Source of the DNA: an uncultured Nitrososphaerales archaeon
GTDB lineage: Archaea > Thermoproteota > Nitrososphaeria > Nitrososphaerales > Nitrososphaeraceae
Assembly: GCA_963695855.1 (NCBI GenBank)
Contig: CAVOHZ010000010.1
Location: 896,001-960,000, forward strand
DNA: 64,000 nucleotides
Reading direction: 5' to 3'
The translations under genes were made by a program, and so were the position numbers. Below are positions 1 to 64,000 of this stretch, piece by piece. Under the pieces are notes generated by a model. The model searched no databases, was not told the DNA's origin, and worked only from the letters and a program-made list of their open reading frames with translations. Numbering within the stretch: position 1 is the stretch's first letter; the number at the start of each line of letters is the position of its first letter.

Positions 1-73
1 ATTTAGAAATTTTCCAATCCTTTCATGTTTAAATATCATTTTTATTATCTGTATAATCATCCAGATAGTTCAA

Positions 74-259
74 TCACACATCAAAGTGAAATTTCTTTAT
101 ATGAAATGAAATACCCTCTTCATATAGTCCCTTAGAAATACTCTTTATTATTCCATCTTCAATTATCTTACGACGATCATTGTTCTCAATAAGATCCGTT
201 GGAATATCAATATCTATTTCTACCTTTAATCTCACTCGCCTGCTTACCATAAAAATCAT
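74..259 (-). CDS. Small hypothetical protein
   Basis: 61-aa ORF with normal composition (RRVRLKVEIDIDIP...SISKGLYEEG); no recognised domain. Confidence 0.6.
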   Translation of the reverse strand: MIFMVSRRVRLKVEIDIDIPTDLIENNDRRKIIEDGIIKSISKGLYEEGISFHIKKFHFDV

Positions 260-1287
260 ATCACTACATCCGGTATTGAGTGTATGTTTTTGATTAATAA
301 ATTACGATCGAGTAATTCTTACCATTCATTTAAGTTAGTATAATGCCTCTGGGGAAAATCCTTGGAATTATTTTTATATCTCTTTTTGAAAAAGATTTTT
401 TTATCTAAATAAATATGAAGTATAGGTATTCTTAAAAATAAAGTGTCACAAAAATAGGATAATTTGCAATGTTGATTGTTGAAATTGGAATTTTTCGTGT
501 CAGTCATTTATTTTCCAAATCTACTCTGGATATTACCCAACTGAAAAATATTACAAATATTATTGAAGGCATAAAAAATAATGAATAGATAATATACCTG
601 AAGCATCACCTCTGGCAGGGAATAAAACACATATTCGACATTAGAAATGAAATTTTATTAGCCATGCTATCTAAATAAATGACTGGTAAAATACATTGGA
701 TAATTTAGATATTACTTTCAATTTTACAGCTTCGATGTCGGTTCAGGCTAATTTCTTTTTCCGTTGAATGACCTTTATTGCTAAATATATTGCTATACTA
801 CTTGATCCTAATATCGCCCCAACCATAATTTTGGTCAAAAGATCATTTTCAATAAACATGGATATCCCAGAACTAAAGATACTGTAAAAGGAAAGGGCAT
901 AAGCAATTTTCTCATATTTTCTTTTTTTTTACGTCTCTTTCTAATGATTCTTTCACAACACTTATTGTTGTTACCACAATTTGCTATACATAAAAAACTA
1001 TTAAAACATTTTTGTGATGTTAATAATTATAGTTTAAATAGTAACAATTAACGATTAATAAATCGTATTTTTAATTTAGATTAATTGAAGAAAAGTGCAA
1101 ATAAAGAATTACATATTATTGTATTAAAAAAAACGAAACGGTAGCAATAGCCAGTTAATCTTATTTTATGAACAATTCGAATTGATGGAATAATAAGACA
1201 TTTCATAAACGAATCAAACAATAAAAATTTACAAGAAAAATTTGAATACTAAGAGTTATTAAAAGATTTAATAAAAACCATACTTAA

Positions 1288-1638
1288 ATGCCAGATGAGG
1301 ACTGTATCAGAGATGATAAAGAAGATGAAATATTAGAATTAGATTATAAGAATTTTAGTATTGTAATAAATAGAAATAAACTTACTTTAGTTGATTTTTG
1401 GGCACCATGGTGTGGACCTTGTCAAACAATGTTTGCCATATTTTCGAAGTTATCTAAATATTATTCATATAAGATCACCTTTGCAAGAGTAAACATTGAT
1501 AATAATCCAAAAATTGCTTCAGAATATGAAGTATTCTCTATTCCATCTTTTATATTATTTATGGATGGACAACCAATTAAAGGCTTAATTGGTACAGTAA
1601 CTGAAAGCAGATTAAAAGAGATGGTGGAAAAATTGTAG
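1288..1638 (+). CDS. trxA: Thioredoxin
   Basis: VDFWAPWCGPC active site, SIP cis-Pro motif, 116 aa. Confidence 0.93.
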   Translation: MPDEDCIRDDKEDEILELDYKNFSIVINRNKLTLVDFWAPWCGPCQTMFAIFSKLSKYYSYKITFARVNIDNNPKIASEYEVFSIPSFILFMDGQPIKGLIGTVTESRLKEMVEKL

Positions 1639-1652
1639 GTCCACTGTTGTAA

Positions 1653-1670
1653 TTTTTCGGCGCCGAAAAA
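1653..1670. repeat. Perfect 18-bp palindrome downstream of trxA (possible terminator or protein-binding site)
   Basis: TTTTTCGGCGCCGAAAAA equals its own reverse complement; about 15 nt after the trxA stop. Confidence 0.6.
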
Positions 1671-2397
1671 AAGCAGTTTAATTATCTCGCATCTTGAATG
1701 AATATTGCTGGCTTATTTAATTATGATGAAAAAGTTATTAGAACATTAGTGAAAACGCAAACCGTATACTGGATATAACGTACATAGGTTAAAGTTCAAT
1801 CTAATTTTCGGTAATGTTAATCACTACATTAAATGATCTAAAAACTTATGTAATGGCATATGCAAGATTTTGGGCCTTTGGAATTTCATTTATAATGTCG
1901 TTCTTAGCTATTTCCTTCAAGAAAACTAGGTATCGAAATTTTTTCTCTATCGTCAACCACTGATTTTTAAAAGGTTTACTATGGAATTTATTAATATCAA
2001 GATAAAAATATAAGATCTTTTGTGCCAAACGTCATAAGTTGAATACCCATATCTCGGACTTATTCGAGCTCGCACAATCTTTTTCTTAATAAAATATCAA
2101 ATGGGGCATCTATTTTGGGATTAAAATAAGATATTGACTCAGTTGAGGAGATCATAACTAATATTTCCTAATGTTTTAATAATTAGAATAGAAAAATCTT
2201 GTGTCTTCGGAAATAATTTTACAGTTTCTGGATAATGGTTTAGTGAGGATCCCTCCCCCTTCGGAGCTTAGTAATTTCAAATACAGCTTGAATACTATAG
2301 AATTGATCAGCGACAACGATTTTTATTCGGACCCATGGGTACTATCAACAAATTTAGATAAAAAAACTTAATTAATCATATAACAATGTCTAATTAA

Positions 2398-2841
2398 ATG
2401 CGATTCGTTGACTTTAGACTAATGCAGGATAGAAATAATATGATTCACTATTCGGTAAGACATGTATTTTTTATTTCAATTTTAGTAGCTACGATCTGTC
2501 TTCTTAATTCTTCATCCATGAGTAAGCCAGCATGGAGTTCCGATTATAATGTACAGATTCCTTATCAAGCATCTGATCCCTCCTTAAAGAAAAATTTTGA
2601 TCCAGAATCTATAGATATACAAACAGGTGACAAAGTTACTTGGATTAATAACGACGAAATGATGCATACGATCACTGGGCATACGTTATCCGATGGATCA
2701 TCCACAAATGGATTCGATTCCGGACCATTACATCTCGGACAAGAATTCACATTTATATTTAACCAAGAGGGAGAATACAAATACTCATGTATGTTCCATC
2801 CATTTATGACTGCAAAAATAATAGTCTCTCAACAGGGATAA
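2398..2841 (+). CDS. Secreted blue-copper protein (cupredoxin, plastocyanin/azurin family)
   Basis: Signal-like hydrophobic segment; GDKVTWIN..H; FDSG; YSCMFHPFM gives the type-1 Cu ligands (H, C, H, M). True start may be downstream. Confidence 0.9.
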   Translation: MRFVDFRLMQDRNNMIHYSVRHVFFISILVATICLLNSSSMSKPAWSSDYNVQIPYQASDPSLKKNFDPESIDIQTGDKVTWINNDEMMHTITGHTLSDGSSTNGFDSGPLHLGQEFTFIFNQEGEYKYSCMFHPFMTAKIIVSQQG

Positions 2842-4699
2842 AACTAGGAAAAAACTATAATATATAATTAAAACTATAATACATAATTTAATAATATTCA
2901 CACATAATAAATATAGATTCTGTTTTACTATTTATGACTAATCTATATCTAAACCTAATATATAATAACAGCATATTAAAAAATAATAAATGTATATAGT
3001 TAAAAGAAATATAATATACACAATTAAATTTATTTACGCAGGTCAAATGAATGCAAAGCAAGGAACAAATATTTTTGATAGTTATCAAAATTCAATAAAA
3101 AGATAGAGTCAAACTATATAAATGATAAGTACTTATCTTAGTTACAGGTTTTATGATTTGATAAAAAAGTAGATATTATCAATAATACTAAAGAAAAATA
3201 GAATAAAAAAAATGGAACAAACAAATCACGCTAATATTGAAAAGAGGCCTGAATGTAATATTTAAAAATTACCTGGAGAACCTTGAGTGTATTATATTAT
3301 GATCATATTGCTAAAAATGAGAAACTATCGGTCGTATTTAATACGTACAGTAGATTTATTCTGCATAAAACAAGAAAAAGAGAATACAAAAGACAAAATT
3401 TGTTCTTATATATCTAATTGTTAGACAAGTTCTAAGTTACATATATTGTAACAGAAACAAAATGATTAGTAAAATAGTTCTTTTCATCAACATTCTTAAT
3501 ATAAAATGGTGCCAAAATATTCATTTTTACCCGTTGGTTAAGCTTTTTCATTGTGAACATTTTATACCTTATATTTTTGACATTACATTTCATGTTGAAA
3601 CGATGTCTTTTGTAATATTCTTTAGATAGTTATGGTAATGAGCGATACTTTATGTAGACATTTTAAGCTCTGTTAAATTAAGTAAAAATTACAAATTTAA
3701 TTGAAAAAACCTACTAAAATTGAGTGTAGAACATAAAAGATAAACAAAACATATCTTATATTCTATACTTAACTTAACAGAGCCACATTTTAGCATGAAT
3801 CTATTCTCGTTCAAACCAAATCTTTTAATTATACGTAAGTCAAGAATTTCCTTTTCTATAACATTTGTTACTTCTGCAGACTGTTTATTGTGCGCTTTTA
3901 TATTTTCATGCTGCAAACCATTTGTTCGATTCTCAAGGTACCTGTTTTTCCACTTGTAATGTGTCATTCAAGTTATTAGGTATCTAGTGCATTACCTACA
4001 GTACCTTCAGTCCACGGTTTCTGATGAATTAGATTAAATTTCGTTTGTAATTCTATTTTGTATACAATTACTATCAGACTAGAAAGTGTTACCTATGTTA
4101 CTAAATGAAATTGTAACCATCTATACAAGTACAACAAGTAATTATTAGTTTTAAGAAATTTATAGCATCTTAATTCATATATAGAAATAGACATGACATA
4201 GAACTGGGTAACGACGATTAAATTTGTGATTATAGTAAGAATACTGAAGGATGATGACTAAAATTTTACAGGTAAGAGTATTATACTATAGTACAGCTGT
4301 TAGTTTAACAGAGCATAAACAGCGCTGAAACCGGTATGCAGGATTTTAACAATACGATATCCTTGAGAAAATCAAACAAACTTCTTACATGTAACCTTTT
4401 AGAATCTATCAATATAGTCAATATCTGAGTGTGTCAGATTTATTTTACATGATATAATGTCTCAACATTGTAGCCTCATCCAGTATGTTGAAGCAAACGA
4501 TTAGAGCTTGATTTTGATTAGCTAGCTCAAATTATAGGAATTTACTCGATAATCTAACTATGTTGTCATTTAGTTGGATAATCCTACAGAATTATACTCT
4601 AATAACTTTACAATTTTGAACTATTAATTGATTAATTTATTTATTGTTAGTGCCTATTGATAGAATTCTATATTAATAACTAAATTATTACAATATTTT

Positions 4700-5275
4700 A
4701 TGAAACAGAAGGTAAGAGTAATGGTTGTTTCACTAACTTTAATGATTGGAATAATGGCTGTTGTGGATTATTCACTTGAGACAGCTTTTTCTCAGGAGGA
4801 CCCAGCGAAAGAAAAAGCATTACAGGACCAGGTAGCCAGCGCCTTTAATTATGTGCATAAGGCAGACCTTAATAGAGCATCTTTAACTCTATTACTAAAT
4901 GGCATCAGTCTTATTCAAAATGATACATTACTAATATATGATTCAACTCCTTATGCAAGCAAGGGACATATATCTCTTAATTTACCATGTAACCCAGAAG
5001 AACCTAATAAACCGATGTTTCAGGTACTAATCGGTCTTGCTCCAAAGGTTTTTCCCTTGTACCTGGGATATTTAGAACAAGTTTCAAACCCGCCTAGAAG
5101 TTGTTTATTTCATGGACAATTTGGATTTGGAGATCCTGTAACAGATGTGGCTCTTCACTACTCAGGTGATGGAGAGATTAAATTTCTAGGTCCACATACT
5201 ATTACAATAACTGTACATGAATCATACATTCCAAGTCAAGAGCAGTTAAAACTGAAACAACATTTAGCTCCTTAA
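4700..5275 (+). CDS. Secreted hypothetical protein (thaumarchaeal type)
   Basis: N-terminal signal peptide; YDSTPY..GHI.LNLPC segment resembles thaumarchaeal hypotheticals (recalled, not searched). Confidence 0.7.
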   Translation: MKQKVRVMVVSLTLMIGIMAVVDYSLETAFSQEDPAKEKALQDQVASAFNYVHKADLNRASLTLLLNGISLIQNDTLLIYDSTPYASKGHISLNLPCNPEEPNKPMFQVLIGLAPKVFPLYLGYLEQVSNPPRSCLFHGQFGFGDPVTDVALHYSGDGEIKFLGPHTITITVHESYIPSQEQLKLKQHLAP

Positions 5276-5543
5276 TTTTTTTTTAACATATATATGATGG
5301 TACGTTTTAATAAAAAATTAATTTGCAAGTTTTTATACCTTGAAAATTAAAAATAAATTGAATACTTTCAATACTTTTTTATGAGAAAATAATTGTAGGA
5401 AGATTTTCTTATTTCGCTAACATCTTACATAACAATTGTTCTTAATTTAGTAAGAGCAATAATCTTCATGTTTTTACATATTAACAAAGTAAATTGAATG
5501 TCTAGAAAACTCACTATGTTTGGATTTTACTGCCAACTATATT

Positions 5544-6947
5544 CTAATCATTAGCATGCAAGGAATAATTTTTGCCAGTCAAGTCAAGGAGACATCTTTC
5601 TATTGGTTTCTTTAAATCTTCTACTTCCTTCTTATTTTTTTCCAGCTCCATTTGCAATTCTTTATGTGAGGCCTCTTTTGCAAACAGTTCTTGGGAAAGA
5701 TAAGATTTTTGTTCCTGCATGTCTCTTAATTTTGAAAAAATAGTGAGATCTGGATTGTTCTGTAATGTATGTAATTTTTTATTCAGGTTTTCTTCTCGAC
5801 TTTTAAATTCATTTAATGAATGGAGAATGTTGTCAATATAAGTAATTATTTTACCAGAATCTTTGACATTAATTTTTCCCTTTACCATTGAAGTCCTAAC
5901 ATCTGTAATGAGATTAACATAGTGAGTAATGTCTTGAGAGAACATTTCCCAAGGCTTTTCAGTCATTACTTGGAATTTATGAATAACTGATTTATTCATT
6001 CCATAAGAATATTTGTTGAATGCTCTGCTGACTCTACTAAAACTATTAATTAATTCTTTATGGAAATCCTTTTTCTCTTTCTCAACTAATGTCAGCGTTT
6101 GTCTTGTTTTCTGTGCATTATGATATTTTTCAGAGTTTACCAACAAATTTATTTCAGATTCAACTTTTTTTATATTCGATCTCAAATCGTCAATATTAGC
6201 TCTCTTATCATCGACAAGTGATTCCATAGAACTTATCATTTCTTTTTTATCCGCAATGACATTTAATCCATCTATACAGGAATTCAAAAAATTTAATTCA
6301 TCGTCATAGAGATAAATTTCCCTTTTGCATTCATGGGAAATATTTGAAATATTCTTAAATTCGTTTTCTAGTTTTTCGGCATACTTTCTAATAAAGAAAT
6401 TGAAAACTTTCTTATGGGAAGAACTTAGCTCTGAAAACCTATGGACCATAGAATCTAGGTGCTGATGAAAATCTTTGATATCTTGAAAAGATTCAGGAAC
6501 AGTAGGAAATGATGATATTTCTTTTTTTATCGATGATATAACCATTCTTTTGGAATTAATAAGTAGGGACTCAAAGCTACGTTCTTGGACATCTATTTTA
6601 GCTATTTCTAGATCCCTGGCAATATTCTTTATATTGTTCATATATTGTAACGACTGAAAATGGAGTGGTTTAATTTTTTCTGCTAATTGCTTTATTTTAC
6701 CATCTCGAGATCTTTGAAGAATATCTTTAGTATCAAATGATGTAATTTGAATATCCTCAATTGAATTATCTTTAAATTTGTTTATATTATATGAATTTCT
6801 CCCTTTTTTATCAATATGGGGTTTCTTCTTAAAAAAATCAAATAAAGGAGCCAATAAATATACTAATAATATCAATAAGAAAAATCTTTTTATTTTTCTA
6901 GTATGCGAAAATTCATAGTGAGTCCTAAAAATATTGAAACAAGTCAT
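5544..6947 (-). CDS. Long coiled-coil hypothetical protein
   Basis: 467-aa ORF rich in K/E/L heptads with no ATPase motifs; true start probably the TTG near 6854 (MAPLFDFFKKK). Confidence 0.75.
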   Translation of the reverse strand: MTCFNIFRTHYEFSHTRKIKRFFLLILLVYLLAPLFDFFKKKPHIDKKGRNSYNINKFKDNSIEDIQITSFDTKDILQRSRDGKIKQLAEKIKPLHFQSLQYMNNIKNIARDLEIAKIDVQERSFESLLINSKRMVISSIKKEISSFPTVPESFQDIKDFHQHLDSMVHRFSELSSSHKKVFNFFIRKYAEKLENEFKNISNISHECKREIYLYDDELNFLNSCIDGLNVIADKKEMISSMESLVDDKRANIDDLRSNIKKVESEINLLVNSEKYHNAQKTRQTLTLVEKEKKDFHKELINSFSRVSRAFNKYSYGMNKSVIHKFQVMTEKPWEMFSQDITHYVNLITDVRTSMVKGKINVKDSGKIITYIDNILHSLNEFKSREENLNKKLHTLQNNPDLTIFSKLRDMQEQKSYLSQELFAKEASHKELQMELEKNKKEVEDLKKPIERCLLDLTGKNYSLHAND

Positions 6948-7019
6948 TTTTGTGTAAAAAAATGAAAAAAATGAAAGTACATCGGATTACCTTTATAGGA
7001 GATTTATAATGCTTGAATT

Positions 7020-7616
7020 TTGTTGATGAATAATAAAAAAGAAGATGACAATTCGAAAAATGGTATGATTTTTATATATATATCATTATCTATTTTGAGC
7101 GCCACAATAATAAGTGCAATATTCTCACGAGAAATTAATTATTATTTTTATGCAATGATATGGATTGGAAGTTTTTTGGTCTTTTTTTTGTTGTTCAGAA
7201 CTAGAATAATAGATTCAGTTAAAATTATCAAGACGAGGATAAAAAAGAGTACTGGATGGCCATTAACAATCAAAATCATAAATGGAATATGTTGGGCTGG
7301 TCCATTTTTCTTTGCAGCATTTATGCCTGTTATTCATGAATTTTTAATATTGTTGGGAATAGGATTAGGAAATATTTCCACTGCACTCATATTTTTAAAG
7401 TATAACAGACTCAAAAACAAGGATCAAATGATCGTTGGGTTAATTTGTTTAATATCTATCGTAATAATAATGGTGTTATATCAATATGATTTAATAGCGA
7501 AAGTACAAGGTGAATTTTTAGCAAGGATATTAATATCTATAGCTTATGGAATAGGAGGAGTATATAGCTTATTCTTTGGAGAAAAAGATACATATTCAAA
7601 TGACATACCACAGTAA
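7020..7616 (+). CDS. Integral membrane protein
   Basis: 198 aa with about 6 hydrophobic helices. Confidence 0.75.
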   Translation: MLMNNKKEDDNSKNGMIFIYISLSILSATIISAIFSREINYYFYAMIWIGSFLVFFLLFRTRIIDSVKIIKTRIKKSTGWPLTIKIINGICWAGPFFFAAFMPVIHEFLILLGIGLGNISTALIFLKYNRLKNKDQMIVGLICLISIVIIMVLYQYDLIAKVQGEFLARILISIAYGIGGVYSLFFGEKDTYSNDIPQ

Positions 7617-7759
7617 AGAAATAATCACATTTTGTCACTAAGAGCGTACTTAAAAATAAAGAAGAATTTAGCTCTTTGGTTTCTTTATCATGGTAATAAT
7701 GAAATAAGAACAATAAGACCAAAAGTCATGTTAGAACAAGTTACATGTATTGCAGATAG

Positions 7760-7945
7760 CTATGAAACGATATTAAAAACCTTGTACCAGAGTAAAAACA
7801 GAGAACAATAGCGGTAGACCAATTGTTCCTTATAGAATAGTACTTGATGGAATAATATTTGTCCTGAGCACTGGCAGTCAATAGAAAATGTTACCAAGAG
7901 TATGGTTCAGGATGGGCACAGAAAAGAAGATTTCAAGAGTAGGAA
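7760..7945 (+). pseudogene. IS5-family (IS427-like, DUF4096) transposase remnant
   Basis: Translates as GRPIVPYRIVLDGIIFVLSTGSQ*KMLP..YGSG..RRFQE, matching the GRP..R..LDGILYVLRTGCQW..LP..YG..T.HRRF signature; contains stops and frameshifts. Confidence 0.7.
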
Positions 7946-8148
7946 CAATCAGGTAAATTTGACAAATTAGAGTGCAATTACTAGAAATACACTATAACAG
8001 AAAAATAATCAAATTGACTTAATAGTCACTTGATAGTAATCTATAAGCCACCTAATCAAAAAAAGTGAAGAAAAAAAGAATTATTCATGAATATGAATTT
8101 TTATATTTCCTTTTCTTTGCAGTGTTATTGCATAAAATAATAATTCTA

Positions 8149-8506
8149 ATGTTTATAACTATTGGACTTCTATTAACATCGAGTCTTACTTCATGAAAAA
8201 CGGTAAACAGTGATACAGAAAAAGCATTTGCAGAACAAAATAGTAGTGCGCTAAAACTACTTACTGAAGATGATTTAAAATTTATTCAAGAAGAAGGGAT
8301 CGAACTATCCAAGTTCATTCAGTGATAAATACATAAGAGAAATTAAACAACAACCACCTGACGCTTATGAACAGAGAATTAAAACTTGTATGGATATGAA
8401 GGATGCAAATTTCATCGATCCTAATATAGAATGTGTAAGTTGGATGCTTACGCTAGAGGGAAATTACAAATTAATACAATGGCTTCTCAGCTCAAATCAA
8501 TATTAG
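8149..8506 (+). pseudogene. Disrupted paralogue of secreted protein 30970..31284
   Basis: 3' part encodes EQRIKTCMDMKDANFIDPNIECVSWMLTLEGNYKLIQWLLSSNQY*, near-identical to 30970..31284; frameshift and stops in the 5' part. Confidence 0.8.
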
Positions 8507-8529
8507 TCTCATTTTTTTGTGTACTTTTT

Positions 8530-8961
8530 CTAAGGCTTATTTAATTGAGCCATTTCATCTATTTCGTGTAGGAATTTACCTGTTTCATCATATGATTTAG
8601 CACATAAATCGATTATGAATGGTATTGGTGAGTTCAAAGTATCTATTGCATTCCATTCGACTGCAATTATGGTTATTTTTATATCCATAGAAAATTCTTC
8701 ACTTTCGATTATAGGTTGAATCTTAGACCATCTTTGCTTATACATTTCTAGCGATTCTCCGAGTGATACACTGTTTGAATATGTAACACATTCTAGTAAT
8801 TTCATTTCTGAAGTATTTGGATTTTCTGACGCCTTTTCTACGGTTTCAGCTAAATTGTTAGGAAAGTTTTCATATTGAAAATTTAGTTCATTTTGTGCAT
8901 TTATGTTTGAGGAAAGTATAACGCTTCCTAACACTCCACTTAGAATCAATATTAACATCAT
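8530..8961 (-). CDS. Secreted hypothetical protein
   Basis: Signal peptide; near-identical broken copy at 30510..30946. Confidence 0.8.
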   Translation of the reverse strand: MMLILILSGVLGSVILSSNINAQNELNFQYENFPNNLAETVEKASENPNTSEMKLLECVTYSNSVSLGESLEMYKQRWSKIQPIIESEEFSMDIKITIIAVEWNAIDTLNSPIPFIIDLCAKSYDETGKFLHEIDEMAQLNKP

Positions 8962-8974
8962 ATATTTACGAAAC

Positions 8975-9616
8975 CTAATCGAATCTTAATTTTTGTTGTG
9001 GTTCAACTTCTAATTCACTATCGCCTAGAAATTTAATTGATTTTATAAAATGGTCACGAATTTCAATATTTTCTGGATCATCAAAAATTGTAGTAGGGGC
9101 TATAAATTTAAAAGCGTATAATTTATCATCAACATTAGTTATCCAAAATTGTCTAGCATATTTAACAGCATAAGGCTGATATTTATCTTCGCTAGTAACC
9201 AAAAAAGTTACAGTTTCTTTACCATCAATAGACATCATCGATGGTTCTTCTATAATTTTAGCTTCATACGCTTCTTCAAATCCCTTAGTAGCAATATGAA
9301 GAGCTAGTTGAATCACCTTTTCAAATCCAAGAATATCTAATACGTTTGCTAATGATCCTCCCGAGGAAATCGGAAACCCTAGGTTGAAACTTCTACTTGA
9401 CGAAAAGTCTGCTATCCTCATATCTGGTGCACTATCAAATCTAGATTTTTCATTAATTTTCCAGTCTGTTGGATATTCAAACTGAATTCCGTATTTCTCA
9501 CTTGTATAATTAGAGAATTCTATTGCAAAAGCATAATTTTCTGGTGTAAACAAAGAGATAGATGATAAAGAAATTGCAAGTCCTGTAAGCACAATCAATA
9601 GTAGTAAGTGCTTCAT
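8975..9616 (-). CDS. Secreted PsbP-like (Mog1/PsbP fold) protein
   Basis: Signal peptide; YTSEKYGIQFEYPTDW at the N-terminus, IDGK internally and FIKSIKF at the C-terminus are typical of PsbP-related domains. Confidence 0.75.
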   Translation of the reverse strand: MKHLLLLIVLTGLAISLSSISLFTPENYAFAIEFSNYTSEKYGIQFEYPTDWKINEKSRFDSAPDMRIADFSSSRSFNLGFPISSGGSLANVLDILGFEKVIQLALHIATKGFEEAYEAKIIEEPSMMSIDGKETVTFLVTSEDKYQPYAVKYARQFWITNVDDKLYAFKFIAPTTIFDDPENIEIRDHFIKSIKFLGDSELEVEPQQKLRFD

Positions 9617-9729
9617 ATATTGCTAAATCACTCTTAAACAGATAAACTTTTATCTATAACTGTTCATTGTAACAATGTTATATAAGAATCGATAAATTTA
9701 TTAATTTAAATCTAATTGTATAGTTAGAA

Positions 9730-10302
9730 TGATTTTTTCATACCTAGTTCTCTCATTAATGGCCATTCTTATACTGACAATAACAAGTACAAATGGATTT
9801 AGTTAATCCCTTCAGATGCCAGAATTCAAATCCAAATCTACTATGGAAAGTAATACAATAATAGAAAATAATCCGAATGAACAGATTGCAATGAAACTTC
9901 AATTAGAACCTCACGAGAACGAATTTTTGGCTGATGATGATTGGTATCAAGTTTCAGACATTGCGTTTGCAACCACTAATAACAGTAAATTATGTCATGC
10001 GGTAAGATGTGATTATGAGATTGATGATGGACAAATGAGTTCTGAAATTTGCAGCTGGTGAAAGATCGTTAGATGGAAAATTCAAGACAAGTGCTGGTGA
10101 ATCAAAGAAAATATTCGATTTAAGGGCTACTTGGGAAGCAGTCGAGGAACGTGATGTAAATGGTGAACTAAGTCAACTTAAAGAAGGGACGTTTAGCATA
10201 GGCAGACCTGTATTTAATCCACAGTTCGAATATGACATAAATGGCACATTGACAAAAGATGGTAATGGTTATTTGATACAGGTATTAGGGGCAAAGAAAT
10301 GA
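9730..10302 (+). pseudogene. Frameshifted secreted hypothetical protein
   Basis: ORF 9816..10061 continues in another frame (GERSLDGKFKTSAGESKKIFDLRATWEAVEE...VLGAKK*) to 10302. Confidence 0.55.
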
Positions 10303-10606
10303 AGGAAATTTATATTTTCACTTCATAATTTTTTGTTTCTAATACTTTGTGTAATGTACAACTAAATGCGATATATTTAAACATAATAAATTGCAAAAGA
10401 ACTACTGCACACCATTACAAACAACGTTGCTGGTTCACTGTTACCTAAAGAAAAAATTATAGTGAAAGAAAAATGAGTCAAATTAATCATATTAATTATT
10501 AAGTTCTTTTACTATTTTCTTTACATTTTGTGCCAACTAGAAACCTTATTTTACCTACTCATTTTAATTACTTTTCAATAACTTTTTTCATTGATATATA
10601 ATCTAC

Positions 10607-11624
10607 TGCTCTGTTGCGTAACTCGTCTAGATAATCATCTATTTTTTGTTACTAAGGTAAATTATGTAACACTTATACTTTGAAACCAGTTATACAAAGA
10701 CGCTTTCAGTATTATCTCCTTTATCATGTTCTCAAATCTTATAGCAGTAACATATTCTCCAAACATTCTCTTGATACAGGAAAAGACTGTTTCTACTATC
10801 CATCTCTGTCCATAGTCTACACTATCCTTCCATTGTTGTAGATTGGTTTTCTGTAATTGTACGTTCTTGTTTCTCAAATAATGGTTTGTCTTTCTATACT
10901 TGGCATTCTTTCTTACCTTAATTGCTGGTTGAATTCCTTTAAATGATAAAAATTGAAAATTCTTGTTACTGTCATAGGCACCATCCATAATGGCAGTTTC
11001 AACTACTTTGTTCTGTTTTATAGTTATATCACCCACTAATTTAGGTAATACTTTTCCATCATGCACTTCTTCACTGGTTACATGTAATGATAGAATTCTC
11101 TTCTTTTTTATGTCAACTGCTACATGTATCTTTAGATAACCTCTTTTTACTTTCCATTTGTGCCTAATCCATTCTCCTCTGTTTGTAACTTTAACACCAG
11201 TAGAATCAATTACAATTACAAAATTATCATCATGTTGTAAAGTGGATTTATCCTGATCATCATCATCTATTTTGATATCCAATCTGTTTATTCTTCTGCA
11301 AATCCCGCTATAATCTGGAATTGATGGTAACGTATTTGCAGCATGAGCTCGTACAATACCCTCAGTTTGTCTGTATGGTAAATGAAAATATGCTCTCACA
11401 TATCCAAGTAGTTTGATGAATGACTCTGGATATACAAATTTTCTACCTTCCTTGTCCTTATTCATCTTCTCTAGTTCAGAATCCCAGTTATCTATAACAT
11501 CAAAATCAAGTAATACCTCACCACGTTTAACAAGAGATTCATTGTACTTCTTCCAGTTCACATGTATTATGACTAGAATAGGCTAGCTAAATGTGTTAGG
11601 AATAGCGAGTTACGCAACAAAGCA
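10607..11624 (-). mobile_element. IS5-family insertion sequence, complete
   Basis: Terminal inverted repeats TGCTCTGTTGCGTAACTCG / CGAGTTACGCAACAAAGCA; 8-bp target duplication TAATCTAC at 10599-10606 and 11625-11632. Confidence 0.93.
10662..11561 (-). CDS. IS5-family DDE transposase
   Basis: NWKKYNESLVKRG, IDSTG, LKIHVAVD, MDGAYD, YGQRWIVETVFS motifs. Confidence 0.95.
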   Translation of the reverse strand: MNWKKYNESLVKRGEVLLDFDVIDNWDSELEKMNKDKEGRKFVYPESFIKLLGYVRAYFHLPYRQTEGIVRAHAANTLPSIPDYSGICRRINRLDIKIDDDDQDKSTLQHDDNFVIVIDSTGVKVTNRGEWIRHKWKVKRGYLKIHVAVDIKKKRILSLHVTSEEVHDGKVLPKLVGDITIKQNKVVETAIMDGAYDSNKNFQFLSFKGIQPAIKVRKNAKYRKTNHYLRNKNVQLQKTNLQQWKDSVDYGQRWIVETVFSCIKRMFGEYVTAIRFENMIKEIILKASLYNWFQSISVT

Positions 11625-12003
11625 TAATCTACAAAAAGTAGCATATACAATGTAATTTCAATAGTAAAAGTTTAAAGCTACTTTCTATTATCCTTCATAA
11701 AATGAAAACATCAATACTTACTAATTCGGAATTGTTGTGGTTGTCTGGAAAGAAGATGGTATCAAAAGATTATGAGTACAGGATTAGGAGTGATATAAAA
11801 AAGAAAATAAAAATTTTATAACAATTAGAACTACCATTACTTGCAAATCATGGTTTCATAGATGATCTAAGTATATTTACTCAGCTGAGTGCTAATCCTC
11901 AGATCCTAAATTATAGTAATACAAAAAAAACGGAAACTAAGAACTTGAATGAATCTATTCAGAGAAATTTCGTGCTTAATTCCTCAAGTGAGGGAAATAA
12001 CAC

Positions 12004-12010
12004 TTATAAA
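12004..12010 (+). promoter_or_regulatory. Putative TATA box of the tRNA-Val gene
   Basis: TTATAAA about 26-32 nt upstream of the tRNA 5' end. Confidence 0.5.
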
Positions 12011-12035
12011 AATAATCAAACAAATAACTGTGAGG

Positions 12036-12110
12036 GGGCCGGTGGTCTAGCCTGGTTAGGATACCGCCTTGACATGGCGGGGATCGTTGGTTCGAATCCG
12101 ACCCGGCCCA
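12036..12110 (+). tRNA. trnV: tRNA-Val(GAC), intronless
   Basis: Acceptor stem GGGCCGG/CCGGCCC plus discriminator A; D-arm with TGG; anticodon arm CCGCC-TTGACAT-GGCGG; T-arm GTTGG-TTCGAAT-CCGAC. Confidence 0.97.
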
Positions 12111-12155
12111 GGTCATATCTGTCTGCTTTTATAGGCCCAATACTATATAACATGC

Positions 12156-12569
12156 ATGCAAGTCCAATCTGAAACTGAAGATTATCAGCATGAAATTAAT
12201 CCTATAACAAATTTTCTTTTTGCACTAAAAGCATCTGAAAGTAGGAGACAGTATCCAAAAAGGTTTGAAGTTTTTCTAGATTTTCAACATTTGGAGGGCG
12301 ATTTTAAAAGCAAGGTATTTGCATTTTATAAAAAAACGATAAAAAACCCTCAATGGTTATCAAACAAACTAATAGAATTTATCCAATTTCAAAAAGAAAG
12401 AGTCCAAAAGGGAGAAATTTCTGAATCTACAATTCCCTATTATTTTAAAGCGGTAAAACTATTTTGTGTAATGAATGATATAACTATTAATTGGCAAAAG
12501 ATAAGCAAAGGGATTCCTGCAGGGAAAAGAGCAGCAGAAGACAGAGCACTATCACATAATTATGTCTAA
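12156..12569 (+). pseudogene. Tyrosine integrase, N-terminal (core-binding) fragment; catalytic domain missing
   Basis: FLFALKASESRRQYPKR...FIQFQKERV.KGEISESTI.YYFKAVKLFC.MND...W.KISKGIP..KRAAEDRA resembles thaumarchaeal integrase N-termini; starts 46 nt after the tRNA and stops before any R-H-R-Y catalytic residues. Confidence 0.78.
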
Positions 12570-13629
12570 GAAAAAAGGATCTTCCTATATGAAATATTCC
12601 GGTATAATGATTTTAATACATACATCAATTTTGGTATCATATAATCTAGTAATAGCGCCTTCATTAATATTAATTGATGGAGCTCCACCAACACCCGGAA
12701 CTGAACCCCTTATACCTATCAAACCCTTTATGCCCGGTGGAGTTGGCATAGATCCTAATACTGACAGTGTGTTTATAACTGAACCACAAAACGACATTAT
12801 CAAGAAATTCACAAATAACGGTGTTTTTGTGAAAGGATGGGGCGGACCAGGGGGAGCTAATGGTAAATTTAGTGATCCAAAAGATGTCGCTGTGGATTCT
12901 ACTGGTAACATATTTGTAACCGATGGTCATAATAATCGCATTCAAAAGTTTCAATTATCGAATGTATGTCCTGTCGGCACAATACAGATTGCAGTTGGTG
13001 TATGCTTTGTTAAGAGTTGGGGTACATATGGGACGGGAAATGGGCAATTCGAGTTTCCATTTGGAATAGACATAGATTCTAAAGACAGCATATTTGTAGT
13101 TGATGCCTGGAATCAACGTATCCAAAAGTTTGACAATAATGGCAACTTTATTACTAAATGGGGTAACTGGGATACTGGTCGTCATGGTGAGTTTCAAAAT
13201 CCAGATGTTATTGCAATAGATCCTAAGACAGATGAAGTTTATGTACATGATTCTGATAACTATCGCATTCAGAAGTTTGATAATAATGGCAACTATGAAT
13301 TAAGCTGGGAAGCACAGGGTACTGACGATGGTCAATTTGGTAATGTATATGGTATTGTGGTAGATCCTGGTAATGTATATGGTATTGCGGTAGATCCTAA
13401 AACACATCATGTATATGTATCCGACACAAGTAATAGCCATATTCAAAAATTCACAAATAATACCGCATTTGTCACAAGCTGGGGTGAATATGGTGCAACA
13501 AATGGGAAATTTAACACACAATCTGACCTCGATGTAGACTCTAAAGGTGATATATTTGTAGCTGATTTGAATAATCATCGCGTTCAAAAATTTAATAAGC
13601 AAGGTAGCTTCATTTCAAAATTCCCATAA
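12562..13629 (+). CDS. Secreted NHL-repeat (6-bladed beta-propeller) protein
   Basis: Repeated F..P.GIAVD..GNIFV.D..N.RIQKF..NG.FI..WG units. Confidence 0.92.
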   Translation: MSKKKGSSYMKYSGIMILIHTSILVSYNLVIAPSLILIDGAPPTPGTEPLIPIKPFMPGGVGIDPNTDSVFITEPQNDIIKKFTNNGVFVKGWGGPGGANGKFSDPKDVAVDSTGNIFVTDGHNNRIQKFQLSNVCPVGTIQIAVGVCFVKSWGTYGTGNGQFEFPFGIDIDSKDSIFVVDAWNQRIQKFDNNGNFITKWGNWDTGRHGEFQNPDVIAIDPKTDEVYVHDSDNYRIQKFDNNGNYELSWEAQGTDDGQFGNVYGIVVDPGNVYGIAVDPKTHHVYVSDTSNSHIQKFTNNTAFVTSWGEYGATNGKFNTQSDLDVDSKGDIFVADLNNHRVQKFNKQGSFISKFP

Positions 13630-13704
13630 TTTATTACCACATTAATTACATATAATAAACTTGCAAAAAAGAAGATTAAATTCATAACATCTGATATATT
13701 TACA

Positions 13705-14430
13705 GGTGCTATTAACTTAAGGAAAGAGATATAGCTGTGAACGTTCTATTCTAACAATATATGTTATTAAGATTTGTCAGAAATAGAACATCCGCATGTA
13801 TAGTAATGTACTCTTTGTGTTTGTACTTTCTTGGTCTCAGTCTACGAAATACATCCAAAGCATTGGTAATATTTAGAGATAAAAAGAGAAGTCACATTGC
13901 TGTATGGAACTGGATTCAAAGATTTGGTTCATTGCAGATCTACAATAAACATAGAAGAATTTCTGCATTCATAATTGATGAAACTATAATTCAGATTGGT
14001 GATCAACACTTTTGGTTATGGATTTGTATTGAACCAATTCATTCTTCAGTGCTTGGAATCCATATTTCTGAAGAGAGAAATATGCTTGTTGCTGAAAAAT
14101 TCCTTAGATCGTTAGTTGAGAAGTATGGAAGGCATCCAGTTTACACAGATGGTGGGACATGGTATCCAGAAGCATGTAATCTACTGGGATTGAAGCACTA
14201 TCTACATTCTTCGATAGAGAAAAGTCTAATGGAACGGGTTAACCAGTATTTGAAAGATAGAACAGAATGTTTTGATGATTACTATCCATGTATCAAAGAG
14301 GAATGTAATCTATTTCATGTATATAACTGGATACAATTCTTTGTATCTATGTATAATGATACAATAGCAGATAATAATAATTATGATTTTGAGTTAAAGG
14401 AGGTGGAAATTATCTTAAATTAACAGAGCC
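13705..14430 (+). mobile_element. IS6-family insertion sequence
   Basis: Imperfect terminal inverted repeats GGTGCTATTAACTTAAG / CTTAAATTAACAGAGCC enclosing the transposase; target duplication only partial. Confidence 0.85.
13761..14423 (+). CDS. IS6-family transposase
   Basis: [40 protein letters not shown] motifs. Confidence 0.9.
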
Positions 14431-14636
14431 TATTTGACTATATTTTTTTATTTTTATTTTTTTCAATAGAATTCTATTGCACAAACCATATAGGAATAAT
14501 GAATTTTATCACATCGACAGATTTAACTTCCTATACGTACGTCAGATTTAGACTATTAAAACATCTTAATCAAAAAATTGTAAGATAAAAATCAAGTTGG
14601 TTAATTTTATTAATATAAATCAATATAGAGAAAAAA

Positions 14637-14935
14637 TTATTTGACTGTCCATTGCCATATATTGCGTTGAGATGCTTCTCCTCCTATTATACTTACATAG
14701 AGACCCACTGAATCTTTCAAGAAACTAAGCGAACCATTGGACGTTGTATCAAAATAGATCAAGCCTTGATAAATAATACTTCCATTTCTAGTTACCTTAC
14801 CAATGTCTTCTGCATTCCATGTCACGCTCTGACCATCGGATGATGTTATTATACCTTTACCTTTTCCGATGATTTTATTAGGATAAATGGATTCAAGAAA
14901 AGTTCCTTGATTTCTACTTGATAATGCTGAACATT
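14637..14935 (-). pseudogene. 5'-truncated fragment of a hypothetical protein
   Basis: Reading frame extends upstream of the listed ORF (GKGIITSSDGQSVTWNAEDIG...) with no intact start. Confidence 0.45.
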
Positions 14936-15329
14936 ATAAAAGTCTTTGGTGGTGTAGAAAACAGAACATATCACGAGATTAAACTTGCGTTTTGCGAAAC
15001 CAAGCAACCATAATTAATTCTAGTTAAAGCGATCGGCAAGTTCTTGGTTATTCATCACTCGTATCGCATCATTTATCTCAGTTATACAGAACATCTTTTG
15101 GCTTTTAAGAAAATCTTATCACATAAAAGTACGGAATCCTCATTCAACCTTATCTGGAAAGATTATTGATGAGAAACTCTGGATGGTCAATTCCTCGATG
15201 GGATATTAGACTTATGTTTCAAATGGTTTATACCACAGTAAACAGTGTACGCCTCAGTTAGCACCCCTATTCGATCACTGATAGAACCACAAAGATAGAC
15301 GGCATGGGGATGCCTTCAAATTATTATCT

Positions 15330-15425
15330 TTACCATCCTAAAGATTTTGCAGACTTTGCGGCAGCTTCATCTAGCGCTTGCTTTGGATCTTAATCATATA
15401 AAAGAAAATATTCAATGATTTTAGA
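15330..15425 (-). pseudogene. C-terminal remnant of a sugar ABC-transporter solute-binding protein
   Basis: Minus strand reads DPKQALDEAAAKSAKSLGW*, a typical solute-binding protein C-terminus; upstream part disrupted. Confidence 0.45.
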
Positions 15426-15485
15426 AAGTTATTTATTTATTTATTTATTCCATCATGATGATGGATAAATGAATAGATCAGAATT

Positions 15486-15687
15486 GCCATAGCCTTCTAA
15501 CATTCAACAAAGACCATGACAACAACTACAACAAGCATCCAAAACCTGATATATTAGGAGAGGAAAGAGGGCTATGGCTTAATTTTAAATACAATGTTAG
15601 CGTATTCTATGTACCTAGAATCTTCAACATACACTCCATAGCCTTCTCCTTTCAAATCATGCAAACCTCTGGAAGGAGGCCTATGGC
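15486..15687. repeat. Two tandem long-loop inverted repeats with shared arms
   Basis: GCCATAGCCTTCT (15486) pairs with AGAGGGCTATGGC (ends 15578); CCATAGCCTTCTCCTTTC (15636) pairs with GGAAGGAGGCCTATGGC (ends 15687). Confidence 0.65.
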
Positions 15688-15794
15688 TTTTACCTTTAAT
15701 TCTGGGTATTTTGAATAGGTTAGTATTGTAAACAATATTGTGACCTCTGAGCCCAAAGAATTTGTTAGTTAATTTAATAGATTAATTAAGATTA

Positions 15795-15827
15795 CAGGCA
15801 AAAATGACCGTTGCCCAAGCCGGCCCA
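15795..15827 (+). repeat. att-like site, family B hairpin with tRNA-Val 3' core
   Basis: CAGGCA-AAAA-TGACCG-TTGC-CCAAG-CCGGCCC-A; last 8 nt identical to the tRNA-Val 3' end. Confidence 0.65.
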
Positions 15828-16127
15828 TGTAATTTTTATAAATTTGATTGTACTTTTTTACAATTTTCATATTATTTAACAAAGTATTATCAAATTTATT
15901 GTTTCTCTCTTTTTGGGAAAAATTTAAAAATAAAAAAATTTTATGAGGAAGTATACCGGTAATTTTTATTGACGGCAAAATTGTTTTGAAAAAAGAGTTT
16001 TACTTCATATGAAATTGAGTTAATGGACTAATTTTATGGTAGAATCAAGCATTTGTTTATTTATTTTTCATGAATCTTATACCAGAAATTTAATTTTTTT
16101 ATAACTTTCAAGATGATAATATGATAA

Positions 16128-16385
16128 ATGAGACCTCACAAATACAGGAGGAATTACAATACATTTTTCATAAAACATGGATTTAATCCGTGGAAGTATC
16201 ATATAGAAGATCACAAGTATCATGAAAGGCTACCGTCCGGATACCATGTCTCACAGACATGGGGCGGATTGCATAAGGCATGGGTCGGATATTGTATAGC
16301 CAGAGACAAATTGGAACCGGATAGGGAAATACATTATGCCAAAGTAATACAAAAGTTACAAAAGGAGTTGGGCTTGAAAGTTTGA
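16128..16385 (+). CDS. Small hypothetical protein (three copies in the window)
   Basis: 85 aa; degenerate paralogues at 43216 and 44887 share the LHKAWVGY.IA..K.E.D.EI.Y...IQKLQ.ELGL motif. Confidence 0.7.
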   Translation: MRPHKYRRNYNTFFIKHGFNPWKYHIEDHKYHERLPSGYHVSQTWGGLHKAWVGYCIARDKLEPDREIHYAKVIQKLQKELGLKV

Positions 16386-16455
16386 GAATTTGAATGTTTA
16401 AGCTAATGAATATTAGAAACATGAAATAGGAAAAAAGATAGAAACCGAAAAAAAA

Positions 16456-16758
16456 TTAGATACTGAGACTTGTAAATATTATTTGTTGCACTCTTTCTCT
16501 CCATTCCTTAGATGAAATTATCTTTTTATCCTCTAATAGTTCAACAATTGAGTCTATCATGTATTCAAGAACATGCAGATCATTGTTATAGTCAGGACAT
16601 GTATGTTTGTCAGAATTTGTCTTGTAACTGTTTAGAAAAATAGAAGAAATAACAATATTCTGAATTCGTTCTGACTCAGTATTCCCTAACAATTCCAGAT
16701 CTTTATTGATAGTATCCAAAACATCTTTTGGATGTGAAATTTGAGTTTTATCTTCCAT
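16456..16758 (-). CDS. Putative ribbon-helix-helix (CopG-like) protein
   Basis: N-terminal beta-helix-helix pattern (QISHPKDVLDTINKDL..LGNTESERIQNI) shared with 45206..45478. Confidence 0.55.
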   Translation of the reverse strand: MEDKTQISHPKDVLDTINKDLELLGNTESERIQNIVISSIFLNSYKTNSDKHTCPDYNNDLHVLEYMIDSIVELLEDKKIISSKEWRERVQQIIFTSLSI

Positions 16759-16946
16759 TTAACTAAATTATTGCGCCTAAGGTTTTTATTATTTTCAATA
16801 CGATCTTTTTCCCTGTTTTTTAAAAAGAATCATGTTGTTTGCTGAGCATAAGCTTTGTAAATTATTTTTTTATTGATATTATTTGAAATATTTCTAAAAT
16901 TAATTATTAATATTTAATACCATCTTCCTGTTATTGATTAATTAAG

Positions 16947-17201
16947 ATGAGTGACATTGATATTTGGCAAAAAGAGTTCTGGAATCGATTGAATCAAGAA
17001 ATGCAAGAAAATTTTAAAAAACAAATGGAGCTTACACAACAACAGGTAAAAGAACAAATTGAACTTACACAAGAACTGGTAAAAAAACAAATGGAGCTTA
17101 CACAAGAACAGGTAAAAGAACAATTGGAATTTACAGGAGAACTGGTAAAAAAACAATTGAACATAAAGAAGGACAGCCAAGAAGATCAGAAGAAGAAGTA
17201 A
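16947..17201 (+). CDS. Small coiled-coil protein with 11-residue repeats
   Basis: KKQMELTQEQV-type 11-mers (33-bp DNA repeats); paralogue at 45666..45932. Confidence 0.7.
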   Translation: MSDIDIWQKEFWNRLNQEMQENFKKQMELTQQQVKEQIELTQELVKKQMELTQEQVKEQLEFTGELVKKQLNIKKDSQEDQKKK

Positions 17202-17392
17202 AAAGATTGATAGAAGTGGCTATGAAAAATGCACAGGATTTCCTCAATCAACATAGTCCAACATTAGCAATGATAGAATTTGAACAAGCAAGATTAAGAA
17301 ATTTCTTGAAGGAGTGAAATTTCCCTTTATTTTTATTAATTTAAAATAATTAAAAAATAAATCTTTAATATTATTATCTTTATTACCATATA

Positions 17393-17440
17393 TTAGACTC
17401 TTATTTTTGCACCGCTATAGGTATTACTACCTCCTTGGCA
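17393..17440 (+). repeat. att-like site, family A (degenerate core)
   Basis: TTAGACTCTTATTTTTGCACCGCTATAGGTATTACT; one of 7 copies. Confidence 0.75.
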
Positions 17441-17490
17441 AATTCCTATATTTTCTGAATAAGTACAAAATAATTAAAATTAAGTTTCTC

Positions 17491-17556
17491 ATAATAAAAG
17501 CTAAATACAAGATAGTAGCAGCAGAACCCTACTACATTGAAGATTCCACTCTCGAC
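17491..17556 (+). repeat. att-like site, family D
   Basis: ATAATAAAAGCTAAATACAA...AGAACCCTACTACATTGAAGATTCCACTCTCGAC; one of 5 copies. Confidence 0.7.
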
Positions 17557-17928
17557 CAGATAGCTGAGTATGTCGATGAACCCTATTGTTAAAAAGAAGT
17601 AAAATTCAAGCAACTTGCCAGTTCAAATTTGCTATTATACTGACTTTCAGAGCATCTTTAACATTTTTGGTAAATTCTAAAGTAGTTTTTGTTGTTGTAT
17701 AACTATTGTATCTCAGAATTTCACATAATCTAAATAATCTTTCATTTCATTTTCATATATCAAAATCTTATCTGCAACTATTACTACTGATTTTTATTGA
17801 GTGCTAAGACATGACCTTTTCTTAAATAATTTTTTTATTTGCAAATAATATTTAGAATATTTTACTATAATTATCTTACCCTTTATTGTTATATTATACT
17901 AATATAAGTAAATCACTTATCTAATAAT

Positions 17929-18198
17929 ATGAAATATAGAAGTAGAACAGAAATAGTAAGTAATATACTGGATGCTGCAAATGGAGGAGCAACCAAGACA
18001 AAAATTATGTATAATGCTTTTCTAAGTTATAAACAGTTAAAGGAAAACCTTTCTGTCTTGATAGAAAACAATCTAATAGAATATCTTGAAGGAACTAAAA
18101 CATTCAAGACTACAGAAAAAGGATTAAATTTACTAAAAATGCAAAACGAAATGGCAGAATTATTACAAATTACAATCGGAAATGACAAATTAATTTAA
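17929..18198 (+). CDS. Winged helix-turn-helix regulator (ArnR1-like / HTH_45)
   Basis: MKYRSRTEIV..IL....GGATKTKIMY.A.LSY.QLKE.L..L....LI......FKTTEKG. Confidence 0.9.
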   Translation: MKYRSRTEIVSNILDAANGGATKTKIMYNAFLSYKQLKENLSVLIENNLIEYLEGTKTFKTTEKGLNLLKMQNEMAELLQITIGNDKLI

Positions 18199-18422
18199 TC
18201 TTTTTCAATATACTAACATACACAATATTTTTTTTATAGTAATTCTATATTAATATCTAGTTTAAAGACAACGAAAAGTTAATCCTTAATTATCTGTGAT
18301 ACTACAATGCTAGACTTTTATTATATAATCGATATATGAAATATTGCATTAACTACCATGGTAGAATACTGAAAATACTCTGTCGTCTTGACGAAGTTAT
18401 GGTACTATTATAATTAAGTTTG

Positions 18423-18459
18423 GATTAGTAACAAATTGTAACTCAAACTACCCGGCCCA
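18423..18459 (+). repeat. att-like site, family C hairpin with tRNA-Val 3' core (candidate attR)
   Basis: GATTAGTAACAAATTGTAACTCAAACTACCCGGCCCA; ACCCGGCCCA (18450-18459) is identical to tRNA-Val 12101-12110. Confidence 0.75.
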
Positions 18460-18499
18460 TTACAAATATGTATGCTTTTAGATGATGAGTGGGAAAAGG

Positions 18500-18933
18500 T
18501 TGAAGTTGTGGTTCCTCCAATAAATCCGGAAGATTATGATCTTGTAGAATTTTGGGGGAATAGGAAAATATAGTTCACCAGAATTTTCATGGATGTTGCT
18601 GCTGTTGCTCTGACGTTTCTTAACTCTGATAGATTAGGTGAAATGTATGAAAATGATATGTTTGTAGGAGACATCAAACAAGGTAATCTTTACCGTTTTG
18701 AACTAGATGAACAGAGAAAAGGGTTGGTACTTGATGGAGCACTTGCAGATAAAGTTGGTAGAAAAGATGAGATAAACCAAGTAGTGTTTGGTCAGGGATT
18801 TGGTGGTATTACAGATATAGAAGTAGGGTCCAATGGTTATCTGTATATTTTAACCTTTGACAAAAAGAATGGAACAATATATAAAATAGTACCAACAGCT
18901 GCAGATAGAGGAGAACAAGAAATAACTTCATGA
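18500..18933 (+). pseudogene. C-terminal fragment of a PQQ-dependent (GSDH-family) sugar dehydrogenase
   Basis: GKYSSPEFSW, FLNSDRLG..YENDMFVGD, FGGITDIEVG.NGYLYIL match the C-terminus of intact paralogue 26977..28266. Confidence 0.85.
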
Positions 18934-19030
18934 TTACAGTACACAGGTAAATTTTGATTATGTTATCTTTCAACATTGAGAAAAGAATATTGGCACATAT
19001 AATAAAAAGTGAGCAAATGGATATTAATCG

Positions 19031-20074
19031 ATGATATTTTCAAGATCTGGGATAATAATAGTTCCTATTACTCTTTTTATTTTCTCTCTAAACATTATGA
19101 CAACTTTTTCAATCAGCATAGAAAAGAGTGACATTACTCTTAAAAATCATGATGCACATTCTTCCCTTTCTCCTTCTTCTTCTCCTCTATCTGCAGGAAC
19201 GCTTAATACTTTAACAGATTTTAACTTTGCAGCTGTTGGAGATTGGGGATGTACATCTGACACTACAAATACTCTAAAAAATATTCAAGATAAAAATCCA
19301 GAATTTGTATTGGTATTAGGTGATCTTTCCTACGATAAAAGTACCCAATGTTGGTTTGATATAATAGATCCCATTGCAGAAAAAATTATGAGTGCAATTG
19401 GGAACCATGAAGTTGATTCAACTAAAAAACTTCAACAATATATGGATTATTTTGGTTTAGAAGAATAATACTACTCATTTAATTATGAAAATATTCACTT
19501 CACTGTGATCTCCATAAAACTTCCGTATGAGGAGGTTTCTGAGCAGTATAATTTTATCAAAAATGATCTTTTTATGGCATCGACAGATCCTAATATAGAT
19601 CGGATTATTGTATTTTATCATAGTTTAGCCTATACCTCACCTGCAGATACCGGCAAAGGCAATAGAGCAGAAAAAGAATTGAGAGAGACTTATCATCCTT
19701 TATTTGAGGAATATAAAGTGGACCTAATATTGCAGGCACATAATCACAACTACCAAAGGTCATATCCAATAATCTATAACAACGATGATCCAAAGAATCC
19801 CATAATAACAGATGATAATAATAATAAAAACTAGAATGACCCAGAAGGACAGATATTTGCAACAGTGGGTACTGGTGGTGCAGAAATTTATCCTTTAACC
19901 TGACAAGCTGATTATGTTGCTACTCAATATGAAGGATTTGGCTTTTTGAATGTATATGTGATAAACAATGGAGTAACTCTTGATGGCAAATTTTATGCTA
20001 ATAATGGAACAATAAAAGACCAGTTTACTATCACAACATCAGCTAATGTCGATAAAATCTATACAAATGATTAA
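19031..20074 (+). pseudogene. Secreted calcineurin-like metallophosphoesterase (purple acid phosphatase type) with in-frame stops
   Basis: GDWG, LGDLSY, GNHE, AHNHNYQR and VGTGG motifs in one frame, interrupted by stops near 19466, 19832 and 19901. Confidence 0.88.
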
Positions 20075-20309
20075 ACTATATAATAAAGATATGTCGAGAT
20101 AGTACATAATTGAACCTAAATTACTTTGCTTTTTCCGATCTATAATTCTCAACAATAATAATATTAGATTCATGAATTATTAATTGTTAAGTTACATATA
20201 CTCTATAGCATAGTTAAATTTTGTAGATCGTAAGCTTACGGAACTAAATAAATAACACAATTATGTCTATACCGCAAGTTATATAGCTAATTTAGCTTTT
20301 ATATATACG

Positions 20310-21515
20310 CTATCCATGGGTTTTATTCTGGAATTCCGCTGATGCTTCAGATCTTTTGGTGTCGATATCATTTATGTAAAATCGCTCTTGGTTTTCATCA
20401 TATTCAAGGTCATTCAGAGTTATGACTTTGAATCCATTATCATATAAATATTTCATCTCCAAATCAAATAGTTCTGGAGGTGTAAAATCTATATTGCCCC
20501 TGCTGATTGCATGATAACCAATTATCGGAATAACATTTATCTCTCCATTTTTATTGAATTTGGTTTGGCTATCAACTATTTTAGCAAATTTTTCAAATAG
20601 TAAAAATAAAGGCTCATACCCAAATTCATCTCCCATGAATCCCTTGCCGATATAATGATGCGCTCTATCGTGTGACCATTCTTTCATTGCAAATTTGTTG
20701 GTAGGGGTTAATGTTCCATCAGAGAGATATGGACTACAGTTGGTTGTCCCATAATAATTCTTCTTGTCATAACCAAATTTCTCCCATCCATCACAGTTAA
20801 GAAACATTAAATCAGAATGTCCTATAAATGCAAAATCAAAGTATTTAGCAACAGTATCTACTATAGAATGATCATTTCCAGCTTCATTAAATGGAACTTG
20901 GAAGACAGTGGGACTATAACCTTTGTCTTCTAAACATTTTTTACCTCCACTAATAATGGACTCAATTTCTTGGGGTGATTTAATTTCAGTTAGTTTTGTA
21001 TGTTGTAATCCATGTGATTGAATATCATAACCATCATTATACAATTCTCTTACTTGCTCCCAGGTCAAACCTCTTCTCTTCTCAGCATATTCACATGACA
21101 CGAAGATACTTGCTTTGAAACCATATTTATCGAGAATCGGTTTTGCTGTAGTATAGGTTGTTTTATATCCCCTATCAAAAAGTAATATTACATATTTGTT
21201 GTTATTTTCTCCGTCCAATTCTATTCTTTGAGTTATCTTTAATAATGGTATGGGCTCAAAATCTAAAGGATTGTCTTCAGAGAAATCTTTATTCTCACGA
21301 AAGTTATCTTCAAAAAACTTTTTAAGATAATTACTCTCCTTGTCTTTGTCATCATCTTTCTCCTTTTTGTTATCATCATCCTTCCCTTTGTCATAATATT
21401 TCTTTTTCTCACCGTATACATTATTTGAAGATGCTAAACTATCACCAACAACTACTAAAAATCCTACTGCCAAAAGCAGCATAATCCAAAGATTAATATT
21501 ATTAAATGCATTCAT
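20310..21515 (-). CDS. Secreted polysaccharide deacetylase (CE4/NodB family)
   Basis: VILLFD.GY, YGFKASIFV, LTWEQVREL...GYDIQSHGLQH, IIGYH, MKYLYDNGFKVIT. Confidence 0.88.
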   Translation of the reverse strand: MNAFNNINLWIMLLLAVGFLVVVGDSLASSNNVYGEKKKYYDKGKDDDNKKEKDDDKDKESNYLKKFFEDNFRENKDFSEDNPLDFEPIPLLKITQRIELDGENNNKYVILLFDRGYKTTYTTAKPILDKYGFKASIFVSCEYAEKRRGLTWEQVRELYNDGYDIQSHGLQHTKLTEIKSPQEIESIISGGKKCLEDKGYSPTVFQVPFNEAGNDHSIVDTVAKYFDFAFIGHSDLMFLNCDGWEKFGYDKKNYYGTTNCSPYLSDGTLTPTNKFAMKEWSHDRAHHYIGKGFMGDEFGYEPLFLLFEKFAKIVDSQTKFNKNGEINVIPIIGYHAISRGNIDFTPPELFDLEMKYLYDNGFKVITLNDLEYDENQERFYINDIDTKRSEASAEFQNKTHG

Positions 21516-21935
21516 GAAATGAATATATTAATAGGTCAAATAATACTTAAAAGTTCAGACACAAGTTTACTGATTCTAGATAGGAAGATTTTATAAAAAA
21601 ATTAAATTTCTGGAATATATAGGAAGATTTTATCTAAATATTTTATGAATATATTATCTATTAGCATGATGTTATAAAACTTTATTATAAATATAACAGG
21701 TTATAGTTTTATGGAAAAACATCAACTAAATCGGTAATATATTCACTAATCTTTCTTTTTACTTCTGTACAAAATTGACTCAGAGTCAGTGCTTAGTTAA
21801 TCTTAGAATGAAAAGTTACTCTATTTGGAAAATCTAAAAACTTTGGATCTACCACTTCTTACTTCTACCTAGTAAAAGAGAGTAACTGATATCATGAGAC
21901 AATACGGTTAACAGACAATCAGTCTTCTTGCTATC

Positions 21936-23558
21936 TTAATAATTTGTCCTTATTTCTTGCGTTCTGGATCCTCCAATGTTTGCTCTAATCCCAGTGTAAG
22001 GATATATTTTACTATCATAATTGGATTCGTCATCCTTGAAAAGTGCCGCTACAGTTGTATTGTTATATATATTTTTTAAGCGGTCTATTTGAGTCAAATT
22101 TTCACCTTCTATTTTTGACATGACACGTTGATAGATAGAATCTACAAGAAGTATTATTTTTGATGTCCTGATCGGTTTGGTATCTCTAAAATGTGAAAAT
22201 GTATTTTCGTTGTCAAATACATATTTGTATATCCATGATGATATTGGACTTGCAATTACTGTAATTTGATCACTTTCTCGTTCATGATCTTCAATGATGG
22301 GAATAGGATCTCTTTCATGGGATTCTTTTTCTAATTGGTTTGCTATAAAAGATATGGAATAGAACTGAACATAAGATAAATCAGTTGAAATTAGTAATGT
22401 AGTATTTACAAGTCCAAATATACAGAGAGAAGAAATTATTAAAAATGAAATTATTCTATCTTTCTTTTTTAATTTACCTATCCGAGGTAAATCATGAATA
22501 AGTTTCGCTATTGCTATACATAATGGTGGTAATATCAATATGAGATGAAAATGGGCGACCCATCCTATAAAATATAGAAAAATTATATACGGCACGAGCC
22601 AGATTATTGGAACAAATTCCCTTCTTAATGAACAGTATATAGTACCTATAATTCCTAGAACCAATAATACCGGGTCGGATTTCCAGAAATCTTCTACTAT
22701 ATTAAAAAGAGAATTGCCTCCATGTCTTTCTGTTCCTTGCCAGAATATTCCATCTATGAATTCATCAAAGCGGTCTGAGACGATTGCATATGCTGGCCAT
22801 ATTGCAGGAATTACGACAACAGGAATAATGAACCATATAATCAAAATTTTAATTTTTCCACTGTTAAAAGAAAATTTATTTTCCTTGTACGGAACTTCTG
22901 ATAAGCTTTGATTTATCAAATAGAGTGCTATCGGTAGAAAACATATTGCTGGTATTTTAGTGAAGATCGCAATACCCATTGATATACCTGATAAAAGGAG
23001 TAGAATTTTATTTCTAGAAACTGAGCTAGGCCCAATTTTCAATGCCAGAAAAATTGAAGTTAGAATAAACGGTAACATAATTGAATCCAATACGATTCTT
23101 CTTGTAATCCATGTTAATGGCATTACGGCAAATAAAATCGCGGCGAAAATTGCAATGGGCCTATTAAATCGTGTTTCTGATATTTTATAAATCAAAAAAG
23201 TATCTATTACTGCAACGATGCCCATTAATATTCTTGGAATTAAATAAAGGGTTTCTATTGATTGCACATCCGCGGATGGGTCTATAGAATTTGGATATCC
23301 TATCAGTCCCAAAAAAAAGGCTAAAAATATTTGACCGAAATAAGGGTGATCAAAACTGCTTGTGGAATCCTGCGAGTGATCAAAACTGCTTGAATCATCG
23401 TGAGGACCATTTCCCTCTAATATATGTAAGGCTCTTTTTATATAAACACCCTCATCTGGATGAAAAGACGGAAATTGGGATAAATTCCAAAGGTGAGTAA
23501 AGGAGCTTAAAACTAATGGAATGAAGAGAATAATCAAATAATTTCTCTTAATTAGCAT
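21936..23558 (-). CDS. ArnT/PMT-like glycosyltransferase (GT-C fold)
   Basis: Multi-pass membrane protein; HPDEGVY, DHP.FG, R..LD, GIAIFTK motifs. Confidence 0.88.
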   Translation of the reverse strand: MLIKRNYLIILFIPLVLSSFTHLWNLSQFPSFHPDEGVYIKRALHILEGNGPHDDSSSFDHSQDSTSSFDHPYFGQIFLAFFLGLIGYPNSIDPSADVQSIETLYLIPRILMGIVAVIDTFLIYKISETRFNRPIAIFAAILFAVMPLTWITRRIVLDSIMLPFILTSIFLALKIGPSSVSRNKILLLLSGISMGIAIFTKIPAICFLPIALYLINQSLSEVPYKENKFSFNSGKIKILIIWFIIPVVVIPAIWPAYAIVSDRFDEFIDGIFWQGTERHGGNSLFNIVEDFWKSDPVLLVLGIIGTIYCSLRREFVPIIWLVPYIIFLYFIGWVAHFHLILILPPLCIAIAKLIHDLPRIGKLKKKDRIISFLIISSLCIFGLVNTTLLISTDLSYVQFYSISFIANQLEKESHERDPIPIIEDHERESDQITVIASPISSWIYKYVFDNENTFSHFRDTKPIRTSKIILLVDSIYQRVMSKIEGENLTQIDRLKNIYNNTTVAALFKDDESNYDSKIYPYTGIRANIGGSRTQEIRTNY

Positions 23559-23599
23559 TCTGATTTATTTAGACAATATGCTCTTTATATTTTATTTTT

Positions 23600-23890
23600 A
23601 GAATCATGAGAGGATGGGATACCTAGACAAAAGAAGATGAAAAGAATATACTCTTAATACTTGCATCATAAAGAATGGATAAGATACCACATAAATCAAA
23701 ACATGAAAAATTAAAGAATCATATTATATCGTATACTAAGATCAATATCCAGTTACCTCATAACTTGCACTAATAGATACTTTTTTGATTTATAAAATAT
23801 TGAAGACATCTTCTGACTTCGGTTACAAGGGAACAGAAGGGGATTTTTCACATGCAAAATCTATACTATTATTAAAGAAGAAACACAGAA
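23600..23890 (+). pseudogene. Possible highly degraded IS5 (ISL2-like) transposase remnant
   Basis: Short segment DFGYKGTEGDFSHAKSILLLKKK resembles the D.GY.G.EKDFP..S..P.KKK segment; the rest is fragmented. Confidence 0.35.
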
Positions 23891-24150
23891 TTTAATTTGT
23901 CTAAACAGACAAAATTCCGAAAATAAACATCATAAAGAATGAGTAATAATAGAACATACAATTTGTCGAATCATGCAAATTGGTATAATAGAAGGAGACA
24001 AATTGAGAACCAAACTGATCGGGCATGAAATATTTTGATATCCTATTTGTTATTGTAAACATCGGAATAATGGAGAAATAAAAACAGCAACTGTATTTAA
24101 TCATAAGAACCTATACCAAAAAATATGAAGGAAAAACTGATTTGATTTAA

Positions 24151-25530
24151 TTACGAAAGAAAATCTAATTTACTTATTTTCTTAAAAAAAATATCGTTAT
24201 TCTCAAATTTTGTATCTTGCCAAACTATAAACACGTTTGGTCCAGAGACAACCAGTGAAGGATTTAAAGCTTTTAATCCCTGATCATCTAATACAATTCC
24301 TTTACGCGAAGAGTCTTTAAAATATCCGAATGGATAAAATTCGATGGTACTTTTATTATTCGGAAAATTCGCTACCCAAATTCCAAAGAAATAATCACCT
24401 CCTGCTATCAGTTTCGGTGATTTTGTATTTCCTATAGATTCTAATATATTCGTGCCACCAAAACTCAATTTATCAGTCTTTGCATGCCTGAAGAATATTC
24501 TATTCTCCATATTAATATTCGATTTTTTTGCAGCTTGTAAATCTGTACTATTCTCATCTTGCCAAATAACATAAGTTTCATTATTTAAAAGAGCTACATC
24601 TGGAAATTTTGAAATCCCTGTAGTATTGCTTATCATCTTGGTCTTTTTAAAAATCTTCCCTGTTTTTTGACTTGCTTTAAAATATATCTCCTTATTTCCA
24701 TTGGTATCATCATCCCATACAACATAAACATTCTTCCCTGATGCAGCAATTTGCGGAAATTCTGATGTCCCGTTATTTTCACTAAGATTCTTTTTACCTT
24801 TAAACTCTTCACCGCCATTTGGACTTGCTTTAAAATATATCTCCTTATTTCCATTGGTATCATCATCCCATACAACATAAACATTCTTCCCTGATGCAGC
24901 AATTTGCGGAAATTCTGATGTCCCGTTATTTTCACTAAGATTCGTGATAGCTCCGAATGTACTTCCATTATCTAAACTAGAAGTAAAATATATCTCCTTA
25001 TTTCCATTGGTATCATCATCCCATACAACATAAACATTCTTCCCTGATGCAGCAATTTGCGGAAATTCTGATGTCCCGTTATTTTCACTAAGATTCGTGA
25101 TAGCTCCGAATGTACTTCCATTATCTAAACTAGAAGTAAAATATATCTCCTTATTTCCATTGGTATCATCATCCCATACAACATAAACATTCTTCCCTGA
25201 TGCAGCAATTTGCGGAAATTCTGATGTCCCGTTATTTTCACTAAGATTCGTGATAGCTCCGAATGTACTTCCATTATCTAAACTAGAAGTAAAATATATC
25301 TCCTTATTTCCATTGGTATCATCATCCCATACAACATAAACATTCTTCCCTGATGCAGCAATTTGCGGAAATTCTGATGTCCCGTTATCTTGACTGATAT
25401 TGGTATTATGACCAAAATAAAGGGATTCTGGTATGATGCCATAGGCCAAACCATTATAATGAGAAAAATGATAGTAAATTATCAATATCATAAGAATTAA
25501 AATTTGTAAAATTAATACCTGACAAATCAT
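24151..25530 (-). CDS. Secreted BNR/Asp-box (sialidase-like) repeat protein
   Basis: 51-aa repeats PQIAASGKNVYVVWDDDTNGNKEIYFTSSLDNGSTFG containing the S.D.G.TF Asp-box. Confidence 0.88.
   Translation of the reverse strand: MICQVLILQILILMILIIYYHFSHYNGLAYGIIPESLYFGHNTNISQDNGTSEFPQIAASGKNVYVVWDDDTNGNKEIYFTSSLDNGSTFGAITNLSENNGTSEFPQIAASGKNVYVVWDDDTNGNKEIYFTSSLDNGSTFGAITNLSENNGTSEFPQIAASGKNVYVVWDDDTNGNKEIYFTSSLDNGSTFGAITNLSENNGTSEFPQIAASGKNVYVVWDDDTNGNKEIYFKASPNGGEEFKGKKNLSENNGTSEFPQIAASGKNVYVVWDDDTNGNKEIYFKASQKTGKIFKKTKMISNTTGISKFPDVALLNNETYVIWQDENSTDLQAAKKSNINMENRIFFRHAKTDKLSFGGTNILESIGNTKSPKLIAGGDYFFGIWVANFPNNKSTIEFYPFGYFKDSSRKGIVLDDQGLKALNPSLVVSGPNVFIVWQDTKFENNDIFFKKISKLDFLS
24669..25388. 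repeat. Intragenic 153-bp tandem repeat (about 4.7 units)
   Basis: GATGTCCCGTT recurs at 24764, 24917, 25070, 25223 and 25376; three units appear nucleotide-identical. Confidence 0.92.
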
Positions 25531-25809
25531 AATATGATACTCTTCTGTAAAAGTCTGGGATATGATATTAATGTTTAAGTGAATGATCTATGTTTATTTG
25601 GTATACAATAATAACTAAAAAAAATATAATAATGATTAAAAAATTTATCCACTAATAACGAAAAAATTTATAATTAATAAATATGGAAAAATCACTGAAT
25701 AGGGTAAAATTGAGAGAAAATTTGGATCATTCTGTTCCATTCCTGTAAAATATGATCTGTTTTTTGCATCCGAAATCCTATCTTACCTTGATTACTGGTG
25801 TAATTCCAC

Positions 25810-26169
25810 TAAAAGAAAGGTATTGAAAATTCTTGTTACTGTCATACCAACCATCCATGATAGCAGGTTCTAATGGCAATGTATTTGAACCGTGTTTCCT
25901 AACTATACTTTCTGTTTATCTATAAGATATGAAAGGATGCTCACGTACCAACCCCCAATTATTTGATAAATAATCTGGGTATACGAACTTTCTACCTTCC
26001 TTGTCCTTGTTCATCTCTTATAATTCAGTATCTAGCCATCAATAACATCAAAACGAAGTAATACCTTTCCATGTCTACCAAGAGTTTATTGTATTTCTTC
26101 CAGTTCACTCTTGATTACTGGAATAAGACAGCCAGACGTGGTAGGATTAGCGAGTTATGAAACATAGCA
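25810..26169 (-). mobile_element. Internally deleted, degenerate IS5 copy
   Basis: 25970-26169 aligns with the 5' end and terminal repeat of IS 10607..11624 (AGCGAGTTATGAAACATAGCA); 25820-25865 aligns with the DGAYDSNKNFQ region. Confidence 0.8.
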
Positions 26170-26453
26170 GAAATAGATACAAACGGGTAAAATCAAATAA
26201 TGTATCTAAAAAAGTACCGGCTTTTTATTTATTATAGCTTTATAAGAATAATTCTTATGTATAAAGTTAAAAAATGACGATATTGAAAAGTAATAATTTT
26301 CTATATTGTTTTGCCTTTATACTCTTCCTTCTTCTATTTGATTATTTTACCATTAATTATGACCTATTCTTATTCTTTCTATAACCATCGCATTTTTTTG
26401 TATTTGGTTATTTACCTGAAGCTGGAGGTCTTCCTTCAGTTGAAGATCCAGCG

Positions 26454-26495
26454 GTAGAACCGTACTACATGGAGGACTCTATCTTGAACGGGCCC
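26454..26495 (+). repeat. att-like site, family D with CGGGCCC core
   Basis: GTAGAACCGTACTACATGGAGGACTCTATCTTGAACGGGCCC. Confidence 0.65.
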
Positions 26496-26658
26496 CTGCA
26501 GATATAATGCTAAAATATAAGTTAGTATATACTAAAACCTTAACAAAATGGGTTAGTCTCAAAGAATAGAAACTCCCTTTTTTAGATAAATTAGGCACTT
26601 AAATCTTCCGTGATCAAGTTACTTTGTTTAATGCTATAAAATTTTTTTGTGTACAACT

Positions 26659-26784
26659 ACATTCAAATATTAAAAAACATTCAAATATTAAAAAACATTC
26701 AAATATTAAAAAACATTCAAATATTAAAAAACATTCAAATATTAAAAAACATTCAAATATTAAAAAACATTCAAATATTAAAAA
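26659..26784. repeat. Perfect 18-bp tandem repeat, 7 copies (ACATTCAAATATTAAAAA)
   Basis: Seven identical contiguous units, intergenic. Confidence 0.95.
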
Positions 26785-26976
26785 ATAAGTGCATAATGTA
26801 TTATTATATTGATACATGTATTGGAGAAGAAAAAAATTAATTCTGAATTTGTTCTTTATTGGTAATAGTTGTAGGTGAGAAGACTGATCGTGTCGACAAT
26901 TTTTGGATGGTAAATGTAACACGCTGTATTTTATGATAAAAACAATCTTTTGCAGGTTTACTACAGAAATAATAAA

Positions 26977-28266
26977 TCATTGGGATAATGTTATTTTATA
27001 GATCTTTCCTTCACCATCTGAATCTCTATCTAACGTCAATATGTACAAAAATCCGTCTGGCCCAGTTTCAATATCTGTCATTCCACCGAAAGCCGTTCCC
27101 AGGGCTATTTCAGACATTTCCTCTTCATTGTCAGCGATTAGATCATTTAGTTCTTTTTGACTATTACTATCAAATTTCATTCCTGTTCTGTCCTTATTAA
27201 CTTCGAAGTAATAGAGATACCCATCAGTTAGGTCACCAATATCACCAACAAAAATATTGTTAGCATATTTATTTCCAAGTTTTGAGGAATTTAAAAATTC
27301 GATATCAGTAATTCCTATTGTTGGAATCCAGCTAAATACAGGATCAGCATAGTGTGATCCTGCAAACCTTACCAATTCATCTTCATTAACGTTAGTCTTA
27401 GAAATAGGGCCCATAACTTTCTTCCATCCACTGTTAAAGCCTGGTTTAACTAAATTAATTTCATCACCATATTCTGGTCCATTCTCTGTATCCCATAGGT
27501 TTCCAGTTACTGGATCAAATCCGATCCCAAAACTATTGCGGATTCCATAAGCATAATATCTTTTATTCTCCTTATCTGCAAAAGGATTACCAGGAGCTGC
27601 AGATCCATTCTCTGGATTTACTCTGAATATGACACCAGTATCATCTGGTTCTGGTCCATCTACAATATTCTGTAGTTTTCCCTCATGGTTAAGAAGATCT
27701 CCTATTACAGTATAAAGATAGTTATCAGGTCCAATGATCAATTTCCCACCGTCATGGTTTGGACCTGGAGTCGCTGGTAAATCTAAAATTAAAGTAGGAT
27801 TAACAAGAGTTCTTTCTTCTTCATTCCATTGATATTTGTAAACTCTATTCCTTAATGGTTCATTATCGTCAGAGGAAGATTCTGTATAATATAGAAATAC
27901 CGTATCTTTATTCATTATAGCAATTCCCAAAAGTCCACGCTCAATCTTAGTATTTACATCTACTTCCAATACTGGCTCCTCTTGCAAGATACCATCTGTA
28001 ACAAGCCGTACAGTACCTTCCTTTTCTAAAACCAAAATATTGTTATTATCTAGAAATGCCATGCTGGTCGGCCAAGAAAATCCTTCAACATATATTTCTG
28101 CTTGTAGATTTGGATCATTCAAAATTGGTTGTTGTTGTGCCATCGCAGTTTGATAAAAGTTTAATGATAATAAGTCAAAAATTACAATGGTTAAAACAAG
28201 AATTGTGAGAAACATTATTGTCACACAAAATGAAAGATTAAAAAATAAGTTGCCATTTTGATTCAT
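26977..28266 (-). CDS. Secreted PQQ-dependent sugar dehydrogenase (GSDH family)
   Basis: ERGLLGIA, HDGGKL.IGPD, YAYGIRNSFG..FDP.TG.LW.TENG, DEIN, GFNSGW. Confidence 0.93.
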   Translation of the reverse strand: MNQNGNLFFNLSFCVTIMFLTILVLTIVIFDLLSLNFYQTAMAQQQPILNDPNLQAEIYVEGFSWPTSMAFLDNNNILVLEKEGTVRLVTDGILQEEPVLEVDVNTKIERGLLGIAIMNKDTVFLYYTESSSDDNEPLRNRVYKYQWNEEERTLVNPTLILDLPATPGPNHDGGKLIIGPDNYLYTVIGDLLNHEGKLQNIVDGPEPDDTGVIFRVNPENGSAAPGNPFADKENKRYYAYGIRNSFGIGFDPVTGNLWDTENGPEYGDEINLVKPGFNSGWKKVMGPISKTNVNEDELVRFAGSHYADPVFSWIPTIGITDIEFLNSSKLGNKYANNIFVGDIGDLTDGYLYYFEVNKDRTGMKFDSNSQKELNDLIADNEEEMSEIALGTAFGGMTDIETGPDGFLYILTLDRDSDGEGKIYKITLSQ

Positions 28267-28387
28267 TCTAAAATTTAACCATAGGTATATAATAAATATT
28301 TTATTAATTGTGCACTAAAATTGAATGAAATCAACTTATTCTTTTCGTTTCAAGTTTGATGATATAAAAAATCTCAACGAAGTTGCT

Positions 28388-28410
28388 AAAAAGCTAAATA
28401 CAAGGTAGTA
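28388..28410 (+). repeat. Family D site truncated by IS630
   Basis: AAAAAGCTAAATACAAGGTAGTA ends at the TA target of IS630. Confidence 0.6.
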
Positions 28411-29534
28411 TACCAATTAAGATAAATATGCTTACTCACCTCCAACCAGGTAATTTCTCATATTCAGATTGAATCTTTTTGTTCTAAAATATGTAGATAT
28501 TTTAATTATGAAATCTGTAAATGAGCGATAGTATTGTAGGACAAGCAGATCGTTTTTGGCTATATTCCAGCATTCTTCCAGTACCATAAATTCTGGAGAT
28601 GCTGTTGGAAGATATACTGGAATCAGATCCTTTTTGTGTTTGTCAAAATATTGCAGTACCTTTTTTGATTTATAGTGTTGTTTTGCTTTATCCAGAAATA
28701 TATAACATTTTGGAAATTTTTTATGTATTTGTTTTAGATAATTAAGAAATGTATTTTCATCAAACCAGTCATATTGCCTGAACAGTTGTTTTCCTTCTAA
28801 ACTTGTGGCACCAAATAGAACTGACTCCTGATGATATCCATTAATTCTTACTACTGGTCTTTCATCTTTTCTTATCCAGACTCTTCTTACAAGAGAGTCA
28901 AAGAAAAAGAATGATTCATCAGTAGATACTACCGTGAATCCTTCTTGGAGATTATCCAGTATCTTGCTCTTTTTTAAAACCTTCTTTCTCTTCTTTTGGT
29001 GCAGTGTTTACATGTACTTTTCTTGGTACCTTCTGTTTGAATCCCCATCTTCGAAGTAATGTGTAAATGTAAATATGATGGTAGTGTATACCGCTTTCTC
29101 TGACTATGATATCATAAACCTGTTTTGTAGTCCATCCCTGTTTGCTAGACGACAGTTTATTTTTTATCTTGTATACTGTCTCTTCTGGTATATCTGGTGG
29201 TCTACCACTTTTTGATCTGTTTTTTAATCCTTCTATACCTTCTTCCCTGTACCTCTTTAACCAATCAGAAGCCCATGTTCTGCTTCTGTGGAGATCTCTT
29301 GCAACCTGTGCAGGAATATGTTTGTCATATACTACGTTTAACACAAGCAACATTCTTTCCCTTACACCTACATCAGATTCTTGTTTATACAGTTGCTCAA
29401 ATCTTGTTCTAGAAAGATTATTGCTCTCAATCAAATGATAAACTGTATGCTTCCTTTCTTAGCTAAATCTATTATTGTCTAAAGTGTATGACCATGATGT
29501 TAAATTAATGTCAGCATAATTATATTAATTGGTA
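28411..29534 (-). mobile_element. IS630-family IS (two-ORF, frameshifted transposase)
   Basis: Ends TACC...GGTA flanked by TA; orfA 28952..29434 (HTH) and orfB in the -1 frame with DES, LDKA and EEC catalytic residues; TTTTAAAAAAG at the junction. Confidence 0.9.
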
Positions 29535-29550
29535 TAGTATCACTATAAAA

Positions 29551-29590
29551 TTGGACTCTTATTTTTGCGCCGCTATCGGTATTATTCTCT
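29551..29590 (+). repeat. att-like site, family A
   Basis: TTGGACTCTTATTTTTGCGCCGCTATCGGTATTATTCTC. Confidence 0.72.
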
Positions 29591-29626
29591 ATATTCATTA
29601 TGGTAGAAGTTTTTGTTTGTATTTAT

Positions 29627-29812
29627 CTAATTTTCTATATTCTTGCCTTTCTTACTATTTAATATTATTGGAAAACCAAAAAGTAAAAGTAGTAAACCAA
29701 TCATTGGAACAAATATTCGAATGGAACTCTCTGTTATAGTTATAACTAATGGAATTACCAGCAAGACAGTACCTAACACCATAAAAATTATTCCTATTCT
29801 TCTCTGTTCCAA
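29627..29812 (-). CDS. Small two-helix membrane protein
   Basis: 61 aa with two hydrophobic helices; close paralogue at 50771..51007. Confidence 0.65.
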   Translation of the reverse strand: MEQRRIGIIFMVLGTVLLVIPLVITITESSIRIFVPMIGLLLLLFGFPIILNSKKGKNIEN

Positions 29813-29960
29813 TAAACTGCGTTATTTCACATGTTCTATAAAACAATATTTCATATTTGATAGAAAAGAAAAAGAGTTGTATTGAAATTTTTAGGTGATT
29901 CTATCGAACCAAATGAAGATTAGTCTATTATTGTACAATTATTTTACTTTCTAAGTTCCT

Positions 29961-30020
29961 AATGATAAAAGCTAAATACAATGTAGTAGAAGCCTACTGC
30001 ATGGAAGATTCTACTCCCGA
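29961..30020 (+). repeat. att-like site, family D
   Basis: AATGATAAAAGCTAAATACA-ATGTAGTAG-AAGC-CTACTGCAT-GGAAGATTCTACTCCCGA. Confidence 0.72.
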
Positions 30021-30509
30021 TGAACTACATGAATATGTACATGATCCCACCACTTAAAGTGATTATTCTCATTACAAATTTTAACATCTTATCTTTTAAA
30101 GATATTGATTCTGAATATTACAACAACAAGAAATTATTCTTTATTTTTTTGATTCTAATCCTCTTGATAGAATTCTAATCTGTAGAGTGCAAAGAACATT
30201 TAAGCTCTCATTTGGCCGTCATGCCATAAGGCATAGTGGCCCAAATCCATCTTATAACTATAAAATCTATATCTTCTGTTCCGCGGTTACGAAATTAATA
30301 GTTACGCAATCATGCAATTTATTATTACGAAATACACAGATTCACTTTTTTTGGTCTTGCGATATTTCAGCCCTTGCGCCACCACAGTAATTTCATTTTT
30401 ATTCTATTCTGTGATTCTTTGTGTGGTCTAAGGCATAGCAAAAAGCAGGCAAAAATCATTATAATAGGGGATAAAACTTATTAGCTGACTTATTTAAAAA
30501 TAGGTAGTG

Positions 30510-30946
30510 ATGAATTTTTTCATATTGATTGATTGTAAGTGGACTATTAGTTATGTTTTCTTCAAATATATATGCACAAAATGAACTAAATTTTCAATAT
30601 GAAAACTTTCCTAACAATTTAGCTGAAACCGTAGAAAAGGCGTCAGAAAATCCAAATAGTTCAGAAATGAAATTACTAGAATGTGTTACATATTCAAACA
30701 GTGCGGCAATTAAAGAATCACGAGAAATGTATAAGCAAACATGGTCTTAGATTCAATCTATAAATAATCGAAAGTGAAGAATTTTCTATGGATATAAAAA
30801 TAACCATAATTGCAGTCGAATGGAATGCAATAGATACTTTGAACTCACCAATACCATATCTAATTGATTTATGTGCTACATCATATGATGAAACAGGTAA
30901 ATTCCTACACGAAATAGATGAAATGGCTCAATTAAATAAGCCTTAG
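30510..30946 (+). pseudogene. Disrupted copy of secreted protein 8530..8961
   Basis: Near-identical DNA in inverted orientation; premature TAG at 30748-30750 and a frameshift after it. Confidence 0.85.
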
Positions 30947-30969
30947 AAAAAGTACACAAAAAAATGAGA

Positions 30970-31284
30970 CTAATATTGATTTGAGCTGAGAAGCCATTGT
31001 ATTAATTTGTAATTTCCCTCTAGCGTAAGCATCCAACTTACACAATCAATTTCCCTATCAATAAAATTTGCATCCTTCATTTCCATACAAGTTTTAATTC
31101 TCTGTTCGTGTGCTTCGGGTGGTGTTTGTTTAGTTTGTTTTATATGTTCATCAGTAAAGTCAGATAGTTTCATTCCTTTTTCTTCCATAAATTTAAAATC
31201 CTCTTCAGTAAGTAGGTCTACTGCACTACTATTTTGTGCCTTAGTAGAAGTGAAGGAAAAAAAGGTAATAGTTGAAACAAGCAT
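30970..31284 (-). CDS. Secreted hypothetical protein
   Basis: Signal-like N-terminus and two Cys; broken copy at 8149..8506. Confidence 0.72.
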   Translation of the reverse strand: MLVSTITFFSFTSTKAQNSSAVDLLTEEDFKFMEEKGMKLSDFTDEHIKQTKQTPPEAHEQRIKTCMEMKDANFIDREIDCVSWMLTLEGNYKLIQWLLSSNQY

Positions 31285-31413
31285 GATTATAAAGATTGAA
31301 GTAATTTTTATCTTGAACGTTAAGTGAAATTATCAACTAGTAATATTAAAAATGTTCTATGATAATGGATTATCTTTATAAAAAATTAAAAAAAATAAAA
31401 AAAATAGATTAAT

Positions 31414-31990
31414 TTAACAATTTACTCCTTCAAAATTTGGCTTACTGATTTAGATTGTATTTGCCATTTCTTCAACTATTGAAGAATATTTATCAATCTG
31501 CTTTATCGGGTTCATCAAAATTTAATTTATATTCTCTATCATATGCAATTATCAAAAGATGAAATCTGTGAAATTCAACTCCTTCCGAACTATCAGTATG
31601 AATAATTTTATAAGCAGGAAATCCGTTTATTTCTGTAATTCCTGAATCAATCAGAGTGGAACTTGGTAACAATGTCTCAAAACCTGTTTCTTCAGCAATC
31701 TCTCCAATTGAATATTTTGCAAGTCCAAAATTTTCTATTGCAATATCTAATCCATAAATGTCATTATCTGCAGATTGAAAATCAGCTATAGTTTTTGATT
31801 TATCTTCATATACATAATTATCTTCATATACATAATCTGATTTTTCACAGTCCAATCTTTAGGACATTGAATTCATATTCAACATTTTTCATTAGTATAT
31901 GTATTTTCTAATTCACAAAAGCCTTCGTCAAAGGATATTCCTAATACTAGCGATATAACAGCTACCAAAAGAATAAAAAATATTTTTATA
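31414..31990 (-). pseudogene. Frameshifted PsbP-like secreted protein
   Basis: Fragments including INGFPAYKI, REYKL and a C-terminus in another frame ending SKPNFEGVNC*. Confidence 0.6.
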
Positions 31991-32062
31991 ATATACGATT
32001 TGATCTAATCTGGTTACATAAAAATATTTATCATAATTGCCATGATATTATTGTAAATATGA

Positions 32063-32308
32063 CTATGACTCACATCCTATGCCGTCTCCATCACTATCAA
32101 ATCCATGCGGATCTGGTGACAAAACTGTAAATTTTTTATCTGAAATATCAGTACAATCAAGATCAGGTGGTGGAGACGGTATACATACATCTGGATAGGA
32201 AGAATCGCAGTTGTCAAATTGTGCTTCTGTCTTAAGAGAAGTGAAGGAAAAAATAGTTAGACTCAGCATCATTAACAATACAGAAATAATTGCTAGTATT
32301 GTTTTCAT
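32063..32308 (-). CDS. Secreted Excalibur-like calcium-binding protein
   Basis: Signal peptide plus CDSSYPDVCIP.PPPDLDC...DPHGFDSDGDGIGCE (DxDxDGxxCE). Confidence 0.85.
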   Translation of the reverse strand: MKTILAIISVLLMMLSLTIFSFTSLKTEAQFDNCDSSYPDVCIPSPPPDLDCTDISDKKFTVLSPDPHGFDSDGDGIGCES

Positions 32309-32690
32309 TGCTGGTTATAATTGAAAAGTAACAGTATAAAAAGAATGCTAAAAACTATGAAAACTTAATATTCTAACTTTGTTATATAATATACGCGCTC
32401 AAATTATTTTGGGCGTCGATAAAGTGAACGTCTGGATATACTGTCAACTATCTGGATGTTCACATATTTAAAAAAATTAGCTTGTAAATAATTACTTAAT
32501 TTATTATTGGGATTTTATAAAGAATATAGACATGAAGAGAATAGAATAATATATTTTTCTTACATTTTCTAATCTGTTCTAGTAGACAACCTTTACGTGA
32601 AAAGTTACTGCTTACCCTTTTGGTCGCTAGTTCGATTTATAATATGAAAATCAGATTTGAAAGAAAATAGTCATAATGTATTTTTTATTT

Positions 32691-33145
32691 TTACCATGGT
32701 TCTTTTTCGGTTTGTTGCACTGATTGATTAAATTCCTTAGCTAGTTTTCTAGCGTCAAATATTTGCCAGAACTATAAGCCAAAATATCCTATAATACCAA
32801 GAAAAATAATCATAGCTATGACTGGATCACCTCCGTATGATGAGAACAACCTAGAAAACAATATAAAGACAAGTATAACATAAGTGACTATACTAGAGAT
32901 TAGTAATATTATTCCTTTAGCCACCTGTCCAACATATATATGACCAAGCCTAATAAACCAAATAAACCTCCTATAATTGCTATTAGTGCTGCTGTTCCGG
33001 GACTTCTGTAAGGAAGCTGTGTTACCACAGAACTAGGAGGTCTGGAATCTTCTTGAAGATTGATAGCACATTTCGTATACGTAGAAATATCTTCATTTAA
33101 ATGAGCTGCTGACCACAATTTTTGCAGAATTTTGGTCTATTGGCC
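32691..33145 (-). pseudogene. TM2-like membrane protein, frameshifted
   Basis: RSPGTAALIAI..GL.GL(G)HIYVGQ.AKGI...WQIFDARKLA split across frames, with a stop. Confidence 0.65.
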
Positions 33146-33354
33146 AATCAAATATAACAAAAACAGTACGAAATAAAGATTTCTATTCGATCTATTTTAA
33201 ACATTATCCTTCCTCGCCAATCGCGTTTAAAACATTTAATATAAAAGGAAATTATTCATTGCTAGAACAAAAGTTAGTAATAGTAGGTAATAATCAAGCA
33301 AAATAAAGTGATAAATTGGCTCTGACGATATGAAAATCTTCTAGTATATTCCAT

Positions 33355-34762
33355 TACTGTATGTTGGCTAGGTTCAAACTTAACATACTCCGTATGAGAG
33401 TGAGGCTCTGACTGAACCGTATCTTATGAATGAATGAGTGGCTATCATAGTACCCTTAGAGGGTGAATGGATGTTTGCCACCTGTTAGCCAACAACAAGA
33501 ACTAAAAAAGAAGGTGAATGAAAAAGAAAATTGAATCATCTTGGAATAGATGTCGGAAAAAGAATATGCAGAGTAGCACTAAAAGATGACATGGGAAAGA
33601 TACAGGATGAATTCTTCTTTGGTAACAATTCTCAGGGAATATTAGAATTGATTAAAAGGACACACAGTCATGGAACAAAAAAATGTAATGCAGTACTGGA
33701 ATCTACCGGTAACATGTGGATGAGAATACATGATACACTGGAAGATAATGGAATAGATACTATACTTGCCAATCCATACAAGACAAAGATAATAGTACAA
33801 GCAAAGATAAAATCAGATAAACTTGATGCTTCTATATTATCTGATCTGCTGAGAACTGGATTGGTATACGAATCATATGTACCTGTAAAGGAATTCAGAG
33901 AAAAAAGGAGTCTGGTCAGACACAGGATAGTATTATCCAGAACCAAAACAAAACTAGCAAACAAGGTTCATGCTATTTTAGACAAATATGAATACAGAAC
34001 AGAACTGGCAGATATATTTGGAAAATCTGGAATTGAGTGGCTGAAATCACTGTCTGTTTCACCAATAGACAAAATAATACTGAATACGACACTAACATCA
34101 ATAGAATCTATAGCTAACCAGATAGAAATAGTATCAAAAGAGATAGCAAGATATGCCTGGCAAGATAGTCAAGATGTAAAGTTACTTCTAAGTATTACAG
34201 GTATAGACATATTTTCTGCAATGCTGATATCAACAGAGATAGTTGATATCACTAGATTCTCTACACCATGGAAACTTGTTAGTTATGCAGGATTGGCACC
34301 ATCTACAAGAGAGTCATCTGGAAAAATAAAAACAGGTAGAATAACAAAACAAGGTTCTCCATTGCTGAGATGGATACTAGTACAGTGTTCATTATCTGCC
34401 ATCAGACATGACCATCATATGAGAACATTCTATGAAAGAATCAAACAGAGAAAGGGGCATGGAAAAGCAATAGTTGCGACAGCAAAAGAAATGCATGTTG
34501 TAATATGGTACATGCTAACAAGACACCAATTGTATAGATACATGAACAAGACTAGATATGAGGAGAAACTAGAAAGACTGAAGAAGATCGGATCTCAATA
34601 AAGTAAAGGTAATTAGACAACAAAAAGACAATGACCTCTGAGAATAGGAACGTCATATATAGCGGAGGCTATTGTTGACAATGCTTAATAGATAGAAAGA
34701 CATAACAAAATAAGGCTGAACAGGATACAAAAGATAACCAGCATACATGTAGATTTTCATGG
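33355..34762 (+). mobile_element. IS110-family element (ends approximate)
   Basis: Recombinase ORF with about 170 bp 5' and 160 bp 3' of non-coding sequence; no terminal inverted repeats or target duplication seen, as expected for IS110. Confidence 0.75.
33531..34601 (+). CDS. IS110-family DEDD recombinase (transposase)
   Basis: GIDVG, LESTG and KSDKLD (DEDD); Tnp20 domain SITGI, SYAGLAPSTRESSG, GRITKQG, AIVATA. Confidence 0.95.
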   Translation: MNHLGIDVGKRICRVALKDDMGKIQDEFFFGNNSQGILELIKRTHSHGTKKCNAVLESTGNMWMRIHDTLEDNGIDTILANPYKTKIIVQAKIKSDKLDASILSDLLRTGLVYESYVPVKEFREKRSLVRHRIVLSRTKTKLANKVHAILDKYEYRTELADIFGKSGIEWLKSLSVSPIDKIILNTTLTSIESIANQIEIVSKEIARYAWQDSQDVKLLLSITGIDIFSAMLISTEIVDITRFSTPWKLVSYAGLAPSTRESSGKIKTGRITKQGSPLLRWILVQCSLSAIRHDHHMRTFYERIKQRKGHGKAIVATAKEMHVVIWYMLTRHQLYRYMNKTRYEEKLERLKKIGSQ

Positions 34763-34763
34763 A

Positions 34764-34859
34764 TGTTAAGTTAAGGAAAATTTATGAAATAAATTGAAAA
34801 ATTCTTTTGAAATTGAGCACAGAACATACCTATTACTTTATCCTTAAGTTAACAGGGCC
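34764..34859. mobile_element. Short IS6-derived MITE-like remnant
   Basis: TGTTAAGTTAAGG ... CCTTAAGTTAACAGGGCC; the right end resembles the IS6 right terminal repeat at 14414-14430. Confidence 0.5.
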
Positions 34860-34934
34860 CTATAAACCCGACATTTTTTTCTTTTTTTCTATAATTTATA
34901 AATCTATTACTCTAGCGATATTCTTTTAGTGTTA

Positions 34935-34967
34935 TTGAACTCAAGAGACTGTTCAACTCCCGACGGG
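34935..34967 (+). repeat. att-like site with a tRNA T-loop and 3' fragment
   Basis: TTGAAC-N10-GTTCAA inverted repeat overlapping GTTCAACTCCCGACGGG (T-loop, T-stem and partial acceptor strand). Confidence 0.65.
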
Positions 34968-35057
34968 TATGTTATAAATATAATTCATTTCACTTTTATA
35001 CGATTTTGTAATATTGATATATCAATAATTAAATTTGATATACGATAATAACATATC

Positions 35058-35468
35058 ATGAAATTTACAAAAATTATTGAAACCAGTATATATTCTTCCA
35101 ATCTAAAACAAATGAAGGATTTTTATATCGATATTTTGGGATTGGATCTTGTTTCAGAAGAAAAAGACAGACATGTATTTTTAAAAGCAGGAAAAAGCAT
35201 GCTTTTAATTTTCAATCCTAACAATACATTAAATAAAATCAATGATATTTTTCCGTCTCATGGGGCATTTAGTCCTCCTTCTATAATACATTTTGCCTTT
35301 GAAATAAAAAGAGAAGATTATGAAAAATGGAAGTCTCTTTTAAAAGAAAATAAAATCAGTATTGAAAAAGAGAAGAAATTTGGGAAGAGCAAATCAATAT
35401 ATTTTCGCGATCCAGTTGGCAATATGGTTGAATTCATAACCTCTAATGCTTGGCCAGTGGATGATTAA
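35058..35468 (+). CDS. VOC / glyoxalase family protein
   Basis: IIETSIY..NL..MKDFY.DILGL, HFAF, SIYFRDP.GN.VEF. Confidence 0.92.
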   Translation: MKFTKIIETSIYSSNLKQMKDFYIDILGLDLVSEEKDRHVFLKAGKSMLLIFNPNNTLNKINDIFPSHGAFSPPSIIHFAFEIKREDYEKWKSLLKENKISIEKEKKFGKSKSIYFRDPVGNMVEFITSNAWPVDD

Positions 35469-35659
35469 TAATCTATTTATTTTTATTTTATACTTATTGG
35501 CATGGAGCTTTGGTTTTTCATCAGAAAAGATTTTGGAACTGGTGAGAGGTTTTTTGGACAAGATTCTTTCAACAAGATAACAAAAGTTAAGTATTGACGT
35601 TTGTTGAAATCTAATTTTAAAAATTGGTCATATCTTCTATTATGACAGGTTACATTATA

Positions 35660-35691
35660 GAGGCAAAAATGCCTCTCAACCCGACTCCCCC
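35660..35691 (+). repeat. att-like site, family B
   Basis: GAGGCA-AAAA-TGCCTC-TCAA-CCCGAC... Confidence 0.72.
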
Positions 35692-35855
35692 ATATAGAAA
35701 TTGAGAAGTAAAAACGTTAATTCATTCTGATATGTTACTAATTGGTGAAGAAATAAAATCTGATTTTATACAGAAACTGGTAATACCACATTCAATTATT
35801 TCAAAGAAAGGAGAAAATGGAATAATTATGACCTGCCCTCAAAAAATGATAGGTA

Positions 35856-37154
35856 TTATTTGTGGATATATAAGTTCAATACAGCCTTTTCATTATCCCC
35901 GTTTATATTGTCTATAATAAGTTTAGGATTATTAGAAATATCTTCAGGGAATGAATATTGAAATGCAAATGTACCAAAAGAAGATTTTTGATTTTCTGTA
36001 TAAATTATCTTATTTTTATCCTCTACTACAAAATCAAAACTAGAATGTCTTACCAAATCTCCTATTTTAGGATCTTGTAAATTCATAATAAAATTAATAG
36101 GAGTTGATGGAGTTATTAAGGAAGGATTCCAAGAAATTTGAACTAAAAATTTTTCGTTAGATGTTAAAATATCTAAGGGAAATTGTGGTTTCTCTACGGT
36201 ATATAATTTAAATGAAGTAGGAATTTGGTTATTAGTAATATCAATATCTTGGGAGATTTGTCGAGATAATTGATCCAATTGATCTTTATTTAGAACTAAA
36301 TGAATAATGCGTGAATTTAGATCTGAATAGTCATCTATGATCAGGGATCTTGTTGGAAGATTCTTTTCAAATATCAAACCGCCATAACTATTAGTATTAG
36401 AAATGTCAAGTAGTTTTGGTATTACAAATTCAATGTGCAAGTATTCCATTTGTTGTATGTATATCGGGTTCCAATTGAATGGCATTTCAAATGCTAATGT
36501 ATTATTTTCCTTAACATAGTTAATATTTCTTAAAGAATCATAATAACTTTTAATTATACCATTGTTTTTTTCTTCAGTGGTGTCTTGTATGTTGAAGTAA
36601 TGATCTTCACCTATACTTATGAATAAGTCAACTACTATATCATTTTCTAATGCTAATCCTCCACTTGGTTTTTTAAAAGTAATAGATAGATGATATAAAC
36701 CACCCTGTGAGAGAATTTTACTTGTTATTTCAAATCTATCATTTTGTTTGATATTTTGTATACAATCTATAGAATTTAATTGGATACCATTCTTAGAAAT
36801 AATAGCCTCAGTTATGTTTATTGCAATAAGTTTAGAATTAAAAAGACCAGCGCTAGATTTGATACATAGATTTAAAAATAATTCTTTATCTGAGAAAATT
36901 TTTATATCATAATCCAAATCAGAGATTGTTTGATTAGTCAACTGGTCATAAATCCTTAATAAAAATTTCGGATCAGTATAATCAATAGAGTTATTAACAT
37001 ATGCAGGCTCTAATTTTGCTTCTACTACAATTTTTTTACCAGGCACATCAACTGGATTGGAAATATCTGTACTAAGACCATGTCCATTAACTTGGATATA
37101 GGAAATTTTAAAGAGGATTAAGAATATGAATATAAAAATACCAATAGAATTCAT
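35856..37154 (-). CDS. Secreted hypothetical protein (thaumarchaeal type)
   Basis: Signal peptide followed by HGL; GGLYH, SYYD, FEMPFNW, H.EF.IPK and IDDYS...RIIHLVL segments. Confidence 0.78.
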   Translation of the reverse strand: MNSIGIFIFIFLILFKISYIQVNGHGLSTDISNPVDVPGKKIVVEAKLEPAYVNNSIDYTDPKFLLRIYDQLTNQTISDLDYDIKIFSDKELFLNLCIKSSAGLFNSKLIAINITEAIISKNGIQLNSIDCIQNIKQNDRFEITSKILSQGGLYHLSITFKKPSGGLALENDIVVDLFISIGEDHYFNIQDTTEEKNNGIIKSYYDSLRNINYVKENNTLAFEMPFNWNPIYIQQMEYLHIEFVIPKLLDISNTNSYGGLIFEKNLPTRSLIIDDYSDLNSRIIHLVLNKDQLDQLSRQISQDIDITNNQIPTSFKLYTVEKPQFPLDILTSNEKFLVQISWNPSLITPSTPINFIMNLQDPKIGDLVRHSSFDFVVEDKNKIIYTENQKSSFGTFAFQYSFPEDISNNPKLIIDNINGDNEKAVLNLYIHK

Positions 37155-37392
37155 TTTTAAATAATGAATAAGATAAAAACAACGATATTAATAAATTTCG
37201 AAAATAGCAAGTCTAGAATATGTATTTGTATATAAAAAGTTCTAAAATAAATAATATAAAAATGATATATTTACAATAACAAAAAAATCATCTATCTATA
37301 CGTAAGGAGACAAGTCTTTAAAATTTGTGGAATAAAATTTTTAATATTGTAATTTTTTTATTAATTATTCTTAAGAAATAAATAACAAAATA

Positions 37393-37426
37393 GAGGCAAA
37401 AATGCCTCGCAACCCGACGGGCCCGT
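37393..37426 (+). repeat. att-like site, family B with intact tRNA-like 3' core
   Basis: GAGGCA-AAAA-TGCCTC-GCAA-CCCGA-CGGGCCC-GT. Confidence 0.8.
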
Positions 37427-37722
37427 ACGTTTCTAGGGCCCAGCACCTAGGATTATATTAATAGAGTATTCCAATATTATCAAACTTTTAAAAACTAGGC
37501 TATAAGGAAACAAACTGTGAGACATTTGCTGAAGCATTAAAAAAGCAGTTTAAATACTTTATTGTTTTCATCTTGTTTTTATATGCTATCAATTAATTAC
37601 CATTGTTATCATTTACTTTTCACTCATCATCGAAAATATCATTTAAATTACCTAGATTATTCGATTTGGTACATTAACAAACAAAACAAAATCTTTTAAC
37701 AAGTTTATATTATTGATAAATA

Positions 37723-38019
37723 TTGGATAGAGAAAAAATTCTTAGAAACTTATTTAATAAAGCCACTGAAGATACAATAGAAACTCTACCTTATACAATT
37801 CAAGTATTTCAGAACCCTTCATATGATCTAAAGAAAACAGTAACGAATGATTTGGATTTTCTTTTAGGGGCATTTTTTGGACAGGTAATTTTGTTTTATT
37901 CTGTTTATTGTTCCAACAAAGATATGAAGCCAACAATTGAAGAATCAAATCAATTTAATTATGAATTATTTTCGAAGGCAGAAGAATACAAAACTATTAT
38001 CAAAGAATTAATGGTATGA
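37723..38019 (+). CDS. Hypothetical protein
   Basis: 98-aa ORF lying alone between two att-like sites. Confidence 0.65.
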   Translation: MDREKILRNLFNKATEDTIETLPYTIQVFQNPSYDLKKTVTNDLDFLLGAFFGQVILFYSVYCSNKDMKPTIEESNQFNYELFSKAEEYKTIIKELMV

Positions 38020-38178
38020 AAATACTTAAAAGAATCAACTCTAGGAAAACAATATGGTCAGGTTTTTTTAGACAACACAAAACATCGGAAATAGCCAAAA
38101 TCTAAAGAAATTACACTAATCTTTTAAAAATATGTATTCAAAAGTAAATCATAAATGTTATCTCTTTACTACCATACA

Positions 38179-38228
38179 TTAGACTCTAATTTTTGCACCG
38201 CTATCGGTGTTACTCCCGACGGGCCCGT
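38179..38228 (+). repeat. att-like site, family A with intact tRNA-like 3' core
   Basis: TTAGACTCTAATTTTT-GCACCG-CTAT-CGGTGT-TACT-CCCGA-CGGGCCC-GT. Confidence 0.82.
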
Positions 38229-38270
38229 GCTGATATAAGTGCTAAAATTATGTTCTTTACAATTTACTAT

Positions 38271-38822
38271 TTAGTATTTTTTTATTATATAAACTAAAGA
38301 ATTTCTATAACTATTTGAGATAGTATGGTATTCATTTACTTTCTTTGTCTTTACAAAACCATTTTTTTCCAAAACTCTTATAGAAGGTTTATTTTCTGGA
38401 AAAACATAAGCTGAAATCTCTTTCAATCCCAATACGTCAAATGCGTAGTTAACCACTAGTTCAATACATTCTGTTGCTATGCCTTTGCCATGATATTGTT
38501 GACCTATCCAGTAACCTATATTTGCTTTTTTATTAACATAATCAATATCTTTAATAGCTATAATTCCAACTAGTAGACGAACTGATTGAAATTTATTTTT
38601 ATAGTCTATAGCAAAAGTTATTGATTTATGTAGCCTAAAATCATCACAACTAGATTTAATAAATTTTAAAGCATCATCTATCTTATAAGGATATGGAACT
38701 TCATAAAGATATTTAGCTATATCATAACTCATAAGATTTACTATATTTGTAACATCATCCATCGAAGGTTCTCTTAAATTGACTAGCTTACCAGATAATT
38801 GTGGAAAAGATGAATTAGTCAT
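38271..38822 (-). CDS. RimJ/RimL-family GNAT N-acetyltransferase
   Basis: ANIGYWIG..YHGKGIATE, YAF..LGL..I.A.V...N..SIRVLEKNGF. Confidence 0.92.
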   Translation of the reverse strand: MTNSSFPQLSGKLVNLREPSMDDVTNIVNLMSYDIAKYLYEVPYPYKIDDALKFIKSSCDDFRLHKSITFAIDYKNKFQSVRLLVGIIAIKDIDYVNKKANIGYWIGQQYHGKGIATECIELVVNYAFDVLGLKEISAYVFPENKPSIRVLEKNGFVKTKKVNEYHTISNSYRNSLVYIIKKY

Positions 38823-38950
38823 CTGCTACTTGTTTTATTATACCACAAAATGCTATATTTAACTAACTTCTACCTTTAGCAAGATAGTATATAATTTTAA
38901 TATATGTTGTTAGAACTTTAAATTAAAATAAGAGCTGTATTTGGAAGTTA

Positions 38951-38985
38951 GATTAGTAACAAATTTGTTATTCAAAAGACCCTTA
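38951..38985 (+). repeat. att-like site, family C (degenerate core)
   Basis: GATTAGTAACAAATTTGTTATTCAAAAGACCC; TAACAAATTTGTTA is a perfect palindrome. Confidence 0.65.
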
Positions 38986-39031
38986 CCATCTGATTTTGGC
39001 TGAATTCTTTTTGAGCGTCAGAATTCTGTAA

Positions 39032-40595
39032 CTATTTGAGTACCTCTGTGACTTTTTTACCATCTTTTGTCCATGATGTTATCTCTTTTTTACCATCAGG
39101 ATATTCTGTAATTACTTGATTATCTTTTGTTGTGGTAATTTTTGTTTCTTCTCCTTTGGACCCGAAAAGTATTGTTTCAGTTGTACCATCAGGAAGTATT
39201 TTTTCAATTTTGTTATCTGTTTTCGTAATTTTACCTGCTGTTATTCCTGAAATTTTATACTCTGTGACACTTAATCCTGGTTTCTCATATTTGCTTTCCA
39301 CAAGGCCGGAAGGATTTACAATATATTCTTTTTTTGTATCTCCCTGTTTTATTTGGTAAACCTTTGTACCATCTGTTTCTTTGTAACTATACCAGTTATC
39401 ATAAGTATGCTGACAATATTTTACTATCTTGTATTATCTTTTAGATCAGAATAGCTATTAGCTGATACTATAAACATGATATCTTATTGACTAGTACAAT
39501 ATCTAAAGCAAGATTTGAAAAACTATACAGATCTGAACATGATACTAATGTAAAGGAAAGAATGCTAATTGTGTTGAACGTAGTATATGATAAACAGATT
39601 CCTGCACAGGTAGCAAGAGATCTTCATAGAAGCAGAACATGGGCTTCTGACTGGTTAAAGAGGTACAGGAAAGAAGGTATAGAAGGATTAAAAAACAGGA
39701 CAAAGAGTGGCAGACCACCAGATATACCAGAAGAGACTGTATATGAGATAAAAAACGAATTAGCATCCAGTAAACAAGGATGGACTACGAAACAGGTAGA
39801 AGATCTAATAGTAAGGAAGAGTGGTGGAATCAGATACCATTATACACATATTTACAGACTAATGCACAAGTGGGGATTCAAACAGAAGGTACCAAGAAAA
39901 GTGCATGTGAACACAGCATCAAAAGAAGAGAAAGAGGATTTTAAAAAAGAGCAAGAAAGGTACTGGATACTCTCCAGCAGCAGCATCAGCAAGAAGGATT
40001 TACAGTAGTATCTACAGATGAATCATTTTTCTTCTATGATTCACTTGTCAGGAAAGTATGGATAAACAAGGATGAAAGACCAGTTGTAAGGATTACGGGG
40101 TCACATCAGGAGTCAGTTCTATTTGGTACCACAAGTCTGGAAGGAAAACAGATGTTCAGGCAATATGACTGGTTTGATGAAAACACATTTTTAGATTATC
40201 TAAAACAGATACACAGAAAGTTTCCAAAATGTTATCTGTTTCTGGATAAAGCAAAACAGCACTACAGATCATATAAGGTACTACGATATTTTGATGAACA
40301 CAAACAGAATCTAATTCCAATATATCTTCCAACAGCATCTCCGGAATTTATGGTACTGGAAGAGATATGGCATATAGCCAAAAACGATCTGCTTGTACTA
40401 CAATACTATTCATCCTTTACAGATTTCAAAAATAAAATATCCTCGTATTTTAAGACAAAAAGATTCTGTCTTGATATGAGACACTATCTGTTGGGAGGTG
40501 TCAGCTAACATATGCTAGATGGTATAGTTGTCGTCTTACCATCAGGATATTCTATGATTATATGATCATTATAACTAGAAAAGATATTTTCGGTC
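39032..40595 (-). pseudogene. Repeat protein with (Y/L)PDG turns, split by IS630
   Basis: Removing the IS and one TA rejoins IIEYPDGKTT/SYKETDGTKVYQIKQGDTKKEY... into listed ORF 39032..39301. Confidence 0.7.
39390..40524 (+). mobile_element. IS630-family IS (orfA 39487..40008 plus orfB to 40508 via -1 frameshift)
   Basis: Terminal repeats TACCAGTTATCATAAGTATGCTGAC / GTCAGCTAACATATGCTAGATGGTA; TA duplication; TTTTAAAAAAG slippery site; TDES, LDKA, EEIW. Confidence 0.92.
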
Positions 40596-40978
40596 ACCTT
40601 GAGTATTGTCCATTTGGCCAAATCTAATCTTCTATTATTCTACAAATTAAAACAATTATGAATTAAAATTTTTAATCAAATTTTTTAAGGTATTACTTAA
40701 CTCAGGATTAATGCTTAGAGAAATAATCAACTTATAGAGATACCAACTATAGTATCATAAATATGTTAAATCGCATAAAAATAGATGAATATTGTTCTAG
40801 TCAGAAAATCAGCAATAACTATATCTTAAACTATTCTTCAAAAGAAAAAAAATAATTCCCAGGTTCTAATTTTCACTTCCTAAAAGGACATAATAGTTAT
40901 AAATAGCAAAATTTTGTACCTGATAAATCATATTATCAATTTATTAATACTTATTAACAGTAGAAAATATTCCGGTTT

Positions 40979-41701
40979 ATGAGTGACTATCAATCTAAGA
41001 ATATATCAAATAAAAGTAATAAAGCAAAATTTAGTGTAAAACATAAATATTTAGTAGAAATTGTAGGCACTTTTATTCTAGTTTATGCCATTGCATCTGC
41101 TGCTACTGTTTATTCAGACAGTGGGCAATTAGGAGTAATTGGAATAGGATTGGTACATGCACTGGTGTTAACAGCAATAATATATGCTATTGGTTATCGT
41201 TCTGGTGCTCAAGTAAATCCTGCTGTTACAATCGCTTTATTAGTAGCAAAAAAAATTGGAAGAAAAGAAGCAGTATTATACATAATTTGTCAGCTAATTG
41301 GAGCCGTAATAGGAGCTGCTGTTGTTTACGCAATGTTTGGTTCTGCAATGTCGACAAGTGTAACGTTACCCTCAGACAATAACATATTGAGAGCGTTTGT
41401 ATTAGAAACAGTAATGACATTTACTTTGGTATATGTAGTTTTAGCTACTACTACTGCTAAAAATTTTAAAATTGCACCCTTAGCAGGAGTTGCAATAGGT
41501 TTTACGCTAGGATTTAATGTTATTTTGGGTGGATCTATCACCGGTGGTTCTCTTAATCCAGCTAGATCATTTGGACCTGCATTGATGACTGGGAATTTTG
41601 ATTATAATTGGCTTTACTGGATAGCTCCGATCATAGGAGGTCTGATCGCAGCAGGTGTGTATAAAGCATTACATCGTGATTCAGAACTTCCCTCAGAATA
41701 G
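40979..41701 (+). CDS. MIP-family channel (aquaporin)
   Basis: SGAQVNPAVT and GGSLNPARSFGP (two NPA motifs); six transmembrane helices; WLYWIAP. Confidence 0.96.
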   Translation: MSDYQSKNISNKSNKAKFSVKHKYLVEIVGTFILVYAIASAATVYSDSGQLGVIGIGLVHALVLTAIIYAIGYRSGAQVNPAVTIALLVAKKIGRKEAVLYIICQLIGAVIGAAVVYAMFGSAMSTSVTLPSDNNILRAFVLETVMTFTLVYVVLATTTAKNFKIAPLAGVAIGFTLGFNVILGGSITGGSLNPARSFGPALMTGNFDYNWLYWIAPIIGGLIAAGVYKALHRDSELPSE

Positions 41702-42303
41702 CAAAGGACCAAGGATAATACGCATTAAAACTCTCCGTCCTATCCAACAAAAATTTATCATAGAGCTAATCATCATGGAATGAAATTCGTGTATCTCTTT
41801 TTCATTTTAAATCAAAATAACGTATGAAAAAATCATAGAAAAAATCGTCATAATTTTGGCTCTGTTCATTTGATTCTTTTTTTAAGAATCATTCTATTGT
41901 GTATGTCAATAAACAAGATTAACCAATGCATTATATGTTGTAAATTGCAGTTGTATATTCTACAGGGAAAATAATCATCAAACCCTTCAGTTCTGTCCAA
42001 AGATGTCCTTTCGAGAAAATAAATGTAATTTTATTAGGATTATGAAGAGTATAATTTACCGTCTTTTCAAATTTAGTAGATTTATAAGAACCCTTTTTAT
42101 GGCCAAAGTATTTAATTTTGTAAAATTGTTGTTATCTTATTTGCCTTTCTAATTTGAAATTTATTAAATACCTTTTATAATGAAATTAGAGACAATACCG
42201 GACCTGCTAAAAAATACGTCATTATCTTAATTTTAAATATCTGATCTTAACAAATAAGTTTTGTATTAAATCTTTATTACAAAATCTAATATCGTATAGT
42301 TTA

Positions 42304-42864
42304 ATGGAAAAACATCAACTATCATCAAAGATAGGTAGATTATCAATACTTGCTGCAATAATGTCAGTAATAATGCCATCTGTTTATGCAATAGACGATG
42401 AGGATAAGAAAGATTTATGTCAAGACTATGGAGGAGACTGGGAAGGAGTAGCTTGTGATTTTGAAACAGATGATGAAGATAATGCAGATAAATTTACTGA
42501 TGAGCTTCAAAAATTAGATGAATTTGAGGATGACAAGGCAGCTCTTGAAGATGATTTATGTGATGATGAAGATGCAGAAGAGACAAACATCGATATATGT
42601 CAATCTGCTACATTAGCTTTTGCATCTACAGATTCAGAGGAAGATGAAGATGAAAAAGAAGATAATCAACCTAATACAAAAGAAGAAGATGAACAGTTTG
42701 CAAAAGAATTGTGTGAAAGTGAGACCTATAAGGGAGAATGGAAAAACGGTGAATGTACTAATTTCCCAGGTGGTCAGTCTTCAGCCTCCATAGGTTATGG
42801 AGATGAATGTGAAAGCAGTGATTTTCAAAAGAAGCATCCTTACTTTTGCAAAGTAACTGACTAA
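42304..42864 (+). CDS. Secreted acidic, Cys-rich hypothetical protein
   Basis: Signal peptide; very D/E-rich; two C...G.W....C motifs. Confidence 0.75.
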   Translation: MEKHQLSSKIGRLSILAAIMSVIMPSVYAIDDEDKKDLCQDYGGDWEGVACDFETDDEDNADKFTDELQKLDEFEDDKAALEDDLCDDEDAEETNIDICQSATLAFASTDSEEDEDEKEDNQPNTKEEDEQFAKELCESETYKGEWKNGECTNFPGGQSSASIGYGDECESSDFQKKHPYFCKVTD

Positions 42865-43215
42865 CTATCAAACCTTCTTGAATGAGGACTTTATGTAATT
42901 CATTTCTAATTTTTTTTAGCCTAAAACCATTTTTTATTATTGTTAAAAAAAAGGTATCGTTATAATCTGATTAATTTTATAACTATTAAAAAGTATTAAA
43001 TGGAAAATAAGTTCTAGCTCCTTCAAAAATTAAATTAGGTACCTAACAATTATAAATCTTGAAAACTCATGAGGAAGTATATTTCTACTTCTGTCTTCAA
43101 AATAAAAATTTTGCAAATATTGCAGAAATATAATAGCTTTAGAATTGAATATTTTTCCATCCAAATGGTCTTTATTTTAAATTATAAATAGTTTAGAAGA
43201 TGAAATAATATTATT

Positions 43216-43497
43216 ATGGGAGCTTTCAAATCAAGGAGAAATTATAATACTTTTTTTCATAAGAAGAATAGATGGGATTTTGGTAAATATTATAGAGAAG
43301 GTTCCCGCTATCATCAGGTAGTATCATCTGGGTATTATACAAATCAGATATGAAGAGCTTTAAACAAATGTTGGGTAGGATACATGATAGCTATCAATAA
43401 ATGGGAATTTGATAAAGAAATTATGTATGCTAAAAGAATACAAAAGTTACAAAGTGAATTAGGGTTGCAAGTATCAGAGTTTGCGTGTTTAACCTGA
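43216..43497 (+). pseudogene. Paralogue of 16128..16385 with one internal stop
   Basis: RRNYNTFF...*RALNKCWVGYMIA..KWEFDKEIMYAKRIQKLQSELGL. Confidence 0.7.
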
Positions 43498-43700
43498 TTA
43501 AGGTTTACTCAGATCATCTTTATAAGAATATAGTCAAAGATATTGATAAGAAAATCTTACTCTTGTTATACATAAAAATACGTTAGATATATCTTTGGAG
43601 AGTATTTTTATAGATCTTCTTAACTTTATAGACTACATCATTAGGTCTCAGCTTTTGCATTACTTCCTTTAAAATTGTAATATAGTTTGGCTTGGCTTGA

Positions 43701-44462
43701 TTAATTAAACTCCGTCTTAGAATCATCTTGATACTTTAGGTAAGTATCTATGATCTTGTTGATTTTATTTTGATCATCCTCAGGTCTTACCAATTTTGCG
43801 ATATTCAACACCTTTCTAATATCTTTTTCACCTTTCTCAAGTAACAATTGTGCAATCAATGCTGATAAAATCGAAGGCAGATAGAACTTTGATATAAGTA
43901 AAGTAACACAAATTTTAATGAATTCTCTATCAGAATATTCTGGCAACGTATAGATACTAAATCTTGATCTGAAAGGTTTGGTTAACCTTTCTATGCTATT
44001 TGATGTCGCAAATATCTTTGGATTATCCATTTTAAATTTGACTCTGGTCTCTTTTTTTGTTATATTTACTTCTCCAGTCTCTAAAAGATTATAGAAAACT
44101 GCTTGATCCTTTCTGTTTATTTTATCAATTTCATCAATGAGAATTATTCTTGCATTTCTATGATTTTCTAAATCATGTATAATTCCTGGTCCACTACTGT
44201 TAGCAGCATCATAATATATACAATCATTCACCTTTTCATGTATGCATTCTAATAAGAGGGATTTTGCCGTAGCTGGAGGTCCTACAAGTAAGATGTTTAC
44301 ATTATGTTCTGATACTATTCCTCTATACAGAATTTCCTTTAGATCATTATATGAATAAATTTCGGCGAAAAAATCTAAAGCCTTTTCTTCTAATCTGTAA
44401 ATATGTGGTTGCTGTTTTTGTTCATGTCTTGAATTATCTTTTCTGAAGGAATGAAATATCAA
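43701..44462 (-). CDS. AAA+ ATPase (stand-alone, MCM/RuvB-like)
   Basis: Walker A variant LLVGPPATAKS, Walker B ILIDEIDK, LLETG, ATSN sensor 1, SRF arginine finger. Confidence 0.85.
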   Translation of the reverse strand: MIFHSFRKDNSRHEQKQQPHIYRLEEKALDFFAEIYSYNDLKEILYRGIVSEHNVNILLVGPPATAKSLLLECIHEKVNDCIYYDAANSSGPGIIHDLENHRNARIILIDEIDKINRKDQAVFYNLLETGEVNITKKETRVKFKMDNPKIFATSNSIERLTKPFRSRFSIYTLPEYSDREFIKICVTLLISKFYLPSILSALIAQLLLEKGEKDIRKVLNIAKLVRPEDDQNKINKIIDTYLKYQDDSKTEFN

Positions 44463-44886
44463 TATACAAACTATATAGAAGTTTATTATTTAGATATAGT
44501 GTTTTCAATGCTATTTTATATCCATGGTTTCAGCTGAATTTGCACATTCTAATATTTTTCTATAGAAAGAATACAAAAGTTGTGAATTCATCCAGTTTGT
44601 TGTTTAAAAAAGAGATTTTCTTCAGGATAATCAATTCGATATTCCGTAATTCTATTAATATTATTATTTGTTGGGAAAAATTTAAAAAGAAAAAAATTTT
44701 ATGAGGAAGTACACTAGTAATTTTCTTGCCGGAAAAAATATTTTAAAAAATATATTTGTATCAGGTGTAAATTGCATGATGTATTAATTTGAAGTTAGAA
44801 CTGAAAGAATTATGTTATGTATTTTTCCAATAAGCTTATACCAAAAGTTTAATTTTTTAATAACTTTCAAGATCATAAAATAATAA

Positions 44887-45158
44887 ATGAGGGCTCTACA
44901 GGAGGAATTACAATACATTTTTCATAAAACATGATTTGATCCTTGAAGTATTATAGAGAAAGCCAGAAGTATCATGAAAGATTACCATCCGGGTACCACG
45001 TAAATCGGACATGAGGTGCTTTACATAAGGCATGAGTGGGCTACTGGATAGCCAGAGATAAATTGGAACCTGATAAGGAGATTTATTATACAGAAGTAAT
45101 CCAAAAGTTGCAAAAAGAATTTGGGTTAGAACTCTTAGAGTTTGAATGTTTATCTTGA
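44887..45158 (+). pseudogene. Degenerate paralogue of 16128..16385
   Basis: Colinear DNA similarity with several stops and indels. Confidence 0.75.
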
Positions 45159-45205
45159 ATATAGATAGTGGGAGTTAAGTAAAAAAGCACTTAATATCAG
45201 GTTAT

Positions 45206-45478
45206 CTAATTTCTCATGATTTTGGTACATTCTTTATCTTCATCCATTACATGTAGATCAAGAATTATTGATATCACATTTTCAATATCACGAATACGGG
45301 ATTTAATATGCTGGAATTCATCTTTGATAGAATTTAGGTGATAGTTTTTTTGAAAAATAGAAGAAATAGCAATATTTTGGATTCGTTCTGATTCAGTATT
45401 CCCTGACAATTGCAGATCTTTATTGATAGTATCCAGAACATCTTTTGGAAGTGAAATTTTTAGGATCTTAGCCTCCAT
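45206..45478 (-). CDS. Putative ribbon-helix-helix (CopG-like) protein
   Basis: KISLPKDVLDTINKDL..SGNTESERIQNI; N-terminal half shared with 16456..16758. Confidence 0.55.
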   Translation of the reverse strand: MEAKILKISLPKDVLDTINKDLQLSGNTESERIQNIAISSIFQKNYHLNSIKDEFQHIKSRIRDIENVISIILDLHVMDEDKECTKIMRN

Positions 45479-45665
45479 TTTAATAAATTATTGCGTTTAA
45501 AGTTTTATTATTTTCAATACGATCTTTTTCCTATTTTTTTAAAAAAAATCATGTTGTTTGCTGAGCATAAGCTATGTAAATTATTTTTTTATTGATATTA
45601 TTGGAAATATTTCTAAAATTAATTATTAATATTTAATAGCATCTTCCTGTTATTGAATAATTGAG

Positions 45666-45932
45666 ATGAGTGACATTGATATTTGGCAAAAAGAGTTCTG
45701 GAATCGATTGAATCAACAAATGCAAGAAAATTTTAAAAAACAAATGGAACTTACACAAGAACAGGTAAAAAAACAAATGGAACTTACACAAGAACAGGTA
45801 AAAAAACAAATGGAATTTACACAAGAACAGATAAAAGAACAATTGGAATTTACAGGAGATCTGGTAAAAAAACAATTGAATATACAGAAGGACAGCCAAG
45901 AAGATCAGAAGAAGAAGCTAAAAGATCGATAA
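45666..45932 (+). CDS. Small coiled-coil protein with 11-residue repeats
   Basis: Paralogue of 16947..17201. Confidence 0.7.
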   Translation: MSDIDIWQKEFWNRLNQQMQENFKKQMELTQEQVKKQMELTQEQVKKQMEFTQEQIKEQLEFTGDLVKKQLNIQKDSQEDQKKKLKDR

Positions 45933-46112
45933 AAGTGGCTATGAAAAATGGAGACTTTTCTTAATCAACATAATCCAACATTAGCAATGATAGAATTTGA
46001 ACAAGCAAGATTTTTAAGAAATTTCTTGAGAGAGTGAAATTTCCCTTTATTTTTATTAATTTAAAATAATTAAAAAATAAATCTTTAATATTATTATCTT
46101 TATTACCATATA

Positions 46113-46161
46113 TTAGACTCTTATTTCACACTGCTATCGGTGTTACTCCCTACTGGCCGGT
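46113..46161 (+). repeat. att-like site, family A
   Basis: TTAGACTCTTATTTC-ACACTG-CTAT-CGGTGT-TACT-CCCTA-CTGGCCG-GT. Confidence 0.78.
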
Positions 46162-46292
46162 AATATATTTGGGTTTATATACAACTATTGATAATATAAT
46201 TTAAAAATTTAGTGACTTGGTCGTGAGTATAACTTAAAATTTCAGACTAACAAAAAGTTTGTGATTACAAATAATTGATATTAGTTTTTATA

Positions 46293-46330
46293 GATTAGTA
46301 ACAAATTTGTAACTCAAAACTACCCGGCCC
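46293..46330 (+). repeat. att-like site, family C with tRNA-Val 3' core
   Basis: GATTAGTAACAAATTTGTAACTCAAAACTACCCGGCCC; last 9 nt match tRNA-Val 12101-12109. Confidence 0.75.
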
Positions 46331-46393
46331 CTAATCTTTTAAAAATAATAGTATAATAATTGAACAGTAGATTTTAAATATTATGCCTTTTTA

Positions 46394-47524
46394 TACCAAT
46401 TAGCATAAGTATACTGACTTTATTTTACTATTGTATCATACATTTTAGAGCAGAATAGCTATTAGCTACTATTATTATTAACATGATACATCTTATTGAT
46501 TACTACAGAAATATCAAAAACAAGATTTGAAAAACTATACAGATCTGAAAATGATGCTAATGTAAAGGAAAGAATGCTACTTGTTTTAAATGTAGTATAC
46601 GAGAAACAGATTCCCGCACAGGTAGCAAGAGATCTTCATAGAAGCAAGACATGGGCATCTGACTGGTTAAAGAGATACAGAGAAGAAGGAATAGAAGGAT
46701 TAAAAAACAGAACAAAGAGTGGAAGACATCCAGATCTATCAGAAGATACAATATATGAAATAATAAAGGAATTATCATCCAGCAAACAAGGTTGGACTAC
46801 AAAACAGGTAGAAGATCTGATTGTGAAAAAGAGTGGTGGAATAAGATACCATTACACCCACGTATACAGACTCATGCACAAGTGGGGATTCAAGCAGAAG
46901 GTACCAAGAAAGTTACATGTTAATACAGCATCAAAAGAAGAGAAAGAAAATTTTAAAAAACAGCCAGAACGATTCTGGATACTCTCCACGACGAAGGATT
47001 CACGGTAGTATCTACAGATGAATCATTTTTCTTCTATGATTCACTCGTCAGGAAAGTATGGATAAGCAAGTATGAAAGACCAGTTGTAAGGATTACAGGG
47101 TCCCATCAGGAATCTGTCTTATTTGGTGCCACAAGCCTTGAAGGAAAACAGTTATTCAGACAGTACTACTGGTTTGATGAAAATACCTGTTTAGATTACC
47201 TAAAACAGATACACAGAAAATTTCCAAAATGTTACTTGTTCCTAGATAAGGCAAAACAACATTACAGATCGAAAAAGGTACTGAAATATTTTGCTGACAA
47301 TGGAGATAGTTTGATTCCAGTTTATCTTCCAACAGCATCTCCAGAGTTTATGGTACTGGAAGAGATATGGCATATAGCCAAAAACGATCTGCTTGTTCTA
47401 CAATATTATTTGTCATTTACTGATTTTAAAAATAAAATATCATTATATTTTAGAACAAAAAGATTTCATCTTGATATGAGAAACTATCTGGTTGATGGTG
47501 TCAGCTAACATATGCTAAGTGGTA
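46394..47524 (+). mobile_element. IS630-family IS (orfA 46496..47008 plus orfB to 47508)
   Basis: TACC...GGTA ends with TA duplication; TTTTAAAAAAC junction; TDES, LDKA, EEIW. Confidence 0.92.
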
Positions 47525-47539
47525 TACTATAACACAATA

Positions 47540-47590
47540 TTAAATTCTTATTTTTGCACTGCTATCGGTATTACTCCCAACGAATCAGTA
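47540..47590 (+). repeat. att-like site, family A
   Basis: TTAAATTCTTATTTTTGCACTGCTATCGGTATTACTCCCAACG. Confidence 0.72.
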
Positions 47591-47658
47591 GATTTCTCTG
47601 GTTCACCTATATTATTCAAAAATATTGAATAGGGTTTAATTTAGTTATCTCAATAATT

Positions 47659-48424
47659 CTAATCAAATAAGGCTTTTGTTCTTTTAAATAAATTTACTTT
47701 TTTATTTGTGTCCATACTATCCAATTCTTCTGCATGCTTACCAGATACCTCATCATTCCATGCTTGCACTATTTTTTCCAGTACTTTATTTAATTCTGTT
47801 AAATTGCTATTTTCGGTAGTAGGAAAAACATCAGTTTTATTTTTTGTCAATAAATATTCTTCCATCTTCATCTTCACAAAAGCTTGTACATCATCCATTA
47901 TAGTTCCCATTGGTGAACTTGGCAGACCATATTCATTGGTAAATTCTTTAAGGTTTTTCTTGGCTTGATTTTGTTTAGGATTATATTTAAAGATGTTTTC
48001 CATGCTTTCAATGCTTCCTCTCTTCTCATATCTTCCCAAAGAACACAAGCAAGATTTTGGTAAGAATCAGCTATCTCCATCTTCTTTGAATCCTTATCAT
48101 CATAAAGAGTAATGGATTTCTCATACATCTTAATCGCCTTTTTTCATTGTTTTTTATTACTATAAAAAATTCCAAGCATCAGGATTATTTGGATACAACG
48201 CAAGGATGTTATCAAGCCATTTTTTAGCCTGGGTTAATTTATTTTTTGCAATAAGAATCTCTACCATCATTATCATGGTTTCTGAATCACTGATACATCC
48301 TATCAAAATTTCCGATAAAACCTTTTTTTGCTTCACTATATTTTTTTTCTAAACATAACTTTGTTGCTAATGTTAACCCACAATTGCGTATTTAATCAGG
48401 TGTTGGAGCCTTAGCATCATCCAT
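47659..48424 (-). pseudogene. TPR-repeat protein, frameshifted
   Basis: Overlapping ORFs 47898..48128 (ADSYQNLACVLW..RREEALKAW) and 47659..48048 plus upstream TPR-like segments in shifted frames. Confidence 0.7.
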
Positions 48425-48635
48425 GTTATCATAATAATTGAACTTTCTGTACTTTTAATATTTTATCCTATCAATTAATAATTTTTCATAACCATAAAAT
48501 ATTAAAATGGTTTTTAAAAATAAGCTTACAAATATATCATTACTATTCTCACCTATAACATGATGTACACTTTTAGTATCTAATATCAAATTCATGTGAA
48601 CCAATTTTATCTGACTGATTTTAATTTGAGTTTCT

Positions 48636-48693
48636 AATAATAAAAGCTAAATACAATGTAGTAAAACCTACCACATGAAAGATTCTACTCCAG
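48636..48693 (+). repeat. att-like site, family D
   Basis: AATAATAAAAGCTAAATACA-ATGTAGTAAAACCTACCACAT-GAAAGATTCTACTCC. Confidence 0.7.
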
Positions 48694-48773
48694 TTAAAAG
48701 CTTCTAATGTATATCATAAATGACAAGAATTCCAGCGTGATTTATGAGAATTATCTTCTCTTAAATTATTATC

Positions 48774-49418
48774 TTATTTATATTCTTGAATCAAGAATGA
48801 TGGTTTCTCTGAATCTTGAATTACTGGTACGAATTCAATAGAATTAAGAATATTTTTTATATCTCCAATATGTTCCATGTAATATTCTTTAGAAGGAGAT
48901 TCAAATCTGAAATCATAGAATTTATCGAAATCCCTTACTAATACATCATAATTATAATTAAATCCGTTATTTGATAAAGATAGATATTCCATTACCCATG
49001 CAGAGTGATTCCCAGCTATTTTTATCTCTTCATCATCAATGTATGAGAATCCAGGAGCTTTGTTTAAGTTTTCATATTTCCATGCCATAAAATCAATAGA
49101 ATTAGAACATTTACATTCATCTTTTATTTTAGCCAAATCATAGGATCTTATGGAAAAATATGAATCTCTATTTTCATTATTCTCTTTTAAGTTGAACGCA
49201 ATAATACATCCAAATAAGTTACATGTATTACTATCAAATGATGATGGGCTTACTTTTTCCCAAGGATTGGGGTATTGTAATTTAATTCCAAGAAACGGGT
49301 TATAATAATCATTAGTTGTTGAATTTGATTGTGCAAATGAGGGTGGTATAATTGATAATATTGACGATAAAACAATAACAACAACAAAAAGAAATAAAAA
49401 ATATTTCATAGTGTTCAT
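48774..49418 (-). CDS. Secreted PsbP-like protein
   Basis: Signal peptide; Y.NP.LGIKLQYP..W, IAGNHSAW, ILNSIEF. Confidence 0.72.
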   Translation of the reverse strand: MNTMKYFLFLFVVVIVLSSILSIIPPSFAQSNSTTNDYYNPFLGIKLQYPNPWEKVSPSSFDSNTCNLFGCIIAFNLKENNENRDSYFSIRSYDLAKIKDECKCSNSIDFMAWKYENLNKAPGFSYIDDEEIKIAGNHSAWVMEYLSLSNNGFNYNYDVLVRDFDKFYDFRFESPSKEYYMEHIGDIKNILNSIEFVPVIQDSEKPSFLIQEYK

Positions 49419-49724
49419 ACCTTATTGCTTCTATTATATTTCTTTCTAACATGAAAATTCTATCATCGCTATAGAAAATAAATTTGATGGAATTAAGATA
49501 ATAAAATTTGGATAGGGGTATAATAAAAATACATTATATAATAGGACCCCAATCTGAGTCTATTAATTGATCTGACAGATGATATTAATATTGTGTGTAT
49601 ATATGCAAGAGACAGCATTGATTGTTACTTATCATTTACTATTACTTCACAAATAAATTAAGTTATAAGGGCTTATTAATAATTCAAATCTAAAATCTTA
49701 AATATAATCCATATTGCTATAACA

Positions 49725-49763
49725 TTGGGTCCTAATTTTTCCACCGCTATCGGTATTATTCTC
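49725..49763 (+). repeat. att-like site, family A
   Basis: TTGGGTCCTAATTTTTCCACCGCTATCGGTATTATTCTC; begins the duplicate of 29551-29900. Confidence 0.72.
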
Positions 49764-49809
49764 TATATTCATTATGGTAGAAGATTTTGTTTGTATTTAT
49801 CTAATTTTC

Positions 49810-50822
49810 TGGTTTGTTGCATAACTCGTTTAACCAATCGTTCTCATTATTATATAATTGATAATTATGTAACAGTTATACTTTGAAACCAGTTATACAA
49901 CGATGCTTTCAACATTATCTCTCTTATCATGTTCTCTAACCTGATAGCAGTAACATATTCACCAAACATTCTCTTCATAGAGGAAAAAACAGATTCTACC
50001 ATCCATCTTTGTCCATAGCGTACACTATCTTTCCATTCTTGCAAATCATTCTTCTGCATTTTCACCATCTTGTTTCTAAGGTAATGATTGGTCTTGTTTC
50101 TGCATCTAGAATTCTTTCTTACCTTTATTGCTGGTTGTATGCCTTTAAATGATAGAAACTGAAAGATCTTGTTGCTATCATAGGAACCATCCATGATAGC
50201 AGTATCTATTACCTTATTCTGTTTTATTGCTATATAATCAACCAATTTTGGAAGTACTTTTACATCATGTACTTCTTCACTAGTAACATCTAATGATAGA
50301 ATTCTCTTCTTTTTTATATCGACTGCTAAATGTATCTTTAGATATCCTCTTTTTACATTCCACTTGTGTCTAATCCATTCACCCCTCTTAGATACCTTTA
50401 TACCGGTAGAATCAATTGCAATAACAAAATTATCATCATGCAAGTTAGATTTGGTTATATCATCAGAAATCTTGATATCCAGTCTATTTATTCTTCTGCT
50501 AATGTTACTATAATCTGGAATTGATGGCAAAGTGTTTGAAGCATGTTCTCTTACTACTCCTTCAGTTTGTCTGTAGGGTAAGTGAAAGTATGCTCTCATG
50601 TATCCCAATAACTTGACAAATGAATCTGGATATACGAATTTCCTACCTTCCTTTTCCTTATTCATCTTCTCTAGTTCAGTATTCCAGTTATCTATAACAT
50701 CAAAATCCAGTAATACCTCACCACGTTTAACAAGAGATTCGTTGTAATTTCTCCAGTTCACATAATATGACTAGAATTGGTTAGCTAAATGTGTTGAGAA
50801 GAACAAGTTGTGCAACAAGGCA
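49810..50822 (-). mobile_element. IS5-family insertion sequence
   Basis: Terminal repeats TGGTTTGTTGCATAACT / AGTTGTGCAACAAGGCA; 8-bp target duplication TAATTTTC (49802-49809, 50823-50830); empty site visible near 29628. Confidence 0.92.
49865..50761 (-). CDS. IS5-family DDE transposase
   Basis: Close paralogue of 10662..11561 with the same motifs. Confidence 0.95.
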   Translation of the reverse strand: MNWRNYNESLVKRGEVLLDFDVIDNWNTELEKMNKEKEGRKFVYPDSFVKLLGYMRAYFHLPYRQTEGVVREHASNTLPSIPDYSNISRRINRLDIKISDDITKSNLHDDNFVIAIDSTGIKVSKRGEWIRHKWNVKRGYLKIHLAVDIKKKRILSLDVTSEEVHDVKVLPKLVDYIAIKQNKVIDTAIMDGSYDSNKIFQFLSFKGIQPAIKVRKNSRCRNKTNHYLRNKMVKMQKNDLQEWKDSVRYGQRWMVESVFSSMKRMFGEYVTAIRLENMIREIMLKASLYNWFQSITVT

Positions 50823-51007
50823 TAATTTTCCATATTCTTGCCTTTCTTACTATTTAATATTATTGGAAAACCAAAAAGTAAAAATAGTAAACTAATCATT
50901 GGAACAAATATTCGAATGGAACTTTCTGTTATAGTTATAATTAACGGAATTGCCAACATGACAGCGCCTAACACCATAAAAATTATTCCTATTCTTCTCT
51001 CTTCCAA
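50771..51007 (-). CDS. Small two-helix membrane protein, 3' end extended into IS5
   Basis: Paralogue of 29627..29812; the IS inserted at its stop codon region. Confidence 0.55.
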   Translation of the reverse strand: MEERRIGIIFMVLGAVMLAIPLIITITESSIRIFVPMISLLFLLFGFPIILNSKKGKNMENYALLHNLFFSTHLANQF

Positions 51008-51096
51008 TAAAATGCTTAATTTCACATGTTGTATAAAACAGTATTTCATATTTGATAGAAAAGAAAAACAATTGTATTGAAATTTATAGATGATTC

Positions 51097-51181
51097 GGTG
51101 CTGTAACTTAAGGAAAGAGCTATAGCTGTGAATGTTCTATTCTAACAATATATGTTGTTAAGATTTGTCAGAAATAGAACA
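51097..51181 (+). mobile_element. IS6 left-end fragment
   Basis: GGTGCTGTAACTTAAGGAAAGAG...GTCAGAAATAGAACAT nearly identical to 13705-13790. Confidence 0.85.
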
Positions 51182-51393
51182 TGTACTTTTATTGTAATGT
51201 ATTCCCTTTATTGCTTTCAACCCATGCAAATCCTCAATAATAATTATTATAGCATTTCTCTAAAAAGCAAAAATATAGAACAATTTAGATAAACAAAAAA
51301 AACGATTTAGGAATTTAATACCCTAATGAATATAAAACTACCTAGTACTGGATTTGAAATTCGAAGATAGAGGATTCATTAGTACTTCCATAG

Positions 51394-52041
51394 TTATGGA
51401 CCTCTGTATTCTACTACTGAATAAAATGCGTTCTTTCCAGAGTGGTCAAAATTTAAACTTGGAGTAGTAATACGCATTATCTTTGTTTTTGCTGCTTCTG
51501 CAACTTTCCAAATAAATCCGTTTGGTAGTTGTACCTTTGTATCCTGTTCTTCCCCAGTTACAGGATTCTTAAAACTTTCTAAATGAACATCCATGATATT
51601 GGATACAGTGAAACTACTTCTCTTTCCATCTATCTTGATATTGATGTCTACAAATTGAGGTTCTAGAAAATATTTTATTGTCCCTGCAAAGAGAGCAAAA
51701 GGACCTTCTCCTTTAGCTTTACCCGAAAATATATCGACTAATGCACTTCTTATATTATTATATGGTGTATTTTTAGTAATGTAAAGCTGCATTGTACCAT
51801 TTCCTTCATGTATTGCCTTCGGCCAGGCATATGCACCAACTACATCTAAGCCATCTAATTTTACATCTCCATAATTTCCTTCTCTTATATGATACAGTAC
51901 TAAAGCTCTGCAAAAGCCTGAGGAAGGAAAACCATCAAAATTACATGGACAACCATAATCACAATTACATGTTTCAACATAATCGGCTTTTAAATGCCAA
52001 GTCGGAATCTGAGTGGTAGATGATGATAACGAATATTTCAT
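51394..52041 (-). CDS. DUF1326-domain protein (Cys-rich, metal-binding)
   Basis: YVETCNCDYGCPC.F...P..G.C, I.EG.YGDV.LDGL, WP..IHEG. Confidence 0.85.
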   Translation of the reverse strand: MKYSLSSSTTQIPTWHLKADYVETCNCDYGCPCNFDGFPSSGFCRALVLYHIREGNYGDVKLDGLDVVGAYAWPKAIHEGNGTMQLYITKNTPYNNIRSALVDIFSGKAKGEGPFALFAGTIKYFLEPQFVDINIKIDGKRSSFTVSNIMDVHLESFKNPVTGEEQDTKVQLPNGFIWKVAEAAKTKIMRITTPSLNFDHSGKNAFYSVVEYRGP

Positions 52042-52123
52042 ATCAATAACTAATTATTTATTTGTATAAAAGAATATCTTTATACAGTAAAATTAATTTG
52101 ATTACTACTAATCAAAAGGATTC

Positions 52124-52906
52124 TCAACAATGGATAATAGGTTCTAACTTTTGTCTTAATAAAATACCTGAATATGCAAAATCATTCTTCATTATAGCTT
52201 CAGTATACTTTGTAAATAGTGAATTGTCAATACATGAACCATCGATAGGATATACCATATTTGGTGATAAATCTTCAAGCCTTTTAGTTGTATTTCTCAC
52301 AGGTTTCTTACTGGCAAATATTCCAGCACATCTATAAAGATTAATCAGTAGTTCTGAAAGTTCTTCAGATAAAACAGGTTTATTCTTTCCTGGTTGGATA
52401 AATAAATCAGAAGTAAACAGTGACTTGGTATTCTGCTCAAATATCATCATACTATCCTAGTGATGAACATGTGGTGTCATAATGTATTTGAATTGCCTCT
52501 TACCAGTCTTTAGGATTTCAATTTCCCAAACTGCTATATGGTCTAAAGGAATGTTATACCAGCCCATCATTTTTAGCTTTGAACTTAAATCGCTGCATAC
52601 TAATTTTGCATAAGCAGATTCTAAAAATCCCATTCCACCCCGTTGGTCACTTTCAAAATTAAAAAAAGATATATATGCTAACTTTTGCAAAGGGATAACT
52701 TCTTATATTTTTTGTTCTAAATTTTTATACATTCCTATGGGACCTGTATGAAATAACATAGGTTTTTCATCATCAATCAAAAATTGATGAAACGTTATTC
52801 CAAATGTATTTGAGAATCCGGATATTCTATAGATTGCATCAGTAATTTCAGAAATGGTAACATCAACATCCTTATTATAATAATCAGTCTTGTTAATTTC
52901 TCTCAT
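52124..52906 (-). pseudogene. Metallo-beta-lactamase-fold (FprA/ODP-like) protein, fragmented
   Basis: Three consecutive ORFs: QFLIDDEKPMLFHTG; FESD; TPHVHH then MMIFE...LFTSDLF. Confidence 0.82.
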
Positions 52907-53367
52907 CTTTAGAATAGATTAACATAAGTAAATAATTTTCATGAAATTTGCTTGTAGGTAGATTAAATATATTGGATGACAAATATATCCAATAGTCGTA
53001 TGAATCTTCTCTTAGCAAAAAGATTCGATACCCCTTATTTTATTAAGTCCTTCTGTTCTAAATAGTTACCAAAAAACTAAATCTAATAAAATATCATTTT
53101 CATTATCAGGAATTCGTTGTCTATAAAAAGGAATTCGCCCTAAGATTTATTAAAAAAATCAGAAAATAAGATTAAAAAGAATATTATAAAAAACATTATA
53201 AAGAGGAAATAAAATAAATAGGACAAAAAAATGATTCGATATAGTAACTTTAACTACTGATCTATAATAAATTATATATTGACTTTTTCATGCATGTCTT
53301 TGTAATTAGAAAAGCCGTATTATCATTTCTAATCATAATTCTTACATAATATCACTTTATTGTAACC

Positions 53368-53405
53368 TTAGACTCTTTAGCGCCGGCATCAGTGTTACTG
53401 GCGAC
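53368..53405 (+). repeat. att-like site, family A (most degenerate, right edge of island)
   Basis: TTAGACTCTTTA-GCGCCG-GCAT-CAGTGT-TACT-GGCGA. Confidence 0.55.
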
Positions 53406-53778
53406 ACACTTGGTGCAAAATTTTGTATGGGACTAGAATTAGACATTAATAACATAGATCTAAATATTAGACAATTATTATATAACTGAGAAAATATTAA
53501 TCATCTGTTTTGATTTATTCTCATTTAGAATACTTAATTTTAAGTCTGAACCTAGCCAACATAGATAAATGGTATAGACTAATAGATTTTTTATATCCTC
53601 TAGGATAAAATTCAAAATACTAGAAAAAATATTGCAATTCTGTCAGATTTTTTCAAAATATAGATTTCTGATGTACAGTAACATTCTGTATTGAATAATT
53701 ACATTCTAGTTTTTCTCTAATCTTGTAGTAAATTGAATATTAAATTGTAGCTAAGGTATTATTTATTGAGACTACGAC

Positions 53779-53997
53779 TCACAATATCCGACTGTGTATT
53801 ATACTTTCATTTAACATAGATTTGTACTTTCCATTTCGTGGTCTAGTTCTTAACCGTCCTCCACAACAAGGACATGTTGCAATAGGCCACATAATAAAAA
53901 TATTGCATATCTGACAACGTTTTTGACCTAATATGTAACGCTGACCATTTTTAGGTTTTAATGCTTTGTGTCGTAAGCATATGCCCTTACATGTCAT
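53779..53997 (-). CDS. Small Cys-rich zinc-finger protein (thaumarchaeal type)
   Basis: CKGIC...RY..GQKRCQIC...CPCCG.RLRTRPR. Confidence 0.82.
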   Translation of the reverse strand: MTCKGICLRHKALKPKNGQRYILGQKRCQICNIFIMWPIATCPCCGGRLRTRPRNGKYKSMLNESIIHSRIL

Positions 53998-54050
53998 TTT
54001 AAAAACCGTTTATAGTATTCAAATTTTCAGATTTGATTTCTATTGCCGTG

Positions 54051-54371
54051 TTAAAAATGTATGTCATTAAACTTTGTCTCAATCTCGTTTATTCTATCTG
54101 GATAACCTTCTAATTTTCTTAAATCAGAAAAATCTGAATCAGTTTTTATTTTTTCTAAAAATAAAACAATTTCCTCATTTTTTACACCGTGTTTTATATC
54201 GTATTTGATACGATTACAAACTTTATTAAAACCACCATATTTTTTGAAAAGTCGTTTCTGATATGGAGAAGCATTTTCTGGAAGACCTGTCAAATATTTA
54301 ACAACTGTTTTTTCCATATTTTTTACATGCCATTCTCTCATAGGATAATTATTTGGTATCAAAATGACCAT
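54051..54371 (-). CDS. Hypothetical protein
   Basis: 106-aa ORF with normal composition (MREWHV.NMEKTVVKY...IKYDIKHGV). Confidence 0.72.
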   Translation of the reverse strand: MVILIPNNYPMREWHVKNMEKTVVKYLTGLPENASPYQKRLFKKYGGFNKVCNRIKYDIKHGVKNEEIVLFLEKIKTDSDFSDLRKLEGYPDRINEIETKFNDIHF

Positions 54372-55308
54372 TGTTATTTATGAATAAGGGATATATAATA
54401 TGACCTTTTTTAGAGTAAATTTCTACAAAATTCCAAATTATTGTTAATCTTTATTTATATAATGAGGAAAAGAGAATAAAATTGGCTATCAACGTTCTTA
54501 TTATCATTAAATAATAAAATATTATGAAAAAAATAGAAATTTTTAGTAAATTCAAATCATCAAAAAATGGTGAAACACGAGTTGTATTTGATAATAACAA
54601 AGATAAACACCTTGAATACTTTATGAATGGAAGCTGGCGACATAGTCCAAAATGTAAGGAAAATACAAATAAGGTATGTGACAAAATACAAAGATAGTAG
54701 TATGGATCACTCTTTTGTGATTACTTTCTAGATCTATACTTATTTATATCTACAAAAAGAGATCTTGATATAATTTTATGATGTTATAAAAATCGATAAT
54801 TGTTTGATAGCTATATGATTATGATATGTATATTCAATGTTTGTTATGACTTCGATAACCTCAAAGTTTCTTCAAATGGTACCTTAAAAACTCGATCCAT
54901 TTTATTTTTGAATGAATTTCATAGCTTCAAAATGTTACATACACTAAACAATAAAAATCTAAGTAATGCATAACAACACAAGGTAATATCTTATTTTTCT
55001 TCCTATCTAGTATCTAGATCTTACTAAAAAGAAATTTGAAGCTGGAGTTATTTAGATTCTTGGAATAAATTAAACCTAAATTCTTGCAAAATACAAGAAT
55101 TCGATTAATCTACTTCATAAATTCATTTCAGTGAAGTTAGGATCGTTTAAAGATTAAACCTCAGACATATCTGAAGATAAACTGAAAGTTTGATAAAGAT
55201 TTTGAATGTTAACAAGAAATTTTCAAAAAATCTTGTTATTAAATATTCTTATCATTCGACTACTATCACAGAATCATTTCATTTTTTAGCAAAATAATAA
55301 TAGTATTA

Positions 55309-56517
55309 ATGATAACCTGTTCTTGTTTGAATATTAGGGAAGACTCATTAAACCTACATAGGATGCTTAAAGGTAAAATAGAGATTCATAATCGTGTTCC
55401 TGTGGAAAATATCTTTGAAAAAGAAAACGCTCTTATCAATTTGATATACACTCCTGGTGTTGCATATGTTGCGAAAGAAATAAGTAAAGATAAGGAATTA
55501 GCGTATGAATATACTTCGAAATGGAATAATGTTGCAATAATATGTGACGGTACACGTGTGTTGGGTCTAGGCAATATAGGACCTGAGGCTGCAATTCCAG
55601 TTATGGAAGGAAAATCTGTCCTTTTTAAGTTGTTAGGTGGAATAAATGCAATCCCATTATGTATCGCTACACAAGATAAGGAAGAGATAATAAAATTTGT
55701 AAAATCTGTTGAACCGATGTTTGGAGCAATTAACATTGAAGATATCGAATCGCCCAAAGTTTTGGATATTGTAGAACGATTAAAACATGAAATTTCTCTA
55801 CCTGTTTTTCATGATGATCAACATGGGACAGCAATTATTACCTTATCTGCATTACTTAATGCTCTGACTTTATCGGAGAAAAAATTGGAAGATATTCTTG
55901 TGGTAATATTAGGTGCTGGCTCTGCTGGTTATGGTATATATAAGATTCTACATGCAGCTGGATGTACAGATATGGTTGTAGTAGATAGTCATGGATCTAT
56001 TTATGATGGACGTGATCACTTAACTGGCAATCCATATAAACAAGAAATAGCAACCAAAACTAATCGTCGAAAAATTAGTGGAAATCTAGATGAGGTGTTA
56101 AAAGGAGCAGACGTTTTTATCGGAGTTTCAGGAAAAGCTAAAGTTTTAACTAGTCAAATGGTAAAATCGATGAATTTAAATCCGATTATATTTGCGTTAA
56201 CTAATCCAGATCCAGAAATATTTCCAGAGGATGCATTAAAAGCTGGTGCTAAAATAGTTGCTACTGGAAGGTCAGATTTTCCTAATCAAATTAATAACGC
56301 TACTATCTTTCCTTCTGTTCTTAGAGCTTTACTAGATCTACGTATAAAGTATTTAAGTGAAGATCTACTTGTTACTGTGGCTCAATCAATTGCAGGATTG
56401 GTGGATAAACAACAACTTAAAGAAAATTATATAATTCCACAAATTAATGACCAAAGGATACTGCCAATCGTAACTCAAACTATGAAAGGTGTCATGAAAC
56501 AACATCTAACGAAATAA
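55309..56517 (+). CDS. NAD(P)-dependent malic enzyme
   Basis: YTPGVA, DGTRVLGLGNIG, PVMEGK, INIEDI, FHDDQHGTA, GAGSAG, FALTNPDPEI, ATGRSDFPNQINN. Confidence 0.96.
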   Translation: MITCSCLNIREDSLNLHRMLKGKIEIHNRVPVENIFEKENALINLIYTPGVAYVAKEISKDKELAYEYTSKWNNVAIICDGTRVLGLGNIGPEAAIPVMEGKSVLFKLLGGINAIPLCIATQDKEEIIKFVKSVEPMFGAINIEDIESPKVLDIVERLKHEISLPVFHDDQHGTAIITLSALLNALTLSEKKLEDILVVILGAGSAGYGIYKILHAAGCTDMVVVDSHGSIYDGRDHLTGNPYKQEIATKTNRRKISGNLDEVLKGADVFIGVSGKAKVLTSQMVKSMNLNPIIFALTNPDPEIFPEDALKAGAKIVATGRSDFPNQINNATIFPSVLRALLDLRIKYLSEDLLVTVAQSIAGLVDKQQLKENYIIPQINDQRILPIVTQTMKGVMKQHLTK

Positions 56518-56741
56518 ATGATCAATTTAATATTTATCTGACGAAGAAAATCTACTTCATAAGAGTAAATCTAATTCTAATTCAATATGGTTAACATCTT
56601 TATTAAAGACACATAATATTTAGTTTATCTCTTGTGTCCTAGATCAACGTTCAATATTGATGGTTCAACATATTGCATAATAAATTTATGTAAACACTTG
56701 ATAAAAATAAAACTTTATTATACCTCCATTGTTAGAAGTTT

Positions 56742-58351
56742 GAAATGCAAAAATATTTTATTTTATATGTTACATTTGTCTTTATCTTATCAATGTTTTC
56801 TATATACCATAACTTTTTCAATCAGTTTTGCTCAAACAATCGATACATCACATAAATCTGAAAACGTAACTAATTCTTCAACATTATTACATTCTATCCC
56901 TGTCACCACAACACCTATAAAATATATTGTAGTGATATTTCAGGAAAATAATTCATTTGATCATTATTTTACTACATAACCAAACTCTGAAAACCAAGAA
57001 GGAGAGTTGGAGATCATTCCATTAAAAGATACTCCTTTGTAAATGGTTTAACCGAAGCACTTATTATGAATAACAAAAATTTGGTTAAACCATATCGTCT
57101 TGAGCCCTCTTTTGCAACCAAGATTGCCGAATGTGGAAATAACCATACCTATACCCCAATACAAAGGGCACTTAATAGTGGTCTTATGAACAAATTTGTT
57201 TAATATTCTGGACAAAATTATGGTAATTGTGATTCTGAGCAGGTCATGGGTTACTTTGACGGCAATACCGTTACAGCATTATGGAATTATCCACAACATT
57301 ACGCTATGAGTGACTCATTCTATAGTTCTATTCTCGATCCATCCCTCCCAGGACATCTCAATCTTATTTCAGGGCAAACACATGGTGCTTCCCCTTCAAA
57401 CATTGAGAACCTTGTAGTTAATGGTACAGTGATAGATGATTTAGATTCTTTCTATGATGATTGTTCAGAAGGTCAAACTATTTCCTTAAGTTGTAAGAAT
57501 ATAGGATATATATTAAATTAAAAAAATATTACTTAGGGAGGGTTCCAAGGCGGGTTTAAGCCAACTAATTGGATTTCAGAGGATAATAATTCCAGTAAGA
57601 ATAGAAAAGCAGAATGAAATTCTTCATACCAAGATATAGTTGGAAAGAACATTACAGATTATGTAGTACATCACGAACCATTCCAATATTACAGATCGGC
57701 ATCTAATCCTCATCATCTTCAGCCAAGTGGTGTACATATGACAGGTCATACAGCTCAAGCTAATCATCAATACAACATATCCGACTTTTGGAATACCTTA
57801 GATCCCAAAATGTTCCATATGTTAGTTTCTTAAAACCACCGGCATATTAGAATGGGCATTCTGGATACTCTGATCCTTTTGATGAACAAGTATTTATTAC
57901 AAGTACAATTAATAAATTGCAAGAATCACCTGAGTGGAACGAAATGGAAATAATAATTGCATATGATGATTCAGGTGAATGGTACGATCACGAGATGTCT
58001 CCAATCATTATGAATTCTGATCTTCCCCGATATGATCCTTTTTCTGGAGCTGATCTTCTCCGTGGTAGTTCCCTAGATGAAAAAAGTTATGATGGTTGAT
58101 GTGGATACGGGTTGAGATTTCCAATGCTTGTAATATCGCCATTTTCAAAGGAAAATTATGTTAGTCATTATGTTATTGACCAATTTTCTATTATAAAATT
58201 TATTGAAGATAATTGGCAATTAGGAGAAATCTGTGATTTATCGTTTGATTCTATTGCAGGTTCAATAAATGACAAGTTTAATTTTTCAACTGCACATGAT
58301 GCCGGAAAGTTACAATTGGACAAATTAACCGGCCAGATTTCAAGTAACTGA
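56742..58351 (+). pseudogene. Phospholipase C / acid phosphatase (phosphoesterase family), heavily disrupted
   Basis: IKYIVVIFQEN.SFDHYF, VMGYFDG, SLPGHLNLISGQT, HHEPFQY, YDDSG.WYDH and R.P.LVISPFSK across many stops and frameshifts. Confidence 0.88.
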
Positions 58352-58688
58352 AAGAACAATACAAAACAACATGTCACATTGCATATTAAAATATTTTAAT
58401 TTCATGTAACAAAAAGAGTTTATAGAGGTATAATGAAAGTAGCCTACCGCTATACCTTGCCAAATCTTGGCTGAATCATATCTGCAAGAGTCGATAGAAC
58501 AAGGATGTTTAAGATGTCTATAACTAGAAGATCGTGGAGAATCTATCAAAGAAGATAGTAAAAAGTCTTGGCAATAATCTTAGTTGCCCTCAATTGTTAA
58601 ATCACTTTGATATTCCTTTTTAAAAATAACTCAAAGTATCATCAGGTATATTTCATAACTAGTAATCGATAAAGGTTAATTATATAAA

Positions 58689-58961
58689 ATGCTGACTATC
58701 TCTCCACTTATGAAGATGGTAATAAATTGGATTAGGAGAAAGATGTGGAAGCCAAAAGGAAAAATATATAGTTTGAAATGCAATCAATGCAATGAGGGCT
58801 TCTTATCAAGCTATTCGATGGATGCTCCTATATGCGGACATTGTTTACAACGTGTTAAATCTCCTGACGCTACCATAAACACCGAAAAACATTGCAGGGT
58901 GTGTGGTAAAATTGGAACAATACACTCTTCTGATAAATGCGATAGCTGTTATTTTAAGTAG
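58689..58961 (+). CDS. Small protein with several CxxC zinc-finger motifs
   Basis: CNQC, CGHC, CRVC, CDSC. Confidence 0.65.
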   Translation: MLTISPLMKMVINWIRRKMWKPKGKIYSLKCNQCNEGFLSSYSMDAPICGHCLQRVKSPDATINTEKHCRVCGKIGTIHSSDKCDSCYFK

Positions 58962-59303
58962 GTGGAAGAAAATAGTTGGTAGAAATAACAATCAGAGACA
59001 TGTTGACGTAAAAAATTTCCCTCAAAATTGAAAATTACTAAAATGTGAAATAGATTTGATGTTTATTATTTATCTCCAAGACTTAGGTTGACTGTCATGT
59101 GAAATGAATAGAATTATAATAAGTTATTTGGATTAATGTATTTAATTTTCAGGAAATGCTAACAACAATTCGTAGTTTCGAATTGGATAGGTATTTTAAA
59201 AATATATGCTAACTTATTTTAATAATTCTGCTTGACTTATCAATTTGAATATTTATTAAACGTGGGCAAATCTTTCATATAAGCTCAATCTAAATATGTA
59301 TTA

Positions 59304-60104
59304 ATGAATAAAAAGACGATAGATAATTCACAAAAGAGAGTAATATCAGCAACACTATTTACATCCATTTCTGTTTTGGCCTTTGCATTATTTTTCTCTG
59401 TAATCCAAGACGATATTCTCGCGTATTCAGAGTTGCCTTCCTCAGATTTACCGAATAGTACTTTGTTTGTTACTGGATCTGCGACTAGTCATGCAAAATC
59501 AGATAAGGTAATCGTTTCTCTTGGAGTCGAGACTGCAAATCGCACGGCCGAAGAAGCTTTATCTTCCAATTCTAACCTTATGAAGAAAGTTCTTACTAAC
59601 TTAAAAGAAGCAGGTGTGCAGGATAATGAAACAAGTACATCTTCATTTACCATAAATCCAAACTATAATTATTCTGCATACGGAACCCGTGGCGATCTTA
59701 TAGGTTTTACTGTATCCAATTCCATTCAAGTGGATAGCTCACATATTGACCAAGTTTCAAGATGGATAGATACCGCAGTAAAAGCTGGTGCAAACAATAT
59801 CAATAATGTTTATTTTAGCTTATCGGATTCAAAACTCGAAGAGATCAAGGATAGTTTATTAAAAGAATCCATAACTAAAGCCAAAATGAAAGCAGATATA
59901 GTGGCTTCTGCAGCAGGAATGAATATAGTTGGAATCAAATCGATAGCAGTTGGAGGGATTGGATCATCTCCTCCCATACCGTTTCCTGGACCTTCATTTA
60001 CTGCGAAATCTATAGGATCTGAGGCAGATTCATCAACTCCAATTCTAGAAGGTGAACACGAAGTTTCCGTGAGTGTGAGTGTTATCTATATTTTGGATAG
60101 ATAG
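59304..60104 (+). CDS. SIMPL-domain (DUF541) protein
   Basis: N-terminal membrane anchor; VTGSA, LGVET, I.TS..I.PNY, GFTVSN, ID.AV.AGAN.I, A..KA..VA.A.G. Confidence 0.92.
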   Translation: MNKKTIDNSQKRVISATLFTSISVLAFALFFSVIQDDILAYSELPSSDLPNSTLFVTGSATSHAKSDKVIVSLGVETANRTAEEALSSNSNLMKKVLTNLKEAGVQDNETSTSSFTINPNYNYSAYGTRGDLIGFTVSNSIQVDSSHIDQVSRWIDTAVKAGANNINNVYFSLSDSKLEEIKDSLLKESITKAKMKADIVASAAGMNIVGIKSIAVGGIGSSPPIPFPGPSFTAKSIGSEADSSTPILEGEHEVSVSVSVIYILDR

Positions 60105-60824
60105 CCAATCTCATTTTTTTATAATCATCATAATCCTTTAAAATAGAATGCAAGAGTAAGTTGAACTTTTTCTTGATGATGTTATCAGTTTTATATACTT
60201 TATAAAGTTAATTTGCACCGTTTATAAAAAATCTAGTTAATAGATATTCAACTTGAAGATATTATTTGCAAAACCTTACTAATATTAGTTTTAAACTAGG
60301 ATCAAAAATGGGGTTTATAGTTAAGGCATTAATTCGCTCATATCACAGTAGCAAGATAGGAATTAATCCTAAATTTTTAAATTTTCTTGAAAAGAGATTA
60401 TAAATGAATGTGGATTGAGCCTATCCTACAGAAATATATGGCGAAAGAACTTTAATTTCATTTTGCATATTGTGCAAGCAATAAAAGATCTTCATTTGTT
60501 GCAGAACCCCATTTCCTGCAGTTCGATGCTAAAGTGGAATTTCATTCTCCGATAAATTTCGAGGATATTTAACAGGTCGATTAATAATTTCAACAGATAA
60601 TTCGTTTACACGTTACTAATTAGTAGACATGATAATTTTTTTAGTATTCTGCGTAGTATTTGTCAAATAACAGTTCTTGGGATAATTTTCAATAATATGC
60701 AAAGATTTTTTATAATTTTATTTTTATATACCTTGCAATACTTCATTATACCAATATCAAATAGTTTTATGTAAGTTCTCCGTTTGCTAAATTCAATAAA
60801 ATAGATATATGAAACAGGCTTTTT

Positions 60825-62108
60825 CTAATTGGCGATTCGCAGTGATCGAAACTTTACTGGAAGATTACTGACTCCATGTAAAAATACATCATAGAGAGGT
60901 TTCAAAGAGTCCTCACTATAATCATCATCAAATCTTAAATCCTCTAATCTCTCTATTACTTTTCTCAATACTATCTGGGCTTCTAGCTTCGCTAAGGTTG
61001 AACCTAAACAAAAGTGGATTCCATGTCCGAAAGCTATGTGATCGTTGGGGGTTCTATTTATATTAAATTCTTCCGAATTTTGAAAGACTCTTTCATCATG
61101 ATTAGCAGAGCCTATCCATATTACTACCCTTTCTCCTTTTTTCATTTTGTGTCCATGAAAAACCAAATCTTTGATTAAAAAACGAAAAAGTGCCTGAACG
61201 GGGGACCTATAGCGTAACGTTTCTTCTATTGTTAACGGTATCAACGAGTTTTGTTCATCTTTTAATTTCTTAAATTGTTTAGGATATTCAAGTAATGATC
61301 GAATTGTATTGCCTATAAGGTTTATAGTGGTTACGTGGCCAGCTAGCAACAGGAGCGAACAGAATGCAAGGATTTCATCTTTGGATAATTTTCTATTATC
61401 TACTGTAGCTTTTATCAAATTTGAAATAAGATCATTTTGAGGATTTACCTTTCTTTTTTCTATGATGATATTGAAATAAGAATCCATTTCATTCTGAACT
61501 TTTCTGAAAAGTGGCTCTAATTTTCTGTCGAGAAAATTAGTCGTATTTTTATTTGAACCAAGTAATCTATCTGCCCATTGCCTAAATAAATCATGATCTC
61601 TATAAGGAACACCAAGTAGTTCCGCAATAATGGTTACAGGTAAAGGATAAGCTAAATCTTCTATGACATCCATTTGACCTCTTTCGATAACTTGATCTAA
61701 TAGATTATTTGTAGTCTGTTCTATTCTTGGTTTTAAGTTATATATTGTGTTTGGAGTAAAAGCAGAAGATATGACATTCCGTAATTGTCTTTGAAGAGGT
61801 GGATCTAATGTAAGAATACTAGGCCTTACTGTCTGTACTTCATCATTTTCACTATACCTATCTTGATCGTTTTTATTCTTAACCTTGCTTCTCTTTTTTT
61901 CATTTTCTCTTTCCTTCTGTAAAAAAGTTAATCTTTGAATGTCAGACGAAAAAATCTTATAGTTAGAAAGAACTTCCTTCGAATCAGAATAACGAAAAAT
62001 TCCCCATATTTCATTTTTAGAATCATATTCAATATGATGATGACTTCGCATTTTAGCATAAAAGGAGAATGGATTCAAGCGTTCGTCTTGCGATGGAAAA
62101 ACATCCAT
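60825..62108 (-). CDS. Cytochrome P450
   Basis: DPP, AYPLPV.IIAELLG, I-helix AGHVTT, EETLRY, SANHDE, HIAFGHGIHFCLG heme ligand. Confidence 0.96.
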   Translation of the reverse strand: MDVFPSQDERLNPFSFYAKMRSHHHIEYDSKNEIWGIFRYSDSKEVLSNYKIFSSDIQRLTFLQKERENEKKRSKVKNKNDQDRYSENDEVQTVRPSILTLDPPLQRQLRNVISSAFTPNTIYNLKPRIEQTTNNLLDQVIERGQMDVIEDLAYPLPVTIIAELLGVPYRDHDLFRQWADRLLGSNKNTTNFLDRKLEPLFRKVQNEMDSYFNIIIEKRKVNPQNDLISNLIKATVDNRKLSKDEILAFCSLLLLAGHVTTINLIGNTIRSLLEYPKQFKKLKDEQNSLIPLTIEETLRYRSPVQALFRFLIKDLVFHGHKMKKGERVVIWIGSANHDERVFQNSEEFNINRTPNDHIAFGHGIHFCLGSTLAKLEAQIVLRKVIERLEDLRFDDDYSEDSLKPLYDVFLHGVSNLPVKFRSLRIAN

Positions 62109-62558
62109 ATGTTGTCTGATCGTTATTCTATTATAAATATTATCAATGTATTAGATTATCAAACGTTTTCAAAATCTAGAAAAATATTATTTTCTTCTTT
62201 TAAATGTACGTGATAATTGAATTCAGTTAAAATTTTATCATTTACAATTATGTCTAAAATTATATTTAATAAATTTATATGACTTGAATCTAATGATTAG
62301 CTCAATAATATTATGGAATAACTTATTGATGCTTTGTTTTACAACTATGATTATAGTCAATTTTGATTAAAAAGATGGATCAATACTCCTATAAGAATTC
62401 TATTTTATCAATTTGTTTGGGTCAAAAATTTATATCATATAATGATTTTCATAGTTGGGCAACAAACCAAAAATTGGCACCGATTGATGTTCAATGGAGA
62501 TTACTTTCACACTCTATAATTAAAATATTTTTATAAACGTAATTTGTTATATTTTTTT

Positions 62559-63634
62559 ATGGATTCCAATTCTTATAGTTCTATTTCTGAAAAGAAACTT
62601 GAATTCATGCAAAAAGCGTTTGCGGACATATCTAGTAGTATGAGTGTCATGCTTGTGATTCTTGGAGAGAAATTAGTTTATACAAAGCTATGGCAAAATC
62701 TGGACCCATAACGACCTCAGAGTTAGCAGCAAAAGATAACACGTATGAGAGGTATGTCCGAGAATGGTTGGTGGTTGGCATATCAGGCGGCAAGCGGGTA
62801 TGTAATTTATGACCCGAAAAATGGTAAATATTTTCTTCCACCTGAACATGCAATGGCTTTGGCCGATGATAATAGTACTGTGTATTTGCATGATGCTTAT
62901 CCAGTAATGCGTTCTATCTTTAAGATGAAGATAAATTCATTGATATGTTCAAAACCGGGAAGGGCTTGAGATGGAATGACCATCATAATGACTTGTTTGA
63001 AGAAACTTCACTTTTTTTAAATCAAATTATATTTCAAATCTTATAAAATCGTGGATTCCATCACTTGATGGAGTAAAAGAAAGGTTAGAAAAAGGTGCTA
63101 AGGTGGCTGATATTGGCTGTGGATACGGAATATCTACAATTATTATGGCGAAAGAATTTCCTAATTCTATCTTCTTTGGTTTCGATAATCATACACCATC
63201 GATCGAAAAGGCTAAGCATCAAATCCGATTAGACGGATTGGAAGGACGGGTAAAATTTATGACTAATTCTGCCAACGAATCCTTAGAAGGAGATTTTGAA
63301 TTTTGATTTTATGACTTTGATTGTTTGCATGATATGGGTGACCCAGTAGAGGTTATGAAACAGTCTTGGAAATCTCTAAAATCTGATGGAACTTGCATGA
63401 TAGTTGAACCAATGGCAAATAATAAATTAGAAGATAATTTAAATTTAATTGGCAAGAGTTTCTTTGCTGCTTCAACTCTTGTATGTGTACCTAATTCGGT
63501 TGCGCATCATGGTCCGGCACTCGGGGCTCAAGCAGGTGAAAATAAAATGAGATATAATAAAATCGGCAGGTTTTAGTAGATTCAGGAGATCGGCACAGAC
63601 CCCATTTAATATTGTATATGAGGTCAAAAAATGA
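62559..63634 (+). pseudogene. Class I SAM methyltransferase with N-terminal winged helix (Rv2258c-like), frameshifted
   Basis: ERYVREWL, LPPEHA, VADIGCGYG, CLHDMGDP, DGTCMIVEP and LGAQAGE in several frames. Confidence 0.88.
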
Positions 63635-64000
63635 TTTATCATTAACTGTTTTTTCATTTTTGATTTTTCTTTTTTCCTTGAGTACTCATCTGGTAAAATT
63701 GAAAAAATTCTTGTATAAAGTCATAATATAATTAACGACGGTAAAAATACAGTTATCATTTTAGCGGTTAGAGATTAAAATAAGTCAAGCCAGAATTATT
63801 TATCTAGGAGCACTCAATTTAAAACCATTCCCGTTGACTCGTACCATTACAGGAAAAAAGGTAAATTGCTTGCAATAATACTTTATTAACAAATATGCAG
63901 TATTATACGTTATAGAATTGAAACATCATTGTATTTTATTTTGAATATTGAAAAATTATAAGCAATGTGGCATAAATTGTCTGAAATTTAGGAACACACA

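Follow-up and report, generated by a model that had tools for sequence, protein, structure and literature searches.

An archaeal island of short gene modules stacked in one direction at copies of tRNA ends

The tRNA-Val island and its contents

The window (the whole 64-kb stretch of DNA analysed here) carries an island of about 41 kb from a soil ammonia-oxidising archaeon, in which short gene modules are stacked one way and joined at copies of tRNA tails. The island is anchored at a tRNA-Val(GAC) gene, and the end of this gene together with its flank (12089-12274) is 75% identical by blastn to the flank of a tRNA-Arg(GCG) gene on contig C6 of the same genome (G000). The main features are as follows.

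10607-11627: further IS5-like copy, just upstream of the tRNA and outside the island
12036..12110, + strand: tRNA-Val(GAC), island anchor (ARAGORN; Rfam tRNA, 60 bits)
12156..12569, + strand: N-terminal fragment of a tyrosine integrase, 137 aa, with an NHL-repeat ORF directly after it
13705-14433: IS6-like
25753-26169: IS5-like fragment
28409-29536, 39388-40500 and 46392-47526: IS630-like elements
33318..34828, + strand: IS110-family element (Pfam; blastn coverage depth)
49806-50826: IS5-like
53691..59262, no strand: conserved chromosomal flank, right island border, 92% identical to the relatives G035 and G014

The integrase fragment that an earlier note had placed beside the tRNA-Val is real: tblastn aligns it over 116 aa, at 25% identity, with residues 19-123 of an integrase at G000:C10:1488336-1489685 (E 3.5e-5, 1-kb subject). 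It had no Pfam match, and the integrase at tRNA-Lys described below is of another family. No other integrase gene was found in the window, nor was an integrase/attI/promoter platform, and no conjugation genes were seen there. At the right border no recognisable att copy was present, and the homology to G035 upstream of the last site (80%) ends at that site. Inside the island, Pfam and blastn coverage depth identified seven IS copies or fragments; the IS5-like element at 49806-50826 is missing from soil-metagenome contigs, and the joint 49810->50832 was found in three of four runs. Several island segments are fragments or pseudogenes, including a split metallophosphoesterase (19031-19834) and a GSDH fragment (18589-18933).

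Anatomy, source and distribution of the sites

Nineteen motifs had been listed as + strand, intergenic and missing from the flanks, and the sequence was read at each coordinate; all 19 proved to be members of repeated families. Profile HMMs built from window copies recovered 17 of them (17 of 17 on the + strand), while the site at 28388 was recovered by blastn-short and that at 34935 by core match, both likewise on the + strand. None of the 19 overlaps an ORF of at least 80 aa, and the HMMs found no copy in the window outside 15796-53408; the flanks are free of motifs. The motifs at 28388 and 29551 are both real but are not separate sites, being the two halves of one composite site with the IS630-like insertion at 28409-29536 between them.

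15795..15827, + strand: family D-like arm, core GCCGGCCCA (tRNA-Val end); sequence, profile HMM
17393..17441, + strand: family A, core replaced after ACTACC; sequence, profile HMM
17491..17562, + strand: family B, with TATA-like box, inverted repeat and ACTCTCGAC; runs into module M2
18423..18459, + strand: family C, core ACCCGGCCCA, 10 nt of the tRNA-Val end
26438..26495, + strand: family B, core GAACGGGCCCC (26454 in the earlier note)
28388..28410, + strand: 5' box of the composite B/A site, severed by the IS630-like element at 28409-29536; blastn-short
29551..29593, + strand: family A arm, other half of the split composite site; module M3 begins here
29961..30026, + strand: family B; sequence, profile HMM
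34935..34971, + strand: family E, inverted repeat TTGAAC..GTTCAA, core ACTCCCGACGGG; core match
35660..35696, + strand: family D, core cut after CCCGAC
37393..37425, + strand: family D, full 13-nt Lys core
38179..38227, + strand: family A, perfect 16-nt Lys core
38951..38992, + strand: family C, degenerate core
46113..46160, + strand: family A, core ACTCCCTACTGGCC
46293..46333, + strand: family C, core ACCCGGCCC
47540..47582, + strand: family A, 15 nt past the IS630-like element at 46392-47526
48636..48693, + strand: family B
49725..49767, + strand: family A, M3-type continuation, then the IS5-like insertion at 49806-50826
53368..53408, + strand: last site, family A, degenerate; profile HMM

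The sites fall into five families (A-E), each with its own arm of 35-65 nt, and a full site comprises a TATA-like box, the family-specific left arm, a tRNA-derived core and usually a right arm of about 20 nt. In most families the arm is followed by a core of 9-16 nt that copies the tail of the tRNA-Lys(UUU) gene of this genome, an intron-bearing gene on a contig other than the island's (G000:C8:2734-2821). ACTCCCGACGGGCCCG is the exact 3' end of this gene, the 16-nt core is its last 16 nt, and the CGGGCCCG core is a specific copy of tRNA-Lys. Alignment by eye showed that family A, in decayed form, follows tRNA-Lys from the anticodon loop onward. The core derives from tRNA-Lys(UUU) in families A, B and E and most of D, and from tRNA-Val in family C and the D-like site at 15795; at 15795, 18423 and 46293, CCGGCCCA or ACCCGGCCCA is the end of the tRNA-Val that anchors the island. 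The proposal that the motifs mimic tRNA 3' ends therefore stands in that the cores copy tRNA ends, but the copies are not generic and most island sites match tRNA-Lys rather than the tRNA-Val beside them. A chance origin of the core matches is excluded: when up to three mismatches are allowed, the 16-mer core was counted 38 times in the genome but not once in one shuffled genome. The family C sites with a Val core are confined within G000 to this island (3 of 3), and G035 and G014 also carry them in their orthologous island. Arms homologous to the family E site at 34935 lie at G000:C8:278699 and 303323.

The hairpin proposed ahead of the core was borne out only in part: an inverted repeat is present in the consensus of each family, but no covariation was found in the site hairpins or stems, and variation mostly breaks the pairing, which gives no support for a hairpin maintained by selection. 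The sites might instead be small transcription units, each a promoter followed by a small RNA or a leader resembling a tRNA, or cassettes that provide island genes with a common promoter and 5' leader, and not recombination sites at all. In 26 of 50 family A copies the arm is preceded by a YTAAATA heptamer 26-31 nt upstream of its first base, compared to 0.5% elsewhere (equal-size window), and family B is preceded by a box with the same spacing. By our own reading, the spacing from this box to the family B ATG would fit a leaderless start, given the usual geometry of archaeal promoters. However, no Rfam family matched at any site, the short ORF in family B is variable in length with no clear third-position excess (minor-allele counts 10, 8 and 14), and the ORFs downstream run in both directions (81 with the sites, 66 against). 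Transcription units would also leave the tRNA-Lys identity of the core, and the core breakpoints and indel described below, unexplained, and we regard them as very improbable. The box may nevertheless act as a promoter, since a promoter within an att site is compatible with recombination.

The motifs are not limited to this island. The genome holds 90 sites, 67 of them in six co-oriented arrays that make up 4.5% of the genome, and other genomes carry them too; the family A arm is present in every congeneric genome (18 of 18) but in 0 of 12 from other genera. Among neighbouring pairs no more than 12 kb apart in G000, 60 were co-oriented and 6 opposed. In a set of 80 loci with 183 sites from other genomes (78 of the 80 titled Nitrososphaeraceae or Nitrososphaerales), the counts for neighbouring sites were 103 and 0, and two close relatives supplied five contigs on each of which the sites all have the same strand (36 of 36 sites in total). 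The genome-wide occurrence thus takes the form of locally one-way arrays and is not regardless of orientation or islands. Clustering downstream of a tRNA and in its direction holds for the arrays at tRNA-Val (the window), Lys and Met, and for a looser three-site cluster at tRNA-Arg on C6, but three of the six arrays have no adjoining tRNA.

About 90 lineage-restricted, tRNA-derived copies of 60-130 nt would also suit a miniature transposable element (MITE or SINE-like) spread by transposition. The uniform orientation within arrays (103 against 0) is, however, unlike the outcome of transposition, neither terminal inverted repeats nor target duplications were seen in the site sequences examined, and what the copies have in common is a single edge, the core, and not a fixed pair of ends. 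Such an origin is extremely improbable.

Modules and their junctions

The modules between sites are small, as the earlier note had supposed (median 1.6 kb; 123 of 177 at most 2.5 kb), and nearly all lack an integrase. Those examined in the window are listed here.

15910..17435, + strand: M1, ends in a family A arm (blastn, 82-86% identity)
17563..18266, + strand: M2, with an 89-aa winged-helix gene at 17929-18198 (Pfam HTH_45, E 5.7e-20)
29542..30023, + strand: M3, consisting of A arm, small ORF, B arm and core
34957..35685, + strand: glyoxalase-family single-gene module with a D arm at its end (Pfam PF00903)
37426..38227, + strand: X, 802 bp, with right-arm-like start, 98-aa ORF (37723-38019), A arm and core
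38228..38872, - strand: M4, GNAT acetyltransferase at 38271-38822 (Pfam)

Whole modules recur in only eight families among the 177, one of which is a duplicate record, and wherever neighbours could be compared they differed (upstream in 6 of 6 cases, downstream in 9 of 9). M1 has a second copy at 44668-46154 and a third at G000:C8:20227-21797, with homology that stops within the A site, and the central part of M2 is matched by blastn up to 12 times elsewhere in the genome. M3 has four occurrences at about 91% identity, of which one is in the window, two lie elsewhere in G000 and the fourth is in G035; the neighbours that were compared are unrelated. The glyoxalase module has two copies in G014 (94-95% identity), and the three copies diverge directly after CAACCCGAC into three different sequences.

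The copies diverge in the core, as expected of the recombination junctions that had been proposed. Of 48 family A copies, 22 keep at least 14 core positions, 21 break at positions 1-7 and five at 9-11, while 9 of 25 family B copies break at positions 8-9. Furthermore, a junction on contig C58 of G035 consists of the D arm, the core and the GNAT module, and the 802-bp module X is absent exactly from core to core; this breakpoint between species therefore falls at the motifs and not away from them. The two bounding sites have different arms and only 14 nt in common there. This was the one clean indel found; the relatives compared are metagenome-assembled genomes, which may contain mis-joins, and a 14-nt direct repeat could alternatively be deleted without an integrase. 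Nor does every module end coincide with a site, one example being the cut in M4 at 38872.

Integrases, origin of the stack and related systems

The tRNA-Lys(UUU) gene is adjoined by an intact 448-aa tyrosine integrase, which starts 71 nt past the core and whose ORF is not split, and an integrase paralogue of 80% identity follows a family A site with the same geometry at C8:291660. N-terminal integrase fragments are many and scattered, both in G000 and throughout the genus, and integrase fragments lie directly after A sites in G014 and at 4 of the 80 loci from other genomes. In the closest array-rich relatives no intact integrase of the tRNA-Lys type was found (one broken fragment in G035, fragments only in G014, and none in G012 at E 1e-20). 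This suggests that the arrays may be fossils.

It is probable that the motifs are att junctions from serial site-specific recombination by tyrosine integrases, and most likely an integrase that shuffled genes across the lineage left the stack. An element with arm, core and arm would recombine with a tRNA gene or any resident copy of the core, each event adding one module and one core in the same direction, and this would build one-way stacks downstream of tRNA genes. The window would be one such stack, anchored at tRNA-Val, with its own integrase reduced to the 137-aa stump. Since most modules are short and without an integrase, they are presumably trimmed remains or units that have no integrase of their own. 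An integrase from another source would have moved or reordered them at the cores, or caused their loss there. One candidate for this enzyme is the intact copy at the tRNA-Lys gene, which would act in trans and might conceivably do so today. IS insertion and pseudogenisation would have come later. A simple tRNA-specific integrase does not predict Lys-type cores in islands anchored at tRNA-Val, -Met and -Arg.

The stack could also be debris only, if nothing but full-size integrase-bearing elements integrated and random deletion, IS activity and core-to-core deletion then left short modules, with no integrase-less unit having moved. The 19-kb intact-looking element at tRNA-Lys, which ends in M1 and an A arm, would be consistent with this, as would the widespread integrase fragments, the seven IS copies or fragments, the pseudogenes and the truncation of M4, which relative to its copies on C1, C6, C8 and C9 is cut at 38872, away from any site. 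Nonetheless, although the integrase adjoins the core, any trace of it was found at only 7 of the 80 loci, which together have 183 sites. The modules are also short and fall in a narrow size range, and whole modules bounded by cores on both sides recur beside different neighbours. We consider debris alone unlikely.

Integrons form one-way arrays of short, mostly single-gene modules that each end in a recombination site of about 60-130 nt; they have an intI/attI/Pc platform, and their sites act as folded single-strand hairpins. The island resembles them in its one-way arrays of short, mostly single-gene modules with a site of similar length at the end of each, and in its very diverse cargo and module order differing between relatives. 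A strict integron, as the earlier note's integron-like reading might imply, does not fit because the window has no platform, the cargo orientation is random and the hairpins lack covariation; its sites are instead arm-core-arm with a core copied from a tRNA. The system is a variant of tRNA-anchored accretion islands.

Integration at a tRNA gene is reported (She et al., 2001) to separate parts of the unit from which the integrase is expressed, and it can leave an element trapped in the chromosome. SSV-type integrases of Sulfolobus are described, in the part of PMC7253208 used here, as 'suicidal' and linked to gene capture. To that extent tRNA-gene integration and trappable elements are shared with the island, whereas the unsplit ORF at tRNA-Lys would leave at most a promoter or leader separated.

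Among Thaumarchaeota tyrosine-recombinase elements, 39 of 68 target the 3' part of tRNA genes, with a median att of 17 bp, and site re-use can form arrays (PMC6563490, in part). These traits agree with the island, but the elements given in that part are single, with one nested pair, as opposed to dozens of integrase-less modules.

In bacteria, integrative elements and CIMEs (cis-mobilisable elements) accrete in tandem at tRNA genes and form arrays of att direct repeats; decayed elements keep attL and attR and lack the integrase, and the tRNA-Lys 3' end is a known target (PMC5704250, in part). The island shares its integrase-less decayed elements, att direct repeats and tRNA-Lys target with these. 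It differs from the elements of that part in the number of sites (dozens in one genome), in module size (about 1.5 kb), in the five arm families that go with one core, in the presence of this core in islands with other tRNA anchors, and in having an archaeal host and no conjugation genes seen in the window.

The tycheposons of Prochlorococcus likewise occupy tRNA-anchored flexible islands, in which partial tRNA copies separate the stacked elements, and broken integrases and additional partial tRNAs are dispersed across the islands. According to the portion of 10.1101/2020.12.28.424599 used here, their partial tRNAs copy the island's own tRNA and the elements average 1-2 per genome, whereas here a genome has about 90 sites, most of which copy tRNA-Lys whatever the anchor and carry long, conserved arms of non-tRNA sequence.

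Sites of the island and their tRNA-derived cores

The genome of the window (G000; 3.55 Mb in 11 contigs, ~31% G+C), in which the window occupies C10:896001-960000, encodes archaeal AmoA, which identifies its host as an ammonia-oxidising archaeon. When every site sequence was read, all 19 motifs claimed in the earlier note proved to be real, to lie on the + strand and to stand between ORFs of at least 80 aa. Five families (A to E) are distinguished by their arms, and in most sites the arm is followed by a core that copies a tRNA end. Profile HMMs made from the window copies recovered 17 of the 19 sites, all 17 on the + strand, and detected no further copy in the window; the other two were found by blastn-short and by a search for the core. 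The sites at 28388 and 29551 are a single composite site that has been split by an IS630-like element (28409-29536), and intact versions of this composite exist elsewhere in the genome. An Rfam search of positions 11000-55000, with E up to 1, returned tRNA-Val only and no RNA family at any site.

tRNA, sites and genes of the island (window positions; genes from an ORF scan)
12036-12110: tRNA-Val(GAC)
17393, 29551, 38179, 46113, 47540, 49725, 53368 (+): family A sites
17491, 26454, 28388, 29961, 48636 (+): family B sites
18423, 38951, 46293 (+): family C sites
15795, 35660, 37393 (+): family D sites
34935 (+): family E site
13.7-53.4 kb: scattered single genes for polysaccharide deacetylase, glycosyltransferase, GSDH, glyoxalase, GNAT and aquaporin
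13.7-53.4 kb: scattered single genes for an AAA/MCM-like ATPase, DUF1326 and a small winged-helix protein
13.7-53.4 kb: transposases of the IS6, IS630, IS110 and IS5 families
13.7-53.4 kb: broken genes

The core ACTCCCGACGGGCCCG is identical to the final 16 nt of an intron-bearing tRNA at 2734-2821 of contig C8 (Rfam 56.8 bits), which we read as tRNA-Lys(UUU); ARAGORN called this tRNA Lys without its intron mode and placed the intron differently with it. At sites such as 38179 the core matches tRNA-Lys(UUU) at 16 of 16 nt. Family C and the site at 15795 end instead in 8-10 nt of the tRNA-Val 3′ end; 3-4 window sites are Val-type, and the other ~15 copy tRNA-Lys. With up to 3 mismatches, the 16-mer core occurs 38 times in G000 and 0 times in one shuffled genome; one of the 38 matches is tRNA-Lys itself, and four were set aside as other tRNAs or chance.

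Aligned by eye, family A corresponds, with deletions, to tRNA-Lys from the anticodon loop to the 3′ end, and the 'hairpin' of this family is made of the former anticodon-stem and T-stem strands. Integron attC sites are imperfect palindromes in which pairing rather than sequence is conserved. The earlier note had likewise described the sites as hairpins, but a selected structure is not supported, since the stems do not covary: RNAalifold found no consensus structure in the site copies, each position of the B stem is paired in 24-30 of 32 copies and a single compensatory change was seen, and position 2 of the A stem is paired in 16 of 42 copies.

A second conserved stretch of ~20 nt, a T-rich run followed by GGGYYCA, stands after the intact core in 27 of 33 copies (counted by eye). 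Upstream, the heptamer YTAAATA is found at -31 to -26 before the A arm in 26 of 50 copies, compared with 0.5% elsewhere in a window of the same size (counts from a table of heptamer positions), and family B has a box with the same spacing. The geometry of the box fits a putative archaeal promoter pointing across the core. In family B, a short frame beginning ME(D/G)(S/T)TPD starts at an ATG immediately past the inverted repeat and crosses the core (e.g. 17526-17582); with the continuation into module M2 it gives a peptide of 17-18 aa ending EPY(C). We rejected this micro-ORF (MEDSTPD...) as a gene: its length ranges from 1 to 63 codons with no good coding signal, and the minor-allele counts by codon position (10, 8 and 14) show no clear third-position excess.

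The HMMs found 90 sites in G000 (A 50, B 32, C 3 and D 5), of which 67 lie in six arrays of at least 3 sites each that together span 160 kb, or 4.5% of the genome. Neighbouring sites within 12 kb of each other are co-oriented in 60 cases and opposed in 6, at a median spacing of 1.6 kb.

Arrays of sites in G000
Window: array after tRNA-Val, same direction as the tRNA
C8:21-45 kb: array after tRNA-Lys, same direction as the tRNA
C3:68-83 kb: array after tRNA-Met, same direction as the tRNA
C6:94-110 kb: looser 3-site cluster after tRNA-Arg(GCG), same direction as the tRNA
C8:177-201 kb, C8:257-314 kb and C2:120-123 kb: arrays adjoining no tRNA

The ends of MITEs and IS elements carry terminal inverted repeats, are flanked by a target-site duplication and occur in either orientation. 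No terminal inverted repeats were seen in the aligned copies of the sites, and the uniform orientation of the arrays rules out MITEs.

When up to 2 mismatches were allowed, a 22-nt pattern of family A was present in 18 of 18 congeneric genomes and in 0 of 12 genomes of other genera in the order; the reversed pattern gave 0 matches in all genomes searched. A search of 185,579 species genomes with an exact 20-nt family A pattern matched more than 107 stretches. Records titled Nitrososphaeraceae or Nitrososphaerales account for 78 of the 80 matches listed, and the other two records carry the titles 'Thermoproteota archaeon' and Serratia; the Serratia sp. match (locus L063) is on a 3.2-kb contig and is probably assembly contamination or chance. 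The 80 listed loci (458 kb) hold 183 HMM sites, with 103 co-oriented and 0 opposed neighbours at a median spacing of 1.46 kb. Viral contigs held no exact match to the A-arm or B-arm pattern, which says little because only exact matches were detectable.

Junctions within the core and the modules between them

The proposal of the earlier note that the motifs are recombination junctions is supported by the way in which their copies diverge and by an indel that runs from core to core. Copies of a site share the arm and then diverge within the core. At least 14 core positions are kept in 22 of 48 A copies, while the break falls at positions 1-7 in 21 and at 9-11 in 5; in 9 of 25 B copies it falls at core positions 8-9. 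The same is seen from the modules, that is, the DNA between cores: three copies of module M1 are followed by different downstream DNA, their homology stopping within the A site, and the GNAT module is found downstream of A arms of two subtypes.

The one clean case of a presence/absence difference that ends at the repeats is module X, which distinguishes two species. On contig C58 of G035, a metagenome-assembled close relative, a D arm and core lead directly into the GNAT module (97% identity), whereas the window has 802 bp more (37426-38227) exactly between the D core and the GNAT module. This 802-bp module X contains a 98-aa ORF, an A arm and a second core. Since the two sites around it share only 14 nt, the difference was not caused by recombination between extended homologous sequences. 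Of the glyoxalase module (34957-35685), a further relative, G014, has two copies at 94-95% identity; directly after CAACCCGAC, the three copies continue into three unrelated sequences.

For a wider comparison, 177 modules were cut from core to core in G000 and other loci. They included 8 whole-module families, one of which is a duplicate record, and in every comparison that was possible the neighbours differed (6 of 6 upstream and 9 of 9 downstream). The anatomy of CIMEs (cis-mobilisable elements), with att sites on both sides and neither integrase nor transfer genes, is shown by modules X, glyoxalase and M3; CIMEs themselves are mobilised along with an adjoining functional element. A joint from 38227 to 37430, present in assembled contigs of two soil-metagenome runs, may stem from a circle, from a tandem copy or from a different locus. 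Other joints between site-adjacent places, in assembled contigs of four runs, have short sides of 21-38 nt, and these are not counted as evidence of excision.

Integrases and the proposed recombination system

The integrase fragment that the earlier note reported beside tRNA-Val is real, since the ORF at 12156-12569, a 137-aa stump with no Pfam match, aligns to residues 19-123 in the N-terminal part of an intact 450-aa integrase of G000 (25% over 116 aa; E 3.5e-5, computed against a 1-kb subject). The window otherwise gave no PF00589 match and no integrase by tblastn at E 1e-3. We also observed that the last 22 nt of tRNA-Val and the 164 nt downstream (12089-12274) share 75% identity with the tRNA-Arg(GCG) end and its flank at G000:C6:114228-114413, a stretch that covers the start of the shared stump ORF.

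Intact enzymes are found elsewhere in the genome. A 448-aa tyrosine integrase (C8:2892-4238) with an intact ORF begins at an ATG 71 nt downstream of the tRNA-Lys core; its PF00589 score of 20-22 bits is under the 27.1 cut-off, while a 63%-identical paralogue at C10:1147461 scores 28.1 bits, over this cut-off. An 80%-identical paralogue with the same spacer and an intact ORF follows a family A site at C8:291660. The ~19-kb segment that the tRNA-Lys integrase heads (C8:2822-21800) ends in M1 and a family A arm, as an attR should.

Cargo of the tRNA-Lys segment, G000:C8:2822-21800
ApeA-type HEPN protein; type I restriction-modification (R, S, M); AAA ATPase
YgjP-like metallopeptidase; methyltransferase; TATA-binding-protein (TBP) paralogue

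In SSV-type systems attP lies within the integrase ORF, which is split upon integration. A split integrase is ruled out here, since the ATG lies past the core and the ORFs are intact; DNA identity of the flank accounts for the open frame that links the tRNA to the integrase. In both Lys-type copies, a frame passes through the att core and stops at a TGA overlapping the start codon (ATG) of the integrase (C8:2822-2897 and C8:291611-291545 (-)), and a 3-nt deletion in one of them keeps the frame. The Lys-type integrase could thus be translationally coupled to an upstream leader, two copies being too few for a firmer statement, and there is only a hint that its expression might depend on the DNA joined upstream.

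N-terminal integrase fragments are dispersed over G000 and the genus, and those of other genomes are located immediately downstream of A sites. Of the 80 loci from other genomes, 73 have no trace of an integrase, an integrase-like match being present in 7 only, and none was found in the G035 arrays (54 kb, 23 sites). The closest relatives have arrays without an intact Lys-type integrase, so the stacks may be largely historical or may depend on the integrases of incoming elements.

The sites resemble the att sites of tRNA-targeting tyrosine integrases in that the core is the 3′ part of a tRNA, a recombinase gene lies beside tRNA-Lys, the repeats are direct and co-oriented, and the module X indel ends at the repeats. 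Strand exchange by the tRNA-Lys-type integrase would take place inside ACTCCCGAC. Lys-type cores also fill islands anchored at Val, Met and Arg tRNAs. The tRNA-Val end TCCGACCCGGCCC resembles the tRNA-Lys end TCCCGACGGGCCC, so that one enzyme may act on both; another possible explanation is that incoming elements recombine with any resident core left by earlier ones.

An integron has its integrase gene, attI and cassette promoter at the head of the array, and its cassette ORFs are co-oriented. The integron-like array proposed in the earlier note is therefore a partly apt analogy but not a strict integron: no integrase platform was found in the window or in the 54 kb of G035 arrays, and the longest ORF per module runs with the sites in 81 modules and against them in 66, while 30 of the 177 have none.

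We consider it possible, though rather doubtful, that this soil ammonia-oxidiser lineage has a true gene-cassette system, a functional integron analogue built from a tRNA-targeting integrase. Each single-gene module would carry its own site of ~100-130 nt (promoter box, arm, tRNA-Lys-derived core and second arm), and an integrase supplied in trans would excise modules and re-insert them at any resident core, so that one-way stacks would grow behind several tRNA genes. The integrase may be expressed from the box and leader at the far end of an element solely in the joined state, as circle or tandem, in which case integration would switch the integrase off. If an integrase in trans can indeed move the modules, archaea would possess cassettes with an effect comparable to that of integrons.

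Soil ammonia oxidisers of the Nitrososphaeraceae have large, IS-rich genomes, and to our knowledge the assembly of their flexible gene pool has been little studied. If the sites are indeed recombination junctions, one recombination system accounts for a visible share of the flexible genome, here the 160 kb of arrays. The sites, present in every congener searched, can serve as a simple sequence tag by which gene gain and loss are mapped in metagenomes. They also show that a tRNA-derived core can spread away from its tRNA of origin and start stacks behind further tRNA genes; the usual island-finding rules, which seek repeats of the flanking tRNA, would miss these.

Parts of the published record describe related arrangements: integrative elements stack at tRNA genes, and their integrase-less remnants, termed CIMEs, keep att sites (PMC5704250); integrated elements of Thaumarchaeota target tRNAs and have short att sites (PMC6563490); and tycheposon islands are anchored at tRNAs, with partial tRNAs dispersed within them (tycheposon preprint, 10.1101/2020.12.28.424599). 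Tycheposon-type islands contain partial copies of their own tRNA, along with a tycheposon integrase and replication modules; here the 3-4 Val-type sites copy the island's own tRNA and the other ~15 copy tRNA-Lys. The system described here differs from the published ones in its scale (~90 sites per genome), in having small modules that lack an integrase and five families of long arms with one tRNA-Lys core, in the spread of this core behind other tRNAs and in conservation across a whole lineage of soil ammonia oxidisers. In the literature searched, no account was found of arrays like these from ammonia-oxidising archaea, although related elements might be listed in Table S2 of PMC6563490.

Insertion sequences, decay and flanks of the island

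The island shows decay: it contains pseudogenes, a module truncated at a point where no site lies, and IS copies or fragments, seven in all. An IS5-like element (49806-50826) is inserted in a copy of module M3, and contigs of 3 of 4 soil-metagenome runs join 49810 to 50832, which represents the allele without it. Two IS630-like copies in opposite orientations (29536/29551 and 47526/47540) each terminate in the gap that separates the TATA-like box from an A arm, exactly 15 nt upstream of the arm. A preference of IS630 for the sites was considered and rejected, since this position is seen in 2 of 3 window copies but in just 2 of 12 full-length copies genome-wide. We likewise rejected the family E site as an end or target of the adjoining IS110, because the element ends at 34828 and its other copies have no adjacent E site.

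The two close relatives, G035 and G014, have an orthologous island beside the same right flank, with 92% identity starting at window position 53691-53740. Sites of families A, B and C occur in this island, and 7 of 8 share one orientation, but its cargo differs from that of the window. The left flank gene (5544-6947) and the right flank are on separate contigs in the relatives. Within the left 'chromosomal' flank, 7638-8036 and 3814-4140 are covered by up to 32 and up to 16 other genomic blastn matches, respectively.

Broken genes of the island include a C-terminal GSDH fragment (18589-18933) and a metallophosphoesterase (19031-19834) split into two ORFs. Tandem repeats are also present: a 153-nt unit occurs five times (24525-25404) within a 459-aa ORF (24151-25530) that has weak DUF3854 and BNR-like matches; both window copies of M1 contain 33-nt repeats (16971-17225 and 45690-45911); and a run of 18-nt repeats (26612-26791) lies directly past the family B site at 26438-26495.

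Follow-up and report, generated by a model that had tools for sequence, protein, structure and literature searches.

Small gene modules between co-oriented, tRNA-Lys-derived sites in a genome of the Nitrososphaeraceae

Introduction

Little is known about the mobile elements of ammonia-oxidising archaea, which have so far been described as large integrated units. The locus considered here, from a soil ammonia-oxidising archaeon, presents a different picture, in which four consecutive genes, coding for a VOC/glyoxalase-fold protein, a 432-aa protein, a 98-aa protein, and a GNAT acetyltransferase, each occupy an interval of their own between short att-like sequences. This raises the question of whether these sequences are recombination sites, from what they derive, and how such single-gene modules came to be lined up. 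Positions are those of the window, i.e., the whole 64,000-nt stretch of DNA that was analysed (C10:896001-960000), G000 is the genome to which it belongs, other G numbers denote relatives, and all genome comparisons are between species representatives.

Sites and layout of the array

Among the five att-like sites named in the preliminary description, those at 34935, 35660, 37393, and 38179 were confirmed (Table 1), and the fifth, at 38951, was rejected: it has no core, is reported by neither of two genome-wide nhmmer searches, and shows only chance-level similarity, with its best local alignments to arms A, B, and D being equalled or exceeded by 40%, 64%, and 37% of random 131-nt windows, respectively. 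The two cores described as intact are exact 14-mers (CCCGACGGGCCCGT) at 37413 and 38215, both on the + strand; the window contains no further match at up to two mismatches, and 0 of 100 shuffles contain any match. The cores of sites 1 and 2 are truncated, with a partial core at 34959 (CCCGACGGG, chance expectation 0.36) and another at 35680 (CCCGAC) preceded by the same left arm as the site at 37393. Both ends of site 4 are sharp in metagenome contigs. All four sites lie on the + strand, as do all 11 sites of this kind in the window, which together make up a larger co-oriented array spanning 17.4 to 49.8 kb. The substantial genes, one per interval, are read in the order +, −, +, −; the open reading frames and site strands thus bear out the described layout of single genes alternating in strand between sites of one orientation. 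The stretch was also held to be the most cassette-like and best-preserved part of the array, and it is indeed the densest and best-preserved portion of the 11-site array.

Table 1. Positions of sites, modules, genes, and flanking features in the window
Feature	Position	Strand	Description
tRNA-Val(GAC)	12036..12110	+	Left edge of variable island; only tRNA of the window
Variable island	12111..53690		Backbone synteny with G019 and G014 ends at tRNA-Val and resumes at ~53690
Second-type integrase, N-terminal fragment	12156..12569	+	121 aa aligned (12186-12548), 51% identity; no Pfam match
Arm A site, then arm C site 122 nt further	17389..17556	+	
Arm A site, 430-bp module, arm C site	29546..30021	+	
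IS110-family insertion sequence	33318..34828	+	Transposase 33531-34601; inserted in module left of site 1
Site 1	34935..34967	+	Hairpin arm (arm D), then GTTCAACTCCCGACGGG
VOC cassette	34968..35685	+	Right arm TATGTTATAAAT..., gene, then left arm B and CCCGAC
VOC/glyoxalase-fold gene	35058..35468	+	136 aa, Glyoxalase/VOC (PF00903); intact
Site 2	35659..35685	+	Arm B (AGAGGCAAAAATGCCTC and TCAA), then CCCGAC; remaining core absent
432-aa gene	35856..37154	−	Hydrophobic N-terminus, no Pfam family; intact
Site 3	37385..37446	+	Arm B, full 14-nt core (37413-37426), R1-type right arm (ACGTTTCTAGGGCCCAGCAC)
98-aa cassette	37427..38228	+	802 bp between two identical 14-nt cores
98-aa gene	37723..38019	+	No Pfam match, no family; intact
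Site 4	38176..38228	+	Arm A (39 nt, with palindrome ACCGCTATCGGT) and full core
GNAT module	38229..38875	−	R2-type right arm (GCTGATATAAGTGCTAAAAT); left end exactly at core
GNAT gene	38271..38822	−	183 aa, Acetyltransf_3; intact
Arm A, degenerate core, integrase-proximal-type right arm	46109..46161	+	
Arm A, degenerate core, R1-like arm	47536..47589	+	
Arm A, ending early after GGTATTA	49721..49760	+	Next module: IS5-type transposase (49865-50761)

The core is the 3′ end of a tRNA-Lys gene

The 14-nt core consists of the T-stem 3′ strand (CCCGA), the acceptor strand (CGGGCCC), and the discriminator G of tRNA-Lys(UUU); at site 1, GTTCAACTCCCGACGGG is identical over 17 nt to the T-loop and T-stem 3′ strand of the same tRNA. 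The cognate gene, at C8:2734-2821, is intron-bearing and lies on a contig other than that of the window (the UUU anticodon and the intron were assigned by eye, the ARAGORN label being tRNA-???). The genome contains 11 exact copies of the 14-mer, which includes a perfect 10-bp palindrome (ACGGGCCCGT); R1 arms add a second GGGCCC about 11 nt away. We recovered 22 tRNA-Lys loci from 20 of the 25 genomes of the genus. The contig ends right after the tRNA-Lys at four of these loci, and 18 have readable downstream sequence. All 18 diverge immediately past ...CCCGACGGGCCCG, into six arm types (integrase-proximal at 4 loci, R1 at 5, R2 at 3, an R2 variant at 2, inverted arm B at 2, and an inverted arm-A-like type at 2). 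The R1 arm may represent the native trailer of the tRNA or, alternatively, an arm belonging to a cassette, and none of the tRNA-Lys loci compared is demonstrably an empty attB. An array at C8:2.8-43.7 kb adjoins the tRNA-Lys gene, whereas that of the window does not. The sites thus derive from tRNA-Lys(UUU) on another contig, whereas the window has a tRNA-Val and no homologue of the integrase described next, which places this array away from its cognate attB.

A candidate integrase beside tRNA-Lys

Starting 71 nt past the tRNA-Lys is a gene for a divergent tyrosine integrase of 448 aa with a C-terminal zinc ribbon, which we term IntK; an integrase adjoins tRNA-Lys in four of the 18 readable loci (G000, G016, G021, and G010). 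A paralogue (80% identical) lies at C8:291544-290264 behind arm A, the core, and the same right arm as at tRNA-Lys, and modules holding only an integrase occur at C8:289347-291624 (2277 bp) and in L095 (1692 bp). R179, K207, Y295, R298, W320, and Y330 are invariant in all 16 aligned IntK homologues, with Y295 replacing the first H, the catalytic roles of these columns having been assigned by eye from sequence. IntK itself scores 20.2 bits against PF00589, below the cut-off of 27.1; a 71%-identical homologue has a precomputed match to that family, and JGI names many homologues integrase or XerD. In NCBIfam, IntK matches only archaeal XerA, and very weakly so (20.6 bits, cut-off 220), and no relative was found in the PDB by sequence. 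Of 12 PF00589 matches across the whole genome, none falls in the window, and tblastn with IntK likewise found nothing there; the only integrase trace in the window is the N-terminal fragment of a second type, a full-length 406-aa copy of which sits after tRNA-Lys in G022.

Modules and their boundaries

The preliminary description had proposed searching each gene in relatives for movement together with its site; the VOC and 98-aa modules do move together with their sites, being found in different contexts and in different orders. The four genes match separate contigs in all 24 of the other genus genomes and never form a fixed syntenic block, the arrangement that the preliminary description had named as speaking against its reading. 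Homology of the VOC module to its two copies in G014 (94-95%) runs from 34947 to 35685, stopping exactly after CCCGAC. Its exact ends at the core are kept in five contexts with differing neighbours, in which the left side carries arm D at four loci and arm A at one, and three different continuations follow CCCGAC on the right. The gene product has weak matches to Fos-type thiol transferases, far under their cut-offs.

The 98-aa module differs in presence between species as a unit: in G019:C58, arm B and the core directly adjoin the GNAT module, with the 98-aa cassette cleanly absent between cores, such that the difference from G000 is exactly one core-to-core unit of 802 bp. The arms flanking this unit (B and A) are unrelated to each other, which argues against homologous recombination as the cause of the difference. 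A joint that goes back from 38225 to 37430 was seen in two of four runs; its shorter side is just 30-34 nt, and it may be another arm A/R1 site. The protein has Atlas scores of 0.86-0.87 to hypothetical clusters of Nitrososphaerota, which serve as a lead only. The earlier reading of these sequences as recombination (att) sites, and of the modules as cassette-like, is supported.

The other two modules are less regular. The conserved block around the 432-aa gene extends from 35791 to 37231, stopping 105-160 nt before both flanking sites, and this gene is not a tidy cassette; the nearest Atlas clusters of its product are hypothetical proteins, whose members of known phylum are mostly Nitrososphaerota. 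Homology among GNAT copies starts at core base 1 and stops near 38875, not at 38951, with no validated site at this right end; in most other copies the conservation extends through an additional segment, which this copy lacks.

The island beyond these four modules contains further sites. A second copy of the 1.2 kb to the left of the 17389 site lies at 44.9-46.1 kb (77-98% identity), with the two diverging past arm A, and the 430-bp module recurs at C8:22974 and C8:295724 (91-93% identity). The site at 46109 is followed by an IS630-like element and no integrase. The IS110-family element has a 99.3% identical copy at C8:48394-49907 and no preference for att sites. The island also holds an IS240-like element and a fragment of an AAA/MCM-like ATPase at 43701-44462. 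At its left edge, the tRNA-Val and its syntenic counterpart in G019 have different T-arms.

Distribution in the genome, the genus, and metagenomes

A census of the genome gave 81 sites; the 41 intervals no longer than 5 kb between sites on the same strand have a median of 1733 bp. A 21-mer of arm A occurs in all 25 genomes of the genus and in none of 16 genomes of other families, a reversed control pattern giving 0 matches; the 39-nt arm is conserved across the genus, within which genes are 70-85% identical, and its hairpin shows no compensatory change in 43 distinct copies. A recognisable core follows only about half of these copies, the rest diverging after TTA, ACT, CCC, or CCCGAC, and this heterogeneity indicates that many junctions are not simple products of site-specific recombination. 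Across 80 site windows, 910 of 1737 in-register HSPs end within the first 10 core bases, a result with some circularity, given that the arms were what defined the sites. In G019:C58 there are 12 sites of one orientation, and modules found in the window recur there in a different order. An independent metagenome sample yielded 72 contigs with 73 sites; the sites on each of the 34 multi-site contigs are co-oriented (median gap 1377 bp), and IntK follows the integrase-proximal arm in 8 of 11 cases. The 34 non-redundant metagenome modules include 17 with one ORF and 12 with two, and module size is about 1.4-1.7 kb in the two independent samples.

Proposed origin of the array

We propose that this stretch is probably the densest part of an array produced by serial, integrase-mediated accretion of mostly integrase-less cassettes. 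Each junction would be a hybrid att site with three parts: a left arm (type A, B, C, or D; about 30-40 nt) contributed by the upstream module, the core, and a right arm contributed by the downstream module. The tRNA-Lys gene is the candidate attB and IntK, by its position and conserved residues, the likely recombinase. Circular modules bearing an attP-like arm-core-arm sequence would be inserted by IntK-type integrases at the tRNA-Lys 3′ end or at any copy of the core, presumably by strand exchange within its 14 nt. Because the core would be duplicated at each insertion, arrays would grow head to tail. Most modules, these four among them, consist of one or two cargo genes without an integrase and would thus depend on an integrase acting in trans, by which we infer that they still move. 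IS insertions and deletions would later erode them.

Alternative explanations

The alternative that survives best, though we judge it unlikely, is that plasmids or viruses of full size, with integrases of their own, inserted in tandem at tRNA genes and were afterwards trimmed by deletions, IS activity, and homologous recombination between repeated arms; the one-gene modules would in this case be leftovers that were never mobile units and are not mobilised in trans. In its favour are the many IS elements of the island (IS110, IS5-type, IS630-like, and IS240-like), the integrase remnant at 12156-12569, the incomplete cores at 34959 and 35680, the ATPase fragment, the boundaries of the 432-aa and GNAT modules away from sites, and the heterogeneous junction positions after arm A; moreover, tandem integration and integrase-less integrated elements have been described for archaea in two studies (PMC8371274, PMC6563490). 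Against this stand the retention of both ends of the VOC module in its five contexts, the single core-to-core unit by which the 98-aa locus differs despite unrelated flanking arms, and the recurrence of integrase-only modules. The genus-wide conservation of the 39-nt arm with sharp ends in metagenomes, and the similar module sizes of the two samples, also favour accretion of cassettes over decay of large elements.

A second alternative, highly improbable in our assessment, would dispense with an element integrase and have the host XerA-type chromosome-dimer resolvase act at dif-like sites, as for the pdif modules of Acinetobacter plasmids. Xer/dif (pdif) sites have two inverted 11-nt arms around a 6-nt spacer and alternate in orientation. 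The palindrome of the core, the second GGGCCC in R1 arms, and the very weak match of IntK to XerA are in keeping with this idea, but the core is a tRNA-Lys 3′ end with adjoining integrases, the arms are long and element-specific, and the sites are co-oriented without alternation, both in the window (11/11) and on metagenome contigs (34/34).

The reading as a true integron or an integrase-less attC cluster (CALIN), which the single gene per interval, the co-oriented sites, and cargo of VOC and GNAT type had brought to mind, is already effectively refuted and retains next to no probability. attC sites are imperfect inverted repeats conserved in structure, not sequence, with R''/R' cores. Here IntI is absent, the sites keep their sequence around a tRNA-derived core and so are not attC-like, the arm A hairpin shows no compensatory changes, the genes alternate in strand and do not all point one way after a common promoter, and the supposed fifth site was rejected. 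Integrons with canonical IntI and attC have been described from archaeal MAGs, in a preprint whose available main text has no mention of Nitrososphaer* or Thaumarchaeota (10.1101/2022.02.06.479319). Chance similarity or an assembly artefact, for which the 11-contig assembly and near-identical GNAT copies on C1 and C9 might speak, is negligible given the shuffles and the same sites in 24 other genomes and 72 metagenome contigs.

Implications

Going beyond accretion as such, we tentatively suggest, as a possibility short of an even prospect, that the genus may possess a functional counterpart of the integron anchored at a tRNA gene, in which a minimal integrase cassette (1.7-2.3 kb, comprising the integrase with arm A, the core, and a right arm) would serve a pool of dozens of one- or two-gene cassettes common across species. 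Each cassette has an attP-like site of about 70 nt around the 3′ end of tRNA-Lys, and the cassettes would be exchanged between several arrays of a genome, some of them far from the tRNA, as a fast route to accessory functions for slow-growing nitrifiers. With about 80 small cassettes per genome, well-defined arms and a 14-nt core, and an identifiable integrase and attB, a system present genus-wide and on many soil metagenome contigs would account for a large part of the flexible genome of soil nitrifiers, as well as for the assembly breaks after tRNA-Lys (4 of 22 loci). The cargo (VOC, GNAT, SDR, hydrolases, transporters, and signalling proteins) suggests a role in niche adaptation. As a simple site-specific recombination system, it is also a candidate genetic tool for organisms for which we know of none.

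Comparison with known systems

In streptococcal ICE accretion, CIMEs, i.e., integrase-less att-flanked DNA, lie in tandem with an integrase-bearing element and are mobilisable by it; unlike the modules described here, these are bacterial, conjugation-linked, and number few elements per site. Closer in host are the archaeal tandem tRNA-gene elements (PMC6563490, PMC8371274), which likewise combine a tyrosine integrase with an attB in tRNA genes, including intron-bearing ones, and with arrays that arise by re-use of one site. As far as the available text of those studies goes, the att core in Thaumarchaeota has a median length of 17 bp versus 14 nt here, and the elements, which are complex and multigenic, range from kilobases to tens of kilobases in size; no array made up of dozens of single-gene units with common arms is described there, and the name Nitrosocosmicus does not occur in that of PMC6563490, its Table S2 of att sites aside.

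In the additive flexible genomic islands of Alteromonas, as presented in PMC4898812, cassettes of varying number and nature pile up at hotspots beside a tRNA gene, and, as here, their order is uncoupled from phylogeny and their cargo includes transporters, two-component systems, and hydrolases. Relative to that account, the present system differs in its ammonia-oxidising archaeal host, in modules of mostly one or two genes (~1.4 kb), each with one of a few conserved 30-40-nt arms, in about 80 sites per genome with arrays also away from the cognate tRNA, as in the window, and in the recurrence of a minimal integrase-only module.

With integrons, the system shares co-oriented sites between mostly single genes, accessory cargo, a cassette pool common across species and, if IntK-type integrases indeed act in trans, a tyrosine recombinase serving cassettes that lack one. 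It differs from them in having no IntI, attI, or common promoter, in the mixed orientation of its genes, and in its conserved arms around a tRNA-derived core, with a tRNA gene as its docking site.

Cores and arms of the array

The window (C10:896001-960000) comes from a genome of 3.55 Mb (11 contigs, about 31% G+C) with archaeal amoA, and the four ORFs that the preliminary description placed in consecutive single-gene modules were confirmed as given there. Its two intact CCCGACGGGCCCGT cores, each a 14-nt copy of the tRNA-Lys(UUU) 3' end, are likewise present as exact copies at 37413 and 38215, with no other match in the window at up to 2 mismatches and in 0 of 100 shuffles; CCCGACGGG is also found at 34959, and at 35680 a CCCGAC is preceded by the same 17-nt arm as at 37413. 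The fifth site that it placed at 38951 is not real, being missed by every search, and its best arm alignments were matched by 37-64% of random windows.

Genes of the four modules, in window positions
Gene	Position	Strand
VOC gene	35058-35468	+
432-aa gene	35856-37154	-
98-aa gene	37723-38019	+
GNAT gene	38271-38822	-

Each core is preceded by a left arm of ~30-40 nt (types A, B, C, and D) and followed by a right arm (such as R1 or R2) belonging to the downstream module. The palindrome of arm A, ACCGCTATCGGT (ACCG-CTAT-CGGT), has 0 double (compensatory) changes in 43 distinct copies, and since it varies without compensation it looks like a protein-binding site rather than a folded attC. Several arm A copies stop after GGTATTA, 2 nt short of the usual junction (window 29546-29586 and 49721-49760; the same break at C8:22934, C8:296190, C8:21759, and C8:30379 on contig C8), and run into one of two recurrent sequences, TTCTCTATATTCATTATGG... 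or ATCATGTCATAA...; this break may mark another crossover position, or else a core that has diverged. Arm C sites number about 10 copies across the genome, and where arm C meets the usual right arm the core is flanked by two direct GTAG..GAACCCTA copies (e.g., window 17524-17600 and 29989-30060), an arrangement also readable as a 17-codon ORF after a TATA-like box. Possibly these repeats serve as arm-type binding sites for a different element family that also has the CCCGAC core.

Unit behavior of the modules

All 24 genus relatives searched match the 4.1-kb stretch; the 16 genomes taken from other families do not. The four genes do not form a fixed block, always lying on separate contigs in these 24 relatives. 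Homology of the VOC module, which has the right arm TATGTTATAAAT, to two copies in the relative G014 runs from 34947 to 35685, ending after CCCGAC. To the left of this module stands arm D at four loci (the window, two in G014, and G019:C68) and arm A at one, G019:C6 (C68 and C6 are contigs of a second relative, G019); on its right side three different sequences follow CCCGAC. On a further contig of that relative, G019:C58, arm B with its core (equivalent to 37281-37426) directly adjoins the GNAT module (38215-38862), and the 98-aa module, absent there, is the exact 802-bp core-to-core difference from the window, with unrelated flanking arms. On this contig, 24 kb long, 12 sites are co-oriented; it and the window also have modules in common, in a different order. 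Within the window itself, a 1.2-kb segment that arm A closes at 17428 has a second copy at 44.9-46.1 kb, and past the arm the two diverge at once. Two modules provide counter-examples: the conserved block of the 432-aa gene stops short of its sites, and the right end of the GNAT module (about 38875) is not at a site, most GNAT copies running on into a conserved segment missing from the window.

Next to arm A, on its upstream side, lies a non-coding element of ~100 nt (window 38028-38128) that is 82-89% identical in many genus genomes and better conserved than the adjacent genes. The window's genome has only two copies, the second at C6:184114-184190, and in the relative G012 its counterpart lies between a VOC gene and arm A. 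It may be a longer form of an att arm, or a small RNA.

Origin of the core and the putative recombinase IntK

One of the 11 exact copies of the 14-mer core in the genome is the 3' end of the tRNA gene at C8:2734-2821, which, read by eye, is a tRNA-Lys(UUU) interrupted by an intron that follows position 37; the ARAGORN output for it is tRNA-???. The core is composed of CCCGA (T-stem 3' strand), CGGGCCC (acceptor 3' strand), and the discriminator G; site 34959 and tRNA-Lys have 17 nt in common, including the T-loop.

The 448-aa ORF of IntK, a predicted divergent tyrosine integrase (C8:2892-4235), starts 71 nt past this tRNA gene. Its PF00589 match is weak (20.2 bits, under the cut-off), no PDB relative was found by sequence, and the window holds no homolog; many of its 1692 database homologs carry the JGI name integrase or XerD, and several are in Nitrososphaeraceae or Ca. 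Nitrosocosmicus records. Residues R179, K207, Y295, R298, W320, and Y330, invariant in 16 of 16 aligned homologs, are the predicted catalytic residues (roles assigned by eye), and the same 16 also keep all four cysteines of a zinc ribbon at the C terminus. In the IntK family this ribbon (CxxC...CxxC) is placed after the predicted catalytic tyrosine, which is unusual among tyrosine recombinases; many of the homologs are on contigs of only 1.5-6 kb. Arm A, the core, and the same right arm lead up to a paralog with 80% identity (C8:291544-290264), which sits in a core-to-core module of 2277 bp with nothing else sizeable inside.

The tRNA-Lys gene was located in 20 of the 25 genus genomes, at 22 loci, in 4 of which the contig ends within 1 base of the core. 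At the 18 readable loci divergence begins straight after ...CCCGACGGGCCCG, with six arm types downstream, viz., IntK-proximal with the integrase present (4 loci), R1 (TAGTTTTCTAGGGCCCAC-like; 5 loci), R2 (TGCTGATATGAGTGCTAAAAT, the type opening the GNAT module; 3 loci), an R2 variant (2 loci), and inverted arms that are arm-B-like (2 loci) or arm-A-like (2 loci). The inverted cases suggest that some attP sites would be inverted repeats around the core. R1 could instead be the native tRNA-Lys trailer (B'); a cassette arm is the likelier identity, since a single genome has at least 15 copies of it.

Upstream of tRNA-Lys, most relatives (loci L049-L064) have a gene homologous to C11:2911-3792 and C1:646-1527 of the window's genome, which sit at the ends of those contigs, away from tRNA-Lys on C8. 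A different upstream flank is common to the window's genome, where it has an IS, G019, and G014, which points to a rearrangement at the locus in this lineage.

Abundance in the genome, the genus, and metagenomes

A census by nhmmer (arm A, E<=0.01; core, E<=0.1) and by pattern (arms B and C) gave 81 sites in the genome, a few of them chance-like (e.g., C3:25999). Besides the window, where 11 of 11 sites are on the + strand, arrays occupy C8:2.8-45 kb behind tRNA-Lys, C8:177-220 kb, C8:258-316 kb, and C3:68-88 kb; the median spacing is 1733 bp (41 intervals between same-strand sites no more than 5 kb apart). Cargo elsewhere in the genome includes an SDR, a purple-acid-phosphatase-like protein, a CDF efflux protein, a luciferase-like monooxygenase, Fic, USP, a histidine kinase, cyclases, several family-less ORFs, and IS elements. 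All 25 genus genomes contain the arm A 21-mer (1-72 copies each), none of the 16 from other families does, and a reversed control pattern had 0 matches.

As an independent sample, 72 metagenome contigs yielded 73 sites with arm A and the full core; IMG/VR viral contigs had 0 matches to arm A with CCCGAC. Right of the core these sites are R1-like (55), IntK-proximal (11, with IntK following in 8), variants of the latter (2), or inverted arm-B (5). All 34 multi-site contigs have co-oriented sites, the median gap between sites is 1377 bp (n=46), and 34 non-redundant modules hold one (17), two (12), three or four (4), or no (1) ORFs of at least 70 aa. A Pfam family was found for 8 of 20 cargo ORFs: two alpha/beta hydrolases, a cyclase with a receiver domain, a SnoaL-like protein, a histidine kinase, an MFS transporter, a receiver domain, and a helicase.

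Contigs from sequencing runs were also placed on the window, any one run holding at most 0.41 of the words of 34900-39000. Those of four runs have a depth spike at 38020-38220 (211-525 vs 8-68 in adjacent cassette bins), and loose ends lie at 38176 and 38228 with differing continuations. Skip joints from 34916 to 37415 (24-nt side) and 35027 to 36204 (21-nt side) and a joint going back were discounted as too short.

The island carrying the array

The window is syntenic with G019 and G014 over 1-7603 and the tRNA-Val and again from about 53690, which makes 12.1-53.7 kb a variable island; a truncated integrase, belonging to a second type, lies at its start. The Rfam scan of the window found tRNA-Val alone, and no repeat of its 3' end forms the far island boundary, a 20-mer at up to 3 mismatches matching the gene itself only. 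The syntenic tRNA-Val(GAC) (window 12036-12110) differs from that on G019:C14 (L065:2420-2496) in the whole T-arm (GTTGG...CCGAC vs CACGT...ACGTC), which would fit a 3' part supplied by an integrated element in one lineage. The simplest guess for a tRNA-Lys-type array in a tRNA-Val island would be insertion into a core brought by an earlier element.

The island is IS-rich, with an IS240-like element (13761-14423) and three IS630-like copies (HTH + DDE_3; 39487-40508, 46496-47508, and 28952-29434) whose transposase frames are split or truncated. Two 299-aa ORFs (10662-11561 and 49865-50761), candidate integrases by position, are really IS5-type DDE transposases. IS1111 elements target attC; an att-targeting role for the IS110 next to site 1 (34959) was rejected, as the flanks of its 5 copies have no such target in common. 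Tandem repeats comprise five 153-nt units (24525-25404) within a 459-aa ORF (24151-25530), 33-nt units in two duplicated modules (16971-17225 and 45690-45911), and seven non-coding 18-nt units (26612-26791).

Comparison with known systems

The layout is like that of an integron, but every integron membership test run came out negative. The way the array works resembles serial, integrase-mediated accretion at an att site in a tRNA, for which we infer both mobilization in trans and the crossover position. Earlier reports describe accretion at tRNA att sites in bacterial additive genomic islands (PMC4898812) and tandem integrations in archaea (PMC6563490, PMC8371274). No published description of such a cassette system was found in the literature, supplements being outside the search, and among the articles listed for Nitrosocosmicus with mobile genetic elements and integrases none dealt with such a system by title or abstract. 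The features that look new are the miniaturized, arm-defined cassettes, their number, their genus-wide spread, and the minimal integrase module.

Follow-up and report, generated by a model that had tools for sequence, protein, structure and literature searches.

Integrase-less segments bounded by att sites, known as CIMEs, are found in streptococci in tandem with integrase-bearing elements of the ICESt1 type, and their mobilisation in trans is presumed. The locus described here resembles these systems in its att-bounded, integrase-less segments, in their tandem arrangement at the 3' end of a tRNA or other gene, and in the presumed mobilisation in trans, to which one pair of empty and filled sites points in our case. 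It differs from them in that the host is an archaeon, the integrases belong to other families, and the copies are far more numerous and smaller.

In Thaumarchaeota, att sites have a median length of only 17 bp, tRNA genes harbour 57% of them, and the re-use of sites is known to produce arrays (PMC6563490, PMC8371274). The integrated elements of Krupovic et al. (2019; PMC6563490) are like those described here in their short att cores (median 17 bp, against 14-16 bp here), in having an intron-containing tRNA gene as target, in the position of the integrase beside the tRNA-proximal junction, and in the arrays built by site re-use. In comparison with the excerpts of that paper used here, however, our locus has one 14-16-bp site that serves five or more types of right arm, of which four come with integrases, dozens of junction modules per genome that are conserved genus-wide, and units down to 802 bp without an integrase; the name Nitrosocosmicus does not occur in that paper.

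Small cargo between co-oriented short modules is also seen in integron attC/cassette arrays, many of which have no integrase beside them and which occur in Archaea as well (Ghaly et al., 2022; PMC9668308). In contrast to the integrons of that article, in which tRNA goes unmentioned, we found neither a match to an IntI-type integrase nor an attI/Pc platform, a tRNA 3' end provides the core, structure-preserving variation was not seen, and the expected crossover lies outside the hairpin. Canonical tyrosine-recombinase sites, such as dif/XerA and the lambda attB on tRNA stem-loops, consist of inverted binding elements around a 6-8-bp overlap (PMC8371274). Similarly, a dyad (CCCG-A-CGGG) is central in the tRNA-common block of our sites and has inverted repeats on either side; unlike in the canonical sites, it coincides with the junction of T stem and acceptor stem and not with a 7-nt loop, and the conserved inverted elements reach about 50 bp, with an inner 4-nt-spaced palindrome on each side at +/-16. 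The portions of PMC8371274 drawn on here contain no description of arm sites of archaeal integrases.

An 802-bp insertion at a core derived from tRNA-Lys

The 14-mer CCCGACGGGCCCGT, the "tRNA-like core" of the initial annotation, is made up of CCCGA (3' strand of the T stem), CGGGCCC (acceptor strand), the discriminator G and an additional T. Its 13 nt CCCGACGGGCCCG are identical to the terminal 13 nt of the genuine tRNA-Lys(UUU) gene of the same genome (G000:C8:2734-2821; final bases ...GGGTTCAACTCCCGACGGGCCCG), with which the A arms have 16 nt in common. The core is identical to part of a resident tRNA gene, as at an att junction of a tRNA-targeting element, and it occurs exactly twice (0.00 expected) in the window, by which we mean the whole 64-kb stretch of DNA that was analysed.

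The segment 37393..38228, singled out initially for its hairpins, brackets one insertion, an integrase-less unit of 802 bp (37427-38228) between two 14-bp direct repeats of the core (37413-37426 = 38215-38228). In the relative G035 the site is empty, with a single core where the window carries the unit: window positions 37281-37426 (90% identity) and 38215-38862 (97%) align to one stretch of G035, the two alignments overlap there on one core, and the window is 802 bp longer. Direct repeats together with an empty site in a relative are the usual scar of integrase-driven insertion. The unit consists of a T1 arm, whose GGGCCC is able to pair with the GGGCCC of the core, one gene and an A arm (Table 1). 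For the 98-aa gene product we found 195 homologues, with 80-100% identity among 120 listed (100% being the window's own protein), and no Pfam family.

In G035, the T3-type flank directly follows the B-core. The unit was inserted into a pre-existing B-core-T3 junction that is still empty in this relative, and since it sits inside that junction, hairpin B marks the end of the older element on the left and hairpin A that of the inserted unit. Hairpins A and B thus lie at the ends of two different elements, inserted successively at the tRNA-Lys-derived core, and we regard it as very probable that these sites are att junctions. No integrase is present beside these sites of the window or inside the 802-bp unit, the candidate integrases being located elsewhere in the genome; the unit may have been mobilised in trans. 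In its make-up it corresponds to an integrase-less cis-mobilisable element, with the single empty/filled pair suggesting its movement.

Table 1. Position of arms, cores and related repeats in the window
Feature	Position	Strand	Remarks
A-arm copy	17340..17431	+	without core
Degenerate D-like arm	26440..26525	+	followed by ACGGGCCCC, then T3-like flank
A-arm copy	29550..29592	+	joined to repeated flank CTCTATATTC...; core absent
D-arm copy ("family D")	29981..30021	+	9-bp stem (one G.T), 4-nt loop, 18 nt to CCCGA; acceptor strand missing
E arm	34884..34970	+	promoter-like ...CTATTACTCTAGCGATAT, variable stretch, GTTCAACT, truncated core CCCGACGGG
B-arm copy ("family C")	35659..35691	+	7-bp stem; decayed core, CCCGAC then TCCCCC
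B arm	37387..37412	+	element-side left arm, end of older left-hand element; hairpin B at 37393-37408
Core copy 1 (CCCGACGGGCCCGT)	37413..37426	+	left direct repeat of the 802-bp insertion
T1-type right arm (GTACGTTTCTAGGGCCCAGCACC)	37425..37449	+	opening bases of inserted unit
98-aa ORF	37723..38019	+	sole gene of inserted unit; conserved hypothetical protein
A arm	38122..38214	+	last ~95 nt of inserted unit; hairpin A at 38195-38210
Core copy 2	38215..38228	+	right direct repeat of the 802-bp insertion; identical to copy 1
Short T3-type flank (GCTGATATAAGTGCTAAAAT...)	38229..38252	+	runs on into GNAT gene block
A-arm copy	46060..46161	+	decayed core (CCCTACTGGCCG), T2-like flank
A-arm copy	47539..47610	+	decayed core, T1-like flank
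A-arm copy	49682..49767	+	joined to flank CTCTATATTC...; IS5-like element 49806-50825 inside flank

Similar junctions recur throughout the genome, which contains 45 core-like sites, 34 of them with recognised arms. The left arm is A at 19 sites, D at seven, E at three, B at two and the tRNA at one; A arms are most often followed by flanks of the T1 class (10/19, by a pattern that also takes in T2). About 54 copies of the A arm were found by BLAST in this genome, and A arms are present in all 18 other genomes drawn from the genus and in none of 12 from other genera. All seven A and D-like copies listed for the window lie on the plus strand. Repeated insertion at one core built co-oriented arrays, in which an element-side left arm is followed by the core and by the right arm of the next unit.

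Several other relationships of these repeats were considered and rejected. The flank CTCTATATTC... is a repeated sequence of about 300 nt with the IS5-like element inside one of its copies, which does not indicate an IS that targets A arms, and an end or guide-RNA target of IS110 was dismissed for the E arm, which is another repeat: the IS110 element stops at 34828, before the arm begins. T1 is not significantly related to T2 (10 vs 12.5 +/- 2.6), and the A arm not significantly to a decayed tRNA 3' half beyond the last 16 nt. Read as coding sequence, the minus strand of A plus core gives ...GPVGSNTDSGAKIRV followed by a stop, and none of the 54 A copies contains the end of a long ORF (longest 90 codons, most 17-40), so that an attP of the SSV type, inside an integrase gene, was rejected.

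Integrases at the tRNA-Lys gene

The right flanks of 22 tRNA-Lys genes of the genus are T1 in five cases, T2 with integrase in four, T3 in five, and T4 and T5 in two each, the remaining four genes standing at contig ends. Integrase ORFs beside T3 (three loci), T4 (two) and T5 (one), as well as the T2-type ORF of the present genome, start 52-70 nt past the core. The last of these encodes 448 aa, starts 70 nt downstream of tRNA-Lys and has a complete frame (C8:2892-4235), and a second T2-type copy (C8:291544-290264) is 80% identical to it over 427 aligned residues. Between the T3 and T4 integrases, identity is 47% over 388 aa (E 7e-123), and between those of T5 and T4 it is 45%.

The integrases match PF00589 with E values of 1e-4 to 4e-3, the three that were tested scoring 17.6-22.6 bits, under the curated threshold of 27.1. 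With E <= 1e-5 as the limit, the family of the T4 integrase comprises 2811 proteins, many of which have PF00589 and are named integrase in their source. In NCBIfam, the three tested integrases matched no family that is specific to integron integrases, and their only matches, all weak, were to NF040815 (recomb_XerA_Arch), an archaeal XerA model whose description reads 'site-specific tyrosine recombinase/integron integrase'. With the T4 integrase as query, phmmer found nothing in the PDB at E <= 1. By their PF00589 matches and by the family of the T4 integrase, the integrases are tyrosine recombinases, and as such they are found beside the tRNA-proximal junction in this genome and in relatives, but not inside the 802-bp unit. 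The 3' end of tRNA-Lys(UUU) is the att core for several tyrosine-integrase element lineages across the genus. The A arm also ends a 2.3-kb unit with the unrelated T2-type integrase (C8:291624 to 289347), so that A is not confined to a single family of integrases. No distal ends of T2-integrase elements of relatives were found within the contigs examined.

Sequence, folding and spacing of hairpins A and B

Hairpin B (GAGGCA-AAAA-TGCCTC) is followed by GCAA-CCCGA-CGGGCCC-GT up to 37426, and hairpin A (GCACCG-CTAT-CGGTGT, with a G.T as outermost pair) by TACT-CCCGA-CGGGCCC-GT up to 38228. Both were described correctly from the outset as having a 6-bp stem, a 4-nt loop and 9 nt to the acceptor strand without any likeness between the hairpin sequences; the A and B arms as a whole have no sequence relationship either. 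Two further families had been proposed. "Family C", taken for an independent family with a 7-bp stem and the same 9 nt, turned out to be a copy of B (AGAGGCA-AAAA-TGCCTCT-caacccga-ctccccc) in which one substitution adds a pair, so that the spacing is 8 nt, and in which the acceptor strand has decayed. The 9-bp stem of "family D" (ATGTAGTAG-AAGC-CTACTGCAT; eight Watson-Crick pairs and one G.T), its 4-nt loop and its 18 nt are real, but its geometry differs.

Perfect stems of at least 6 bp with a 4-nt loop occur genome-wide at 6.5e-4 per position, compared with 2.1e-3 for stems of at least 5 bp and 6.9e-3 for at least 4 bp. In the window, such hairpins with at least three G/C per arm are found at only three loci, two of which are B copies, and hairpins A and B exceed chance. 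As isolated DNA 16-mers, B folds with -5.4 kcal/mol (z -5.7) and A with -5.1 kcal/mol and five pairs (z -4.6); when the A region is folded in its context as DNA, the best fold bypasses hairpin A (z -1.2).

Of 27 distinct B copies, taken from this genome and 20 relatives, 19 have the B 16-mer without any deviation, and to the left of it sequence is not conserved. The second pair of hairpin A is unpaired in 49 of 57 distinct copies, leaving ACCG/CGGT with four pairs, and the 6-bp stem represents a minority of the A copies. Covariation in A is 0.030 compared with 0.032 after shuffling (251/500 shuffles as high), and in B no pair is altered on both sides, all nine non-standard cells breaking pairs. 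Compensatory change was not found in either hairpin among the 57 A and 27 B copies, whose variants disrupt pairs without restoring any. The idea of the initial annotation that structure is under selection, as in attC, is not supported: conservation within each family is one of sequence, as expected for double-stranded protein-binding sites or recently spread repeats.

Hairpins A and B are each centred 16.5 bp from the A of CCCG-A-CGGG and have the same 4-nt spacer to the crossover region, an exact geometry that is common to only these two independent sequences and was noticed after the fact. The A arm resembles the reverse complement of T3 (score 41 vs 17-18 +/- 3.4) and the B arm that of T4 (34-35 vs 20-21), with 0/300 shuffles as high in both cases, and the cross pairs, A with T4 and B with T3, are not significant in the same test. 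The initial suggestion that A and B are recombination-site arms for different integrases is borne out, and they pair by inverted-repeat similarity with the integrase-proximal arms of two homologous integrases; this assignment of arms to integrases is based on inverted-repeat similarity plus one natural element each. In the first of these, a 5.3-kb element running from T3 and its integrase to A, the two ends are inverted repeats of about 50 nt (39 vs 16.9; 0/1000 shuffles as high). The second is a T4 ... B unit of 3.3 kb, the ends of which are not significantly similar (28 vs 22.3 +/- 3.9; 88/1000). T1 is not an inverted copy of A, and the T1 ... A unit has no inverted ends. An inverted relationship of the D arm to T1 or T2 was rejected as weak at best (77/300 and 7/300 shuffles as high, respectively).

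When composite attPs were assembled, in part from arms of different genomes, the best dyad of both lay 0.5 nt left of the A of CCCGACGGG, with 30-31 of 49 and 25-26 of 49 positions complementary. The left hairpins have their centre at -16.5. The GCA-AATA-TGC of T4, mirrored at +15.5, is not independent evidence, being a palindrome mirrored in an inverted-repeat arm. The natural junctions of this genome have no significant ungapped dyad symmetry (best A-core-short T3, 21/40; 17/200 shuffles as high). Junction C6:93782 has none, and at other T3/T4-like junctions it is not significant save for the T arm's own symmetry at C5.

Origin of the shared spacing and its implications

Strand exchange would be expected at the dyad CCCG/ACGGG, since this lies midway in the 16-nt block common to A arms and tRNA, with cleavage predicted within CCCGACGG. 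The hairpins would be short inverted repeats in the double-stranded DNA of the element-side arm (GAGG-CA-N4-TG-CCTC and AC-CG-N4-CG-GT), probably bound by a protein, either the integrase or an accessory factor, and fixed 16.5 bp from the dyad. The cognate integrases of A and B would be those adjoining the T3 and T4 arms, and because these are homologues, A and B would have the same geometry. Each arm repeats, in inverted orientation, the arm next to the integrase, so that after excision attP would form an imperfect palindrome centred on this same dyad. As the arms appear to be inverted copies of the proximal arms of homologous integrases, an inherited att-site architecture is the likeliest cause of the spacing, and the relatedness of the integrases probably accounts for the common spacing of the hairpins. 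That the hairpins would be binding sites with an inherited geometry is put forward tentatively, as something nearly as probable as its opposite.

The equal spacing could also be a coincidence, the arms being conserved merely as the ends of young, recently amplified units and the hairpins having no role. Only two independent families are involved, C being a B copy and D different; most A copies retain a 4-bp stem, and such hairpins are common (6.9e-3 per position); neither hairpin covaries, the A region prefers another fold in context, and the observation was made afterwards among many possible offsets and loop sizes. However, a perfect 6-bp hairpin with a 4-nt loop is expected at one fixed offset at only about 6.5e-4, and anywhere within 40 nt at about 0.03, both hairpins lie at -16.5 from one dyad, about which the arm pairs are symmetrical as well, and the B 16-mer stays perfect in most copies next to unconserved sequence, and we consider coincidence unlikely, although it has to be reckoned with. 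It is improbable that the hairpins act as terminators or insulators that halt transcription at element ends and shield element genes from read-through, or the other way round. Archaeal termination requires oligo-T and not a hairpin, and the fit of minus-strand B to a pattern of hairpin plus T tract (GAGGCATTTTTGCCTC TATTTTGTTA), located upstream of the gene 35856-37154 on that strand, and the T5 run ahead of hairpin A on the plus strand have to be set against the differences of A and B in strand and layout, which would leave their common geometry to the core unexplained; A does not match the pattern, and the scan is built on bacterial consensus sequences.

Folding in single-stranded or cruciform DNA and recognition by shape, with selection on structure as in attC, would agree with the stable folds of the isolated 16-mers, with arrays that include small integrase-less units, one with a single gene, and with arm pairs that are imperfect palindromes. 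We nevertheless regard it as quite improbable, since double-sided pair changes are absent in B, where nine of nine non-standard cells break pairs, covariation in A is no higher than after shuffling and its second pair is mostly unpaired, the crossover region lies 9 nt outside the hairpins and not at the stem base, the R''/R' motifs (RYYYAAC...GTTRRRY) were not seen on inspection at the hairpins or in the A and B arms, and the integrases match no integron-integrase-specific family, NF040815 being matched only weakly. The inverted ends of the 5.3-kb element and the 14-bp direct repeats around the 802-bp insertion could likewise be read as terminal inverted repeats (A and T3) and target duplications of a transposon, as in casposons or DDE elements, and arrays with one core between neighbours suit either mechanism. 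Yet element ends carry no enzyme gene other than that of a tyrosine-recombinase homologue, the repeat is invariably the same tRNA-derived sequence, the T1 ... A unit has no inverted ends, and the units examined contain no Cas1 or DDE gene, nearby IS elements having boundaries of their own; this makes transposon ends very improbable. Least credible, to the point of being almost negligible, is a small RNA, in which hairpin and core would form a tRNA-like or tRNA-half gene (split tRNA or decoy). The core is an exact tRNA 3' end and TATA-like AT-rich motifs stand upstream in the A and E arms, but ARAGORN, and Rfam at gathering thresholds, detect nothing at these sites (only chance-level Rfam matches at E <= 10), A is unlike tRNA past the last 16 nt (150-426 of 500 shuffles as high), the T5 run is internal and immediately precedes hairpin A, and the genome has a complete tRNA-Lys gene at another locus. 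A split tRNA or a shared tRNA promoter was also rejected on the grounds that real tRNA genes lack the upstream CTATTACTCTAGCGATAT motif.

Our explanation as a whole, comprising att junctions of stacked elements, double-stranded hairpin arms and spacing inherited from related integrases, is likely to be correct. It explains GC-rich "tRNA-like" hairpin repeats scattered in an AT-rich archaeal genome as junctions of stacked mobile units. Several integrase lineages compete for a single tRNA-Lys site of 14-16 bp, which offers a test of integrase specificity: the arm sequences of two homologous integrases seem to have diverged fully at unchanged spacing, and the attP architecture of archaeal integrases is little known outside hyperthermophiles and haloarchaea.

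A further reading, which we think rather doubtful, is that an A, B or D arm together with the core and a T1 arm (about 100-135 bp) would be the recombination site of small integrase-less gene cassettes, which integrases anchored at tRNA-Lys would move and stack in trans. If this is true, it would be an integron-like system in a genus of soil ammonia oxidisers, with the 3' end of a tRNA and palindromic double-stranded arms as its basis and with no dependence on IntI or attC. The empty/filled pair of the 802-bp integrase-less unit hints at trans mobilisation of small cargo in ammonia-oxidising archaea, and if small cargo does move in this way, it would have a bearing on how their variable gene islands are built up.

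The att core and its tRNA-Lys counterpart

The window is AT-rich (G+C ~30%) and belongs to a genome of 3.55 Mb (G000:C10:896001-960000); tRNA detection returned only one tRNA in it, archaeal in appearance. The 14-mer att core occurs twice in the window, where no occurrence is expected, and the own genome has 25 matches to CCCGACGGGCCC with at most one mismatch, vs 2 for the reversed control. An intron-containing tRNA-Lys(UUU) gene, terminating in GGGTTCAACTCCCGACGGGCCCG, accounts for one of these 25 sites with its 3' end. Since this gene ends in the core sequence, the core is, judged by sequence, the T-stem 3' strand, acceptor 3' strand and discriminator of tRNA-Lys(UUU). The tRNA-Lys 3' end was recovered in 20 of 25 genus genomes.

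Right-flank classes were tallied over the 22 tRNA-Lys genes recovered in the genus, together with the integrase ORFs found beside the flanks. The T1 flank (GTAGTTTTCTMGGGYYCAC...) follows five genes, with no integrase ORF found alongside, while T3 follows five with a 429-aa integrase, T2 four with a 448-aa integrase (figure from the own-genome copy), T4 two with a 405-aa integrase, and T5 two with an integrase homologue cut by the contig end; four genes directly adjoin a contig end. The 448-aa protein starts 70 nt downstream of the own tRNA-Lys and has a weak Phage_integrase match. The T3 and T5 integrases share 47 and 45% identity, respectively, with the T4 integrase, and no similarity between the T2 and T3 integrases was observed by BLASTP. 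The T4 family comprises 2811 proteins at E <= 1e-5, many with PF00589 and named integrase, and the source labels of the integrase homologues are Nitrososphaeraceae or Ca. Nitrosocosmicus.

Arms, junctions and the 802-bp insertion

Hairpins A and B were confirmed where the initial annotation had placed them; both are followed by 4 nt and then CCCGA, CGGGCCC and GT. Its family C proved to be a copy of B, and its family D stood as an arm type but not with the spacing of A and B.

Coordinates of the features, as window positions unless a contig of the own genome is named
Feature	Coordinates	Description
Hairpin B	37393-37408	GAGGCA-AAAA-TGCCTC
Hairpin A	38195-38210	GCACCG-CTAT-CGGTGT
"Family C" (hairpin scan)	35659-35691	B copy, seventh pair through one substitution; acceptor strand decayed
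"Family D" (hairpin scan)	29981-30021	separate, genuine third arm type; other spacing; acceptor strand absent in this copy
tRNA-Lys(UUU) gene	C8:2734-2821	
Left block shared with relative G035	37281-37426	ends in B-core; 90% identity
Right block shared with G035	38215-38862	core, T3 flank, GNAT gene; 97% identity
98-aa ORF	37723-38019	
GNAT acetyltransferase gene	38271-38822	
tRNA-Val(GAC)	12036-12110	trailer repeats tRNA 3' end (GGCCCA) 23 nt downstream
T4-like integrase, N-terminal fragment	12186-12548	51% identity over 121 aa
Promoter-like motif	34884-34922	further copies C10:756814, C10:1678063, C10:1755281, C10:1773161, C8:303238 and others
IS110-family element	33318-34828	transposase 33531-34601; 99% identical copy C8:48394-49907
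IS110 short derivatives (examples of several)	C10:1407611-1408061, C8:113560-114024	only the two ends, joined
Further insertion sequences	28952-29434, 39487-40508, 46496-47508, 49806-50825, 13761-14423	
Likely integrated element, ~25 kb	C10:1677980-1703207	outside the window
tRNA-Val(UAC) on one side of it	C10:1703131-1703207 (-)	
Integrase on the same side	C10:1701651-1702937	

Family A, a non-coding ~95-nt repeat, has ~54 BLAST copies in the own genome; all 18 other genus genomes drawn contain it, and none of 12 genomes from other genera in the order does. Copies of family B came from 20 relatives. Both families always lie left of the core, in co-oriented clusters. No similarity was observed among the A, B and D arms, nor between the A arm and the tRNA past the last 16 nt. 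The own genome holds 45 core-like sites, with recognisable arms at 34: the left arms are A (19), D (7), E (3), B (2) and tRNA (1), and the right arms T1/T2 class (22), T3 (4) and T4 (2). Such arm-core-arm sites are the junctions that repeated insertion of units at one att core should leave, each left arm closing one unit and each right arm opening the following one. After CCCGACG, B arms also run into a different repeated flank, AGATAATTGCA... (relatives' loci L087, L095, L098, L099, L102 and L103; own C6:130726), and A arms into TAGGAAGAC... (own C8:201758 and C8:45356), which suggests a second, shorter junction point within the core.

The two blocks shared with G035 are contiguous there, with one core copy as the overlap. 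Since this single core joins both flanks, the window holds 802 bp extra, made up of a T1 arm, the 98-aa ORF and an A arm and bounded on both sides by a copy of the 14-bp core. The ORF encodes a hypothetical protein strongly conserved in Nitrososphaeraceae, with no Pfam family and 195 homologues, whose identity is 80-100% among the 120 listed (the value of 100% belongs to the protein of the window itself). Its neighbourhoods vary from genome to genome; the own genome, G035 and G014 (another relative) are the only ones with an att module close to it, and most relatives have none nearby. No integrase was found inside the unit or beside the core sites within the window, and a T4-like integrase fragment immediately follows tRNA-Val(GAC). 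The G035 contig shares just a ~790-bp block with the window (B arm, core, T3 flank and GNAT gene), beyond which the sequences differ; this block, which spans a core, may itself be a moved or rearranged unit.

Geometry and fold of hairpins A and B

The common geometry that the initial annotation described is real: 16.5 bp separate either hairpin centre from the A of CCCG-A-CGGG, a position halfway along the 16-nt block common to A arms and the tRNA. By chance, a 6-bp stem with a 4-nt loop would fall at one fixed offset with a probability of ~6.5e-4, uncorrected for the reader's freedom to choose. Selection on structure had been proposed as the cause, and the covariation check did not bear this out. 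Among 57 distinct A copies, chosen at <=2 substitutions in ACCGCTATCGGT and hence biased towards pairing, 80.4% of cells were paired, the second pair was unpaired in 49 copies, and covariation was 0.030 vs 0.032 shuffled. In the 27 B copies 94.4% of cells were paired, no pair was changed on both sides, and all 9 non-standard cells broke a pair. Folded as DNA in its context, the A region does best with the A arm paired to the T3 flank and hairpin A unused. Nothing points to a selected fold within either family.

The A arm resembled the reverse complement of T3 (score 41 vs 17-18 shuffled) and the B arm that of T4 (34-35 vs ~21), scores that none of 300 shuffles reached in either case; the cross pairs (A with T4, B with T3) were not significant, each left arm being similar to a single reverse-complemented right arm. 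The rebuilt attP sites A-core-T3 and B-core-T4, composites of arms from different genomes, are imperfect palindromes around one common dyad (30-31 and 25-26 of 49 positions complementary, respectively). Their left hairpins are centred at -16.5, and the T4 mirrored element GCA-AATA-TGC and the T3 element CG-ATAT-CG (hand count) at +15.5, although the mirroring of a palindrome by an inverted-repeat arm does not count as separate evidence. Natural elements gave mixed support: the ends of a 5.3-kb element in relative G033 (core-T3-integrase to A-core') scored 39 vs 16.9 (0/1000 shuffles as high), whereas the T4/B pairing of a 3.3-kb unit in relative G006 (core-T4-integrase fragment to B) fell short of significance (88/1000). 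Dyad symmetry was not significant at natural junctions in the own genome. There, A arms most often adjoin T1-class flanks (a pattern that also covers T2), and A is not matched in inverted form by T1; an A arm also ends a 2.3-kb unit with an unrelated T2-type integrase. The T3 and T4 integrases being homologues, the simplest account of the geometry that A and B share is an attP architecture inherited by both, in which the recognition sequences would have diverged.

Neighbouring repeats and known systems

A promoter-like motif, (TTAATTAAT/TTTATAAAT)CTATTACTCTAGCGATAT, is repeated in the own genome (101 short-BLAST matches, many weak and partial). It often lies immediately upstream of tRNA 3'-half copies that are att cores (Val-UAC, Ser/Leu-like, Lys), also precedes other conserved non-coding sequences, and may be a putative promoter reading across attP in the excised form. 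It also precedes the copy of the tRNA-Val(UAC) T arm and acceptor end near C10 1678000, on the other side of the likely ~25-kb element, whose left arm carries an inverted copy, ATAAACCCGTGAAT, of the tRNA-Val(UAC) trailer. Downstream of many own-genome tRNA genes, at a distance of 9-24 nt, lies a short sequence that copies or complements the gene's acceptor end (for example Arg-UCG GGGCTC, Arg-GCG GGCCCAA, Val-GAC GGCCCA), and CA-N4-TG often stands 3-4 nt past the tRNA; these copies look like putative integrase-proximal arms of related elements. The island containing the A/B junctions may start near tRNA-Val(GAC), at 12111-12548. Insertion sequences crowd the window. Three copies are IS630-like, their HTH and DDE portions split between frames; an IS5-like element, present >25 times in the genome, and a gene similar to IS6/IS240 add to these.

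Archaeal MAGs are reported to hold canonical integrons, with both IntI and attC (PMC9668308), and the hairpins had been likened to attC. The A/B modules did not pass the attC tests that were run on them. The boldest reading, an unlikely one, is a cassette system of integron type that uses the tRNA-Lys core; one empty/filled site, abundant integrase-less units and the genus-wide conserved A/B-core-T1 module speak for it. Two other papers describe thaumarchaeal integrated elements with short att sites (median 17 bp), 57% of them in tRNA genes, and arrays of tyrosine-recombinase elements through re-use of one site as already known (PMC6563490; PMC8371274). The feature is classed with a kind already known, the att junctions between integrative units that target a tRNA gene and have become stacked there.
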